DNA of 64,000 bases from Marsupella aquatica (lineage: Eukaryota; Plantae; Marchantiophyta). The stretch spans positions 31,999,112 to 32,063,111 of the forward strand of contig OZ316891.1 in assembly GCA_973895155.1 (NCBI GenBank), written 5' to 3'. Positions 1 to 64,000 of the stretch are shown piece after piece (positions within the stretch are counted from its first letter, which is position 1; each line of letters opens with the position of its first letter). The position numbers and the translations under genes were made by a program. Below the pieces are notes generated by a model. It had not been told where the DNA came from. It worked only from the letters and a program-made list of their open reading frames with translations, and did not search any database.

Positions 1-274
1 GGTTAGGTACAACTAAGTTGCACACTATATCATAAGAGGCATGTGTGCTTGGAGAGGTAGAACCAAGGCTCATTGTTATGGAGCCACTTGAGAGATAGGG
101 AGAGCTTACACTGTGGAGACTCGGTATAGCCAACGGGCTTAGAGTTTAGTAAAGCTCTCTTGTGTGTTCCCGTGGACGTAGCCTCAAGGAGGTGAACCAC
201 GTATCTCTTGTGTCGACTATTGTGCGTTGGATGGTTCATGGGCTTGCCGTTGCGATCGTCGTCTATGCTCAACA
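1..274 (+). repeat. 5' LTR (partial) of the copia element
   Basis: Matches the end of the 3' LTR, ends ...GCTCAACA and is followed closely by the PBS. Confidence 0.95.
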
Positions 275-276
275 AT

Positions 277-288
277 TGGTATCAGAGC
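277..288 (+). promoter_or_regulatory. Primer binding site, initiator tRNA-Met
   Basis: TGGTATCAGAGC starting 2 nt after the LTR end. Confidence 0.95.
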
Positions 289-1428
289 ATGCTTGGGAGG
301 TGACGTGTGTTCGTGACGGGATTTCATGACGGTTTTTCCAGCGTTGAGTGTTGGTGGATTTTCCAGAGTTCCATCGCATGGAACTTGGAGTTTATGGGCT
401 CAACGGATAGATCAGGGCAAGAGCTTTCTAACGGTGTGAAGAAATCGTTGAACGGAGCTCGTGGTGTAGAGAGATCTAAGTTTTCGTCGTTCTGGATTTT
501 GTGAAGAAAGTTGGCAATCGACTCGGAGGGAGAAGCGTCAAGTGTTTTGACTCAACGGAGAGATTGAGGCAAGACGATTGTTTTTGAGTCCGGGATTGGC
601 TCTTTGATGCAAAGAGGAAGGCTAAGCAAAATCAATTACCTTGTTGGACTTGGTGACGGCACCAAGTGCAATTGATCAACATTCGTTGTTGACAAGGTAC
701 CATTTTTTTCTCTTTGAAAAACTGATTCGAAATTGGCTATGGCAATTGAGAGAAATCTGTCATCTTTACCAATTTTTTTCTCCCTCGTTCTTTCCTCGTT
801 TTGGGTGCTTCTTATATCGATCTTCATCGCCTCGGAGTCTAGTTTCCAAATCTGAAATCGGATCTTGATTTCGTCAAAACCCGAGTGAGATATCTTGCGT
901 TTGGTGTCGAGGGGTACATTCTGCCGTGTGTATTTTCTGCGCGCGCGACCAGATTTCGACGACGAAGGGTGGTAGGGGGTTTTGGGGGTTCGAGGACACA
1001 TGTCAGCCCCTCGATTGTTCTTCCAAAATTCCCACAGGGCCTGTACAAGGGTCATAGAATATTCCAAAAAACCAGAGAGCTATTTTTTGACCGTCCGACA
1101 AAGATTTCATCCGCCGAACGGTAACTTTTTTGGTTATTTTTCGGCGAGGTCATAGCCATTGAAGTTGGCAATGCAGCGCACCAATCACATCGCAATTCCG
1201 ACAACGGGTTGTACTTGGTATTTCGGTTATTCCCTGAGGTGGTCAAAACGGGGGAGTTTCCCAAGGTTTTACCCACCTCGACCAAAATTTGAATAACTTT
1301 TCCGTCAAATTTTGATTTTGATTTCGGTTTTCAGTATTGGACTCCTAGCTTTGTGGGCTACGCGGCGGTGTTGAGTTTCGAGTTTTTTGAGAAGTTGTGA
1401 AAAACAACATTTTTTGTGACTTTCTCAT

Positions 1429-2463
1429 ATGAGTGATTCGGAGGAGTTTTTTGAAGACGTGGAACTTGAAGCACGAGGATCACCGCGGAGGTTTCAGGGG
1501 CAGAGAGAGGAGCAGGAGGAAGAGCACGTGACACCGATACCATCACCGGTGCGGCGTGTGGTGGAGGAAGCAGTACTACTACCGGAGCTCACGGTAAAGA
1601 AGAAGATGGGGACTTTCAAGCTTGGGGGACCCAAGTATGAAGTGACAAAGTATGATGGGCGCTCTGACTACTTGCTATGGGAGAAGCAGGTGAAGGGAGT
1701 GCTTTATGCGTCAGGGATGGGCCAACTGCTGAGCCCTCGTGAAGACGATGTTGATGAGAAACAATGGGACCGCATGCAGGAGCAGGGAGTGTGGTGTGTT
1801 ACACTCTATCTCATGCCTCCCATCATCAAGCAGTTGGGTGCACATAAGGATTGCATGTCCTTGTTTGCGGAATTGCAGAGCAAGTATCACCGCAAGGAGT
1901 TGTCGAACCGGCTCTACACTTCCTACAAACTGATGAGTTTCAGGATGAAGGAATCTGGTACGAAGTTGCAAGACCATGTGGATGCTTTCAACGACATGGT
2001 TGTTGACTTGGAAAACCTTGGGAAGACTTTGAATGATGAGACGAAGGCTCTGCAGCTTCTTAGTTCATTGCCTCCATCTTACCAGTCCCTATCACGAGTG
2101 TTGTTGCATCGTGATAGGGATACCATTTCATACAATGACGTGGTAAGTTCTCTGCTTAGTGATGATCTTCAGCAGAAGATGCACATCACGTCACAGCCTT
2201 CATCATCTGGTGCTGCCCTCAATGTTAACCGTGGGAGGAGTATGCAACGACCAACTGGGGACCGTAGAACCCAGTTTAGATCTAAATCCAGATCTAAGTC
2301 CAAGGGTAAATCCCCTCAGAGGAGGCAGGTGACATGTTGGAAGTGCAACCAAGTTGGACACTTCAAGCGAGACTGTAAGGGAAAGGCAGCGGAAACTTCA
2401 TCGGCAAATGTGGCTAGGGCTGATGGAGAAGCTGATTTACTCAATGATGAGTATGTTTTATGA
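1429..2463 (+). CDS. gag: Copia Gag (UBN2-type capsid region plus CCHC zinc knuckle)
   Basis: 344-aa ORF with KYDGRSDYLLW, LLSSLPPSY and the knuckle CWKCNQVGHFKRDC. Confidence 0.93.
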   Translation: MSDSEEFFEDVELEARGSPRRFQGQREEQEEEHVTPIPSPVRRVVEEAVLLPELTVKKKMGTFKLGGPKYEVTKYDGRSDYLLWEKQVKGVLYASGMGQLLSPREDDVDEKQWDRMQEQGVWCVTLYLMPPIIKQLGAHKDCMSLFAELQSKYHRKELSNRLYTSYKLMSFRMKESGTKLQDHVDAFNDMVVDLENLGKTLNDETKALQLLSSLPPSYQSLSRVLLHRDRDTISYNDVVSSLLSDDLQQKMHITSQPSSSGAALNVNRGRSMQRPTGDRRTQFRSKSRSKSKGKSPQRRQVTCWKCNQVGHFKRDCKGKAAETSSANVARADGEADLLNDEYVL

Positions 2464-5400
2464 AGCCGGGGGTATGCCCTGTGCACGTCATCTAGGAGAG
2501 CAGATGATGTGTGGATTCTTGATTGTGCTTGCTCTTTTCATATTTGTTACATTCGTGAGTTTTTCAGTTCTTACTCTGTTTCAAACGGTTCAGTTCTGAT
2601 GGGAAATGATCACTCCTGTCAAATTGAGGGAATTGGGTCTGTGAAGATTCAAATGTTTGATGGCGCTGTGCGCACAGTATCCGGAGTCAGGTATGTACCT
2701 GGCATGCGTAAGAATCTGATTTCACTCGGTGTGTTGGATTCAAATGGTTATCAATGGAGCGTTATTGATGGTGAACTTCAAGTCAGGTCGGGAGAGACAG
2801 TGATTTTGAAGGGGAGTAGACAAAAGAATTTGTATGTGTTACAGGGCAATACTGTATGTGGAGAGGCCAATGTAACCAAATCTCACGAGGAGATGACTCA
2901 ACTGTGGCATTCACGGCTAGGCCACATGAGTGAGAAGGGTTTGGCTATCTTACGGAAGAATGGACTCATTTCTGATTTGCAATCTTGTAAATTAGAGTTT
3001 TGTGAGCATTGCATTCTTGGAAAGCAGCATCGTCGTGCTTTTGGTGTTGGAACTCATCGTTCCAAAGCGGTTCTTGAGTACATACATAGTGACGTGTGGG
3101 GTCCATCCCCGACTCCCTCACACTCTGGAAAGTTGTACTATGTATCATTTATTGATGATTACTCAAAATTTGTGTGGATTTATTTCATGACGCATAAGTC
3201 TGATGTCTTGTCCATTTTTAAGAAGTGGAAGGCCCAGGTGGAGAATCAGACTGGAAACACGATCAAGTGTTTGGATACAAGGGTGAAGAGTCTGAGGTCA
3301 GACAACGGCGGGGAGTACACTTCAATGGAATTTGAAGAGTACTATTCAGAACAGGGGATAACTCGCCATCTCACCACAGTTTATACTCCGCAGCAGAATG
3401 GTGTCGCTGAGAGGCTCAATCGGACACTGTTGGAGCGGTCACGGAGTATGTTGAGCCAATCAGGTTTACCACAAGAATTTTGGGCAGAAGCTGTCAATAC
3501 CGCAGCTTATTTGGTAAATCTTTCTCCTTCTAGTGCTATCAATTTCAAAACGCCGTTTGAGATGCGCTATAAGCGGCAAGCAGACTATCATGGCTTGGTA
3601 GTTTTTGGAAGTGATGCATATGCTCTCACACCAAAGCAGAATAGGACCAAGTTGGATCCTACCTCCAGGAAATGTGTTTTTCTTGGGTACCAGAGTGGTG
3701 TGAAAGCCTATAGGCTATGGGATCCTATTGCCTGTAAGCTCGTTGTTAGTAGGGATGTTTCCTTCAATGAATCCAGATTATTGAAGGAGGGGGAGAATAC
3801 TCAGGTCTCCCGTACTGACAAAGGAAAATCTCCTATCCCGGATCTCGTTGAGGGGGAGATTGGTTATGAGGTGCATGACCGGAGAGAAGGAGTTGCTCCA
3901 ATTATGGAGCTGGTTCCTGTGCCAGAAGAACCAGAGGAGTTTGTTGATGCTGGTGAGCAGCAAGTGGATGCTGTTGAGCTTCAAATTGTACCAGCACACG
4001 CAGATCAACCGGAGTCATCGGCTAGAAGAACATCTGGTCGCACTGTACGCGCTCCACCAAGGTATGGACAGTGGGTTGATTCATCTCAACTGCAAGAGGA
4101 TGATTTTACAGCTGATGATGAGGGTGATGCGTTAATTTTGGAAGAAGGAGAACCTTCTTCATTTCATGAGGCAAGTGCTTCAAAGGAGAAGCAGAAGTGG
4201 ACTGCAGCAATGCAAACGGAGATGCAGTCACTAAAGGACAACAAAACTTGGGAGCTTGTTAAGCTGCCTAAGGGTCAGCAAGTGGTGGACAACAAGTGGA
4301 TTTACAAGCTGAAGGATAATTCCATAGGAGGTGGATCGAAGGTCTACAAGGCTAGATTGGTAGCAAAGGGATTCACACAAGAGAAAGGTGTGGATTACAA
4401 TGAGGTCTTCTCACCAGTTGCTAAGTACTCTACAATACGACTATTGTGTGTACTTGTTGTAATGTTTGGTCTGCTCCTAGATCAGATGGATGTTGTCACA
4501 GCTTTCCTCTATGGCACATTGGAAGAGGTGATCTTCATGAGACAACCGCTAGGTTTTGTGAAGAGAGGACAGGAGGAATTGGTTTGCAGATTGCTGAAAT
4601 CCTTGTATGGGTTGAAGCAGTCACCAAGACAGTGGAACAAGCGGTTTGACGATTGGATTCGGTCACAAGGTTTTCACAGAAGTGTATTTGACCCTTGTGT
4701 GTATTTGAAACCGGTGAAGAATGTTGTCTTTGGGTTCATTGTTTTAGTACTTTATGTGGATGACATGCTAATTGCAGCCAAGGATAGGTCTGAGATTGTT
4801 AAGCTCAAGGCACTGCTTAGTGCAGAGTTTAAGATGAAGGACTTAGGGCCAGCTAAGAGGATTTTGGGTATGGAGATCACTAGGGACTTGGAGGCTGGCA
4901 AGCTATGGTTGACGCAGAGCAGTTATGCGAGGAAGGTAATTGCAAGGTTCAACATGGAGAATAGCAAGCCAGTAAGTACCCCGTTGGCTCCACACTTCAA
5001 GTTATCATCAGCGTTCTGTCCTACGGATGACACAGAGAAGGGGTTGATGTCAAAGGTTCCATATGACAAGGCAGTGGGGAGTCTCATGTATTTGATGACT
5101 TGCACTAGACCTGATCTTGCCATGGCTATGGGCAAGGTGAGCAGGTACATGTCGAATCTAGGGAAGGTACACTGGGAAGCAGTGAAGTGGATTATCAGGT
5201 ACTTGAAGGGTACCGTGGATCATGGTCTTTTATTTGATGCGAATGCAAAGAATGCTAGATCATTGATTGGCTATGTAGATTCTGACTATGGACAAGATTT
5301 GGACCGAAGGAGATCAACAACAGGATATGTGTTCACACTTGGCGGTGGATGCATAAGTTGGAGATCTACTTTACAGAAGTGTATTGCTCAGTCTACTACA

Positions 5401-5736
5401 GAAGCGGAGTATGTTGCAGCTGCGGAAGCAGCAAAGGAAGCGATTTGGTTGGATAGACTTATCACTGAAATGGGATTGCCACAGGGGAATGTGAAGCTCC
5501 ATTGTGATAGTCAAAGTGCGCTCCACCTTGCTGTGAACCAGGTGATGGACAGCAGAGTGAAGCACATTGACGTCAGGTACCATTTTATCAGGCAGGCTGT
5601 GTCTGATAATTTGTTTGAGCTAGTCAAGATTGATGGTAAACTCAACCCGGCTGACGCATTTACCAAAGTGATTCCTTTGGAGAGTTTCTCTAGACACCGT
5701 GACGTATTGCAGGTTTTGCAATTGCATCACAAGTAG
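2464..5736 (+). CDS. pol: Copia Pol (protease, GAG-pre-integrase, integrase, RT, RNase H), in frame with gag after a single TGA
   Basis: WILDCACSFH (protease), LWHSRLGHMS, IDDYS/RSDNGGEY/NGVAERLNR (integrase), YVDDM (RT), GYVDSD/EAEY/CDSQSA/NPADAFTK (RNase H); the frame is open from 2464. Confidence 0.95.
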   Translation, partial: SRGYALCTSSRRADDVWILDCACSFHICYIREFFSSYSVSNGSVLMGNDHSCQIEGIGSVKIQMFDGAVRTVSGVRYVPGMRKNLISLGVLDSNGYQWSVIDGELQVRSGETVILKGSRQKNLYVLQGNTVCGEANVTKSHEEMTQLWHSRLGHMSEKGLAILRKNGLISDLQSCKLEFCEHCILGKQHRRAFGVGTHRSKAVLEYIHSDVWGPSPTPSHSGKLYYVSFIDDYSKFVWIYFMTHKSDVLSIFKKWKAQVENQTGNTIKCLDTRVKSLRSDNGGEYTSMEFEEYYSEQGITRHLTTVYTPQQNGVAERLNRTLLERSRSMLSQSGLPQEFWAEAVNTAAYLVNLSPSSAINFKTPFEMRYKRQADYHGLVVFGSDAYALTPKQNRTKLDPTSRKCVFLGYQSGVKAYRLWDPIACKLVVSRDVSFNESRLLKEGENTQVSRTDKGKSPIPDLVEGEIGYEVHDRREGVAPIMELVPVPEEPEEFVDAGEQQVDAVELQIVPAHADQPESSARRTSGRTVRAPPRYGQWVDSSQLQEDDFTADDEGDALILEEGEPSSFHEASASKEKQKWTAAMQTEMQSLKDNKTWELVKLPKGQQVVDNKWIYKLKDNSIGGGSKVYKARLVAKGFTQEKGVDYNEVFSPVAKYSTIRLLCVLVVMFGLLLDQMDVVTAFLYGTLEEVIFMRQPLGFVKRGQEELVCRLLKSLYGLKQSPRQWNKRFDDWIRSQGFHRSVFDPCVYLKPVKNVVFGFIVLVLYVDDMLIAAKDRSEIVKLKALLSAEFKMKDLGPAKRILGMEITRDLEAGKLWLTQSSYARKVIARFNMENSKPVSTPLAPHFKLSSAFCPTDDTEKGLMSKVPYDKAVGSLMYLMTCTRPDLAMAMGKVSRYMSNLGKVHWEAVKWIIRYLKGTVDHGLLFDANAKNARSLIGYVDSDYGQDLDRRRSTTGYVFTLGGGCISWRSTLQKCIAQSTTEAEYVAAAEAAKEAIWLDRLITEMGLPQGNVKLHCDSQSALHLAVNQVMDSRVKHIDVRYHFIRQAVSDNLFELVKIDGKLNPADAFTKVIPLESFSRHRDVLQVLQLHHK

Positions 5737-5916
5737 AGTTTTCTTAAACATTCATTGTAATTACTGATATATGCTCTTCCTCATTCCTATGTATTAGGCT
5801 ACGGCTTAGTTCTGGTTTGCTCTAGTTAGAGAGGGAAACCGGTTTGGTTTCTGTCCAGAACTTCCCGCTGAGGGATCATATACATTGGCAGTATTACTCT
5901 CCCCTAGACCAGAGTC

Positions 5917-5926
5917 AAGGGGAAGA
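5917..5926 (+). promoter_or_regulatory. Polypurine tract
   Basis: AAGGGGAAGA just before the TGTTG of the 3' LTR. Confidence 0.85.
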
Positions 5927-5927
5927 T

Positions 5928-6348
5928 TGTTGGGTATTTACTCTTACGTCTAGGTTAGGTATGACGTGGTTGGTACAACAACGTGGGTTGGTACAACTAC
6001 GTGGTTAGGTACAACTACGTGATTAGGTACAACTATGTGGTTAGGTACAACTACGTGATTAGGTACAACTATGTGGTTAGGTACAACTAAGTTGCACACT
6101 ATATCATAAGAGGCATGTGTGCTTGGAGAGGTAGAACCAAGGCTCATTGTTATGGAGCCACTTGAGAGATAGGGAGAGCTTACACTGTGGAGACTCGGTA
6201 TAGCCAACGGGCTTAGAGTTCAGTAAAGCTCTCTTGTGTGTTCCCGTGGACGTAGCCTCAAGGAGGTGAACCACGTATCTCTTGTGTCGACTATTGTGCG
6301 TTGGATGGTTCATGGGCTTGCCGTTGCGATCGTCGTCTATGCTCAACA
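5928..6348 (+). repeat. 3' LTR (421 bp)
   Basis: TGTTG...CAACA termini; repeat of 1-274. Confidence 0.95.
5952..6090 (+). repeat. 18-bp tandem repeat in the LTR U3 region (about 7-8 units)
   Basis: Units of G(G/A)TTAGGTACAACTA(C/T)GT. Confidence 0.9.
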
Positions 6349-7432
6349 GAGCAGTCTATCACGAGCCAGACGTCTCTCTTCTGCCTCTGCTTTGGAAAAA
6401 GACTCAAGTGAGTACAATGTTTCACAAAACTCTTCAACCTCCTTCAAAATCAATCTCGGGTCAGAGATCGTACTCCCATCCACCCTGCTCAAGGAAGAGA
6501 TAGCCTCCCTGGATCTCTTGGCTTTCACTGTGGCAAAGAAAAATTTAGTCAATTCATCTCCTTCCCCCAACCACTTAACTCTGGCTAGCCTGCATCCTCT
6601 ATGAGCTTCCTCCAGTTCCAAAGCATGCAGTGTGTCCTCAGCATCCATGAAATCAACAATGTCCTCCTCCAATTGATTTTCTAGAATGGCCATCTTAAGT
6701 GTCCTTAGTTGAGCTCTCTGAAAAGCCATCTCCACCTCCGTTGTCCTTGGCTTGGCTTGTATCTCCTTAAGTGCTTGTCTCAGTCTCCAACTTCCATTAG
6801 TAAATCGATTACGCAGGTCCACACATTTCTCTCTTCCCACTCTCCAGGCTTCTTTGAGTAGTAGCATGTCCTCTCTTTTCCGAAGCACAGCCGAGTTGGC
6901 CATAAACAGTCTCACTTTCCCTCGCTCCACAGTCTTAGTCAATCCTGCAATCCTCACATTCAGCAAGATCGGGTCGTGATCAGAAAGAGCCAATCCCCCA
7001 TCGTGAATGAGTTCCACCTCGCTAAGCCATCCACCCATTTCACTTACGTAAATCCTGTCAAGTCTGGACTGTAGCATCGATCACTCCATTACGCTTCCTC
7101 CTCCATGTGAAATGCGGGCCAATCGCTCCACCTCTAAGGTCCCATGATCTGTCAGGTTCAATCTCATCTTCAAAAATCTCCAGAACTCAGCCTCCCTACC
7201 TCGGATTAGTGGAGACGGTCCCGTTGAGTCATTTCTACGTTCAATCATGTTGAAGTCTCCACACAACAGCCAATCATTGTGCGACAGCGTCATCTTTAAA
7301 TCATGCCCAAGAAGTGACCTTAATCTAGCTGAACTGGGAGCGTAAATGCAAGCAATCCCAAACGTCACATCTTCCTTCGCGACCACGGCCCATACTGCCC
7401 TTCCTAAATCCAGTGCTCCGGAGCAAACTAGT
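6349..7432 (-). mobile_element. 5'-truncated L1-type LINE ORF2 fragment (APE endonuclease plus linker), cut by the copia element
   Basis: IYAP, GDFN, SRLDR and SDH endonuclease motifs, plus the WLGEGDELTKFFF linker; frameshifted near 7080-7140. Confidence 0.88.
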
Positions 7433-8150
7433 GCGTTGGAGGTGGTTCCAACAATTTCCCAAAATAGCGCTCTCCAGCTTTAGCATCAGCTTTTGCTGCC
7501 AAGGACAGGCATTCCTGTGGTGACAATTTTTCCTTCTTTGAAAGTCGCGCTCCCTCTACGTACACACCAATCACAAAGTGTTGAAGAGGAAGAGAAAAAC
7601 AGGAAAGTCATCCAATAATCACTCAAGCAAGGAGTCTACAAATTTGGCACGATTCCGGCAGAAATGCTTTATCGGTTAGCAAAGCAGGAAGACACAGGAC
7701 ACCTGTAATTGCAAAAGTGCTTTCCAAACAAATGCCAGAGCAAGGGCGACAGCTGCTGTCCATGATACCCGTGATCACTTTTCAGCAAAGAAAACAAAGT
7801 AGCAACAGAGGGGTGATCAAAGGAAAAAACTCAACGAAAAGAGAAACCAGAACAAGAACCAGAAGATACTGACGAGAAACACATTGCTGTGAAATTCAGT
7901 TGGAATTACCATCCGTAGAGTTTCCTTTTTGAAGCCAAATTGCAAACTTAATTGCCATTTCCAATCCGTCAGGTACCACTGGGAACATGCGACGGATTAT
8001 GTCTTTGAGCTCCATTTCCGACGACCCTAGCAACATAGGTACTCCGACCCAGCCAAGGCATAGTTTCACAGCAACGTCTCGCAGTCGTGTTTCGTCATGA
8101 ATCGTTCTCCAAAGCAGGTTCATAATATTTTCTTCTTCACCACTCGCCAT
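7433..8150 (-). pseudogene. Crinkler-like gene copy A (header exon 8150-7910, intron, start of exon 2), disrupted by the LINE
   Basis: Colinear with 23011-23727; homology stops at the LINE junction near 7432. Confidence 0.88.
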
Positions 8151-9977
8151 TGGATCTTGCAGGCTAAACTATACTGCTTAGTTCTTAAGATATATGCTAT
8201 GCATAGACAAGACAGCCACAGACGCAAGTTATAACAAAAGAAAGCACATACAAATGACAAGCAGAAACGAAACCCCTCGGGTTGACAGAAATTGTAGCAA
8301 CAGAGGAAGCGACAGAGGAAAGAGCACACCACAAGGGTGAAAACTACGGTACGAGGCTGTGAAAATCACCATCCACCAAACCCTAGATCACCAAAATCCC
8401 AGTCCAAATCCTGCAACTGCGCAATGTAAGGCCTTATGATCCGTAGTCTATCATGACAATCAATTAAACATGCAACGATTCACCACCTCAAAATTTCCAA
8501 ACCAGACTGCTCGCAATCCGCCACACACTTCAGTCTATGCAAAACAGACCAGTATACCGAAGGCTCGGACTCTTATGCCGAGGGCCTCCTCGGTCGGCAG
8601 ACAAGGAGTTGATCTCGTTCCCGACCAGTTGTGCCTTGTGTAAACCCCCGGGCCTATATTTGAGATCCCCCAATGTTGATCCGTTGCCGACCTGTTGTGC
8701 CTTGTGTCACCCCCGGGCCTATATTTGAGAACCCCTAATGTTTATGGTTATGGTCCTACCTTACTCCTTAACGAGGTACTGGTACTTGGCCCTCCATTCA
8801 GGATCTCCCTTCTCAAGGCAGATCTTGCCCTCCATTTGGGATCGCCCTTCACGATGCAAATCTTGGTCCTTCATTCAGGCTGCTCTACCCGCGGCCAATC
8901 TGGACCGTCCATTCAGGGTGCTCAATCCGCAGCTAATCTCCGCCCTCCATTTAAAAATGAACGGCCAGATTGTTAGGGTTTAGGGCGTTCCTGCATCACC
9001 ATCCAACGGACAGCTGCTATTGGACGGCCCAGATTTTGTTCACCGGGCTGGTGGTTTCCTGGGCGGGCGTTACTTAATCTAGGAGAGCAGCAGGATGCGG
9101 CCACTTCCCATTTCACTTTCTGGAAACGCCGTCAGGTTGGAAGTTTGTCGTCTGTGCAGGAGCCATTTCCATCTCGGCCGGGATGAGCTTTCTCTCGCAT
9201 TCTAGTCATTCTCCTTTGTGCCTCTCATTCCGTGTTCATCGAGAGCTTGAGTAGATTTGGGTGTTTTGTCTAGGCTCGAGACGACCGGCTGTGGTGAATG
9301 TGGGTGCGGCTGTGAGTTGACTGTTGGAGCACAACTCAACTTTGAGTGGCCTGGTTTTTATTTCTCTTTCCATATCAATTGCTTTGGATGTATGCCATCT
9401 TTTTGAATGCGTGCCATACTTGTTTTATTATATGCTTATGTCGGTCATTCTAATGAACATTTTCCGCTCTATTTGGAATCTTTTAATGTTGATGCTGAAC
9501 ATGACTGCTGATTTCTCTTGTGTTACTCCCGTTCTGACCTATGTTGCCGCTGTGTAGCAATAATATCTAGTGGAGTAAGGACAAAGTCGCTCAATGATGC
9601 CTCCGAAAACATTCCAAGGTGTTTTGACTGTTTTCTTGCATTCGGTTTTGTTCAGTACTCCCTCCGCGTTTGGGGCCGCTTCAGTTGTAGACTGCTAGGG
9701 GTTGCTTGACACTTGTTCATCTCTTCCCTTGTAGGACTCATCTTGAATCATTACAGACCCAAAACGAGGCTTTGGCTAACTGATCAATGCTTTCCCCATG
9801 AATGATGAAGCAGAGATCGCCAGAGAGCTTGCGCCTTTGATGCAAGTGGAGTTTGATAGTTTAAACATCAGTGCGAGAGGAGCTTAATAAGGGTTTAATG
9901 ATTGCCAGCCAGATTCCAGATTCCAGACCAGAATTTGAACTCCCTGAATTACTAGATAATTTATTTGATTGTGCCAC

Positions 9978-11625
9978 GGATCGTACTCGGAGAGGTGGTG
10001 GGACTCTGCTACCTCCGGTATGAGGCAGTCCTCATTAAGAACCCATTGTCCACTACCCCCTCGGCCGGGAAGCTAGAGGACTGGTATTTAGCTCCCTTGC
10101 CCCCAGGAGCCCGCGACTCTACTCGGTTTATCCCCTCGGGTAAGCCCAAAATCATTTTCAGACGTGCCTCATTGAGACACATCACTCTCCCGTGCGCTCG
10201 AGTTTGTTGACGAGCCTCGTCAAAGTTCTGAATGAACTTCGTCATATCCTGCCCGTAGTACCTGCTTCCGTTCCAAGGGAGAGAGGCGAGGTGCTCAAAC
10301 CCTTGGGTCTTCAGATAGCATGCATGCTTGGGGTGGAGGATGTTCTTGTGAACATTGTCCCCCATGCGATGCATGGTCAGCTTGGCTACCGCAACCGTGG
10401 CCAAAGGCAACCCGGATACGGCTGCAGGTTCCTTCCTCTTCCTACCCCGAGACTGATTCCCGGGGTGACTAGAAGAAGGGGACATCTCTCCTTCCTCTCG
10501 GTCAGGTGGTGGTAGTGCCATTGCCGTGAATATTGGTGTCGGGGCCGTTAGAGTTACCATGTTATCCCCTTGGGCTTGCTGGAGTGATGCTGGGTTGTTC
10601 GGCGCTTGTTCAGTCATACCCCACGGCCGTCGATTCAGGGGAGGGTGAGCCTCCTCATCTTTGGAGCTAATATTCACCGCATTCACCATGGATCATACTC
10701 AAAGAGGTGGTGGGACCGGTGGCGGGGACCGGTTCGGCTGAGGCCGAGGAGGTGTAGGTGCGGGTACAGCTCGGGGGGCTGACTATCAAAAATCTTAGGA
10801 ACCACGTGCGATCCAAAATAGGTAGTTTTGATAGAAATTAACTAAATTTTTAAAAAGCATAGGAGGCAAAAGAAGGTATTATAAACTCATGTTTAGAGAA
10901 TATTCTCTAATATATAGTTTTTATAAAATAAAATAGGTTATTAATATTGAAAATAGAGAATATTCTTGGAATATTTTCTTTATAAAATAGGTCTATTTAT
11001 ATTAGGCTTGGATCGCACGTGGTACCCCAAAATATACACTTAGTTAACCCCCGAGGGGTACGGGCACGGGTTGGCCGGCACTGGTCGTTGATGGTAGAGT
11101 TGCCATGAAGTTCTGCAGGTGCCGGTGGAGGTTTTCCAAAGCAAGTGTAGACGGCCTTGTCGACCGGGTAGTGTTGAACTCACTGTTGATGATAGCCCGG
11201 ACCCAAGCGGGGATGTGGTCGAAGTGGTGCCGTTGCAAGTCGATCGTGCCCGGGAGAGTGAAGACCGCATCCGGGAGCCGAAGCAATGCTTCCCAGAAGC
11301 CGATGTATTTTCCCCCATTGAAGAAGTACCCTGATACTTCTTCGGGTCGGTAAAGCTCGCTCTGGGACGGGTAATCAATGTTAAGGAGATAGTGGTGTCG
11401 GCCTGCTAAGCGAATGGCTCTCTCGTATTCGTGTTTGATTTCCTATCGGCGTGGGTTGGCGTGTTTTAATGAGTCGGCCAAGTGCCCTCCGATAGACAGG
11501 AACTGTGTCCAGAATTGTATGGCCGAACTGGAAAGGATCACATGCGACGTTCAGAGGAGATAGCAGGTGACTAAGGATAAGCAAGAGATCTGGAGTCAAA
11601 GCTGGCGTGTGGACTGAAGAACTGG
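9978..11625 (-). mobile_element. Truncated ORF-bearing LTR-like fragment (copy of 30228-31978)
   Basis: Same sequence as in copy B; ORF 10009-10689 contains GFEHLASLPW...MILGLPEG. Confidence 0.7.
10767..11058. mobile_element. MITE (~292 bp)
   Basis: Absent at the matching site in copy B (GCGGGTATGGGCAC, 31011-31024). Imperfect terminal IRs, perfect 16-bp subterminal IR ACCACGTGCGATCCAA (10801-10816 and 11008-11023), AT-rich core, TA (or GGGTAC) duplication. Confidence 0.85.
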
Positions 11626-11924
11626 GAATTTGAAGGTGACAAGCACATTAAGGAACCAGATTGAAGGTTGGTACAGGAATTCTAGAAGCATTGACCAAGC
11701 TTTGTTTCCTTTGTATTTCTCACGAACCTAATTGAATGGCGACACTTTTGATGCTAACGGAGTCCAATGGTTTCAACATGAATGTTATAGCTGCAAAAGA
11801 CTTTAATTGGAAATGTTATGGGAGTGCGGGATTACAAGTGAGTCACCATGAATGCTAGTGGTGTATGAATACTTAAAACATAATGTTATGGGAGCCTACG
11901 GTAACCACCCGTAAGTCACCCTAA

Positions 11925-12976
11925 TCTATACTAGCGGAGTTTAAAGGTTTTAATAACAACGTTGTGGGAGTCCAAATGTTGAAACGTCGAGACCGTGCAC
12001 CCCATGTAGGAGACCATGCACCGCGCTCCCTAAATACCCTGAAATGGCCTGAAGACCGGACTCATTGCACGCGGTGTGCAAAGAAGATATGTAGAGGTAA
12101 ACCCCGAACCATAAACGTGAGTTGGCATTTGGAGGATGGCAGGATTGCAGTTGATCCCTTGGTGTATTGGGGGCCGTGGGAGGGAGCCACGAGGAACAAC
12201 GCAAGGGTAAGGGAACCCTATAATAAACCCTAAATGACGGGGAGGGAGGGTGGGCAGAGTTGATGCGAGGGGAGTATGGAAAGAAGGCCGCAGTGCTATC
12301 CGGGCTCCCAAAGCAGTGAGTTTTGAAGAATGGCGCGGGGATCAACTTGCTTCGTAATGTTGATTCCTTTGTATTTTCATGGCGGGACGGTCTTTTTCGG
12401 GCACTTGTGGCAAAAAGACCACGAAAAAGACCGCAATGACCGGGCATTGCGATCATTGGGCTGCACGAAAATGTATATAGGGTTGCACATGCCCCCTAGT
12501 ACTTGCACCCTCTAAATGGGGGGTCACCCTCACCCTCAACCCCCATGGAATCGCTCCCCCATCCTCACCCCAGCTCGTTACACCCCCAAATGCTAGAGTA
12601 GGGTTGCACACGCCCCTTGGTACTCGCACCCTCAAAACTGGGGGGCACCTTCACCCTCAACCCCCATAGAACCGCTCCCCCACCCGCACCCCCAGCTCAT
12701 TACACCCCCAAAAGCTATAGTAGGGTTGCACACGCCCCCTAGTACTCGCATCCTCAAAACTGGGGGGGCACCCTCAACCCCCATGGAACCCCTCCCCCAC
12801 CCTCACCCCCAGCTCGTTACACCCCCAAAAGCTACAGTAGGGTGGCACTCGCCCCCTAGTACGCGCACCCCAAAAATTGGGGGGTACCCCCACCCCTAAC
12901 CCCTCCAAAATGTGCACACAACAAACTGGGGGGTGAGGGGGTGAAACTCACCCCCAATATTCCCAAATCTCACTAG
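11925..12976 (+). mobile_element. Non-autonomous Helitron
   Basis: 5' A|TCTATACTA; 3' hairpin GGGGGTGA-AAC-TCACCCCC (12937-12955) followed by CTAG|T; no TSD. Confidence 0.8.
12478..12905 (+). repeat. ~120-bp tandem repeat (about 3.5 copies) inside the Helitron
   Basis: TAGGGT(T/G)GCAC unit starts at 12478, 12599, 12721 and 12838. Confidence 0.9.
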
Positions 12977-12983
12977 TACTTAA

Positions 12984-15900
12984 TGTCAGATGCCTAAAAA
13001 ACATAATTACATAGGAATTATGTAAATATGGGTAAATGTTTTTGTTTTGTGTATAGTTTATATCAATTAGTTATTTAGTGTACAAAACTAATATCAATAA
13101 ATGTATTGATTCTAGAAAAATATTGACTAGGAAAGATAAGTTATAGTTGAAGGTCAATAGAAAAAAATAAGTATTATCTAAGTAGTTGTGGTAGGTGTCA
13201 ACTAATGAGTGATCAAATAAAGCAATAGGAAATGCCCAAAATTGCTACATGGTCACAACGAAAAAAATATCTTTGAGAAAAAATCTCAATATAAGTCAAA
13301 AATAAAATAAAATAAAAAGGCAAGATTCTATAACTTGCAAGAAAAGTTATAAAAAAGCAATAGGGAATGCCCAAAATTGCTACATGGTCACAACAAAAAT
13401 AGTGGAGAAAGAATCTCAACAAAGATGATACTTCTAATCCAAGTAGTACTAAGCCAAGGAAAAAGACAATGAGATATTTCAATGGACGGATTAGAAGTCA
13501 ATTAGCTAGTGTGAAGACGATTCTTAGCCTAGTGGAAAAGTGTGGACAAAAAGGAAAAAGAATACTCATCAAGAAACAAGGAGTAGAATCATTTGAGAAA
13601 AAGATAGATATGGTTATAGAAGGGCTCAAGTTCAAGTATAAATAAATAACATCATGAGTAGTAGATCACAAGCTTAAGGCAAAGCATTGTGAGAAATCTA
13701 CAAAGAGTATAGACCTTAGTGAGCAAATTAGAAGTACTAGGAGGGAGATGGTGATCATCAAGGGGCATCAAGCTAGGAGCTTTAGGCATAGATTCTAGAA
13801 ATGCCGGTCTATGATCCTATTATATTTGTGCGCACCAAATATCTTGTTTGGAGAAAGTTAGGACATGGCAATGATATAGGGAAGTGGTTTACACAATTCC
13901 TTGGGGATACTAAGGGAATTTCCAACTCAAGGCTATTGCGATGGGTCTATATTGCACTTTACATTCGACAACATCAAGTAGTCTTGAATTCACAAGAGAA
14001 GGCAAAACTGAATAGCAAGGTGCAAGATGCTATTGGAGGATGGTTACAAGATCGCATTAGAAGGACAAGACCAAGAGACAATGACGCAATCACTGACTGA
14101 CCCTCGCTATCTAGTGTACCTAGATCAGGTCAAACATCGGGCCAAGTTTTCTCTGTGGAATCAAGTAGGTCGTCCAACCCAGGATCCGGACCTGTGGTTT
14201 TAACACTTATTTTGGTACTTGTGAGGCAAGTAGTGTGATACAGTACATTAGTTAGAAATGATAGAAAAATTATAAATTTTGAACTTTTTCTAAGTCAAAG
14301 GTGCAGTATAGCTACCTTTTGTAACCATTTAGATCGACTGGACACTTTACCTAATACCATGCTACACCGGAGACTACTTCTTGTTCTGAATCTTGAACGA
14401 CAACGGAAGTCTTTACCTTTCATCGGCATCACACTCAAGACATGGATGAAATTCAAGAAGCTATGCAAGAGAATACCTACACAAGTGTTCAGCAACCGGA
14501 CCAGACAGCACTACTCCAACAAGATTAGTTCTCCCACGACAATAGTTAAGATCAGTCAATCTCCACCATTTTAGTTAAATAGTTAAAGTAGTTAGAAAAG
14601 TCTCATACTTTTCCAGGAGATAGCCCTTATGTAGCAGACCATACCCTGAAAGTATCGACCAAAACCGACATATAGTTTAGAAGTTAGAGCATTTTTAGTT
14701 TTGCAGTAGCGTGAGTGCGCAAAGGCGCAACGGCGCTATGCTCCAAAGCGCAAAGGCGCAACGGCGCTTCCAACACTTAGAAAATTTTCCGGAACAATAT
14801 ATTTTTTATCCGACAACACTTTTCATTGATTTTATTAAGGCACTTAGACACCTCAAAAAAGTCTAAACTTTTGCTAGCATGTAGCATGTATATAAATCTT
14901 CCACCTAGGAAAGTTTCACCCCATTTTGACTTTTATGTTAGAAATTAAAATTCTGATAAACTCATTATTTATTAGTTTTACCACAAAAGTGCAAAAAACA
15001 CTTTTACTCCAGTTTACACTAGGGATAACTTTTGGTTAGTTTTTCATTCCAGCAACATTCTAGTGAACCTTGAGTACTCTTATAGCATATTTTCATACTT
15101 TTTACTTTAGTTTATGACCCATAAGATATGAAAGGGCATGTCCTTTCATTATCTCTTTTCCCTTAGTTCCTGCCACCCTATATGTAGTTGAATTTTTGCC
15201 ACTTTTTGTGTGAAATTTTTTTATGAGCGCTCAGTTGCAAGATTGCAACTTTGTTACCTCCATTTGTAGCAAGCACTCCATTGCATATGAGTACTTAATA
15301 CAAAGGAATTCTTCCCCCTTCAAGTCTAAATGAATGAGAAGTTTGGACCCTTGAAGTAAAATTATTGTGATTGTTAAATCTTTTGAGTATGTGGAAATAG
15401 ATTCCTTGTTGGTGATGTTTCACATATTCCTTAGTTCTTGATGCATAGTTTTTGGCGTGATATTGCTTGTGCATGGGATGCAAAGATTGTTACTTACCAA
15501 TTACTTATGGCTTCAAATTTGATCATGATGGTGTCTCTTATTTGTGACACAAAGTACCGATTGGATACAGAAGTGATTGATTACTAGTCTCCACTCAGTA
15601 CCTTGGAAGGAAAAGTTGAGACATGTTGACGGCATTTTAGTAATCATCCTAGTACCGTAATCCTTTCCAGAAATGTTCTTGCAGATATACCACCTAAATC
15701 ATATCAAATGAAGTTATGTTGAGGAGTCACCTTGGTTGTTTCCTAACTCCCTCACCATACCTCAAGATTTTCATTGTGTTTTATTAATTGTTTCCATTTT
15801 GTTAATTTTATTTTTAATGTCAAGCAGACATTTAAAACTATGCCTTGCTGAGCAACCATAGTAAAAGGCTCAACCTTTGTGTTTTTGTTACCTTATTCAT

Positions 15901-17409
15901 TCATAAGTGCTAAATCATAGAAAATCATTCCTTACATGTTTTTCCATGGGAACGAATACCGAGTTTTGGATCTTAAATGTTTATTTATGTCCCTAGTGTG
16001 ATACTACAAGTAGATGGGGTAACTTGGAATCTGCATGTTGTGTAGAGATCAAACGAGACAATGAAGCTTTGTCGGCTCATACTTGTAGTATTCTTTGTAA
16101 ATACCTTTTAGATCAGTATGCTACTTGGTGAAAAACCAAAAGTAGAAAACCTTATAAATAGTAGTTGTAGAATAAATAATCAAGATTCTTTGTACAAATC
16201 TTGAGATATGTAGCTCTAGGTATTTATCCTAGGGTTGTTAAGAATGATTCTTGACCTTAGATGTACTATGGCAATTGAGTGGCTTTGATTGGATTTGAGT
16301 GGAGGCCATAGGATACCAACCATATAAATAAGAGGGAGTGGAGGCTCACTTCCTCACTTGCTCATTAGTTGCTCACTTGCTTGCTTTCTTGGAGGGGCGC
16401 CACGGGTTGGGACTCAAGAGAGAAGGAGTGAGGACTAGTGAGGAGGTAGAGTGTGTGGCACCTTGGAAGTTAGGAGTTAGTGTTCATGAAAGACTCTAGT
16501 ATTGAAGACCTTGGGTGGAGTCCAAGCTTGTACTAAGTTTACTTGATATAAACCCATGTGCCTTACTTCCTTGGACACTCTTATTCTTACTTGTGAAAGG
16601 AGTGTGATACTTTCTTTCGGCGGTTTTATAACATGTTTTTGACGGTTTTCTTTTGATTTTTTTGGTGACATCTTTTATAATCTTGAAGTACTTTGGTGAT
16701 AGAGTTTGATTACCAAACAATGTTGGAGTACATCACCAAGATTTCTTGGACAAGAAATGATGTGATTGTATGCTCGGTGGTTGTTTGGCCAAGCACTAGC
16801 ACACCAAGTGGAAACTTTATCTTTGTTTGAGATTTTGAAGCCAAACTTTGGTGATCGAGTTTTGGTTGATCAAGAAGGCACTGGGGTGTAGTATGGGCAA
16901 GGATTCTTATGGCGAGTCTTGACATGACTATATTGGCGAGAGGCAATTGATCGATCACTAGTGAATCAAAGTGGCGCTTCCATTTTTTTGTGGTTAGACA
17001 ATTAGAAGTTGTGTAGGCTGACTTGTTGGATGGTAGCCTGACATGACAACCCACGGTGGTAACAGCCCGTGGTGGTTCTGACATTAGTTGGTGCAGGGTG
17101 ACCAGTTATAGAGGTTAGAAGTCCCCTTGATGGATTTCTCTTCTGGCGATGGAAGTAAAATCATCTAGTGCAAGTTTGGATTTGATATAAGATTACTAAT
17201 GTGGCGGCAGCCAATAACGGTCTTGTAGTTGTTTAGAATACTAAAATCTGCAGTATGTGTGTGAGGATTTAGTTTTCCTAAAGATAGATGTATTGTGAGT
17301 ACTAATTTCCAAGATTGCATCCCTCTTGAGAACCCAAAATGATAAGGGACTGTGTTTTGAGAGTGAAATGAATTAAGTATGTGTTAAGTCCCAAAGCAGA
17401 GGTCTGACA
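12984..17409. mobile_element. Large solo-LTR-like element (4426 bp)
   Basis: TGTCAGA...TCTGACA perfect 7-bp IR; 5-bp TSD CTTAA (12979-12983 and 17410-17414); no gag/pol. Confidence 0.85.
13801..14100 (+). CDS. Small protein encoded inside the LTR-like element, homologous to 43558-43902
   Basis: 99-aa ATG ORF sharing K[YF]xxWxKxGxxN, DxxxWxxQ[FY]L, VY and AxxGW with the 43.6-kb ORF. Confidence 0.6.
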   Translation: MPVYDPIIFVRTKYLVWRKLGHGNDIGKWFTQFLGDTKGISNSRLLRWVYIALYIRQHQVVLNSQEKAKLNSKVQDAIGGWLQDRIRRTRPRDNDAITD

Positions 17410-17419
17410 CTTAAAAAAC

Positions 17420-19138
17420 TAGGGATGACACCCTAAACCCTAAACTTAAATTTTTGGGTTTTGTGTTAAATGGGTGCTGTTTGACGAAGCACTACTCTCC
17501 ATAACTGATGGTGTACAATTGCTTTTTGGATATACATGCGATGAAAGAAACCAGTGTAATCATTCATAGTTTTACTAGCAATGTTGCTAGCAAGAATAGT
17601 ACACATTGTAACATTGCAATCGGACAAACTGTTCAAACATTTATTCCAAATTCAACCCAACCGTTCTGAGATATAACTCTGTTACACACCAAACGTCCGA
17701 GAACTCTTGGAACTTCGAGGTCAAGGGTCCGGACTCAGGAGAACTAGACTGTTACAAAATGTCTATGCCCTAGAAGCTGGACTACTGATCATGGACTTCT
17801 GATCAAGGACTTGCTGCCTTGTATGCATCGGAATCGGAGTCAGAAACCGTATCATAGTTGGATGAAGCGAGTACATTTTCCGTCCAATAGTTGTGAATCT
17901 CCAGGTCCCTCTAGTATGACTCCTCCTCTCTCTTCCGCTTCTTTGATACCCCCTTAGTGAGGGGAACATTTGAGCGAGAAGACAAGGGAGTTTGGGAGAC
18001 CGACTTGGAAGATGTCTCCTTAGAAGGTGTCACTACCTATGATTCCTTGCAGACGAAGGGAGGGACTCAAGTCGAAGAAGATGTACTACTCTTCATTGCA
18101 TGGTTATACTACTCTGCTTCGGTTGAGGGGAGCTTGGCGGGGAGTCTAGTGGACCGTTTGTTTTGGCGTTATATCGGAGGGCTTTGAGAATCCATTTTGG
18201 AGGAGCTTTACCCTTGTTCCGTGCTATTTCTCTTTGTAACTGAAACCAATGCCATTCAGATTACTTATAATCTTATGCAAGATCTACTTATGTCGACAAA
18301 CCAGATAGCAGATGACATTCAATACCTCAAAGATGACCAAATAGCAAGGAGAAAATAAATGACAGAGAACGGAGATACCTCAATTCGGAACCGACTTACA
18401 AATCCCTGGTGCGTGTGATTGCCGAGGAACTCTTTGCAATGCTGCAATGACAGTAGAACATGACAGGCCTTCGAGTCCCGCAAAGAGAAGAAGAGAAGCG
18501 CGTTTGGAGTCTCGCGGCGAAGAGAAGGAGAGCGCAAAACAATGACCGAAATGGAAGGAATGGAAATGGTTCGGAAGGTCCGAGTGAGATATAGGGGATG
18601 GTGGAAAGCGGGAGATCCTACACAACGGTTTTGGGATCCGGTCTGTTAGGGGGGTACGATGAGTGTCACGCTTGATAGCCGTATGGAGCTTTGGATTCTG
18701 TCCGGGGATGCGCTCCCAAGATTGCTTTAGTCAAAGACCGTTATTCCCAGTCCGTTCTCATGATGCATTTTTCACGTTGTTAAAGACCGCACGCCGAAGT
18801 TCGTGGGAGAATTATGGGCTGCACAATGGCTAGCAATTTTGCTGGCCTGATGTACGTTCAAATAGTACGGTCAATTATGGTTGCTTTGAGTGGCTGGTTG
18901 TGCGAGAAATACGTGATATGTACAAATATATGGTCGACGATAGGTTTCGTAATGTAATGTAATAATGAAGTTTCTGTTGTAAAACAAATTACTTTTAGGC
19001 TAGCGAGTGTCAATTCATGCCAGTGAGGTAATTTCCATGCCAGATTTTGCATATGGCAAGGAGAAAATGTTCCCGTGCAAGGATTTTTTTTACTGTTTCC
19101 TCGCACGCTACAATGACCCGATGAAACTGGCATCCTTA
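17420..19138. mobile_element. Possible degenerate hAT-like non-autonomous element
   Basis: Ac-like TAGGGATGACA at left and TGGCATCCTTA at right (9/11 IR); no 8-bp TSD found. Confidence 0.3.
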
Positions 19139-19543
19139 CAGGTCATCAAAGCTTAGACCCGGTCGAGCTAGCGGAGAAGGCGATAGGGAACGTTAGGAAG
19201 ATGGACGAACAAGCCAAGGCACTAGCATGGAGACACAGAGCGAAAAGAACTAGAGAGCACAATGAGGCCTGCTTAAGAGAAGCAGCTACTGCTCAAATTA
19301 GATTAGGAGAATTTGGTGAGGCTCCTAGTGGGGCTTTTGGTGAAAGGGGGCAATGCTGACTCTTGTACAAAAAAGCCAAGAGGTGGGCTGACTGCTCTCT
19401 TGCGAAAGAAACCAACGGTGAAGGATAGGCTGGCTCGCAGGCTACTGAATGGGCGTGTCACGGATGCAACTGTTAGTCAGCTAGCCAGGGATCAAGATGC
19501 AGCTTACCGTGAATCGTTTCGCAATCAGTGGACAATGAAGTAG
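19139..19543 (+). pseudogene. 3' fragment of an unidentified host gene (frameshifted)
   Basis: Protein-like C-terminus KPTVKDRLARRLLN...YRESFRNQW; the 5' part is missing. Confidence 0.4.
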
Positions 19544-21618
19544 TTGTCTTCATGAGTCCTTCAAAAGGTTCCAGATTATGTGTGTAGTCAACTGGACCAT
19601 AGAAACTGATCGAGGCGAACGTCCTGGTACTACAGTTTTTAGAGTTCCATCTTGAGATTGGTAAGCTGCGAAAGGGGAAACAGTGAGCTAATATGGAAGT
19701 TGTCAAGCTTATTCTAAGACTTCCGCAGGTTTCTGAAAGGAAGACCGGGAGTAAACTAAAGAGAGATATCGATGACTTTACCTGGTGAGTTAAGGCAACT
19801 CATAGAAGAAGTTTTTCTTTATGGCATCTGAATTTCAGGACTTGTGAGTCTCAAAATTTATCAGTCCGGCCGCGGTGTTAGTGACAAAGGACCGTCCTGA
19901 GATTTGCGTTGGTTGCTGAATACTATCCATCGTTTGAAAGTTTGGCAGTTGAATGAGAGGGGGCTTCTTTTTTGCGTCATATGAACTACGTTTTAAAGGG
20001 CAGAATGTACAGAAGAATTTCATTTAGTGTAGTTCTGTATTTGTTTTGACAGCTCGGTCTGATTATTTCATAGTGGATTGCTGTCAGGTTTTGGAAAGGA
20101 AGAAGTGAAGGCTCACGCAACCATGCCTCTCAGATCAATCTCTTGGAAGACCATTATTGGGATTAAATTGTCAGATTTCGTACATGATCTCACGACTTGC
20201 AGAGAGCAAGGCAGATATGTCAAAGATAGTTCAAAAGGATCTCACAATGAAAAAGAGTATCTAATTGACAACCGATGTAGGTATGCAGTAGTTCCTATTT
20301 GGGGGAAACTCTAGCAGTTGTAGCTTATTCTGCTAACTTCCCACTCAGTTTCCGTTGCAAAGGGAGAATCTCCTGTTCCTTGACGATTGGGCCGGCGTGT
20401 GAAATAGCTCAAACCCATTGATATTTTAAACTCTCCTGTGCCCTTCTTCGGTCCCGTGTGTCCTCATTCTTGATTGGGTCATTATTTGGCATCTTGTACT
20501 CTGTCCTTTCCGTTCCCAAGTGGGGGATTTTAGACTTGAAAATCAATCTATTCGACAAAAATCAACGGAGGATTCATCATCCCAAACTACTGAATATCTT
20601 TGGACCTCGTTGCTACTGTAAGTGCAGAGAAGTACATTAAAGTATGCTTACATGTGGAGCATCACTCAATTTGTGCCTCTAGTTGCTACTTCCTATCCTG
20701 TTCCATCAAAAATAATGGTATGATCGAAGGCAAAGATCTGGCAAGGCAGAGTGAAAAAGGGGGCAACGTGGCTCTCGTCTGCCATCTTCGTGCAAATTTT
20801 GCATACCAACAATGCTATGCAAATTGTGTATACTAACTGCATTAAACTCAATTTTGGACAGTCAAGTCCATGTCATATGGTGACAACTGATTCACCCATA
20901 GTTTCTCTGGCTTCTCCTATATGGGGACACCTGATCCTATGGTTTCTCTAGCTTCTCCAACTACAATTGGGTTTTGTTATTGCATCTGTCAGTCAATGAA
21001 GATTTGGAGAAGAAACACCATAGGGCAGTCTCCTCCAAGGAGAGACAGTTGATCCCAATCAACAGCAATCGACTTGACAGAACTCAACAAATATGGAAGA
21101 TAGAAATGTATCACTTATACTTGCGTGTCAAGAAGTAAAATTTAATACAAAAATGTTAAATGTTCTCTTAGGCTGTCATCAGTTGATCGTTGATTGTGTC
21201 TTCAAAGTTGGCCACCAACTGTCACTCCAACACACCCCTCTCATGAAATGTGAACTATTGTCATCACTATCTTCAGGGTTTTGAGGCCCAAATCTCAGCA
21301 AGGAATGCGGTCTTGGCATTGCCTGAGAAACAAGAAGCACCTACTTTTCAGACTAACTGAAACAGACACACAACACCAGAAAACAGCAGATCAACACTAT
21401 CATGCCTGCCACCTAACGTATCCATGTGAAGTGCATTGGAGATTGAAAAGATCAACATCCACAAGAAGTGACCGAGTTGTAGTCATCTAGAGTAAGATCA
21501 ATGGGCAAAACGAAGGGTAAACCACCCAAGATGAGTATGCTGATGAGAATTGAACACGAATTTCAGGGAAAGCAGATCACCTTCCAATGACTTACTGATA
21601 CGAGTATCAGAATCCTGT

Positions 21619-23727
21619 CTACAGCTTTGTGCCAAACACGCGACATCGTTCGCAACGTTTCTTGCAGATATCCTCAAGCATCTTCGCTGCTGCTGTACGC
21701 TCCTGCTGCATTTGTTTTGCCCGGGATCTCATCAATTGACGTTCTTCCGTACCGCCTGTAGAAAAGTCATCGAGCCATTCAGCTATAAGTTTCCCGAGTT
21801 GGTACATGTCCGATCCCTTGGTGTATCTTTTCCTTTTGTCATTGTCTTCTTCCAACGTTTCCGCATCCCAACCCGTTAAGTCCTCACCAACCCATACTTC
21901 ATTGTCGGGTCCAGCAGCTTCCAAGTCTATGATCACCCATTTCCATTCACCCATATCATTTACTTTGATAACGTTGGGCCACCTTATGTCCCTGTGGGTG
22001 TAGCCTTTCATGTGCAAGTCCGCAAGGCCGCATAACATGTCATGCGTGGCATTTACTAAATCCTTGCAATCCTTAGGCTTTGCAGATGGGTCACCAACAG
22101 GTTGTAGTTGCAATACTGTTTTAGCCCTGGATGATCGGGTGGATATAAGTTGGATCAGGTACCTGGAACCATTGATTTTTTCATACAGGCATTTTATCGC
22201 GGTCACCTTATCTTTCATCAATAGTGGGATTTCCTTCGTCACGCAGTCAGGATAGATCGTCACTGCTCCATCATCACCTCTTGCTATTGGCTTATATAAT
22301 ATAAAGTGGATGTTACTATCCAGTTCTTCCTGTAGTTTCTGTAGGAGACAGTGCATCCGAATGGTGCTATGTAGGAACTTGGCTACATCGCTCAACAAAT
22401 TCAAGTCATAGAGTTGTGAGATACTTTCAGAAACAATTTTCTTGCCTCGCGGATAGAGCTTCAGCCATTGAAACTGCCTTCCACCGGAGCCACCACCAAT
22501 CACATAAGGGAGCTTACCATAGAACAAAGGGCTCCATGCCTTTAAGTTTGAGGTGTTCTCAACTGTAGCCTCGTGCCGAAGTGCCCGGTCTGTCTTATTC
22601 TCCCATCGGAGAATGAGACAATCCCTCACAAACAGCTGAAAATCTGGTCTTAATAGCGGTTTTAGTGGTCGCGATGCTACAGTACTAGTCGGGGGATTGG
22701 GTGAATCCAGTAACCAGTCCAAACCTTTTAATTTTCCGTTTGCTGGAGCCTCCTCATTTAATAATGAGATGAACTCTCCAGTGAGAGTAGCCAATTCATG
22801 TGAGCTGGTGGCCTCATTGCCTGGACAACGACGCATTATATGTCCGAACACAATGTCGCAGAAGGATGCCAAGTCTGTCGCCGCTGCGGGAATATCAAGC
22901 TCCACCAGCTCAGAAGAGCGTATTTTCTTGAAAATTACAGGATTGCGAATTGGGAGCGGTACTGGTGTCTGGGACAAAAACTCCGAGAGTTCAAGGGCAC
23001 TTCGTGGGAGCGTCGGAGGTGGTTCCAACAGTTTCCCAAAATAGCGCTCTCCAGCTTCAGCATCAGCTTTTGCTGCCAAGGACAGGCATTCCTGTGGTGA
23101 CGGTTTTGCCTTCTTTGAAAGTCGCGCTCCCTCTGCGTACACACCAATCACGAAGTGTTGAAGAGGAAGAGAAAAACAGGAAAGTCATCCAATAATCACT
23201 CGAGCAAGGAGTCTACAAATTTGGCACGATTCCGGCAGAAATGCTTTATCGGTTAGCAAAGCAGGAAGACACAGGACACCTGTAATTGCAAAAGTGCTTT
23301 CCAAACAAATGCCAGAGCAAGGGCGACAGCTGCTGTCCATGATACCCTTGATCACTTTTCAGCAAAGAAAACAAAGCAGCAACAGAGGGGTGCTCAAAGG
23401 AAAAAACTCAACGAAAAGAGAAACCAGAACAAGAACCAGAAGATACTGACGAGAAACACATTGCTGTGAAATTCAGTTGGAATTACCATCCGTAGAGTTT
23501 CGTTTTTGAAGCTGAATTGCCGACTCAACTGCCAGTATCAATCCGCCAGGTGCCTTTGGGAACAGGCGCTGGATTAAGTCTTCGAGGCGCTTTTCCGACA
23601 TCACTAGCAACGTAGATACTCCGACGCAGTCAAGCCATAGTTTCGCAGCAACGTCTCTCAGTCGTGCTTCGTCAGGAATAGTTCTCCGAAGCAGGTTCAT
23701 AATATTTTCTTCTTCACCACTCGCCAT
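21619..23727 (-). CDS. Crinkler (CRN)-like protein: helical/SAM-like header, PD-(D/E)xK nuclease-like domain and protein kinase; exons 23727-23487 and 23132-21619 (~584 aa)
   Basis: LRPDF...ILRWENK...WSPLFYGKLPY (CR-REase type) and LADLHMKGYTHRDIRWPNVI...IIDLE...DMYQLGKL (kinase). The GT-AG intron 23486-23133 joins the exons in phase (GATG|GTAATT ... TACGCAG|AG GGA). Confidence 0.85.
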
Positions 23728-25124
23728 TGGATCTTGTAGGCTGAACAATATACTGCTTACTTCTTAAGATATATGCTATGCATAGACAAGACAGCCACAG
23801 ACGCAAGTTATAACAAAAGAAAGCACATACAAATGACAAGCAGAAACGAAACCCCTCGGGTTGACAGAAATCGTAGCAACAGAGGAAGCGACAGAGGAAA
23901 GAGCACACCACAAGGGTGAAAACTACGGTACGAGGCTGTGAAACTCACCATCCACCAAACCCTAGATCACCGAAATCCCAGTCCAAATCCTGCAACCGCG
24001 CGATGTAAGGCCTTCTGATCCGCAGTCTATCATGACAATCAATTAAACATGCAACGATTCACCACCTCAAAATTTCCAAACCAGACTGCTCGCGAATCCG
24101 CCACACACTTCAGTCTATGCAGAACCGACCAGTATACCCCGAAGGCTCGGACTCTTATGCCGAGGGCCTCCTCGGTCGGCAGACAAGGAGTTGATCTCGT
24201 TCCCGACCAGTTGTGCCTTGTGTAAACCCCCGGGCCTATATTTGAGACCCCCCAATGTTGATCCGTTGCCGACCTGTTGTGCCTTGTGTAACCCCCTGGC
24301 CTATATTTGAGAACCCCTAATGTATATGTTTATGGTCCTACCTTACTCCTTAACGAGGTATTGGTACTTGGCCCTCCATTCAGGATCTCCCTTCTCGAGG
24401 CAAATCTTGCCCTCCATTCGGGATCGCCCTTCACGATGCAAATCTTGGTCCTTCATTCAGGCTGCTCTACCCGCGGCCAATCTGGACCGTCCATTCAGGG
24501 TGCTCAATCCGCAGCTAATCTCCGCCCTCCATTTAAAAATGAACGGCCAGATTGTTAGGGTTTAGGGTGTTCCTGCATCACCATCCAACGGACAGCTGCT
24601 ATTGGACGGCCCAGATTTTGTTCGCCGGTGGTTTCCTGGGCGGGCGTTACTTAATCTAGGAGAGCAGCAGGATGCGGCCACTTCCCATTTCACTTTCTGG
24701 AAACGCCGTCAGGTTGGAAGTTTGTCGTCTGTGCAGGAGCCATTTCCATCTCGGCCGGGATGAGCTTTCTCTTGCATTCTAGTCATTCTCCTTCGTGCCT
24801 CTCATTCCGTGTTCATCGAGAGCTTGAGTAGATTCGGGTGTTTTGTCTAGGCTCGAGACGACCGGCTGTGGTGAATGTGGGTGCGGCTGTGAGTTGACTG
24901 TTGGAGCACAACTCAACTTTGAGTGGCCTGATTTTTATTTCTCTTTCCATATCAATTGCTTTGGATGTATGCCATCTTTTTGAATGCGTGCCATACTTGT
25001 TTTATTATATGCTTATGTCGGTCATTCTAATGAACATTTGCCGCTCTATTTGGAATCTGTTAATGTTGATGCTGAACATGACTGCTGAAGGTTTTTCTCT
25101 TGTGTTACTCCCGTTCTGACCTAT

Positions 25125-28100
25125 TGTGATGCCTAGACAGGAATCACTCGGCCAGTTAAGTGGGTAAAGCAGGAAGGCACCCTAGGAACACCTTAGTATA
25201 GGGACAAAACAAGGAAAATATAAACCATTAGGGGCAACCATGGAACCCGGGCCGAGGCCGGAGGTAAGGACGCTGAGGGTGAAAACTCGATTAGGGTTAG
25301 GGCGCGTTAAGCGTCGGCGGCTAGGAAGGATCAACGGGAAGAAGGACCGGCAGAGGAGAGGGGTAAGGAGCGCTTGCAGGAGATGGTGGCTCATTTGCGA
25401 GCACTAACTAGGCAGACGACTACGGGAGGCCAACTACTGTCAGCTGCTTAGGCAAGCACTCGGGGGGAGAGTAGATACCGACGATCGACCTAAGGAGGGT
25501 ATGAGCAACGTCAATCAAGCGGCACATTTCTGGGGATGCCTGTTCGAACGGGCAACTGAGTACATCAAGACTTACGAGGACGAGGAATCAGAAAGGGCAG
25601 CTCGAGAACGGCAGGAGCTCGCTCGATTGTGGGAGCTGCAGAAGACGGCTTTCTTAGGAGGCGAACTCATCAAGGACGAGTTCCTGTGGACGCCTACCTC
25701 CAATCAACTCGACGATCTTCTGTTTTGCAAAGACAGCATCGTCGGCATCCGAGAGGCCATCAAGAACTGCAACGACATACACTGGGAATTAAAGGGTAGC
25801 ATGAAAAGGTGGACCCAGGCAACGGTGCTAGGAGAAACCTCCATGGCAGCAGAGATGAAGAGGAAGGGAGCCGTCAACGATGAAGCCACCCCGGCAAAAA
25901 GAACGAGGTCGGCGGCACCAAAGAAGCCAGCCGAGCAGCAGAGCAGGAGGCAGGGAGAAGCCGAAGAGGAGGAGGTCGATCCCATCAAGGCCATTCCAAC
26001 CAGGGATGACACCTGGAAGGGCTGGGCGGCAACCCTACCGGTGGAAGTGCAACTACATTTTGCACGGGAGGAGGATGCATGCTTTACGGCAATGCAGACC
26101 AAGAAGTATCAAGGCTTCATGGCCGGATCCGGCTTAGAGGCCTTTGTAAGATTACCATGGCTGAAGCCGGAGGTACCGGAGTCAGACCTATTAGAATTCG
26201 TGGGGTCATGGGAACCCAAGACCAATTGCACGAGGATATATGGGAAGGATTTCTATCTTACTCCCAAGGTAATTGCCGAAGTGTTTGGCTTGCCGATAGG
26301 CAATAAGACCAAAGTTGATACCAGGAAGACCTTGCCTGACAAGGAGTTCCGGTCGTTCCCCGGGCCATCAACGAAGAATGGCTTCTTCCGGAACACCTGC
26401 ACCAACCCGCACATAGGAGAGATGATCGACTTCTTGCGGGTGACCATGCATTGTAACTTGCCGAGGGCAGAGATCGGCAAGGCACAGGTCTATCTGGCAG
26501 AAAGGCCAGACCCAAGCCGGGACTACAACGGGTACCTCCTCAACCAATTGAAGAAGATCTTAAAGGAGGAGCAACAGGTAATCGGCATGGGGAGCGTGTC
26601 GCGGCTTGGCTATCACATGCCGCTGTTGTGCCGGTATGCCAGAGGTCAGACTTTTGCCCCGGTACTTCCCCTGCAAGTAAGGGCACCCAAGGAAGCTCCA
26701 ACGCCGAGGCCGTTGGCTGAGAAGCCTCAACCACCTGTTAGCCCTACGATCGAGCAGGTGTTTAGACCCAGGAAGGAGGACTTGCCGATGCAGCAACCAG
26801 GCATGCAGAGTCTGCTGAAACTACTGGAGAAAGAAAAGAAATCGGCATCGGCAACAACAACGGCAACGGCAACAATGCAGGACACTACTACAGAGGTAGG
26901 CCTACACCGGCTCACAAGAGAAAACCCCTTTGCTGGAGACAAGGAGAGAATCAGGCTGGAATCCAAGCCAGGTGTTCGAATGTATGTGGGAATCTCAAGC
27001 TCCGAATCTGAGGCAGAATGATCTGAAGCTCCTACCGACGAAGAGGAGAGGGAGAAGCCGGACGTCCAAGAAGTAGAGGAGGCAGTGGAGGACTGCAGCC
27101 ATGATAATTCTGGCTATGGGTCGGACCATCACGTTCCAGGAGTAAGGACCTGTGGCCGGTTTGTCCCCACACTTCCAAGGGTAGTACGAGGGGACCCCAA
27201 CCAGCAGAGTAGCCCTGAGTCTCCCCCACCAGATGTTGCTCCCCCGAGCTTCGACGGCATAAAACAGACGGTGCAGGAATTTCAGGAGCGAATCAGGCAG
27301 GAAGAGGAGGCAGCCCTGGCTAGGGAAAAGGATTTACCAGGAGGAGATTGGCCGGAGGACATCAGGCGGCTAGCCAAAAAAGAAAGCAAACCTCTAGCCA
27401 CGATTGAAGAGATCCGCAAGACGGCTTGGGAGCAGAGGCCGCGATGGGCGATGCCGATCACTTCTACTTACTCCACCTACGCTAAGAATAGAGCCATGGA
27501 GTATGGTGAGATGTGTGGGGAACTTGCGCTCGGCATCTTTGGGGAGGAGTTGGAGGTAGGACCCTTTTTCCATAGGGAGCAATTGGAGAAGCACCAATTA
27601 GAAGAAGCGGTGGCTTTAGAGAGAAGCAAGAAGGACGAGGTCATTCGGCGGCTTAGGAGGATGGAAGCCGAGATTGAAGATCTAAGGGTGGCCAAGAAAG
27701 CCCAAGATGAACTGCGGATTAAACGGCATGAGCTGAACATCATGCAGGGGCAGTTGGACACCGCGCAGGTTGAGAATCAGAATATCAAGGATAAACTGAC
27801 TCAGACGCAGGGAGAGTTGGCCGACACGATCAAAGAGAGGGAGAAGTGGAAGCAAGAGCTGAAGAATACAGAGGAGGCCCACATAACAGCCAACAGCCGG
27901 GCCATGGCGGAGACCCAAAGAAAGGAATGGGCGTTGAAGGGGGAGCTCGAGAAAATCCGCGGAGCCCTTGAGCAGAAGGAGGCCGAGTTAGGGAAATCCT
28001 ATCAAGGGATTATGGCGCTGCAGCAGGAGCTTGCGTCCCTGACGGCCAGCTTCAAGGCCGACCTCAGGGAGAAGGATGAGATGCTCGATCAGACTTACGC

Positions 28101-29787
28101 CAAGATGAACTAGATGGAGTCTGTCATCATTGCAGAGCTCGACAAGGAGCTAAGAGCAACCCGGGAGGAGAGGACTACCTTGAAACAAGAACGGGAGGAA
28201 GCCCAGAAGGAACTAGAGGACGCACGCAAGGACCTGGATGAGACCCAGGAGGAGTTGGAGGAAATCATGAGGAAGATGGAGAACCTCCAGCGGCGGGCCG
28301 ACAACCAAATGGAGCGGCTGAAGAAACAAGCCGCAGTATTTAAGTGCTTGTCTTCATCAGGCCCAACTCCAATTGGGGCAACCAAGTTACCAGGAGTGGT
28401 ACTGGCCGAAGAAAAAGCCGCGCCACCTACACCAGTGCCGGAAGTAAGTGGGAAGGGGAAGGGACCAGCTGCCGAACCAGAAAAGAAGAAAAAGCGGAAA
28501 CCTTCAGGGTCAAGGATTAATCCGACTCCACAAGCCGTGGTGACCAGGGAGGTAGAACCAGCACCATCCTCCGGCATGAATACGGCAATAGATCCCGCTA
28601 TCATCACAGGTGGGGGTGGTGCGGCCCAAGCCGAACTACTCAGTAATGAGGCCGGTATTCCAGATCCGCCTCTTGAGCAGGCCGGGGAGACCATAGCCGA
28701 GGCTGAGGCCGTAACCGATTCCCGAGCCGATGCCGACGCCGATGGTGGACCCAGTCAGGCCGATGGAGAGTTGACTCAGTCAAGGGCAGGTAATCTGTCA
28801 GAGAATGAACCTACGGCAGTGGCTGAGGAGGAAGCGTTGGGGGCGTCCATTAAGGATCCTCCACCGGTGTCGTGACGGCGCAAGGGCGCCGTTCCTTTTA
28901 GGGAGGGCGGACGTGGAGGGAGGAGGCGTGAGTGGGCAGGGCGGGCGCTGATCTCCAAGTTTAGGATTAGGATCAGGACCAGGAGCGGCCCTGACACTTA
29001 GCTTAGTGGGATTGCGGTTCCACTGGTAGGAGCAACACTTGTGCTCCTGCCTTGCTGTACATAGGTAGATTCGGGCAAGTAAATTACTGTTAGGTAGATT
29101 AGGCTTACGATGCAAAGAATGGCGGATCCACTACCAGGATAAGTACCTGGGCAGCGGGGAGCTCAGGGCCTCTTCTTTAGCAAGTTTTTAGTTTGCACCA
29201 GCCGGGCTGGGATCAAGTAGTACGAGAAGCTCTCGGTTAGTCATACAGTGACCCTTGTGTATATTCATGTTTCCTCATGCCTAAGAGCTGAATAGAGTTG
29301 GCCTCACGGCTTAGTTCGCAGAGCTTGTGTATGAGATGTACTGTTTGTATGGCAAGTGCATGGTATGACTTAGTCAGAATGAGTCATTTTGCTATTTGTG
29401 TGTCGCATTAACTTGTGTGAAGAGTGCCCACATCAACCAAAAGGAAGGAAAGTAAGCAGGGGAGTGAGAGTTGGATGTGTCGAGCTGAGAGAGGTCTTAG
29501 CGGCTTAACCAAGCCTATTGGGGATCATTCCGGCGGCGGAATCCAAACATACCTAACAAGACGGAGGGGAAGACAGGGGAAGGCCTAGATTAGGCCGGCT
29601 ACGTATCTCATGACCCGATAAAGGATCTGTCCAGTATATGTGTGTAAAATGTTAACAGTAGTAGTAGAAGGTTAGCAGCGTCCCATGCCGCTAAGCCGCG
29701 GAAACGGCCTCGCCAAGCGCGAAACCTACGGGAATCGGCTTGAGCTGGGGGGTTTCTTGGGTTTAGGGAGCCATGGGACGCACCACA
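25125..29787 (+). mobile_element. Solo-LTR-like element (4663 bp) carrying a long ORF
   Basis: TGTGATGC...GCACCACA (7/8 IR); TSD CCTAT (25120-25124 and 29788-29792); empty site in copy A at 9538-9542; no terminal direct repeats. Confidence 0.9.
25501..28875 (+). pseudogene. ~1124-codon ORF with two in-frame stops: plant retrotransposon accessory domain (Transposase_32-like) plus a long coiled coil
   Basis: ORFs at 25501, 27085 and 28114 share one frame, separated only by TGA 27019 and TAG 28111; motif LLEFVGSW...RIYGKDFYLTPKVIAEVFGLP; E/K/Q-rich coiled-coil region. Confidence 0.8.
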
Positions 29788-30227
29788 CCTATGTTGCCGT
29801 TGTGTAGCAATAAGATCTAGTGGAGTAAGGACAAAGTCGCTCAATGATGCCTCCGAAAACATTCCAAGGTGTTTTGACTGTTTTCTTGCATTTGGTTTTG
29901 TTCAGTACTCCCTCTGCGTTCGGGGCCGCTTCAGTTGTAGACTACTAGGGGTTGCTTGACACTCGTTCATCTCTTCCCTTGTAGGACTCATCTTGAATCG
30001 TTACAGACCCAAAACGAGGCTTCGGCTAACTGATCAATGCTTTCCCCATGAATGATGAAGCAGAGATCGCCAGAGAGCTTGCACCTTTGATGCAAGTGGA
30101 GTTTGATAGTTTAAACATCAGTGCGAGAGGAGCTTAATAAGGGTTTAATGATTGCCAGCCAGATTCCAGATTCCATACCAGAATTTGAACTCCCAGAATT
30201 GCTAGATAATTTATTTGATTGTGCCAC

Positions 30228-31978
30228 GGATCGTACTCGGAGAGGTGGTGGGACTCTGCTACCTCCGGTATGAGGCACGTCCTCATTAAGAACCCATTGT
30301 CCACTACCCCCTCGGCCAGGAAGCTAGAGGACTGGTATTTAGCTCCCTTGCCCCCAGGAGCCCGCGACTCTACTCAGTTTATCCCCTTGGGTAAGCCCAA
30401 AATCATTTTCAGACGTGCCTCATTGAGACACATCACTCTCCCGTGCGCTCGGGTTTGTTGACGAGCCTCGTTGAAGTTCTGAATGAACTCAGTCATATCC
30501 TGCCCGTAGTACCTGTTTCCGTTCCAAGGGAGAGAGGCAAGGTGCTCAAACCCTTGGGTCTTCAGATAGCATGCATGCTTGGGGTGGAGGATGTTCTTGT
30601 GAACATTGTCCCCCATGCGATGCATGGTCAGCTTGGCTACCGCAACCGTGGCCAAAGGCAACCCGGATACGGCTGCGGGTTCCTTCCTCTTCCTACCCCG
30701 AGACTGATTCCCGGGGTGACTAGAAGAAGGGGACATCTCTCCTTCCTCTCGGTCAGGTGGTGGTAGCGCAACTGCCGTGAGTATTGGTGTCGGGGCCGCT
30801 AGAGTTACCGTGTTATCCCCTCGGGCTTGCTGGAGTGATGCTGGGTTGTTTGGCGCTTGTTGAGTCGTACCCCGCGGCCGTCGATTTAGGGGAGGGTGAG
30901 CCTCCTCGTCTTTGGAGCTAATATTCACCGCATTCACCATGGATCGTACTCGGAGAGGTGGTGGGACCGGTGGCGGGGACCGGTTCGGTTGAGGCCAAGG
31001 AGGTGTAGGTGCGGGTATGGGCACGGGTTGGCCGGCACTGGTCGTTGATGGTAGAGTTGCCATGAAGTTCTGCAGGTGCCAGTGGAGGTTTTCCAAAGCA
31101 AGTGTAGACGGCCTTGTCGACCGGATAGTGTTGAACTCGCTGTTGATGATAGCCCGGACCCAAGCAGGGATGTGGTCAAAGTGGTGCCGCTGCAAGTTGA
31201 TCATGCCCGGGAGAGTGAAGACCACATCCGGGAGCCAAAGCAATGCTTCCCAGAAGCCGATGTATTTTCCCCCGTCGTAGAAGTACCCTGATACTTCTTC
31301 GGGTTGGTAAAGCTCGCTCTGGGATGGGTAATCAAAGTTAAGGAGATAGTGGTGTCGGCCTGCTAAGCGGATGGCTCTCTCGTATTCGCGTTCGATTTTG
31401 TATCGGCGCGGGTTGGCGTGTTTTAATGAGTCGGCCAAGTGCCCTCCGATAGACAGGAACTGTGTCCAGAATCGTATGGCCAAACTGGAAAGGATCATGT
31501 GCGACATTCAGAGGAGATAGCAGGTGACTAAGGATAAGCGAGAGAGCTGGAGTCGAAGCTGGCGCGTGGACTGAAGAACTGGTGCACTGCAAAGGATCGG
31601 CCCCCCTTTATACCCTGAGATCTTGTCGATCGCCCGATGCCTCCTCGTCGCTTATAGGCCGAGCCTTTCACGCTCGCAGTGTACCGGCCACTTTGCCGGT
31701 CCGGGTCAGCTTGTGTCAGTGGCCGCCTCCCGGAGTTCGTTATACGGTCCCGAGGGGGGGGAAGGGGGCCCATTACACGCTCGCAACCCGGGCATGCGAA
31801 TGGCAACCTGCCGCCAGCCCGAACATGAATTCCCCTTATTGACTAATGATTTCCTACTCATAATGGCTACCTAAATACTGTCGTTATGCTAATAATAACA
31901 ATCTAAGATACCCCTAACGCGCATGCTAAGCATGGTTAGACCGAATCACTCATTACCCACCGTATCAGCGGCGTCACA
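30228..31978 (-). mobile_element. Truncated LTR-like element starting TGTGACGCC at 31978 (minus strand), with an ORF homologous to the 25501 ORF
   Basis: Terminus identical to the start of the 46562 element; TATA-like GTATAAA near 31607-31613 (minus); ORF 31507-30374. Confidence 0.7.
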
Positions 31979-34900
31979 CAATACGCCATCCAAGCGACGC
32001 AAGATTCAGGACGCACTGCCACCAGTAAGCATAAAAAATATAACCATTTGGAAATGCCTTCGCTCGAAGACTACATCCGACAATGACTCTAATCCATCAC
32101 TTGCTGCAATTATTGACGACGTCAATACGCGATCCAAGCAACGCAAGATTCAAGATGCAGAAGGGAATTTGGAGGTGGCGAGCATAGTAAAGAACCAGAT
32201 TGAAGGCCAACGACAGGAATTCTCGAAGGCCAATGCTTCCCGACCAAAATACCGACCCAACAATAATGCAAAAGGGAATTTGAAGGTGACAAGCACATTA
32301 AGGAACCAGATTGAAGGCTGGTACAGGAATTCTAGAAGCATTGACCAAGCTTTGTTTCCTTTGTATTTCTCACGAACCTAATTGAATGGTGACACTTTTG
32401 ATGCTAACGGAGTCCAATGGTTTCAACATGAACGTTATAGCTGCAAAAGACTTTAATTGGAAATGTTATGGGAGTGCGAGATTACAAGTGAGTCACCATG
32501 AATGCTAGTGGTGTATCACTAGTAGAAACCGGGGCATTTCGTGACCAGACCACTTGTGACTGGGGTGACCACGCAAGTGCAACCTTTGAACATCAGTCTT
32601 ATTTTTGAGACGCCATAAGACTAGATAGTCATAAGTAGTCATGTTTATGACTACTTAAGACCATTGAACTTTTTAAAAATCTTGATCTATTGAATGAGTC
32701 ATTCAAGTATGACTACATAGTCATACTTAGTCAACATATGACAATGGCCAATAGTAAGCCAAGTCCAATTTAGTCAACAAAATTGACTTGTCCATTAATT
32801 TTCATTGTGGCCATTGAACACTTTTTAAAATAATGTAGTGCCATATGCCTGGTTAGAGGATATTTACCCGATCCCATACACATTCTGAGCCATGGGATTA
32901 CGCTTTACATAGCCATTGACTGAACTATATGCAAGGGGCATAAGGGTTTGCTAGGGAGGCTTTTTTGTGGTTTTGTGTTACATGAAGTGCAGTTTAGGCC
33001 TAACTCATCCACATGCATGTAACCCTTCCTGCCAAAGTTTAGGGGGGGTTGTAGCAAGACACCTAAAGGGGGTTTAGGGGGGGTTTTAGCAAGACACCTA
33101 AAGGGGGTTTAGGGGGGTTATATCACAAGGGTGGGGGGGGGGTTATATCGATCTCAAGGGGGAGGGGGTTTAATCGGAGGACATGCACCATTGGATGGAG
33201 TTGATCGCCACCATCAGGTCAAACTTTTCCGTTCCCGCGTCCCGTTTAGTCGCACGTCCCGTTTAGTCACACATGTCTGAGCTTCCTTCGATCGGGTCCC
33301 GGGAGAGTTTGCAGACACCACTTGAGGCGGAAGTGCATCCTTGCGGTTGGCTAAGGTGCGCATTTCCTTCACTTTCCCTCGATGTTTACGAGCTCATTGT
33401 GGTGGTGTGGGTCCCGTCCATGCGTGCTCCCATTGTTGTGGCTTCCATCGCTGCGTGCTGGACACATTTAAGTCTTCCATTGCAAGTAGAGCGCATTTGC
33501 AGCTGCTTCAAGGGAGGTGATCACTACTGCTGTGGAAGGAGGGAGTCAGTCGGGAGTTTCGCTACTGCTGCGGAAGGCACTGCACAAGCTTTACTAATGC
33601 GGGACCTGTGTGGGAGGCGTAATAAAAGACTTAGGATCAAAGCCCGATGCTATCTAATCTCATTGCTTAGGGTGAAGTCTACTGCTATCCTTCTCTTCCA
33701 AGCGTATTGTGAGCTCAAACAACGTACGTGGGATTCCTGTGGTCTTACCGTTCAAGCTGCGACCAGTCTCAGGAGCAGCTCCTCAATCATCCCGGGCATT
33801 GGAGCTTAGTGAACTATAAGTGCGTGCATACCCTTCCAGCTGCGTCTTTTACTAAGGAGCTCATCAATCTTCTTGGGCATTGGAGTTGAAGTTATAGTTG
33901 AAGCCAAACCTTATTCAGTTCTTGGTGGGCATGAGAACTGAGCGCACAACGCACATTAGCAGCAACAAGGTCCAGGGACCATTTTTGTAGTTGCAAGTAG
34001 TGACGGTTTTGCTTTGGGAGTTGGGAGCTCCTACGAAGGAGGTCAGCTGAACAAGCCTCATTGCTATTGGGAGTTGGCATTGGCAAGGAGGGCGAAGGGA
34101 ACGGATTGGCAGCTGCAAGCTACATTGGAGTTGTTGCAACTAACTCAGGACATTGCAAGGGTGTGTTTCGGGTGAGTTTTTGGTTGAAGAACCGGGAAGA
34201 GCCTGCGGTTTGCCATCAAGGAGCTGTAGTTGGAGACCGGCCCTCGTACCTGCATTCTTCCATCCAGCACATGGGTGAGCGAAAGTCCATTTTTATCTCT
34301 CATTGTTTTTCTCCGACTCGTGCTTTGATCCAATGTATGTATTGCTGCTATGTCACCCTGTGAAGAGAGACTGGACATTGTAGCTACTCATTCTTGATCA
34401 TGTCATCAGGCATAGGACCTCAACTACGACGGAAAGATACCACATTCTGTGGGATCGATAGGACTGTTGTGCCTTGCGACATCGGTCACAGTGTGAGGAA
34501 AGGAGCAAGTTCACTACATTGCAGACGTCCAAGTGGCTCTATGCTTTGCTTTTATCAACCTACGACCGGCCAGCTGCGCGCTGCGATTTCAGTTTAGGGT
34601 GGTCTTTGGAGCTTCACATTTTCCCCGAACACACAGGTGCCTTCCTCTGTCTCTTCTACTATAGCTCTGTCTTGTGCTTTCATCGAAGCCCCTTGCAATC
34701 GGATGTTGAATGTGAAGACAAGACTGATTGTTGACACTGTACTGAATGCTAAGCCTCCTCTAAATCAATTCTGAGATGGGACTGAATGTTGAGATTCATG
34801 TTAGGTTTTTTGTGGTCGGAACACTCTGCGAAGCATTTCAATATATATGCATCCGAGTTCCCAATAAGTATTGACAGCCATCGCAGTCTAAAGTGGGCCT

Positions 34901-36735
34901 CTGGTAGTATTGTGCATTGGGGGCACTCAATAGGAAACTTGTAGTTGCTTTTACCAACAACAGAAGCTGCATTTTTGAGACAATTCCATGGACATAAAAT
35001 ATCCAATTGGACATCGGAATGAAGACATGATCTCTAACTATCTTGCACTATATGTCCTTTGAACTGCATTCTTAGATAGCCCAAATAGTTGAATTCCAAG
35101 TGGGACAGTTCACAATCCACAGAGTTGAACCAATTCTGAAATAGAATATAATTCTGAAATAAAATATTTTCATTCTGAGAGTCATAAAGTCAAAACTAGT
35201 TCATTTTAACTTTGGCCACTGTCTGGCATGAAAGTCTGGAATGCATATACATATTCGATATCTTCATGTCTGTTTCATGCATACATTCTTGGCGGTGACT
35301 GTTGTATTCAACCTCCAATGTCCCGTGCATGTGTGAACAATTGTTTCACTCAGGTTTTTTCAATTCTTTCCGCTCTGTCTTTGAATGTGCTATTCATGAA
35401 TCACTTTGTCTTTGAATGTGCTCAGGCATTTGTTTTGTGTTCTTCGTGTCCCTAGTATTAAGACTTCATTTTGGTGCAGGTGGAGTGCAAAAAGGCAAGA
35501 GTTCTAATTCAGTCCTATTTGCGAGCTTGTATTTGAATGTAGTATTTTGGCTTCGATTGGCTCCTCTGTTTTGCTAGCTTCGAAATGTCTGCTCATAACA
35601 TTTTTTGATGAACATAGGTATGGACAGAATAGAGTAATTGGGAATTCAGATCATATTGTTGTGTGCTTTGTTGGGGATCCTCATGTGTATGTAACTACAT
35701 ACACATTCTACCTGAGGGCAGTATGCCTGTACACCTCAGGTAGAACCAAGTACTATCTGTCGCATGATATAATTCCACTACACTTCTATATTAATGTTGC
35801 CTAAGTGCTTTATTGTATTTTTTGGTTGAAATGATGTCACTTGCATTTCATAGTCAGTCTTAGTTGGTTGGCTTGGTATTCATTTGCTTTTCACTCCCTG
35901 GGGCTAGTGAATTTGTTTGCTGTCACTGAGTTTCTTGCGTAAGAACTAGATGTTGTTCATTTTCTCGATCCATGCTCTGTTTTGCTCTGTTTCCTCTGTT
36001 TTGCTGGCTTCTTCATGTCTGCTCATAACATTTTTCAGATCGTGTAGTTATGGATAGAACATAGTAATTGGGATCATACTGTCTTCTGCTCTGTTGGGGA
36101 TCCTCTTTGAATATATATATACTTGGTCACATGTATTGAGCTTGGAGGCAGTTTTTTTATTCCCATCTTCATTTTGTCAAGTGACCTTTCTGCCACCCCC
36201 TTTTGGTGGCCTCTTTTTTAGGAAGCTCCTTATTGTGAACACAGTCTGTACTTTGGTTATGAAGTTTGACTGAGTGCTGCGGGCCAATTCCTGTGCCGAC
36301 CTGTGCTGTAATTTGCTTTGTTTTGCATCCACTCTTTAGTTTCCTTCTATTTTATCGACGAGTTTCATGCATATCATGTTTATAAGAGCTTTTGTGCTGA
36401 TGCACAATATAGTTGTGCCAACTGAATGCCAATCTACCTACACTCCTGCTCAGTTCACTCTTGCAAGCAGTGAACTACCTCTCTGCTGCTCACTGTAGGG
36501 TGAGACTTTCAGTCTTTCTGGATATTGTAGTTTGCAACATTGTTCATTAGGAGTGTTTCATGCTATGTTTATACTATGACCTCTAGTTGGAACCAAGGGA
36601 ATGACACAGTGAGTGGGAACTGATTAGTCTCTCTTCTGGTTGTTGTTGGAGAGGCAATTACAGTTCCTGCTGACCTTGCTGATCGAAGGACGTTTGAGGA
36701 CGTGAACACAAGACATCTGAACAACAACAACAGTT

Positions 36736-37189
36736 ATGGTGAGCACCCGCAATGCTGAACATGATTGTGCGGCTTGCATGCAAGGCAGAGAGGTTGCACC
36801 TTGAGTATGTCAGACTTGGGATCCTTCCTGCCCAGTCTGCATGGTACTTTGAGTACCTTGTTGTTGCCAGGAATAACTACAGCCGGCCTGTACCTACTTC
36901 TCCACCCTTCCCAGCATCCTTGGTATTTCTGTCTCTCGTACATGACCCACCACAAATTAGGGCCCAAGGGTGTGTACACAGTTGCCAATATGACTGTCCT
37001 GCCTGTCGGGCATCTGGCCCAGAGTTGGATGACCGTTCTCTTGGATGTCAATTTTTGCATAGAGCACAATGTATCATCTGGAACCACTCGCCATCCTGTA
37101 GTGTGCCTGGCAATGTCACTTGTCCTGGCCTCCCAGACCCCACCACTGGTGCTTTTGGTGTCTACACATGTTTGGATCACACGCTGTAG
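36736..37189 (+). pseudogene. CACTA cargo: Cys/His-rich ORF, copy 1 (4-nt insertion near the start)
   Basis: Homologous to 55532-55981. Confidence 0.5.
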
Positions 37190-40100
37190 AGGAGCACAGT
37201 TTGTCACCCCGTATGCACAGACCAGAGTGGAATGACCTCACACTTAATGCTCTGACTTAAGCACCAAGGATATTAATTTAAAATTTTGAAGTATGAGAAA
37301 TTTTGGGTAAAGTGTTTAGGGTCCAGAGTATATAACTTATCCTATTTTGGCTGCACTAAGTGGAATATTATAATGTAAGAATTAAGCAAGCTCTCTTTAA
37401 ATTCTCCATTCAAAGATTGCTTTAATATCTACTTTAACTTGGCCAACATTGTAACATTCTATGACAGAATTAATGGGCCATGCGATAACCTGCAAACATC
37501 CCTTACACGTATGACTTATTTGTCTCACTATCATAGCCTATATAGGATGTATAAACTAAGTACAACCCTCATCACATTGCTTGATCCCAATCTTGTTGGA
37601 AAAATGCCTATTTTTCATGTGATGACTATTGTATGTGATTCAAATGCATGAAATGTTGTTGCAGATCTTTTTTGGTGAATCACATCCACGAATTTGAGGT
37701 GTTGGTGGAGCAATTGTACTAGGGGTTTAGTTTTGTGTGTGGGCTCAACAAACCAAAAGTATGTCTGCTCTGCATCCTTGTGTGGCCATTGCAATTCATT
37801 GCAGTAGCAAATGCCTTTGTACCTTAAATGCTAAATTTTACTTTTTGTGAAGTCTGCTAAAGTACATTGTCTGTACAGTCTGCCAAAATGTATTGCCTAT
37901 ACCGTCTACTTAATTGTACTGTCTGTCTCATGCGTAGGTATGGCACGCCCCAAAATTCCAGCGAAAAAGCGTGTGATCGATAGAGGTGAGCAACACAGGT
38001 GTACCTGGGCCACATGTTACTAACTTCTCTGCAAGTCAGATTTTCCAGAAGGCAGCTCATTGTTGTGCCATTTGTGACGATGGTGGGAGCTTGGTCATCT
38101 GTGAGGGCCCTTGCATGAGGCATTTCCACCTCAACCCAAAGTCTCACCTTGCTGCAAAAAACAATTGTCCAGGGGTGGGCCTCCCGTCAACACACCAGGG
38201 AGACTGGATGTGCACTGGTTGTTTGGAAAAGCAGGCTAAGTGTGCACAGTGTGGGAAGTTGGGGTCCTATGAGGGCTCTGTTGATGCTGCACCGGATGTT
38301 AGGAAATGTCCAGACCATTTTTGTGTGAGGTTTGTCTGTTTTGAGTGTTTGCCTGCTCATGCCACAACTTGCTGTCAAACACTTGTCAAGGAGCTTAAGC
38401 GGCTTTTCTCCCCAAAAGACTACCTAATACCTTCTCCATATCATACCAGGGTCACAAAAAGATTTACAAAACTTCTGAAATGTGCCTACAATGTCTAATC
38501 ACTCCATACATAAGTAGTTTCAACTCTCCACTTCTAGAGAGGTAGTCCCCTTGACTACTTTTGTACTCACACCCTTCCTCTCTCCTCTACTCCAAGGATC
38601 AGCAAGGGGGATCTCCGCTCCAAGCTATCACCTTAGAGTAGATTCTCACACAAACACCCAAGAACCAAGGTACTTTCCTCTTCAAGCTTAAGTCTCCTCA
38701 ACACCCTCAAAGTAGTGTTACCCCTCAACCTTGCCCCCTGGCCTTGGTTTGGGTCCACACATCCCCCTTTGAGCTCTAGAGAAGGCTCCTCTATCTAAGG
38801 ACTCTTCCTCGTGTTCTTACTTCTTGTTAACACCACACACCAAGCAAAATACTTTCCACCCTCAAGCTATAATCCTTTCTAAGTCTCAAAGTAGTGCTCT
38901 ACCTTAACCTTGCCTCCTTGGCCTTGGTTTTGTACTAGCACATCCCCTTTGAGCTTAGACCAAGATTACATCATAGCATGGACTATTTTCTTGCTCTCAT
39001 ATACTTCAAATGCACTCACACTTAATGGTCACAATGAAGATTGGCAAGTCTCCTTTTATTGCATCACCTTTACAACAAAAGTTCACTACACATTCTCCAC
39101 ACTAAGCATGGACCACCTCTCCCTTCTCAAGCTTAGCCCTACCTTGGCAAGGTAGAGATTCCACTTAAGAGATGAGACTCCCGGTCCCTAACAAATAAAA
39201 ACTTACTCCTTATATACTATTCTCCTTCCACACCACACCAAGCTTGACCTGGGGTCCAACTACTCCTCCCCCAAGTCCTCCTAACACACAAAGTCCAACT
39301 CTATAATTCGTAGCCCACCCTACAACCTATTGTTTGCACTCCTTCCAAGCCCTGGAATATGCCACACATGAGTTGCATGCTTTGACCTCCAAACCTTCTC
39401 CCACTTATGGTCCTCCTCACCAGCTTCCCAACCCACTTGAAATCTTGCAAAAAGAGTGAGTGAGTCTCAAGGTGTGCCTAGTCAAAGATGGCCTTATGTT
39501 ACTTGTAACCCCTTTACTACCCTAAGTAAACTACCCCCTATACTTACTTTTCTTAACATGATGGCCTTACACCTTTGAAAAAAGGTAAGTACCCTTCCCT
39601 AGAGCCTAACTAAAGTGGTATGGGTGCAAGAAAGGTCAGCCCCTAAATCTGGTAGTTATTCCCCTATGCCGACTTTGGTTTGCAAGCTATCAGGACCCCC
39701 TCGTGGCCTCGGCTAAAAATATATTTGAGTGACTCTTTTTCTGGGTTTCCACCTTCACCAAGGGGTGCCTTATCTTTCCCTAACTCAACACAAAAAAAAT
39801 TGGGCCCCAACGGATACCCCTAGCCAAAGTTATGTCCATTCTCCCAAGGCCTGTTTTTGGTGTAAAGCGGGTGTAAGCGACGACCCGATTACACTTACGT
39901 TATACACCCCTTATGGAGATTCCAGGTGTCACCAGGGGAGAGTACTCTCATTATACTCACGTTTCTTATGAAGAATTTGATAAGGACATCAATTTTTGCA
40001 GCCATTTTCCTCTCTCTTGAATTCAATCTGAAAGTGCATCATTCTCTATTGGATTCTAATGGTAGCAGGTCAATCTACAGCTCAACCAGATTTGCAGCAC

Positions 40101-42845
40101 CCTTCTCAGTCCACCTCCATAGCCATCCAGCCTTGCAAGTGATTCAAAATCGCAGCATAATTTTGCAGCAGCCATAGCCCACCAATTCACAGCTAGCAGC
40201 ACAACAGCACATTCAAAGCACAGCAACAGATTCGAAGCACAGCAACAGCAGCCATAGCTTGATTCCTTCTCAGCAACTAGCTCTATTCCAATCACTCATC
40301 CAAACAGGTCTCTCTTCTCAATTTTGCAACTGCCCACCTCTGCAATTTCGCAGCTAGCAGCAATCCTATTTTGCAGCCATAGCTCTTCAATTCGCAGCAG
40401 CAGCCCTCTTCCTTGTTGATCCGCTAATCAATTCTTGTGCAGCAGTCCATCTGATCAGCCGCCAGCCCTTCAATTTCGTAGCCCACCATAGCTCATAGCC
40501 AACCAACTAGCTCTTGATCAGCAGCAGCCTATTTCTCCATAGCAAGCAGCTCTATTCCAATCAACAACATCAAGCAACCAGCCAATTCTAATCAGCATCC
40601 CATGCTTGAAGCTATAGTAGCTCAATTCAATTTCGTAGCTGCCTCTTGATCCCAATTCGAAGCAAGCATCTCATGTATTGACCCTTATGGTGTTCCTGAC
40701 CTCGTGCTTGAGTCGCCCCGGCCTCGTGCTTAAGTCGTGGTCGCCGCCGACGCGGTTGACACTTAGAAAAATTTCGGATTTTTTTGTTGGGAAAACAGTA
40801 TTTACAGGCTGTTTTGGACCGCCCCCAAAAATCACACATGAGTCCCAAATGACTTCTGAGTATATATACATATTTTCTAGACATAGGACTATGTACTGGT
40901 TTACTAATATCTAAACAAAACCTTATCACCGATTTTCTAAAATTAGGTAAAGTGGGTCAATTATTATGTTTTCCAAAATTCTTCTCACCTTTGAGATGCT
41001 CCCAAAAAGTAACCAAAGATACCCAGCTTCTACCACAAGTTTCCAGAGATAGAGTGGACCATATTTAACCCACTTCCAAACTTGGAACTCCTAAATTTAC
41101 TCATCAGCTATTTTTCCCGGGACCCGCTATTTTGTTAATTTAAGTCACACCAAAACACAAGGAAACCCTAGGTTGAGACCCCACTTGACATCTAACTTTT
41201 TAGGGGTGCTCTAGGGACCTCCTAGCATCTATGGGAAAAATATGAACCAAAACTAAGACTTCAAGTGTCGGGTTGTTTCCCCGGCTCGGAATAGTCGCCT
41301 AGTCTAAATAAGGACGGAACGTTGTATGCCCCATCATAAAGACCTTCTTATCCCTTGTCACTTGCTTAGAACTCAGTAACCTTCCATTCCACTTTCTTTC
41401 CTATTCTACCTACTTAAGTTCCTAAAACCTAGTTACTCCGATAGCACTTAAAACGTCTTTCTTACTATTCCTTGTTCAAAAAGCAAAAAAATGACAAGTT
41501 TCTTACATAAACCTATATCGAGCCATTCCACACTTGCCCAATTCATAGGTGCATGGCATGTGGTGAGCATGATGATGAGTACTTGGCTGACATAGTCCAC
41601 TGTGCTAGGTGTCCCACTATGTGGCACTATCATTGCTTGAAAGATCGTCAAGCAGAGGGTTATGCTTGTGACTGTGAGCCGCTCAATTAGTGGGTTAAAT
41701 TAGTTTTAGGTTAGATTTTTTCTTTTTTGTTCTAAGTAAGCATATTATGCCTGTAAATGAGTGAGAAGTAGAAGTGAAGCTGAAGTAAACTCTCTTCAGT
41801 ATAGCAGAGTAAGAAAGTTTCATTAGTTTAAACCACGGTTAACTTAATAGTGGATTAGTGGATTAGATAGGTAATCAGATCCTTAGAGTTTGTAATTTAG
41901 GCTGAGATTTTTTCTGAAGGTTCTAGGCAGGCCCTGGAGAACCCTTGTAAAAGTGCAAGTCATTTCAACCGTTCAATTAGAAGCTATTTACAGTGGAACA
42001 AAACTTAAAATAGCCAACTTGCAGGACCTAGGGAAAATAGCCAGAGAGCAACAAATGTATTTTGAAGGCTAGCCATGGTGTTACTATACCTAACAATATC
42101 CCTCAGAATTACTAAACCTTGTTTTGGACTTATAGATACTTTTTGGGAGTGGTCCGAATTCTGTAAAAGTAGCTATGAAGTATGACGGATTGCAGACTTT
42201 GAACAATTATAAAAAAGCCAAGTTTAGTTATATATCAACTCTAAGAATTGTTTTAGGAAGCCCTAGGGCTAGGAAATCCAGGAGTATGTTCATAATAGTT
42301 TTTTTCCTTATGAGTGAGTTTTGAGCTATAGGCGAAGATGGCTAATGTTAAATGCCATAAGTAGCACTTAAAGGGAGACTTAAAGGGAGGAAAGTTCTTT
42401 GTGCTTACAAAGGGGTAATTCAGCTGCGTAGAGAAACGTGGTGGACTCATTTACATCTGTAAAGGGCAGGGTTACAATGTAAAAGAGCTAGCTAAGGCCA
42501 GGTGTCGAGCCCAGAATTCAATAGAGCAAAAATCAAAGTGAAATTGAAGGGAGAATGGAGCTCAACGAGAATCAGAAGACCTGAACTAGAAGAGGAAATT
42601 CTGGAGCACGAATTAAAGGAGAACACATGGAAGGGAAATTAATAGAGAAGATTGAAATTTCTGAATCAGAGAGAATATTTTACAGAAAGGAGAAGTCATC
42701 GACTACTAACAAGGGGGCTCTTCAGGCGAAATCAACTTGCACCTTCCATAGGGGAACTTCGAGGTGACAACAGTGGACAGCTAGAAGACCATTTCCTCAG
42801 CTAGGGTGATTGACAAGAAATCTGAGCTGTGGCCCTTAACTTCAG

Positions 42846-43068
42846 GAATTGAATGTAGTATCAAGTCCATAGAGGTATTTCTGAAATTAGAATGGCTGTT
42901 CTTTGGACTCAAGAATTGAATGCAGGATTAGTATCAAGTCCATAGAGATATTTCTGAAATTAGAATGGCTGCTCTTTGGACTCAAGAATTGAATGCAGGA
43001 TTAGTATCAAGTCCATAGAGATATTTCTGAAATTAGAATGGCTGCTCTTTGGACTCACAAATTGAATG
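42846..43068 (+). repeat. 73-bp tandem repeat (3 copies)
   Basis: GAATTGAATG...TAGTATCAAGTCCATAGAG units at 42846, 42913 and 42986. Confidence 0.9.
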
Positions 43069-43557
43069 CTACCAAGGTCAACCGACAATCGAGAGAAGAA
43101 CACATGGAAGGGAGATATTTTTGTGAGAATGGAGGGCTGGTATGAACAGAAGCACCAGCCAGACTTCCTTCAAATAAGCCACGATCCCTTCAAACAAGTT
43201 CAGTTCTCTAAGTCCTAGCTTAGTTCTCTCCTTGCTCCAAACTGAATCAGGCAAACCGAGTTTACACCAGTAACTAAGCCTTGAGATAAGGTTGACCCTA
43301 GTTTAAAGTGACAATATCGATGGGTTCTGCTGAAACCTGAATAAATCGCTTAGTTTAGACTCAATCGGAGTACTTTTAAATGCATTGGAAAGCTATCGAC
43401 GGTGGCTAGAGGCTGGCACAAGCTAGGAGGATTGGGAGTTCACTAAGATTCTCTTGGAAGTCAGGTTGTATAACAGTTTGATATTGCCAGCTACTTGAGA
43501 GGTTTCGATTGTGGTAAGGCTCTAAAAGGAGGTCAAGTGGGACTACAATCAAAGTGC

Positions 43558-43902
43558 ATGGCTGATCCAAGAGTTCCTGATCCAAGAGGGCTACCTGATC
43601 ATCACTTTCCTCCCCTGGTCCACAAGGCTAAGTTCACCTTGTGGAGTAAGCATGGGAGAGCAAATGCCGACCCCGACATTTGGCTGGCCCAATACCTAGC
43701 TTGCTCAAAAGTGGACAAGAGGGGCAGAAGTTCAAATCTGAGGGCTTTCACCAAGGTGTACCTCAAGCATTTCAGAGAGGACAACCAGATTACCAAGCCA
43801 CTAACCAGTATGGTAAGGAAGTACCATGCTTGGGTCATTCGCAAGGCCCTAATCGGATGGGTGAGGCCTGGAGAAGGGCTCTTTCATGTCAAGGGGACCT
43901 AG
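43558..43902 (+). CDS. Small protein encoded inside the LTR-like insert, homologous to 13801-14100
   Basis: MADPRVPD...KFTLWSKHGRANADPDIWLAQYL...KALIGWV. Confidence 0.6.
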   Translation: MADPRVPDPRGLPDHHFPPLVHKAKFTLWSKHGRANADPDIWLAQYLACSKVDKRGRSSNLRAFTKVYLKHFREDNQITKPLTSMVRKYHAWVIRKALIGWVRPGEGLFHVKGT

Positions 43903-45593
43903 GCTGGTTCTGGAGTCCAGGAATAAGGAGGTTAAGGAGTGGAGTCCTTAAAGCCAACATGGAGGATACCTAAGGACCTGAGTTACATGCAGACTTGGAG
44001 GAACTTGGAGGGCCATTGGAAGTTGATCCCTCTACTATTTTTAGAGCTATTTTGTAGATAGGGATGACTGTACTTTGGAGGCTGACTTAGTCCCTGATTT
44101 GGAGGGATAGGACAGCCAAGTCAGGAGGTGAGGTGGACCTGAATGAAGGGCTGAAATCAAGGAGTTGATTTAGGCTTTCAAAAGGTCACCAACTAGCTGA
44201 CAAACAAGTGAGTTAGTGAGATAGTTAGGAGGATAAGTAAGGATCTTTGACCCCCTTGAAAGGTGGGCTGGTCTTTTTTTAGTGATGAGTCACTTGCTGG
44301 CCTTTGGGGTGGTTTTGGACTTTGTGATGAGTTGGAGCCAAGCAAGGAGTACTTCAGTTGGTGTGAGTTACTTTGTGTGGGTCCAAGTATGGAGAATCAA
44401 GGAGTAGCACTAAGAGACCTTAGGGGAACTAAGGTAGATGTTCTAGGGGTACTAGAACTCAAGTGTATGCCTTGAGGCTTGAAAGGACCATAGTGTTAAG
44501 TAGTAGGAGTTGAAGAAGCTAAAGTATAGCAAGTAGGTAGTGACAACCTACCCATGTACTTCCTTTGAAATTCTTATGAAATTTCAGCGCATTTCTGGGA
44601 AAGAAATTGTTGATGTGCACTCATCTGAAATCTTGAGGCCCTTGTGGTCTAGCATGTTTCTCATATGATCTTTGTGACTCCAGAAGTCTTCTCTTTGGGT
44701 AAGGGAGACCTAGATTAGTTGTCTTGCCGGGTAGGGGGACATTTCCAGCGGTGGAAACCAAAGAATACCCATTTCTGGTGACGAAAACCAAATACATTTG
44801 CACAGTCTCAAGGAGAAGCAAAGGCTTAATGGAAATAGAGGTAGTTCCTTCTTATGGAGCGTCCCTCCCGTAGTTCCTGGTGATAAAGAGCTATCAAGTG
44901 CAAGCTTTTAGTACAATAAGGCTTATTAGCTCAGAAGCGAGGGTTTGACAGTGACAGAGAAATCTATGATCACTCTGCACATGGTGTTGATCGATGGATA
45001 TTTTATTGTCATCACCATGCCATTGATCCTACCTTGCGCACTCCTATGAGAGATCACATATCTTGGCTGTGAAGCTGAACATTGTACATGCACAGGGCAC
45101 CTAATGTGGATGTACTATTTTTGGAGATTGCAGAGATTCCAATTTTGAATAGGAGTTGGGTAGGCGAGTTTATATAGGGAGCACTTATCCTGTGCCCTGG
45201 CGTTATTGGCTGGGTACATGCCTATAAAAACTTATCCTTACAAGCCTTCTTGGAAGTATTTAGACTGAGTGGTCATTTTCACAAACACTCTCATCAGACT
45301 GCTAAATTAAAACAGGACTTCAAAGTTGTAAGCATTAGGCATGCAATTAATCAAATTGCCCTATAAGTTTGTCATTGAATGTATCCTCCTTTACAACAAA
45401 ATATGTATGTGCGGCCATGACAAGTTGGTTGCACTTCATTTCACCTTTGATATGGATTTCCTAGTATATACTCAAACAATGTCCTACATCGGTGCAGGTG
45501 CCTAGTACTTATTGTTCACATATCCCCTATACCTATCAAAATTGGACCGGATCAACTTAAAAAGCAGGAATTTTGGTGTCCTTCTATTGGCAG

Positions 45594-46515
45594 GTGAACC
45601 CATTCTTCCAATATTCACTCTCATCACGTAGGGTGTGTGTACATGGAGCCTGGGAAACGTAGAAAGTGTGACCACCCAGTAGTGTTTACAGGGGTCAGAG
45701 CCATTTTGGTCCATGGCCAGCATGGGTTGACCAAAGTGCATTGGCCAACTGTACAGAAATGATTCTCTGAGCTCCATGGCACTGTACTTCAGGACATCAC
45801 TCCAGAGACTACACATGTTGTTGCAGGGACATGGCTATCAGTGATAAACAAGTGGTCATGGTCCTACATGAATTCTGCAATTACTAAGCAAGGCCTAAAA
45901 GTAGTTGAGGCCTCTTGGATCACAGATTCCATAGCACATCAGATTGTACAGGATACTGAGCATATGAATTGTGGGAGGATGAAGAAGCTACTGCATCAGC
46001 TTGGGCTGAACAAGAAGTCTGGGAAGCAAAGGCATGGTTTGCTGATGTCCAATATGGACCTGTACTCAACAAAGGACAAAGCTCAAGAAGGCTGAAGAGT
46101 ATGTTGGCTGAGGAGATGAAGCAACCAACCCCCATTCTGAAAGGGCTGAGCATGGTTTTTGTGGAGGCGGGAATTGGAGAGGTTAAGTGCAAAGTGTACA
46201 AGTCCACAGTGCTTGACCTAGGTGGGACAGTGGAGGAGAATATAACAGAGGACACCACTCATGTCATTACTAAGTCATATCCCAAAGCCTGCCGCAAGTT
46301 TGGGAAGGGTGACATTCGCTTTTATGTCATGTCCCATAAATGTGTTGGTGGTTTCATATGCTTGGCTTGTGCAATCAGTAGTAGCTGGGAAGCCTCAAAA
46401 CCCAATGGACTATGATCTTTTTGAGGCCTGGCCACGGAAGGGTCAGGATCCTCACAGTGAAAACTATGTGACAACAAGTGAGGAAGGGGTCATTAGCGAT
46501 TCTGAATCAGAGTGA
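45594..46515 (+). pseudogene. CACTA cargo: tandem BRCT protein, copy 1 (one stop and two frameshifts)
   Basis: Homologous to 57489-58409; LGGTVEENITEDTTHVI and SWITDSI BRCT motifs. Confidence 0.8.
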
Positions 46516-46561
46516 GGACTACATAGTAGCATCAGTTTTGAGACAAGCTTTTTGTACAAAT

Positions 46562-48996
46562 TGTGACGCCAATGACATGGTCCTTATTTTGTAATCTGAT
46601 TAAGTAGGTTGCTGTATGCAAGGAGTAGCTATTGATATTGCATAACAATTAGCAAGATGGCAAGAATAAGCAATCATGGCGTTAAGAGTAGGGAAATAAA
46701 AGCTATGTCGCAGGTGGTCGGCGACCATATCTCTTTCAATATGTCACCAAATCCGGATCTGTAAAGAGCATTGGAAAGATCTGGTCAAGGCGAGTAAAAT
46801 CGATGTAAAACACTCGAGAAACGGAGGTGTATTAAGAAAGATACGGCCTGATTAGTGTGACGGGTTAACTTATGGCCGGAATTAGCGGATTCGGCTTCAG
46901 TTTCGGGTTAACCCAAGCTCGACCACGGCTTAGCTTATGTGAGCATGGCTTCAGCTTAGCTCAGGTCAGCACGGCTTCAGCTTAGCTCAGGTAAGCACGG
47001 CTTCAGCTTAGGCTTAACCCGGGTTCGGATTAGATTGATCCCGGGTTAGACTTAACTCGGGTTAGCCTAAACTCAGGCTCAGGTTAGCATAGGTAAGCTC
47101 GGGTTCGGGCTCAGCTTAGGCTAGGATAGCGGATAGCGGATAGCGGGTAGCGGGTAGCGGCCTAACCCGAGACCACGGGTTAGCTCTACTCGGGTTAGAT
47201 AGGATAGCTAGGTTAGCCGAACTCGGGTTAGCTATGTAACTCGGGTTAGCGCAACAGTGAGTACCCCCTCTCGGTTACGGGGGCATAACTCTCTGTGTAT
47301 TTGACCAAATCGGCTATAATTGACCTCGTTGGAAAGAGGAGCTCAAGCCGCTTCCAACGCTGTTATCCACGTAGCAAATGGTTGAATACAGAAATCGGGA
47401 GAGGAGGCGTAAGCTCGCGAAAACCATGGAGGAGGGCCGAATCCGAAGTACATAGCCAATTCGAGATAGAAATAAAGTTTCGAGTTAGGGTTCAGTAGTT
47501 AGAGATAGTGGCGGCTCTGTTAGGGCTGGGATGGGGCTCCAGCAGCGTAGCATCCACCCATTTGGGCTCAATGAGAGAGTATATAGAGCAGCCCTCTGGT
47601 AGAGGCAGAGGGGGGGGGGAACTTCAGTTGTGTGATCTCACTTAGACTGAGCAGCAGGGAAAAGCTTTGTGCAAGCAAGGCTGGACTTGGACGCTGCGTG
47701 TTGGGGAGAGCTTGGTTGTGCTATTACTCAGGGAGTAATCAGCCAAGCTTCACAGCAACGGGTTGCTAGGTTTGCGAGCTGGATTGTGGCTCTTTCTAGT
47801 GGGCAACACAACTGGGTTCTTTTCCCCCGATACATAGCCTTGGTGAAGGTGATGTGTTGGTGATTGTAAACTGTGGGGAGGATTTCAATGCGATTTGCGG
47901 TGGGCACATTAGGGAGGCTGAGGTACTGATTTAGGGGCAGCAGGAGGAGCATTTACAGTTCAGTCTGGCAAGGCTACATGATCCATGGGGAGTCCCGGCC
48001 TTTGTCTGGTGGAGAGCACTAAGGGATCTATGGCCAGAGCTGAGCTTGCAGGGCAAGCATGAGGCCGGGCCTCATTGTAGTCTGGGGTAGATCGCCGTTA
48101 GGCCTGGTACCAGCTTTGAAGTCGAGTCAACTGTGCATGCGTACTTGACATTCTGAAATGGAGGTGTGAGATCTGTACGTGCCCCCAAGAATGAAGTGCA
48201 GTGAAGGAGGTTGAGTTCAGGATTGAGTTTGCAAGGCAAGTACGGGATTGGTTCGAGTCCAATCTGCCATCGCAATCTGGAGTGAGCCGGGCTCAGGTTC
48301 AGGATTGAGCTTGCATGGCAAGCACGGGGCTTGCGGGGCAAGCACGTCGCAATCTGGAGGAGACAGCCTTCGGGCCTAGTGTTCGGATCAAGTGTTCTCA
48401 GTGAACTATTGTGCACATCTTTGAATCCAATTGAGTTTTCCTTTCAGGCCTCATTTCTCTCATGGATGTGTGTGTGTGTGAGGCAATCTGAGTGTATGAT
48501 GAGACTAGCAGTGCCACTGAGAGGTGTACCGGGTGCATTGAAGTGGGTTGGGTGAGGGCTGTCACAGCTCTGATTGCTGAGAGTGGAATGGCAGAGTGGT
48601 GGGGCAATGGCTTAGAAGTCCCTAAGCCGGGAATCAGTCAGGAGTCACTGGTTTATGGGTACATTCCGGCGGCGGAATAGAAACATACCTATGACAGTAA
48701 GCATACGTATAGACCTATGCGCACCGTAGCGCTAGGCCCTGTGTGTACGGGCCCGATATGAAGACCCCTTCTCACCAGAACTATCATGAGCGCAGATCTG
48801 ATCCCCAACCTTGGTTCCTTGGGATTGAGCTTGGGTGATGTGTGATAGAGCTTTGCTATGATAGTCTGGTGTTAAGGGCATAAATTGGTGTTTACCGGCC
48901 TTCACAACATCCCTTCGTGATCCTCAGGTACAAGGAGATGGTTTTGGCACCCATAGTGACGTCTTTGGTGTTAAGACCCATGTCAATCGCATGACA
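46562..48996 (+). mobile_element. Solo LTR (2435 bp)
   Basis: TGTGACGC...GCATGACA; TSD CAAAT (46557-46561 and 48997-49001); absent from the paralogous block near 58450; internal CTCGGGTTAG-type low-complexity repeats 46860-47250. Confidence 0.88.
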
Positions 48997-49046
48997 CAAA
49001 TCACATCTTTTAAATAAATGTGATATTTGAACTAACGTAGCTTGTT

Positions 49047-49649
49047 ATGGTTGGTCGCAGTTGGACTTATTTTACTGTTGGCAGATTGTTGTTTCCTGTT
49101 GCCTGGGGGTGTCACTGTAAACTTACTAGGGGTGGGCTCAAATCTTGGCAGCAGACTTTGGTGGGTATGTTGCCTTTCCTACATCACCAGGCGCTATGTA
49201 GGCTCCTCCTACGGGTTGCCACATGGCTGGCCACTGTTTGGACTCTCCTGCATGGGTTGGTGTTGAAACATATTTTGGCACCGCCTGAGGATGCAAGAGA
49301 CGATGAATCTTATTTTTCAGCAGATGAAATAGAAGAGCATAATGTTGTCGGGACTTCCTTGTTGCCTGGTTTGCCAGATGATATAATGTTGTCAGATGTG
49401 TGGCTCAGAATTCTTCTATGGTCAACCGCACAAGACATTTGCAAATATAGACTAATTAGCACACAATGGAGGGACTTGGTAGCTAGCTCCCCCCAGTGGA
49501 GGGCATTACAACCACTTCTTGTAGGCACAGATCGAACCCCACCCTGGTATGCCCATGGCATACTCCTTGATGACCTGATGTACATGCCAGTGTACCTCAG
49601 GTGTGAATACCATCGAGAACAGGGTGGGTATCCAGATGAGCTCTGGTAA
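49047..49649 (+). CDS. CACTA cargo: F-box-domain ORF, copy 1
   Basis: SLLPGLPDDIMLSDVWLRI...ICKYRLISTQWRDLV resembles a plant F-box; start codon uncertain. Confidence 0.65.
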   Translation: MVGRSWTYFTVGRLLFPVAWGCHCKLTRGGLKSWQQTLVGMLPFLHHQALCRLLLRVATWLATVWTLLHGLVLKHILAPPEDARDDESYFSADEIEEHNVVGTSLLPGLPDDIMLSDVWLRILLWSTAQDICKYRLISTQWRDLVASSPQWRALQPLLVGTDRTPPWYAHGILLDDLMYMPVYLRCEYHREQGGYPDELW

Positions 49650-52600
49650 TAACGTGACACTAGAAGAAACCGGCCCTATCTGAGACCCTCCCTTACATGA
49701 CTTACTTGAGACCTTTGGAAATCAGTGACTCCAAGGTTATTGGTGTCATCTTTGTTACACCTTCTCAACTAAGTTTTGGTGAATTTTTGGAGAGTCGTAT
49801 CTTTAACTATTTGGAGTGTTGCAATTGGAACTTAGTGTAGGCAATTATTTTGAAGTTTTATAAGTGACTCAGCACAATTATAATAGCGCTTTCTGCCATC
49901 TTTATCACCATGGTTGCACATATATAAGAACAATGTAACTTTGGCTCTTATTAAATAATAATCTCGGCCCACATCCCAAATCCAACCCATACATATATAC
50001 TTTATTTGTATGATTCACAAAATGATTATAGGTGTGGCTATATATACCTGAGGCCGGTGCAATTGCAAGTCGCGCGCCATGATGCAGGCCACTGGTTAAT
50101 TACTCCATCATACAAACAAAAAGACACACACTAAACCCACTAACATCATTTGGCAACGTTCTGTCTCCAAATATACCCCTTGGCCAATTTCAAATGGTTG
50201 CAGCTCCCTTCATGTAGGAATATTGAACGGCCCAATATAAGGGACTCTTTTTGTTAAGGGTACAATGTAATGCCTTTGCCGCAAGACCACTTCTACCTAC
50301 TCTTCCTTGTAATATGTGTTGCCCTCAATTGGCTTCATGAACCCCTTCACCTAATGGACCATGCCGCAAGTTTCCACATGCTACATGGTAATGCCTTTGC
50401 CCATCGAGTGTTTTGCCCGAACCCCTTGTGCCAAAACCCATGGGAGAAACAACGAGTGCCTTTGCGCGCATAGAGTGTCGGCATTTGGTGAGCGGGAAGG
50501 AAGAGCCAAACATCGTCAGGCTTGGGCTTTCGAGTGAATCCTATCGAGCTTCTTTGAGTGTCTTGTCTCCGCGCTTGCAGGAGACCCTGCTTGGATTCTT
50601 GCTACTATTGGGAGCTCGGGGTTGGAAGGAGGGTTGAGTCATTGGTGGTGGAAGGAGCTGTGGGTTTAGGAGGCTGCTTATTGCGAGCACAAAACATTGC
50701 AGCGGTGACATTGCTAGGTTTTGCGATTGTGCTGTGGGTTTAGGCCGGGTTACTATGAGCTTATGTTGTTGCAGCACTACCGTGGATAAGGGGCTGTGGA
50801 GGACCGAGGAGCTACGACGTAGAACTGAGGAGCTGCAAAAAAGTGGGGAGTGATCTTGAAGGCCAACTATCTAGCGTGAGGTGGATCATCGTGGTTGCAA
50901 TAGCGACCGGGCCCTGTTTTGCATTGGCACTGTCAGTAAGACAGTTTGTGGACGCGCGAAAGAGTCGCAAGGAGTTGTTCTTGCGGGCTGACACAACTTC
51001 ATGGGAGTGTTGAAGGTTTAGGGTGAGCAACAGTGGAGAGCTCATTGCTTGGTGGCAGGATTCAAGGTCGTCGGCACATTGTGGACATCTCACAAAGTTC
51101 ATTGTGTGAGGTGGATGATAGGGTTGCAAGGCCAACCGGGCCCTACTTTTGCATTGAGCAATGTGAGTGAGGTGAGGGGACCTATTGCTACCCTTTATGT
51201 TTGCGCTCCCATTGCCCCGATTATTGCTTGACAGCTTGCTGCGGAGTTTGTGAGGAGAGCGGAGTTTGTGAGGAGAGACATTGCAACCCTTTCTCGAACA
51301 AAATCTCTGGAGGTGGATAGGGTGGCCGCATTTTAGGTTTGTGGAGGACATTGTTTTGCTTGCATTTGCATTGTTCTTGTTGCGGACATTGGATTTCAAC
51401 AGCGAGGCTTTGAGGCGGAGTTGGAGTGGAGGTGAACATTGATCTCAACTGAGTGAGTTTGAGCTGCAACATAGGTGGACATTGCATCTGCTTTGAACCG
51501 CACTCCTCGGGAACAACTCTGGCATTTAAGCTTTCGGCGCTTCTCTTACTGCCGTGAACAACTCTGTAAGGTTGTAGGCAATAGTGCGCTTAGTGAGGTC
51601 CTACTTAGTCAAGAGCAACTTCTTCCTATCAAAGACACGCTTGGGATCCCAAACTCACATGATTGTCTGTTGAATGTGCTTTTTCACTGTCTCTCCCCAC
51701 GTCTCTCTTGGCAAAACTAGATGATACTCCAGCCTTTTACGATTCCTCTGTTTCATCAGTGTGTCAATCACTCCCTCACTTCTCATACCATAGTTACCTT
51801 CCCTATCAACATCGCTCTCATTGGAGCTGAAATCATCTTCTTGCGTCCTTCACAGCATCTGCTTAACGTTTGTGTAACCGGGAGTTACCAGGCCCTTTGA
51901 GTTTTTCATTGTTTGCCTATGGTGCTGGCATTATTGTCACACTTGTTCTCATTCCGCAGTGCACTATTTGCAATTCAATTATCCTTCAGAATTCTGTCAA
52001 AAGGTGAAGTATTAGTAAGTCCGACTACATTTTCCCTTTACTCACAATTTCATTTCATAATCGCCTACGTGTGGGAGCATTCCACAAACTGAGCAAAGGT
52101 GCAACTGTGGTGGAGATATGCGGAGCTGAGCTAAGCTAAATCTTGGCAGGTCCTCATCAATTGAGCGCAGGCTGGACTGACATGAGCGTTACTATTCAAA
52201 GAGGAAGCTGCTGAGTGCATGGAGCTGCAATTGACATTTGGTACTAATTGCTGATTTTGTTGGAGCTTCCTTTGCGCAAGCTAGGTGTATTCTGACCTTG
52301 GAGCTACCGGGGCCGCTACTGGAAGGTACTATTGCTCCTGACTACCATGACTGTAATGTCGGATATATGCGTGAATTGTCGTTTGAGTAATGCTTGTAAA
52401 ATCTTGTAATGCTTGTAAAATCTTTCAAAGTTTGTGAAGGTAAGATAAACTGTGGAGTCTCTCTGTCATTCTTCTTGTTCCAAGCCTACAACTCGTCCTT
52501 TTTGCCATGTCCTCTTCTGTATCCTGTTTTGTATCTTGTATTTTGTCACTTTAAATTGTCCATGATGTTGTGAGATGTTTCATTCGTTCTAGTTCGCTCT

Positions 52601-54174
52601 GGTTCAAGTCATTACTCAGTAAGTCAAATCTTCCATGGTTAGAAATTAAAGACAAGCTTAAAGAAACTAAATGGCAGTCCAATATTTGAGTTGGGGAAAA
52701 TAATGAGGAAATGAATGAGGTACAGGATACACATAAATAAAAATGACTGTGAGCTGCAGCTGGTCAGGTGGAGGGGATTGCAAACGCGCTACCATCAGCG
52801 ACACATCTCAACTTTCCGCAACGAGCGCTGTTGACATTCGGCTGGTTGTAAGTGTATTTCGAAATTGACCCTAACTTGCTTATGAAAATAAAACACTTCA
52901 AGCTATGAATATAATTACAGGAATGACATTTAAGGCCACCGCATGTTTGGTATTGGGTTCTCTAGAATTTTGGTACCCTCTTTCCTCACCTCAAATTTGA
53001 ACAATGATGGTAGTCTCAGGCTCCGTATTGCCTACAATCAGTGGTACTCAGCGTGGGAGCTGTTGAGGCTGATTTTGAGCCGAGCTTACCTGAGCACACT
53101 TGGGAGCTGCTGCATTGACAGGTCTGAAACTCTGACGGGTTGGCTTAAATCCTTTGCTTCCTTGTGCTCTATTTTGGGGAGTTAATAAAGTTTGGCCTTG
53201 AAATGGTTACTTACACTTATGTTTGAAAGTTGACCTGTAACTCCCCTGAGACCGGTACTCTGTCAGTTCCGCTGGTAGTCTGTCTGTCGGGTTCTTTCTA
53301 ATTTTGGTAGTCTGTTTGTTGGGTTCTTCAACTCCAGACATCTGAAATTTTTCCCCTCTCGCTGTATCCACTGATGCCAACTCACTTTCATCACCTCAAT
53401 TCTGAACAATGATGGTAGTCTCAGGCTCCATACTGCCTATAGTGAATGGTACTTGGTAAAGTTTCTATTGTCTCAATCGTACTTGAATTCGAGGAGAATA
53501 AGAAGAAGCCAAGGTCATTAATTATGTTGGTTGTGTCGACTCCTTGTTTTGTGTATTGTGACTTTGGCTCTAATGTGTGAGAGCTTCTAGCTGCGATGTC
53601 CACCTCAGATGAAGTGATTTGTCTCACAATGCCATTGCTCATGAAACCTTGCTTCTGCTGATGAAACCTTGGATCTTCTTAATCAAATGCTTGCTGCCTT
53701 GTTACAACGTTTGTCCAGTTGACCGCTTCAGTGCCTATTCTTCATTTCCTGTTGTTCCATTTTTGGATATTTTTGCTTAAGGAACCTGCATTTCCTTCCC
53801 TGTCCCCATGCTATCTCCACTGCACCTTCCATTGCTAGCTATGCTGATTCCTTCCACTGCTAGCTCTAGACAATGATGCAGTCCAAATGCTGATCAGTCT
53901 CACTGGGGTTGCCGGTGCAGACATGACTCGCACTGTGTGATTGTAGTTTTGTTTTGTCGGGAAGAATGTGTTTGGCTAAGATGCTAGATTGTGGCTTGTC
54001 TTCTTGCTTCTAGCTCGTGTATATTCAATTAATAGAAGCTAGGAACGAAGTGAAAATTGAATTTCCTTATATTAAGCATCTTGACCTAGAAACTCAATAC
54101 ATAAACTCCAGGAGTCCCTTGGGACATAAAATGAGCCAAATTGTTTCAAAATTGGGAACCTGCACCCGCACTAC

Positions 54175-54518
54175 TCAAACAAATGTGTTGGGCCTGGTGG
54201 CCTTGTAAGTCATCTTCAGCTTTCGCAATGGAGGTTGAATCTTGCGGTACGTCAAGGGGAACTTGATCTTCGAATCATGGAACTGCTTGGTACTTTCTCG
54301 CTTGCACAGAGAGACAGGGACTGTCGTAGTCTTGATGATCTGGATGCAAGGGAACCGAACTCTATGACAAGAAGCCATCTCATCATACATCTGCTCTACA
54401 GCTCCGTTCAACGTGGTATGACGATATTCCTTGTACATGTTGTGATAACCTGTACGACTCTAATACCTCACCCAGATACCGAAGTTCTTTTGTTTGTGGT
54501 GGGCTTCTTTTCGAAGAT
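54175..54518 (-). pseudogene. RPL18a: Captured last exon of 60S ribosomal protein L18a (eL20), decayed
   Basis: IFEKKPT...[40 protein letters not shown]...[12 protein letters not shown]...RPNTFV*; preceded by an intron-like acceptor CTACCAG|ATC; one frameshift and one stop. Confidence 0.92.
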
Positions 54519-55531
54519 CTGGTAGACACATTATTCAGCATTTGCTAACTTCAAAACTAGAAGGGTAACACATTAAACAACAGAGAAACTCACAAGTTCA
54601 TCCTCCTTTGGTCCTTTAGAGTCTGTACTTTGATTATGAAGTTTGACTGAGTTTCTATTTACTGAAAGAATGTGACTGTGTAAGAGTTCCGTTTGGCAGT
54701 GGATTGGTTGAAGCACTTCATGCTAGTGTGTTGTCCACAGCTCTTCAACCAGCTTTCGTATTCCTTGTCTTTCACCACTTACGATGACATCAATTCAGCT
54801 AAGACCATAGAAGGTTCCAAAGCATCTAACTTGTAAAATCGCATTCTGTTACATCAAGGACTAAGGTGTTGGGTGCCAAAGGAGACAGCACAACAAACAC
54901 GCTGAAAAGACTTCAGGACTAGGTTCAACAAGGTAGTGAAGGTGCTTAGAGCCATAGTAAGTATGCATTCTGTATCTTTCTCTGTTGATGTGAGCTTGTG
55001 CATAATGGGAGTTGTAGTTGGCAAGAGTTCCAAATATGAATAGATCCAGAAGTATGTGATCATGTACTTGCTCTATAAAGTTCTGAAGATATAAGCATTT
55101 TCTGTTAGACCAGGCAACTTGGGAGTTGGTAAGTGTCCCCTGCATCTGAGGGGCTACACCAGGGGCATCAGTGGAGGTTCACTTGCACAACACGACAGCC
55201 AGTGAATTTTCTCTCTACTGCAACCTGCAAGGTGAGACTTTCGGTCTTTCTGGATGAAAAAACAGGATTTTAATATGATTGATATACATGTCCGTTGAGA
55301 ACATGGGTTTATCACCAAGCTCTTTGTCTTAGGAAACTCATAAACTCAGAATCAAATATGTACTATGCATGTTTCATGCTATGTGTATACTATGACCTGT
55401 AGTTGGAACCAAGACAGTGAGTGGGAACTGATTAGTTTAGGTTGGTTGCTGTTGGCAAGGCAAGTCAACCTCCTGCTCACCTTGCTCATCAAAGGACGTG
55501 AATAGAGGACATCACAACAAAAGCAACACTT

Positions 55532-55981
55532 ATGGTGAGGACCCGCAACGCTGAACATGTGCGGCTTGCACGCAAGGCAGAGATGTTGCACCTTGAGTAT
55601 GTCAGACTTGGGATCCTTCCAGCCCAGTCTGCATGGTACTTTGAGTACCCTGTTGTTTCCAGGAACAACTACAGCCGGCCTCTACCTGCTTCAGTACCCT
55701 TCCCGACATCCTTGGTATTTGTGTCTCTTGTACATGACCTGCCACAAATTAGGTGCCAAGGGTGTGTGCACAGTTGCCAATATGACTGTCCTGCCTATAG
55801 GGCTTCTGGCCCAGAATTGGATGACCGTTCTCTTGGATGCCGATTTTTGCACAGAGCACAATGTATCATCTGGAACCACTCGCCATCCTGCAGTGTGCCT
55901 GGTGATGTCACTTGTCCTGCCCTCCCAGACCCCACCACTGGTGGCTTTGGTGTCTACACATGTTTGGATCACATGCTCTAG
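55532..55981 (+). CDS. CACTA cargo: Cys/His-rich protein of unknown function, copy 2
   Basis: 149-aa ATG ORF with CQGCVHSCQYDC...CRFLH...CIIWNH...C...C...CLDH; conserved with copy 1; the true reading frame is ambiguous. Confidence 0.5.
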   Translation: MVRTRNAEHVRLARKAEMLHLEYVRLGILPAQSAWYFEYPVVSRNNYSRPLPASVPFPTSLVFVSLVHDLPQIRCQGCVHSCQYDCPAYRASGPELDDRSLGCRFLHRAQCIIWNHSPSCSVPGDVTCPALPDPTTGGFGVYTCLDHML

Positions 55982-56750
55982 AGGACCACTTGTCACACCG
56001 CATGCACAGACCAAATACCATTGACCTATAGCTTAACACTCTGACTTCAACACAAAGGATATTTACTTAAAATTTTGATGTATGAGCAATTTTGGGTCCA
56101 GGGTTTAGGGTCAACAGTACATAACTTATCCTATTATGCCTGCACTAAGCAAAATATCCTAATTTAAGAGGCTAGCAAACTCGCTTAAAAGTCTCTATTG
56201 AAAGACTGCTTTAATATTGCTTTAACCTGGTGAACATTGCAACGTTGAATGAATTAATGGGCCATGTGATAACCTGCAAAATGTGATTTATGCCTCACTT
56301 ATTTGTCTCAGCCACTATCATAGCCTATTTAGGATGTATAAATTTCAACCCTTATGACACTGCTTCATACCAATCCTCTTCGAAGAATGCCTGTTTTACA
56401 TGTCACGACTATTGTATGTGATTCAAATGCATGAAATGTTGTTGCAGATCTCCTTTGGTGAATCATAGCCACAATTAAAATTGAGGTGTTGGTGGAGAAA
56501 TTGTATTAGGGGATCAGTTTTGTGTGTGGGCTCAACATACCAAAAGTATGTCTACTCTGCATCCTTGTGTGGCCATTCCAATTCATTGCAGTAGCAAATA
56601 CCTTTGTACCTTAAATGCTAAATATATTTTACTTTCTGTGCAGTCTGCTAAATTGCAGAGTCTATCTAAATGCCTTTGTACCTTAAATGCTAAATATATT
56701 TTACTTTCTGTGCAGTCTGCTGAATTGTAGAGTCTATCTCATGCGCAGGC

Positions 56751-56978
56751 ATGGCACGGCCTAAAATTCAAGCCAAAAAGCGTGTGACAGAGGTGAGAAA
56801 CACAAGTGTACTTGGGGCAGATGCTACTAACTTCTCTGCAAGTCAGATTTTCCAGAAGGCAGCTCATTGTTGTGCCATTTGTGACAATGGTGGGGGCCTG
56901 GTCATTTGTGAGGGCCTTTGCATGAGGCATTTCCACCTCAACCCGGAGTCTCACCCTAAACATGCACAGTGCACCTGA
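56751..56978 (+). pseudogene. CACTA cargo: EDM2-type PHD ORF, copy 2 (internally deleted)
   Basis: MARPKIQAKKR...CAICDNGGGLVICEGLCMRHFH, then jumps to sequence equivalent to 45085. Confidence 0.8.
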
Positions 56979-57488
56979 TGTGGATGTACTATTTTTGAGA
57001 TTGCAGAGATTCCAATTTTGAAAAGGAGTTGGGTATGCGAGTTTATATAGGCAACACTTATCTTCTGCTTTGGCGTCAGTGGCTGGGTACATGCCTATAA
57101 AAACTTATCCTTACAAGCCTTCTTGGAAGTATTTAGGCTGAGTGGTCATTTTCATAAACACTTTCATCAGACTGCTAAATTAAAACAGAACTTCTAAGTT
57201 GTAAGCGTATAAATTATCAGGCATGCAATTAATCAAATTGCCCTATAAGTTTGTCATTGAATGTATCCTCCTTTACAACAAAATATGTATGTGCCATGAC
57301 AAGTTGGTTGCACTTCATTTCACCTTCGATATGGATTTTGTAGTATATATTCAAACAATGTCCTGCATCCGTGCAGGTGCCTAGTATGTATTGTTCACAT
57401 ATCCCTTGTACCTATCAAAATTGGACCTGAGCACCAGTGGGCCAGATCAACTCAAAAAGCAAGAATTTTGTTGTCCTTGTATTGTCAG

Positions 57489-58409
57489 GTGAACCCATTC
57501 TTCCAAAATTCATTGTCATCACGTAGGGTGTGTGTACATGGAGCCTGGGAACGTAGAAAGTGTGACCACCCAGCAGTGTTTATAGGGGTCAGAGCCATTT
57601 TGGTCCATGGCCAGCATGGGTTGACCAAAGTGCATTGGCCAACTGTACAGAAACGATTCTCTGAGCTCCATGGCACTGTACTTCAGGACATCACTCCAGA
57701 GACTACACATGTTGTTGCAGGGACATGGCTATCAGTGATAAACAAGTGGTCATGGTCCTACATGAATTCTGCAATTACTAAGCAAGGCCTAAAAGTAGTT
57801 GAGGCCTCTTGGATCACAGATTCCATAGCACATAAGATTGTATAGGATACTGAGCAATATGAGCTGTGGGAGGATGAAGAAGCTATTGCATCAGCTTGGG
57901 CTGAACAAGAAGTCTGGGAAGCAAAGGCACGGCTTGCTGATGTCCAATATGGACCTGTACTCAACAAAGGACAGAGCTCTACAAGGCTGAAGAGTATGTT
58001 GGCTGAGGAGACGAAGCAACCAACCCCCATTCTGAAAGGGCTGAGCATGGTATTTGTGGAGGCGGGAATTGGAGAGGTTAAGTGCAAAGTGTACAAGTCC
58101 ACAGTGCTTGACCTAGGTGGGACAGTGGAGGAGAATATAACAGAGGACACCACTCATGTCATTACTAAGTCATATCCCAAAGCCTGCCGCAAGTTTGGGA
58201 AGGTAGACATTCGCTTTTATGTCATGTCCCATAATGTGTTTGTGGTTTCATATGCTTGGCTTGTGGAATCAGTAGCAGCTAGGAAGCGTCAAAACCCAAT
58301 GGACTATGATCTTTTTGAGGCCTGGCCACGGAAGGGTCAGGATCCTTACAGAGAGGACTATGAGACAACAAGTGAGGAATGGGTCATTAGCGATTCTGAA
58401 TCAGAGTGA
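57489..58409 (+). pseudogene. CACTA cargo: tandem BRCT protein, copy 2 (single TAG at 57843, which is CAG in copy 1)
   Basis: Two BRCT repeats: VFIGVRAILV...LHGTVLQDITPETTHVV...SWITDSI and ILKGLSMVFVEAG...LGGTVEENITEDTTHVI...AWLVESV; acceptor CAG at 57486-57488. Confidence 0.85.
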
Positions 58410-58705
58410 GGAGTAGTAGCATCAGTTTGGACACAATTTTTTTTGTATAAATCAGATCATTGAAATAAATGTGATCTTTGAACTAATGTACCTTGTTATG
58501 GTTGGTGGCAGTTGGGCTTATTTTACTGTTGGTGGATTGTTGTTTCCTGCTGCCTGGAGGTGTCACTGTAAACGTACTGGGTGGGCTCAAATCTCGGCGG
58601 CAGACTTTGGTGGGTATGTTGCCTTTCCTAGATCAATAGGCGCTATTACGGCTCCTCCTCCGGGTTGCCATATGGCTGGCCACAGTTAGGACTCTCCTGC
58701 ATGGG

Positions 58706-58954
58706 TTGGTGCTAAAACATTTCTTGGCACCGCCTGAGGATGCAAGAGATGTTGAATCTATCATGAATGAGGATGCACAGTCCAAAGTGGACATCTACTT
58801 TTCAGCAGATGAGTTAGACAAGCCCGATGTTGTAGGTGGTTCCTTGTTGCCTGATTTGGCAGATGATATAGTTCTTTCACATATCTGGCTGAGGGTTCTT
58901 GTGGTGTCCTGTGCACAAGATATCTGCAAATATAGATTTAATGTACATGCCTGA
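58706..58954 (+). pseudogene. CACTA cargo: F-box ORF, copy 2 (internally deleted)
   Basis: SLLPDLADDIVLSHIWLRV...ICKYR; homologous to the region from 49258 onward. Confidence 0.6.
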
Positions 58955-59362
58955 GTACCTGAGGTCTGAGTGGCATCGAGAACAGGGTTGGTACCCATAT
59001 CTCACCTGGTAATAAGGTGAGATATGTGATACCTCTCTCACACCTGTGCCTGTGACTATACATGATTGGACTCTGATATGGTCATGGGTGTACATGCAGA
59101 GGTGGTACATTTGAGGACAGCGGAGGAGGTGGTGACACCCTCCAACATTTAGGAATTTTGTGTCATTCACTTGACAATAGGTACACTACTCGCGAACCTG
59201 CTTTTTTCTTTTGGGGTGGTTTAGGGTTTGTGAGAATTTAGTACACGTTATATATGTTAACTCTTTTGGTAAATATAGTCAGGGATATATGGAACACAAA
59301 TACCACCATTAGGCATACTTGTTCACTGCTGTCCATGACTGCAGAGCTCCCAGCCTGTTACA

Positions 59363-62300
59363 ATGCACCCTGGTCACCACCCTCCCCAGACCCAGCCCAG
59401 GGCACAGGCACTGCCTTTGCATCATCCCACAAGGATATCACGCCATGATAATAAGCTTTGGCAACGTGAAAGGTTACGAACCAGACTTTTAGGAGCCAGT
59501 AGGATGAGATGTCCTTGTGCAATCTGCCAAGGATCCCGTACTAGGGGTCTGAATGAGGTTTGGCGGCATATCGCGGTTCATGGAAGAGATCCATGACATC
59601 AAGTTTGGAATGATCCTGTAGAGGAAGATTCTTCCTACGAGGAGTGGAGGTTAGAATTTGATGCTGCCAATGCTGCAAGACGGGCAAGTGAGGTTCTGCC
59701 TAGTGCATTTAAAAATGTTGTAGCTGGTCTCTGTGGGTTGTCAGCTCTCCAACGGGATGGTGCTCAGGCAGCACCACGTGACGAAGGAATTCATGTGGAA
59801 GAGATGGTGAGAGACATCTTCCAAGACTTGGATGCATTTCATGATGGGCTGGACAACAAAGAGGATACGGCTGCAGATGCAAGTGTGCCCCCTGTCGAAG
59901 AGCCTCTTGATGAGTTTGAGATAGGGCAGGAAACCCCTGGGCATGATGGGATGTTTGGCTCTCCCCTGCAAATACAGGAAGGCAGGAAGTCTTTGTACCC
60001 CGGTAGCAAATGTTCTAAATTGGGATTTGTCATCATGTTCCTGAACATTTGCGGCAACCACAATGTCCCCAACGTTTTGGTTTCTGAGTTGTTGGCATTC
60101 TTGCGAACAACTGTGCTACCAGATGGTAATATTTTGCCCAAGAATATGTACGAGGCAAAAAGATGCATAATTATCTAATCTTGGATTGAACTATGATTCC
60201 ATCCATGCCTGTCCTGATGGGCATGTTCTTTTCAGAAAGGAGTATAAAGAATCGTTGACATGCCCTAAGTGTGGGAAGCACAGGTATCGGAACTCAAGAA
60301 AGTCTATGGTTCCCGCCAAGGTACTTCGTCATTTTCCACTCATTCCCAGACTTCAGCGGATGTTCAGAAGCCGTGCCATCTCGGAGATGATGACTTGGGC
60401 AACTGACAAGAAAAGTGATGATGGGCTACAACGACATGCTGTAGATTCAAGGCAATGGAAACTCATAGATGAGATGTATCCCGAATTTGCTACTGAGCCG
60501 AGGAATGTCAGACTTGGGCTGTCATTGGATGGGGTAAACCCATTTGGAGACAAGAACAACAAATTTTTGTGCTGGCCTATAACTATTTTGAATTATAACC
60601 TTCCTCCTTGGATGACTACAAAGCGATTTTTTGTTCTAATGGTCCTACTGATACCAAGGCCAAACAGTGCTGTATCTGCCAACATAGATGTGTTTCTGGC
60701 TCCCCTAGTGGAGGAATTGAGAAAGCTTTGGGAGGAAGGAGTCCTCACATATGATGTCCTACAGAGGCTTGGGAGGTTAAACCCATTCATCCTTAGAGCC
60801 ATCATCATTCTGACTATAGCTGACTACCCAGCCCATGGGATGATATCAGACCAAACAACAAAAGGATATTGTGCTTGTACTATCTGTGGGCGCAATGTCA
60901 CCAGTGAGTACTCCAGAGCCCTGCAGAAAGTGATATACATGGGCCATCGTCGTTTTTGGAAGGCAGATCACCCTTACAGAGAAAGACATGCACTGATTGC
61001 ACACTTTGGCAATGAGATTGAGCAACGTGGACCCCCGGCACGAGTGACCAAAGAGGAGATCAGGCAGTGGGGAGCACTGAGGGATGACTATATCAAACGA
61101 GGGGGCAGGGAAGATGGAGTGAGTGATCCAATAAAGCGATATGGTGTAAAAAGACTGAGCATATTGGACTTGGAGCTCAAGTATTGGAGGGTAAGCCTCT
61201 TGGAGTTGATGCTAATTGGGATACATGTTTTGGTTTAGAGCATGTGCATTCATTTCGAAGAGAGAGACTAAACTTGAGGCATTTGCTGACGCTTTTGCAT
61301 TGCAATGGTGCAGGAGTTTGAGCCAAGCAAACATAACATTGTTGTTATGCACATTGAGAAGAATATTTGTGAGAGTCTACTCAGATTCTTGTGTGGAGAG
61401 AAAGACACTGGTTCAGTGAGATTGGATCTTGAACAGAGGGGAATGAAACCCCATCTTTGGTTGAGGCCACATGCCCACAGAGCTGATGTGCTCTTGAAGT
61501 ACCAAGCGCCCTATGTTCTGACAGACACAAAGTGACAACTATTTGTGCAGAGCTTGAGTTCTTTGAAGGTTCCTTCAAACTTTGGCAGTGCTTTCAAGAA
61601 GCACATCATGACTAGAAAGCTTGGTAGTATGAAAAGCCATGACTACCATATGTTGATGCAACAGGTGTTGCCTTTATGTCTGAGGGGCCTGTTGCAAAAG
61701 CCTGTTCGTAATGTGATCATGCGACTCAGTGATGTGTTTCGTCGTATTTGTGTGAAGGTTTGGGATGAAACACACTTCCCACAACTGACAGAAGATGTCG
61801 CTCAGGTGCTGTGTGACCTGGAGATTTATTTTCCTCCCGCATTTTTTGATGTCATGACCCACCTACTTGTCCATGTTGTGGAAGAACTACACCAATTTGG
61901 GCCTGTGAGTGCTCGTTGGTTGTACCCTTTGGAACAATACATGAAGCTACTCAAAGGTCACGTGAGAACATATTACAAACCTGAAGCAAGCATGGCTAAA
62001 GGTTACATTGAGGATGAGACTCTGGGATTTCTGACCGAATACATAGCACAATATGAGCATGTGAAGACCAGGGTGTGGAATTCTGATGAGGAGGAAGGGG
62101 TGATAGGTGAAGTACTGGAAGGGGTTGCAACCACAAAGAACCTGACCACATCTATGAGAGACTTGGCACATGACTTTGTATTGCACAACACTGTGGTGAT
62201 GGAACCCTGGATACAGTGAGTGCATACATGTGCTATAATCCAGTTCATGAGCTTAAATGTTGTGTGCGTGTGATTTTCTCCTTCAGCCTGTTCATATTTA

Positions 62301-63098
62301 CCCAAGCTAATGCTGTGTGGTTGTTTGTTCAGGGAGTATGAGTCATTGAAGGTGGCCCATCCCACTGCAGGAACAACTTTTCCAGGTTTCATGGAGTGGA
62401 TTAGAGTGGCAATTAGAGAGCATCACGAGACCGACCCAGACATGGATGCAGACGTTTACCTACTGTCTAATGCCCCTAGCCTGAAAGTGAAGACTTACAA
62501 ACGGATGAGAGCATATGGGAATCACTTTCAAGTGAAGGATGGTGACAGTGCCTACAGGGTGACAAATGACTGTGGGCTCATCACTGTATTTGAGCAACAG
62601 AGCCACAATCATGACAGGGCCTGGATGGAGATGGGATATGTGGGAGAATTAGTTGACATATGGGCTCTGGACTATGGGGCGGTGTCCAGTCCTGTGATTC
62701 TTATGAAAGGTTCATGGGTGCGGCAGGATTGGCTTGGTAATAGACCTACCATGAAGAGAGACAACGACGGTTTCTTGCTGGCCAATTTCAGAGGGAAATT
62801 GCCCGAATGGTCTGAGCCATTTGTGTTTCCCAGTCAGGTGGAGCAAGCTTTCTTCTTGGATGTGGAAGACTCCCCAGGTTGGCGTGTAGTGTGGCATAAA
62901 CAGGCCAGGCAACGTTGGATGGAAGGATCAAACCTTGAGTTTCATTTACACTCTCATAGTGCCTTTGATCGTCGGCGTTCAGACCAAGTGCCTGTAGTTC
63001 ATGATAGCGAGGACTTCATTCCTGTGACAAGGGTAGATGCAATTGCTGAAGGAGGCAAATTCAGAGATGCAGATGCCAACAGTGTGCCTGTGCCATGA
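59363..63098 (+). pseudogene. CACTA/En-Spm transposase TnpD/TNP2 (transposase-associated, Transposase_21, DUF4218 and DUF4216 regions), decayed
   Basis: CPCAIC...HIAVHG, IHACPDGHVLF, LRHFPLIPRLQRMF, RNVRLGLSLDGVNPF, YNLPPW, MHIEKNICES, MKSHDYH, FPPAFFDVMTHL, EPFVFPSQVEQAFF; introns 61191-61312 and 62217-62331; stops at 59594 and 61533, frameshift near 60175. Confidence 0.95.
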
Positions 63099-63167
63099 GT
63101 AATGTTGAATTGTTTGCATGGACATTAGTGAGGGGATGTGTAATAAAGTAATTCTGAAGCAACACAG

Positions 63168-64000
63168 ATGTATGGATGGATGCCTGGTGATTGTGGTTGC
63201 ATTGTGTTATATGGGGTGACCATAGATGACATGTTTTTGTGGTCCAGTAGGATGGAACAGAGTGACACAGAGATGTGTGAGTATGAAAGGAAAGCTATGG
63301 AACAACGAGCATACGTGAAAGCCAAAATTGTAGAACTGGATCTGGAAAAGGATGTGGCTGAATTGTGAGGGAACGATTCTCAACTACACCCCTCCGCTGA
63401 GTTTGTGTGACATGAATAGTTCAATGTGGCACTGAAATTGTGACTGTATTCTCATATTGGAATGCCGCAGAGCAGCAGGTTTTTCAAAGAAACAAAAGGA
63501 GTACGCAAGAAGGGTGACCAACACTATCTCTGGGCCTGTGCGTTGGAGTGACAGGTTGAGCAAGAAGGTCGTACCTACAAGGCAGAATGTGGAGATGACA
63601 TGGATGCTATGCAAGTGGGTGCAGACACTAGACAAGAAGATGCAGATGATGAGTATTTTCCAGAGGAAATGGATGAGGATGGGGGTTATGAAGATGAATA
63701 CATTGCAGAGCAGCCCCAAAAGAAATAGGTAAGTAGTTTTCCCAACAAGCTAGGTTTAGAGTTAAAACTCTTGTTGAGAGGTTTCATATGTTCAGTACTA
63801 CACCCTATGTACCTTGCTTAGTTCCTGACATTGTAGTTGGTGATGTGATGCAGCGTCCTGCCAATTCTGTTTTGCCTGCAAAGCCCGTGCATGCACCATA
63901 CCAACAGGGGGGGCTGACCTCTGATCAAGGTTGGCGAGGTGGTAGTAGTGGTAGATCCCAAGCTGGTGCCCAATACTATGGCAGGGGGCAAGCTCTAGGT
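63168..64000 (+). other. Probable 5' exons of the second CACTA gene (TnpA-like)
   Basis: Acidic coding-like stretch 63460-63729 ending in AG|GTAAGT, then an acceptor near 63836; position is typical but no diagnostic motif is seen. Confidence 0.35.

What the first reader, a model, noticed from the sequence alone, without database searches (positions are those of the whole stretch)
36490..59020. CACTA family carrying a conserved host-manipulation cassette: Cys-rich ORF, EDM2-type PHD reader, tandem BRCT and F-box
Seen: two related but diverged CACTA elements (TIRs 15/16, largely unrelated 5' regions) both carry the same four ORFs in the same order and strand (36736/55532, 37940/56751, 45594/57489, 49047/58706). 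In element 2 the block sits directly upstream of tnpD. The lesions differ between copies, so intact or near-intact ancestral ORFs can be reconstructed. The proteins look strongly diverged from host proteins, unlike the captured RPL18a exon, which stays close to the host sequence. Known: PHD fingers read histone marks, BRCT domains act in DNA repair, F-boxes recruit SCF ubiquitin ligases, and VANDAL-encoded VANC proteins show that plant DNA transposons can encode anti-silencing factors. Inference: this is a long-retained accessory toolkit covering chromatin, break repair and protein turnover, not random Pack-type debris.
Basis: partly seen in the sequence, partly recalled or inferred. Interest (0 to 1): 0.9.

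Follow-up and report, generated by a model that had tools for sequence, protein, structure and literature searches.

The report
Plant transposon with four accessory genes
Two nested, decayed copies of a cut-and-paste plant transposon carry the same four extra genes (an unknown cysteine-rich protein, a histone-reader-type module, a DNA-repair-type adaptor and a small ubiquitin-ligase-type adaptor), which also exist intact in distant relatives and likely help the transposon work in silenced chromatin, though that function is untested.

Summary
Two CACTA copies (5' TIRs at 32517 and 49658, 15/16 identical) carry four ORFs in the same order. Element 2 is inserted inside element 1; no 3' TIR lies in the window. 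Both copies are dead. The likely starts are 45643/57538 for BRCT and 49167/58616 for the F-box gene, not those given.

Each ORF has intact, collinear homologs: 54-55% (orphan), 71-78% (PHD), 54-59% (BRCT), 48-62% for the seven best F-box hits. Between the two copies dN/dS is 0.34-0.43 (orphan) and 0.27-0.39 (F-box), both significant. It is not significant for PHD (0.53-0.69) or BRCT (0.8-1.0). Contigs from four runs with four organism codes cover both cassette and tnpD.

The PHD protein is a stand-alone EDM2/NSD-type triple finger without a catalytic domain. These look like real accessory genes, not Pack-type debris. Anti-silencing or host manipulation is untested, and no RNA evidence was found. 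The closest precedent is the three-gene cassette of red-algal Plavaka (EnSpm) elements. I did not find this PHD+BRCT+F-box set in print. The host is a land plant, possibly a liverwort. Verdict: new variant of a known kind.

The parts
32517..32532 (+). Element 1 5' TIR (CACTA type); the 3 bases before it are the expected target duplication
   Evidence: Paralogous empty site near 11866 breaks exactly at the TIR; short subterminal direct and inverted repeats at 32616-32779
36736..37189 (+). Element 1 ORF1, orphan Cys/His-rich gene, frameshifted by a 4-bp insertion near 36762
37940..45072 (+). Element 1 ORF2, stand-alone EDM2/NSD-type triple PHD gene (~226 codons), broken by a 4-bp insertion near 37975 and two insertions
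   Evidence: P0028 residues 14-143, 142-188 and 181-226 map to 37983-38372, 41532-41672 and 44932-45069 at 78-85%
38373..41532 (.). 3160-bp TG...CA insertion with a 5-bp target duplication (solo-LTR-like, inferred) inside ORF2
41673..44950 (.). 3278-bp TG...CA insertion with a 5-bp target duplication inside ORF2
45643..46515 (+). Element 1 ORF3, two-BRCT gene (~290 codons), one stop and two frameshifts
46562..48996 (.). 2435-bp TG...CA insertion with a 5-bp target duplication between ORF3 and ORF4
49167..49649 (+). Element 1 ORF4, 160-aa F-box protein with a short conserved C-terminal motif; reading frame open
49658..49673 (+). Element 2 5' TIR, inserted into element 1 just behind ORF4
54175..54520 (-). 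Captured RPL18a exon with a stop and a frameshift (Pack-type fragment; element 2 only)
55532..55981 (+). Element 2 ORF1, intact 149-aa orphan with 8 invariant Cys/His
56751..56956 (+). Element 2 ORF2, first ~68 codons of the PHD gene; the rest is deleted
57538..58409 (+). Element 2 ORF3, two-BRCT gene with a 1-bp deletion near 57549 and a stop at 57843
58616..59012 (+). Element 2 ORF4, F-box gene with an early stop and a 122-bp deletion
59363..63098 (+). tnpD transposase of element 2 (Transpos_assoc, Transposase_21, DUF4218, DUF4216), with two stops, a 4-bp insertion and probable introns

Best explanation
The window holds two nested, dead copies of a multi-copy CACTA/EnSpm family whose four small genes upstream of the transposase are likely the element's own accessory genes, kept because they help it act in host chromatin. 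Shown: order, domains, intact distant homologs of all four, selection on two of them. The 160-aa F-box protein would plug into SKP1/SCF as a minimal adaptor or decoy and so alter the turnover of a host silencing or surveillance factor. The two-BRCT protein, which starts with a basic, NLS-like stretch, would act as a scaffold at transposase-made DNA ends. The orphan Cys/His protein would bind zinc and may give sequence specificity. Together they would fill the role that TnpA or VANC fill in flowering plants. About 0.8 that the genes are selected parts of the element; about 0.55 that they work on chromatin or silencing in this way.
For: Full-length collinear homologs with the same start and end: ORF1 54-55%, PHD 71-78%, BRCT 54-59%, F-box 18 hits at E<=0.001, of which the best 7 share the C-terminal motif at 48-62%. 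The homolog pairs are themselves 44-79% alike, so several old lineages kept open frames. dN/dS between the copies: ORF1 0.34-0.43 (p 0.003-0.014), F-box 0.27-0.39 (p 0.0004-0.007), pooled 0.42-0.54 (p<=0.001; permutation p 0.0015). ORF1's second open frame (+1) gives 1.1-1.5. A diverged BRCT contig gives pN/pS 0.45-0.58 on 27 of its 35 differences. F-box against L001 DNA: pS 0.59, pN 0.33. The stop at 57843 is private to element 2: 42243 of 42412 summed depth in X2 reads a sense codon. Contigs of 4 of 4 runs laid cover cassette and tnpD. One BRCT homolog and one F-box homolog both list a longest contig of 2402 bp, which is circumstantial for linkage. Precedent: red-algal EnSpm/Plavaka elements keep a three-gene chromatin-related cassette (10.1101/2025.02.11.637652), and angiosperm TnpA appears to be co-opted from a heterochromatin regulator (PMC13547354).
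Against: No expression or binding evidence. dN/dS is not significant for PHD (0.53-0.69, 66 codons) or BRCT (0.80-1.01) between these two copies. The diverged BRCT contig loses significance if its 8 unlisted differences are nonsynonymous or if a transition bias is allowed (p 0.03-0.37). The one homolog locus with DNA (L001, 1090 bp) shows no other cassette gene or tnpD in its short flanks, so linkage in distant lineages is unproven. The PHD Pfam scores are below the curated cut-offs. The BRCTs lack the Ser/Thr-Gly phosphopeptide motif (motif recalled). No 3' TIR is in the window.
Confidence: 0.55

Rival explanations
1. The genes are selected parts of the element but serve transposition mechanics rather than silencing: the PHD protein steers integration to a chromatin state, the BRCT protein recruits end-joining to the excision and insertion sites, and the F-box protein limits transposase levels.
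For: Same selection and conservation evidence. The weak BRCT matches are to BRCA1, Rtt107, ligase IV and microcephalin. Accessory proteins that bind transposases are documented or predicted for MURB and TnpA.
Against: The PHD is the EDM2/NSD type, and EDM2 binds H3K9me2 and affects transposon silencing (PMC7529245, PMC3632883). No insertion-site data are available here. This rival and the best explanation overlap in part.
Confidence: 0.25
2. The four ORFs are separate small mobile or host gene families that were gathered by capture and hitch-hike in a successful CACTA lineage. The selection signal dates from before capture or from other carriers; there is no joint function.
For: Divergence between the two copies is mosaic (dS about 0.16, 0.14, 0.035 and 0.47 for ORF1-4), so modules are exchanged. 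The F-box family is wider than the others and reaches an annotated Riccia sorocarpa protein on a 49-Mb contig. L001 shows no linkage. The search used for the F-box was more sensitive than that used for the other three.
Against: Fixed order in two elements with unrelated 5' ends. Selection is seen between two element copies, i.e. after capture, for ORF1 and the F-box. Contig cover of the cassette is of the same order as that of tnpD in X1 and X2.
Confidence: 0.15
3. Recent Pack-CACTA capture of one host locus or of host exons, now decaying (at most acting as siRNA camouflage).
For: Both copies are broken, and element 2 does carry a decayed RPL18a exon. Gene capture by CACTA elements is common (PMC8978399, PMC13317346).
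Against: The ORFs are intronless, have their own start and stop, and match intact homologs end to end at 48-78%; dN/dS is below 1 for two genes; no named protein was returned for ORF1-3 in the length range searched.
Confidence: 0.05

Closest known systems
Plavaka (EnSpm/CACTA superfamily) elements of red algae with the PAG1-3 cassette (bioRxiv 10.1101/2025.02.11.637652; passages read)
   Same: Giant, abundant EnSpm-superfamily elements with a fixed, long-retained multi-gene accessory cassette, including one orphan gene and chromatin-related genes; most copies are degenerate; function is inferred from domains.
   Different: PAG2/3 are enzymes (adenine methylase + SET; ParB + 2OG oxygenase). Here the genes are non-catalytic adaptors (PHD, BRCT, F-box), the transposase is the classical plant Transposase_21/DUF4218 type, and the host is a land plant.
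VANDAL (MULE) VANC and KAONASHI/ULP1 (review PMC13317346, passages)
   Same: A plant DNA transposon with conserved accessory genes derived from host chromatin or ubiquitin-like pathway domains.
   Different: Different superfamily; VANC's anti-silencing activity is shown by experiment; no Pfam or structure match of ORF1-4 to VANC/PMD or Peptidase_C48 was found.
En/Spm TnpA of flowering plants (PMC13547354, passages)
   Same: Accessory factor of a CACTA element, proposed to come from a host heterochromatin regulator (NDX).
   Different: TnpA-like domains are reported only in flowering plants; none of the four ORFs matches TnpA in Pfam. The region downstream of tnpD is cut by the window end, so a TnpA-like gene there is not excluded.
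EDM2/ELP and NSD PHD module (PMC3776765, PMC7529245, PMC3632883; passages)
   Same: Three fingers matching PHD-1st_NSD, PHD_NSD and PHDvar_NSD in order; the last finger ends in His (C4HC2H).
   Different: Stand-alone 220-226-aa protein without the methyltransferase-like, SET or proline-rich parts, and carried in a transposon.
Polerovirus P0 (PMC6593998; abstract start only)
   Same: A small parasite-encoded F-box-like protein that binds SKP1 and is linked to suppression of silencing; a functional analogy for ORF4.
   Different: No sequence similarity was tested or claimed; the target of ORF4 is unknown.
Pack-CACTA (PMC6379663, search listing; review passages)
   Same: The RPL18a fragment in element 2 is of this kind.
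   Different: The four ORFs are whole genes with old homologs, in an element that also encodes tnpD.

Membership tests
CACTA/EnSpm superfamily | TIR beginning CACTA | tested here: met
   5' TIRs at 32517 and 49658, 15/16 identical
CACTA/EnSpm superfamily | Matching 3' TIR | not testable with these tools
   None in the window; no genome held
CACTA/EnSpm superfamily | 3-bp target site duplication | tested here: inconclusive
   Left junctions are fixed by an empty paralog (element 1) and by the host element (element 2); the right copies lie outside the window
CACTA/EnSpm superfamily | TnpD transposase (Transposase_21 with DUF4218/DUF4216/Transpos_assoc) | tested here: met
   PF02992 E 1e-65, PF13960 E 4e-27, weaker PF13952 and PF13963; element 2 only
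CACTA/EnSpm superfamily | Subterminal repeats | tested here: inconclusive
   Present behind the TIR of element 1, weak behind that of element 2
CACTA/EnSpm superfamily | TnpA / ORF2 gene | not testable with these tools
   Region after 63098 is cut by the window end; the one ORF scanned there has no significant Pfam match
EDM2/NSD-type PHD module | Repeat of atypical PHD fingers matching the NSD-type models | tested here: met
   P0028 matches PF23011, PF22908 and PF23004 in order, each below the curated cut-off; Atlas top cluster is Streptophyta PHD_NSD/PHDvar_NSD, score 0.93
EDM2/NSD-type PHD module | C-terminal finger C4HC2H (last Cys replaced by His) | tested here: met
   Seen in P0028, P0029 and element 1; definition from PMC3776765
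EDM2 protein family (whole protein) | ELP methyltransferase-like domain and proline-rich C-terminus | tested here: not met
   The gene ends right after the third finger at 220-226 aa; it is an EDM2-type module, not an EDM2 ortholog
EDM2/NSD-type PHD module | Descent from EDM2 rather than another NSD-type protein; H3K9me binding | not testable with these tools
   No plant EDM2 sequence or histone reference could be brought in
Phosphopeptide-binding tandem BRCT (BRCA1 type) | Two BRCT repeats | tested here: met
   PF00533 above cut-off in both halves
Phosphopeptide-binding tandem BRCT (BRCA1 type) | Ser/Thr-Gly at the end of strand 1 (phosphate pocket; motif recalled) | tested here: not met
   The residue before Gly varies (H/P/S in repeat 1; A/K/E in repeat 2) across 3 sequences
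F-box protein (SCF adaptor) | F-box motif | tested here: met
   PF00646 22.3 bits against cut-off 20.5; 7 of 9 homologs scanned match weakly
F-box protein (SCF adaptor) | SKP1 binding and a substrate-binding domain | not testable with these tools
   Only a conserved ~45-aa C-terminal motif of no known family follows the F-box
Pack-CACTA | Non-autonomous element with host gene fragments close to the donor | tested here: not met
   tnpD present; the four ORFs are whole genes with old homologs. Only RPL18a fits.
Plavaka with PAG cassette | PAG2 (methylase + SET) and PAG3 (ParB + 2OG oxygenase) | tested here: not met
   No such Pfam match in the cassette ORFs or in 57 further ORFs

The most novel reading that the evidence does not exclude
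A non-seed-plant CACTA lineage runs a counter-silencing module built only of adaptors: a stolen EDM2-type reader marks or shields its own heterochromatic copies, a mini F-box redirects the host SCF ligase against a silencing factor, a BRCT scaffold handles the DNA ends and an orphan zinc protein gives sequence specificity. It would be the first transposon-encoded SCF adaptor acting against genome defence and an independent invention parallel to TnpA and VANC.
Probability: 0.25. Interest if true: 0.88.

Novelty: new variant of a known kind. Interest (0 to 1): 0.64.

Why it matters
Proven anti-silencing proteins of plant DNA transposons are almost limited to VANDAL/VANC (as stated in the papers), and TnpA-like domains are reported only from flowering plants. 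A conserved four-gene kit in an abundant CACTA family of another plant lineage gives concrete, small, testable proteins for the question of how cut-and-paste elements reach high copy number under silencing. In a survey of 1007 plant genomes (PMC12973397, Table S6), the terms PHD and F-box occur only in MULE rows and BRCT in one of 775 CACTA clusters, so this set is rare or unsampled. A reader-only EDM2 module and a mini F-box would also be useful probes of host heterochromatin and SCF biology.

Tried and rejected
No whole genome is held, so family consensus, copy count, 3' ends and host donors could not be obtained. No RNA holder was listed among 11 runs; this says nothing about expression. 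Locus searches with the BRCT alignment found no relative in metagenome contigs (0 of 172 candidates) or viral contigs (0 of 128), nor with ORF1 in viral contigs (0 of 52). The F-box alignment gave 1 of 116 (L001), too short to show neighbours. AlphaFold models were poor (ORF1 pLDDT 45; BRCT 31). Foldseek of the ORF1 model found nothing at E<=0.001 in PDB or BFVD; the BRCT model was not searched. ORF1 has no Pfam, PDB-sequence or Atlas match and no similarity to the tnpD N-terminal zinc domain. The second long open frame over ORF1 was rejected (dN/dS 1.1-1.5). One spliced PHD-BRCT fusion gene was considered and rejected, because each homolog has its own start and stop. Of 57 further ORFs, mostly from the 5' regions, only the tnpD start had a Pfam match. 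Near-identical pieces in runs X8 and X9 have depth 2-8 and were not used as evidence of presence in those organisms. The complex predictor was not used: no plant SKP1 or histone reference was available. Earlier scan notes held nothing on this family. Ten literature searches found no description of this cassette; subscription papers, Repbase and bioRxiv supplements were not visible.

Full report
Anatomy. The window is repeat-rich plant DNA without a held genome. Element 1 begins at 32517. A paralogous stretch at 11624-11879 matches the flank and breaks exactly at the TIR, which fixes the junction. Element 2 begins at 49658; the TIRs agree in 15 of 16 bases. Self-comparison gives three shared blocks: 36554-38148/55370-56955 (83%), 45086-46561/56960-58452 (93%) and 48998-49657/58449-59020 (about 79-80%). 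Element 1 follows element 2's sequence up to the position equal to 59020 and is then cut by element 2's TIR. Element 2 is therefore nested in element 1, between the F-box gene and where tnpD would be. Neither 3' end is in the window. The gaps in element 1 are three insertions of 3160, 3278 and 2435 bp with TG...CA ends and 5-bp target duplications, probably solo LTRs (inference).

The genes. ORF1 is intact in element 2 (149 aa). Its two homologs (55% and 54%) carry the same N-terminal start motif and end at the same place, and 8 Cys/His residues are invariant across 4 sequences. It has no family in Pfam, PDB or the Atlas. ORF2 is complete but thrice interrupted in element 1. Homologs P0028 and P0029 (78% and 71%) are intact 226- and 220-aa proteins that map over all three pieces. 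They consist of three NSD-type PHD fingers, the last ending in His, the EDM2/NSD1 signature described in PMC3776765. EDM2's methyltransferase-like domain (PMC7529245) is absent. ORF3 has two BRCT repeats and intact 294- and 295-aa homologs at 59% and 54%; these place the start at 45643/57538. ORF4 is a 160-aa F-box protein. An exhaustive search found 18 proteins at E<=0.001; the best 7 (48-62%) share an F-box and a ~45-aa C-terminal motif, and 3 of the weakest (P0017, P0020, P0021) are unrelated or generic F-box hits that I left out of the alignment. tnpD in element 2 carries two stops and a 4-bp insertion, so both copies are dead.

Selection. Codon counts between the two copies, with transition weights 1 to 3: ORF1 17 synonymous and 20 nonsynonymous changes, dN/dS 0.34-0.43, p 0.003-0.014; PHD (66 shared codons) 6 and 12, 0.53-0.69, not significant; BRCT 7 and 20, 0.80-1.01, not significant; F-box core 21 and 27, 0.27-0.39, p 0.0004-0.007; pooled 0.42-0.54, permutation p 0.0015. 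Dead copies add neutral changes, which bias these values towards 1. The BRCT copies differ by only 3.4%, and several of those changes are private to element 2, including the stop at 57843. A diverged BRCT contig in run X5 gives pN/pS 0.45-0.58 on 27 of 35 differences, p 0.03-0.10, and not significant if the 8 unlisted ones are all nonsynonymous. Of the 40 variant rows shown (31 not shown), 20 fall on third codon positions. dS differs strongly between genes (0.16, 0.14, 0.035, 0.47), so the cassette is a mosaic and modules are exchanged between lineages (inference).

Spread. Nine runs from seven studies and six organism codes hold part of the stretch; none is on record as RNA. In the four runs laid on 49600-64000 (3865, 8334, 537 and 184 contigs), cassette and tnpD are both covered. 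In X1 and X2 the summed depth over the cassette (33,000-363,000) is of the same order as over tnpD (38,000-192,000) and far above element 2's first 4.3 kb (150-5,600). The tool states that summed depth is no copy number, and no contig spans the block; I take the pattern only as a hint that the cassette is a core part of an abundant family and the 5' region is subfamily-specific. All close homologs come from unnamed short contigs. The only named one is a weak F-box hit from the liverwort Riccia sorocarpa (E 6.6e-5), and RPL18a matches land plants best. The host is thus a land plant, possibly a liverwort (weak evidence). Linkage in distant lineages is not shown: L001 has no neighbour gene in 1090 bp, and the equal 2402-bp contig length of P0002 and P0007 is only suggestive.

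Mechanism. Shown: four whole genes in fixed order inside a CACTA upstream of tnpD, old, two under measurable purifying selection. Inferred: none has a recognisable catalytic domain, so the kit looks like a set of adaptors. EDM2 binds H3K9me2 and affects transposon silencing and full-length transcription (PMC7529245, PMC3632883). A reader-only copy would dock on silenced element chromatin. A mini F-box would engage SKP1 as adaptor or decoy, as polerovirus P0 does (abstract). The BRCTs do not keep the Ser/Thr-Gly phosphate pocket (motif recalled), so a BRCA1-like phospho-reader role is unsupported and a scaffold role is more likely. I put 0.55 on a chromatin/silencing role, 0.25 on transposition mechanics, 0.15 on hitch-hiking without joint function and 0.05 on recent Pack-type capture.

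Comparison with the literature. EnSpm-superfamily elements with a conserved accessory cassette are known from red algae (PAG1-3; 10.1101/2025.02.11.637652, passages; also mentioned in PMC6431247). VANC/KIU are the proven case in MULEs (PMC13317346, passages). TnpA-like domains are reported only in flowering plants (PMC13547354, passages). In Table S6 of PMC12973397 (passages, section 2.3 and term searches of the supplement), all 5 PHD rows and all 3 F-box rows are MULE, and 1 of 3 BRCT rows is a CACTA accessory protein (1 of 775 clusters). PMC8978399 (passages) has no mention of PHD, BRCT or F-box. Ten searches gave no description of this set; Repbase, subscription papers and bioRxiv supplements could not be seen and may hold it.

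Verdict. A real feature and a new variant of a known kind: a land-plant CACTA with a four-gene adaptor cassette.

Noticed in passing
window 1-6348: Young Copia element: LTR pieces 1-274 and 6075-6348 are 99.6% identical; gag (347 aa) and pol (1090 aa) are in frame, separated by one stop at 2461-2463.
   Followed up: partly
window 21619-23184 (-): Open 521-aa ORF with a fungal-type protein kinase match (PF17667, above cut-off), beside a 2.1-kb block duplicated at 7433-9542/23010-25124; the other copy is followed by LINE-like fragments.
   Followed up: no
window 25408-28875 (+) and 30374-31507 (-): Three in-frame ORFs (537, 363, 253 aa) separated by single stops, coiled-coil in the middle, no clear Pfam family. 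The first shares a weak 91-aa domain with the 377-aa ORF on the other strand (25%, E 2e-6). It resembles retrotransposon accessory or plant-mobile-type domains (recalled, untested).
   Followed up: partly
window 9537-11879 and 29787-32529: Two 94-97% identical copies of another repeat; element 1 is inserted at the end of the second, and the first serves as the empty site.
   Followed up: partly
window 37925-37939, 56736-56750, 45580-45593, 57475-57488: Splice-acceptor-like sequences lie just upstream of the PHD and BRCT start codons in both copies. The cassette genes might be reached by alternative splicing from a shared leader; untested.
   Followed up: no
window 53929-54890: The captured RPL18a region has about ten times the contig depth of the rest of element 2's 5' part, so this fragment may itself be amplified in a large subfamily.
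   Followed up: no
window 49167-49256 and homologs: Several F-box homologs have a hydrophobic N-terminal segment (19-residue hydropathy 1.5-2.4 in 4 of 12 tested) and an acidic motif before the F-box; the segment shows no selection signal on 9 differences.
   Followed up: partly
window 63250-63730: Broken acidic ORF pieces ending at a splice-donor-like site follow tnpD; they may be the first exon of a downstream TnpA-like gene cut by the window end.
   Followed up: no
run X8 on window 58140-58183: Short contig pieces at depth 81-161 continue with loose ends that, read by eye, stay in frame as a diverged BRCT homolog, hinting at a related family in organism E.
   Followed up: no

What the first reader, a model, noticed from the sequence alone, without database searches (positions are those of the whole stretch)
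37940..45072. Stand-alone, transposon-encoded EDM2-like PHD module
Seen: NLS-like start MARPKIQAKKR (intact in copy 2), PHD1 and PHD2 and, after the 6.6-kb insert, a tail IFYCHHHAIDPTLRTPMRDHISWL* that is missing from the ORF track and ends in a stop at 45070-45072. Known: Arabidopsis EDM2 PHD fingers bind H3K9me2-containing marks, and the ASI1-AIPP1-EDM2 complex allows full-length transcription through heterochromatic TE-containing introns. Inference: a PHD-only protein lacking the EDM2 C-terminal domain could act as a decoy or recruiter that lets the element's transcripts be produced despite H3K9me2.
Basis: partly seen in the sequence, partly recalled or inferred. Interest (0 to 1): 0.8.

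Follow-up and report, generated by a model that had tools for sequence, protein, structure and literature searches.

The report
Transposon-borne stand-alone triple PHD gene
Two broken copies of a small gene for three EDM2-type zinc fingers lie inside two nested CACTA DNA transposons, and intact relatives elsewhere suggest an old, likely plant-transposon accessory protein that is predicted to read histone tails for the element's benefit, with its target and role untested.

Summary
The module is real, but the anatomy needs correcting. The gene is in three pieces (37940-38372, 41538-41672, 44956-45072). The '6.6-kb insert' is two TG...CA insertions with 5-bp duplications, and half of PHD3 lies between them. 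Copy 1 is also frameshifted. Copy 2 is intact only at its start and has lost everything from mid-PHD1 onward.

The pieces are 84% identical to an unbroken 226-aa protein (P0001). It belongs to a clade of short PHD-only proteins (support 100/99) apart from host EDM2; the clade's origin is unresolved. Both window copies follow CACTA termini in the order ORF-X, PHD, tandem BRCT, F-box, and copy 2 runs on into a TNP2 transposase. No other family member has usable context, so the transposon link is shown in this genome only.

The acidic residues that precede PHD1 in 88 of 89 host proteins are absent in 22 of 22 short-clade sequences. That weakens the idea of an EDM2 decoy reading the same mark. Best reading: an element-encoded chromatin reader, likely part of an anti-silencing kit; function untested. 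New variant of a known kind; interest 0.52.

The parts
32517..32532 (+). 5' terminus of CACTA element 1
   Evidence: 15 of 16 bases identical to the terminus at 49658; the paralogous flank at 11624-11879 runs on without it, as an empty site would
36743..37189 (+). ORF-X, about 145 aa, Cys/His-rich in its second half, unknown function (copy 1)
   Evidence: open in both copies; dN/dS 0.32 in this frame against 1.18 and 0.89 in the other two; no homolog found
37940..38372 (+). PHD gene piece 1: basic start, frameshift near 37970-37982, PHD1, most of PHD2
38373..41532 (.). Insertion 1, TG...CA, 5-bp duplication CTTGC, solo-LTR-like, longest stop-free frame 109 codons
   Evidence: joint 38367 to 41533 in 2 contigs of run X3
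41538..41672 (+). PHD gene piece 2: end of PHD2 and first half of PHD3
   Evidence: PHDvar_NSD E 7.7e-5, below the curated cut-off; own profile E 8.6e-16; in frame with both neighbours
41673..44950 (.). Insertion 2, TG...CA, 5-bp duplication GTGAC, solo-LTR-like
   Evidence: joint 41667 to 44951 in 3 contigs of X3 and 2 of X7
44956..45072 (+). PHD gene piece 3: end of PHD3, EDM2-type tail, stop
45452..46514 (+). Tandem BRCT gene, copy 1, with stops and frameshifts
   Evidence: BRCT assigned through copy 2
46562..48996 (.). Insertion 3, TG...CA, 5-bp duplication CAAAT
   Evidence: joint 46555 to 48996 in 2 contigs of X1
49041..49657 (+). F-box-containing frame, copy 1; element 2 inserted just after it
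   Evidence: Pfam F-box 22.2 bits, cut-off 20.5
49658..49673 (+). 5' terminus of CACTA element 2, nested in element 1
   Evidence: the homologous point in copy 2 (59020) runs on without it
55502..55981 (+). ORF-X, copy 2
56751..56978 (+). PHD gene copy 2: start in frame, deleted from mid-PHD1
57300..58409 (+). Tandem BRCT gene, copy 2, in two adjoining open frames split by one stop
   Evidence: Pfam BRCT 22.7 and 32.4 bits, cut-off 21.3
58449..59020 (+). F-box region remnant, copy 2, with an internal deletion
59597..63098 (+). CACTA TNP2-type transposase gene in several broken frames
   Evidence: Transposase_21 E 1.1e-65; DUF4218 E 3.9e-27; DUF4216 E 2e-4, below cut-off

Best explanation
The window holds two dead copies of a stand-alone triple-PHD gene inside nested CACTA transposons, and the intact gene likely encodes a transposon accessory protein that is predicted to bind histone H3 tails and would help the element's copies escape silencing. 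Shown: the anatomy, the shared gene order in both elements, unbroken 217-245 aa relatives, a separate clade and conserved zinc ligands. Inferred: an ancestral CACTA took the PHD cluster from an EDM2-family gene, dropped the flanking domains and kept a basic N-terminal tail (likely nuclear import or DNA contact). The mark it reads likely differs from EDM2's, because the acidic segment before PHD1 is gone while the acidic residue after the fourth cysteine is kept.
For: Both copies follow a CACTA terminus verified by an empty-site comparison and share the order ORF-X, PHD, BRCT, F-box; copy 2 continues into TNP2. The three pieces are in frame without a stop from 38040 on and are 162/194 identical to P0001 and 147/194 to P0002. 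Contigs of other runs join across all three insertions. Twelve short sequences form one clade, 100/99, in 200 of 200 bootstrap trees, on a stem of 1.18. Ten short relatives with 26-91% pairwise identity keep 15 invariant cysteines. P0001 folds at pLDDT 88 with a 78-row alignment, and its top fold matches are multi-PHD histone readers. An acidic residue follows Cys4 in 19 of 23 short proteins; in AIRE the likely equivalent D312 binds H3R2 (PMC2261226, passages). ORF-X and the second BRCT show dN/dS 0.32 and 0.27 between copies. L001 is a relative carrying a premature stop, as expected of a multicopy mobile gene. Precedents for transposon accessory chromatin factors: TnpA and VANC, TET/JBP in fungal EnSpm, PHD-bearing RAG2L.
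Against: The transposon link rests on two related elements in one window; their 3' ends lie outside it. The only other locus fetched (L001, 1.5 kb) shows no transposase or neighbouring cargo. No histone binding, expression or effect on silencing was shown. dN/dS on the PHD itself is uninformative: 36 codons, 3 synonymous and 4 non-synonymous changes, and a wrong frame gave 0.25. The PHD-BRCT spacer is as conserved (5.3% divergence) as the PHD half (6.4%). Fold matches have low whole-chain TM-scores (0.20-0.29). Loss of the acidic segment could also mean weaker or no H3 binding, as with AIRE D297A. That PHD, BRCT and F-box act together is inferred from adjacency alone.
Confidence: 0.45

Rival explanations
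1. The protein is an integration-targeting or activating subunit: it reads a histone state and steers the CACTA transposase there, as the RAG2 PHD does for RAG1.
For: It lies upstream of, and on the same strand as, the TNP2 gene. Element 2 inserted into element 1 and the surroundings are a repeat nest. RAG2L proteins of RAGL transposons carry PHDs, one of them a double PHD (PMC10462144, passages).
Against: No interaction with the transposase was tested. Nesting can reflect where insertions are tolerated. The PHD gene has no recognisable transposase-binding domain.
Confidence: 0.2
2. The short PHD family is a host gene family, or a captured passenger, that these two related CACTA elements carry without benefit (Pack-CACTA-type capture).
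For: PHD-only EDM2-like proteins are annotated as host genes: P0044 in Marchantia (280 aa), P0033 in Eleusine (320 aa), P0150 in Brachypodium (311 aa). Both window copies are dead. Context is unknown for the other members. Pack-CACTA capture is documented (PMC13317346, passages).
Against: Those host PHD-only proteins fall outside the short clade. None of the 9 short-clade proteins looked up has an NCBI or UniRef entry. Several members are cut short or run out of frame and L001 has a stop. A whole coding unit from start to stop sits in fixed order with three other genes.
Confidence: 0.22
3. One reading: the protein competes with, or recruits partners of, EDM2 in the ASI1-AIPP1-EDM2 complex so that element transcripts are made full length despite H3K9me2.
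For: The homology covers the whole EDM2 PHD cluster including the tail. EDM2's PHDs bind H3K9me2 and the complex promotes distal polyadenylation (PMC7890070, PMC7529245, passages).
Against: The acidic segment before PHD1 is absent in 22 of 22 short sequences and present in 88 of 89 host ones. PHD2 has Cys for the His ligand (14 of 23 match the Cys pattern, 0 keep the host motif; 89 of 95 hosts keep it) and lacks a segment of about 20 residues. I found no paper mapping AIPP1 binding to the PHD cluster. The host lineage and its EDM2 are unknown.
Confidence: 0.12

Closest known systems
EDM2 / EDM2-like plant PHD proteins
   Same: Same NSD-type PHD cluster and the same C-terminal motif; 72 of 181 aligned residues identical to P0003.
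   Different: No N-terminal DNMT1-RFD-like domain, no C-terminal region, no acidic segment before PHD1, rebuilt PHD2, separate long-stem clade, located in CACTA elements.
NSD1-3 PHD cassette
   Same: Best solved-structure sequence hits are NSD2 (E 3.6e-9) and NSD3; Pfam NSD-type PHD models match below cut-off.
   Different: No SET or PWWP domain; carries the EDM2-type tail, which the NSD-like outgroup row lacks.
CACTA/Spm TnpA and Mutator VANC anti-silencing factors
   Same: Separate accessory gene inside a DNA transposon; TnpA activates elements while H3K9 methylation persists (bioRxiv 10.64898/2026.08.24.746577, passages).
   Different: TnpA is a helix-turn-helix DNA-binding protein derived from the transposase; this one is a predicted histone reader derived from a host family.
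RAG2L of RAGL transposons
   Same: Transposon-encoded accessory protein with PHD fingers.
   Different: RAG2L has a kelch core that partners RAG1L; here the PHDs stand alone and are of EDM2/NSD type.
TET/JBP genes in fungal EnSpm and other DNA transposons
   Same: Chromatin-related gene carried by CACTA-type elements, proposed to aid escape from silencing (PMC12730594, passages).
   Different: An enzyme acting on methylcytosine, in fungi; here a non-catalytic reader.

Membership tests
EDM2 | NSD-type atypical PHD cluster with the EDM2 tail motif | tested here: met
EDM2 | N-terminal DNMT1-RFD-like region | tested here: not met
   only 30-50 residues precede PHD1 in full-length members; Pfam finds RFD in P0003, P0018, P0025 but not in P0001 or P0002
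EDM2 | C-terminal PGR, methyltransferase-like ELP and proline-rich regions (PMC7529245) | tested here: not met
   0-8 residues follow PHD3 in 9 of 9 members measured; host median 635
EDM2 | Acidic segment before PHD1 | tested here: not met
   0 of 22 against 88 of 89; 6 of 95 host rows did not match the search pattern
EDM2 | Nests with a host EDM2 ortholog | tested here: inconclusive
   own clade 100/99, position open; union with liverwort paralogs not rejected, p-AU 0.467
EDM2 | Binds H3K9me2-containing tails and AIPP1/EDM3 | not testable with these tools
   needs binding assays
CACTA (EnSpm) element | CACTA terminal sequence | tested here: met
   5' ends at 32517 and 49658 with empty-site comparisons
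CACTA (EnSpm) element | TNP2 transposase (Transposase_21, DUF4218) | tested here: met
   element 2 only; element 1 is cut by element 2 before that point
CACTA (EnSpm) element | Matching 3' inverted terminus and 3-bp target duplication | not testable with these tools
   no matching 3' end in the window; no genome is held
CACTA (EnSpm) element | Subterminal repeat arrays | tested here: inconclusive
   an 8-mer four times in element 1; nothing clear in element 2
Solo LTR (three insertions) | TG...CA ends with 5-bp target duplication | tested here: met
   3 of 3; the parent retroelements were not identified
NSD methyltransferase | SET and PWWP domains | tested here: not met
   Pfam scan of P0001 and P0002
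Transposon anti-silencing factor | Reactivates or demethylates cognate elements in trans | not testable with these tools
   needs expression in planta

The most novel reading that the evidence does not exclude
An old lineage of plant CACTA transposons carries a modular chromatin kit taken from the host: an EDM2-derived triple PHD with altered mark specificity, a tandem BRCT reader, an F-box adaptor and a novel Cys-rich protein. Together they would recognise silenced chromatin on the element and remove or block a host silencing factor. This would be a reader-and-degrader anti-silencing system, unlike the DNA-binding TnpA and VANC types.
Probability: 0.2. Interest if true: 0.85.

Novelty: new variant of a known kind. 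Interest (0 to 1): 0.52.

Why it matters
The plant transposon anti-silencing factors I read about (TnpA, VANC) recognise DNA sequence. A CACTA family that has long kept a host-derived histone reader, beside BRCT and F-box genes, would show another route: using the host's own chromatin code. The intact 220-aa members are also natural minimal versions of the EDM2 PHD cluster, for which the structure searches returned no solved plant structure. They make its mark specificity directly testable by comparison.

Tried and rejected
No whole genome is held, so copy number, 3' termini and the host EDM2 could not be examined. The run search listed 7 holders in 5 studies and no RNA holder; this says nothing about expression. 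Depths are sums over contigs and were not used as copy number. A per-site survey of variants across the PHD exon was not obtained, so family-wide dN/dS is open. The first metagenome scan found 0 relatives among 475 pattern matches; the second found 1 among 87, too short to show context. A fold from a 4-row alignment failed (pLDDT 42). ORF-X: 0 of 8 candidates scored; no usable Atlas hit, low recognition score; the Pfam scan used its other open frame, so the favoured frame was not scanned against Pfam. Four look-ups of earlier scan notes were empty. Rejected: the insertions as introns (ends are TG...CA with 5-bp duplications, not GT...AG); one 6.6-kb insert; copy 2 as an intact gene; the PHD as an exon of a longer protein (less likely: 11 of 23 short relatives have M-A/T-R followed by a mostly basic stretch within their first 30 residues, though an acceptor-like AG lies just before the ATG in both copies). 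No complex prediction was run: no AIPP1, ASI1 or histone sequence was at hand, and adjacency alone did not justify one. One EDM2 binding paper asked for by id was not held.
Full report
OBSERVATION. The start, PHD1-2 and the tail are at the stated places. The 39-aa tail aligns to the EDM2-like proteins P0003 and P0004 with scores 75 and 71; 0 of 1000 shuffles reached either. The gap is not one insert. It is 38373-41532 (3160 bp, CTTGC duplicated) and 41673-44950 (3278 bp, GTGAC duplicated), both TG...CA, with a 135-bp coding island between them. A third such insertion lies at 46562-48996. Read from 38040 across the two insertions, the gene gives 194 residues with only the final stop, 162/194 identical to P0001 and 147/194 to P0002. 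Contigs from public runs join 38367 to 41533 (X3), 41667 to 44951 (X3, X7) and 46555 to 48996 (X1), with 5-6 letters fitting either side, which matches the duplications (4 of the 7 listed runs were laid, their kind is not on record, likeness was set at 80, and the table shows only the best-supported joints). Copy 1 has 4 extra bases after the start relative to copy 2. Copy 2 (ATG 56751) is in frame but deleted from mid-PHD1 to beyond the stop. Both are dead. CpG is depleted in the PHD pieces (observed/expected 0.18; window 0.52), consistent with long methylation (inference).

CONTEXT. The window is a nest of repeats. Two CACTA termini, at 32517 and 49658, share 15 of 16 bases. Each has a paralogous flank in the window that continues without the element. 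Element 2 inserted into element 1 just after the F-box frame. Both carry ORF-X, PHD, tandem BRCT and F-box in that order, and element 2 continues into Transposase_21 (E 1e-65) and DUF4218. The 3' ends lie outside the window and no genome is held. Between copies, dN/dS is 0.32 for ORF-X (135 codons, 16 synonymous and 18 non-synonymous changes) and 0.27 for the second BRCT (122 codons, 6 and 6). The last BRCT segment gave 2.75 (55 codons) and the first had no synonymous change. The PHD half is too short to judge, and one spacer is as conserved as the coding parts. Evidence for selection from these two copies is therefore modest.

FAMILY. Word-index searches gave 4 hits each. The HMMER search of 1.84 billion representatives gave 248 hits at E up to 0.001, of which 150 were listed; the 7 best are all 166-245 aa. 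Full-length short members have 30-50 residues before PHD1 and 0-8 after PHD3. A FastTree of 135 of 167 regions (32 dropped for covering under 80% of the profile) put 12 short sequences in one group at 98. An IQ-TREE of 48 rows that I chose gave the short clade 100/99 on a stem of 1.18, with its position among EDM2-like groups open. In a 26-row set, joining it to the liverwort C-terminal-PHD paralogs was not rejected (p-AU 0.467), nor was a host-only clade (0.505). The outgroup was a Chara braunii PHD protein and an unnamed one, picked for their stronger match to NSD-type Pfam models; they are not true NSD proteins. Of six rows I labelled algal, two were confirmed by name, one carries a 'Mesen1' tag and three were not identified. 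So the family is of EDM2 type and distinct, but its donor is not identified. None of the 9 short-clade proteins looked up has an NCBI entry. L001 holds a relative that starts MARPKIKAK and has a premature stop, with no recognisable neighbours in 1.5 kb. The host organism was not determined; a plant is inferred from the EDM2-type cluster and the TNP2/DUF4218 architecture.

STRUCTURE AND READING. P0001 folds confidently with a 78-row alignment (pLDDT 88, residues 1-25 disordered). Top fold matches are PZP and NSD PHD5-C5HCH domains, with low whole-chain TM-scores. Sequence hits among solved structures are NSD2, NSD3 and AIRE. In AIRE PHD1, D312 binds H3R2 and D297 binds unmethylated K4 (PMC2261226, passages). 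The short clade keeps Asp after the fourth cysteine (19 of 23; Glu in the window copies). It has no acidic residue in the six positions before Cys1 (0 of 22, including both window copies), against 88 of 89 host proteins of 600 aa or more (6 of 95 did not match the pattern). These rows are related, so the counts reflect one change, not many. Mapping AIRE residues onto this family is my inference from motif position. PHD2 has Cys in place of the host His ligand and lacks about 20 residues. I infer retained H3-tail binding with a changed K4 pocket; loss of binding is also possible.

MECHANISM. Best (0.45): an element-encoded histone reader serving escape from silencing, likely with the BRCT and F-box neighbours. 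The general roles of tandem BRCT and F-box domains are recalled, not tested. Rivals: host gene or passenger (0.22), transposase targeting (0.20), AAE decoy or recruiter (0.12). The last is weakened by the altered reader surface and by annotated host PHD-only EDM2-like proteins in Marchantia and grasses, which lie outside the short clade.

LITERATURE. Passages read: PMC7529245 (EDM2 domains and partners), PMC7890070, PMC9292364, PMC2261226, PMC12730594, PMC13317346, PMC10462144, PMC13547354. For bioRxiv 10.64898/2026.08.24.746577 I read passages and section 6. 'PHD' has 0 occurrences in the main text of that preprint, PMC13547354, PMC13317346 and PMC12730594. Searches pairing CACTA/EnSpm with PHD, EDM2, BRCT or bryophyte terms listed no title or abstract start describing such an element; I saw only the listings. 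I did not open supplements; the preprint's survey of 962 Spm proteins or Repbase itself may already hold such a class, and subscription journals are not covered.

VERDICT. The feature is real and its anatomy is corrected here. It works like a transposon accessory chromatin factor and is not a member of EDM2 proper. The transposon link is shown in one genome and the function is untested. New variant of a known kind; interest 0.52.

Noticed in passing
window 36743-37189 and 55502-55981: ORF-X: two overlapping frames are open in both copies; only one shows low dN/dS. No homolog in the protein search or the Atlas.
   Followed up: partly
window 45452-46514, 57300-58409, 49041-49657: Tandem BRCT and F-box genes as CACTA cargo next to the PHD gene; their relatives were not searched.
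   Followed up: partly
window 1-6348: Copia-type element with matching 274-bp ends (99.6%) and gag and pol frames separated by one stop; looks young. An 18-bp tandem array lies at 5954-6097.
   Followed up: no
window 21619-23184 (-): 521-codon frame matching Pkinase_fungal above cut-off, overlapping a repeat (23010-25124, paired with 7433-9542): a kinase possibly carried by a mobile element.
   Followed up: no
window 25125-29786: About 4.7 kb present in only one copy of a repeat, with long frames (25408-28875) that give no Pfam match above cut-off.
   Followed up: no
window 30374-31507 (-): 377-codon frame without a Pfam family inside the repeat paired with 9537-11625.
   Followed up: no
window 38373 and 44950: The first 8 bases of insertion 1 are the reverse complement of the last 8 of insertion 2, suggesting related termini in opposite orientation.
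   Followed up: no
window 37930-37942 and 56741-56753: An acceptor-like AG two bases before the ATG in both PHD copies, suggesting a 5' untranslated intron.
   Followed up: no
P0014, P0017, P0019, P0026, P0031, P0044: A well-supported clade of EDM2-like paralogs that end at or soon after the PHD cluster; five were named as liverwort proteins, one of them PHD-only in Marchantia.
   Followed up: partly
P0033, P0150 (named as grass proteins), P0099, P0127, P0042: Short PHD-only EDM2-like proteins in two groups outside the short clade; some also begin with M-A-R plus basic residues. Their genomic context was not checked.
   Followed up: no
L001 754-1428: Diverged family member with a premature stop at 1081-1083.
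   Followed up: partly
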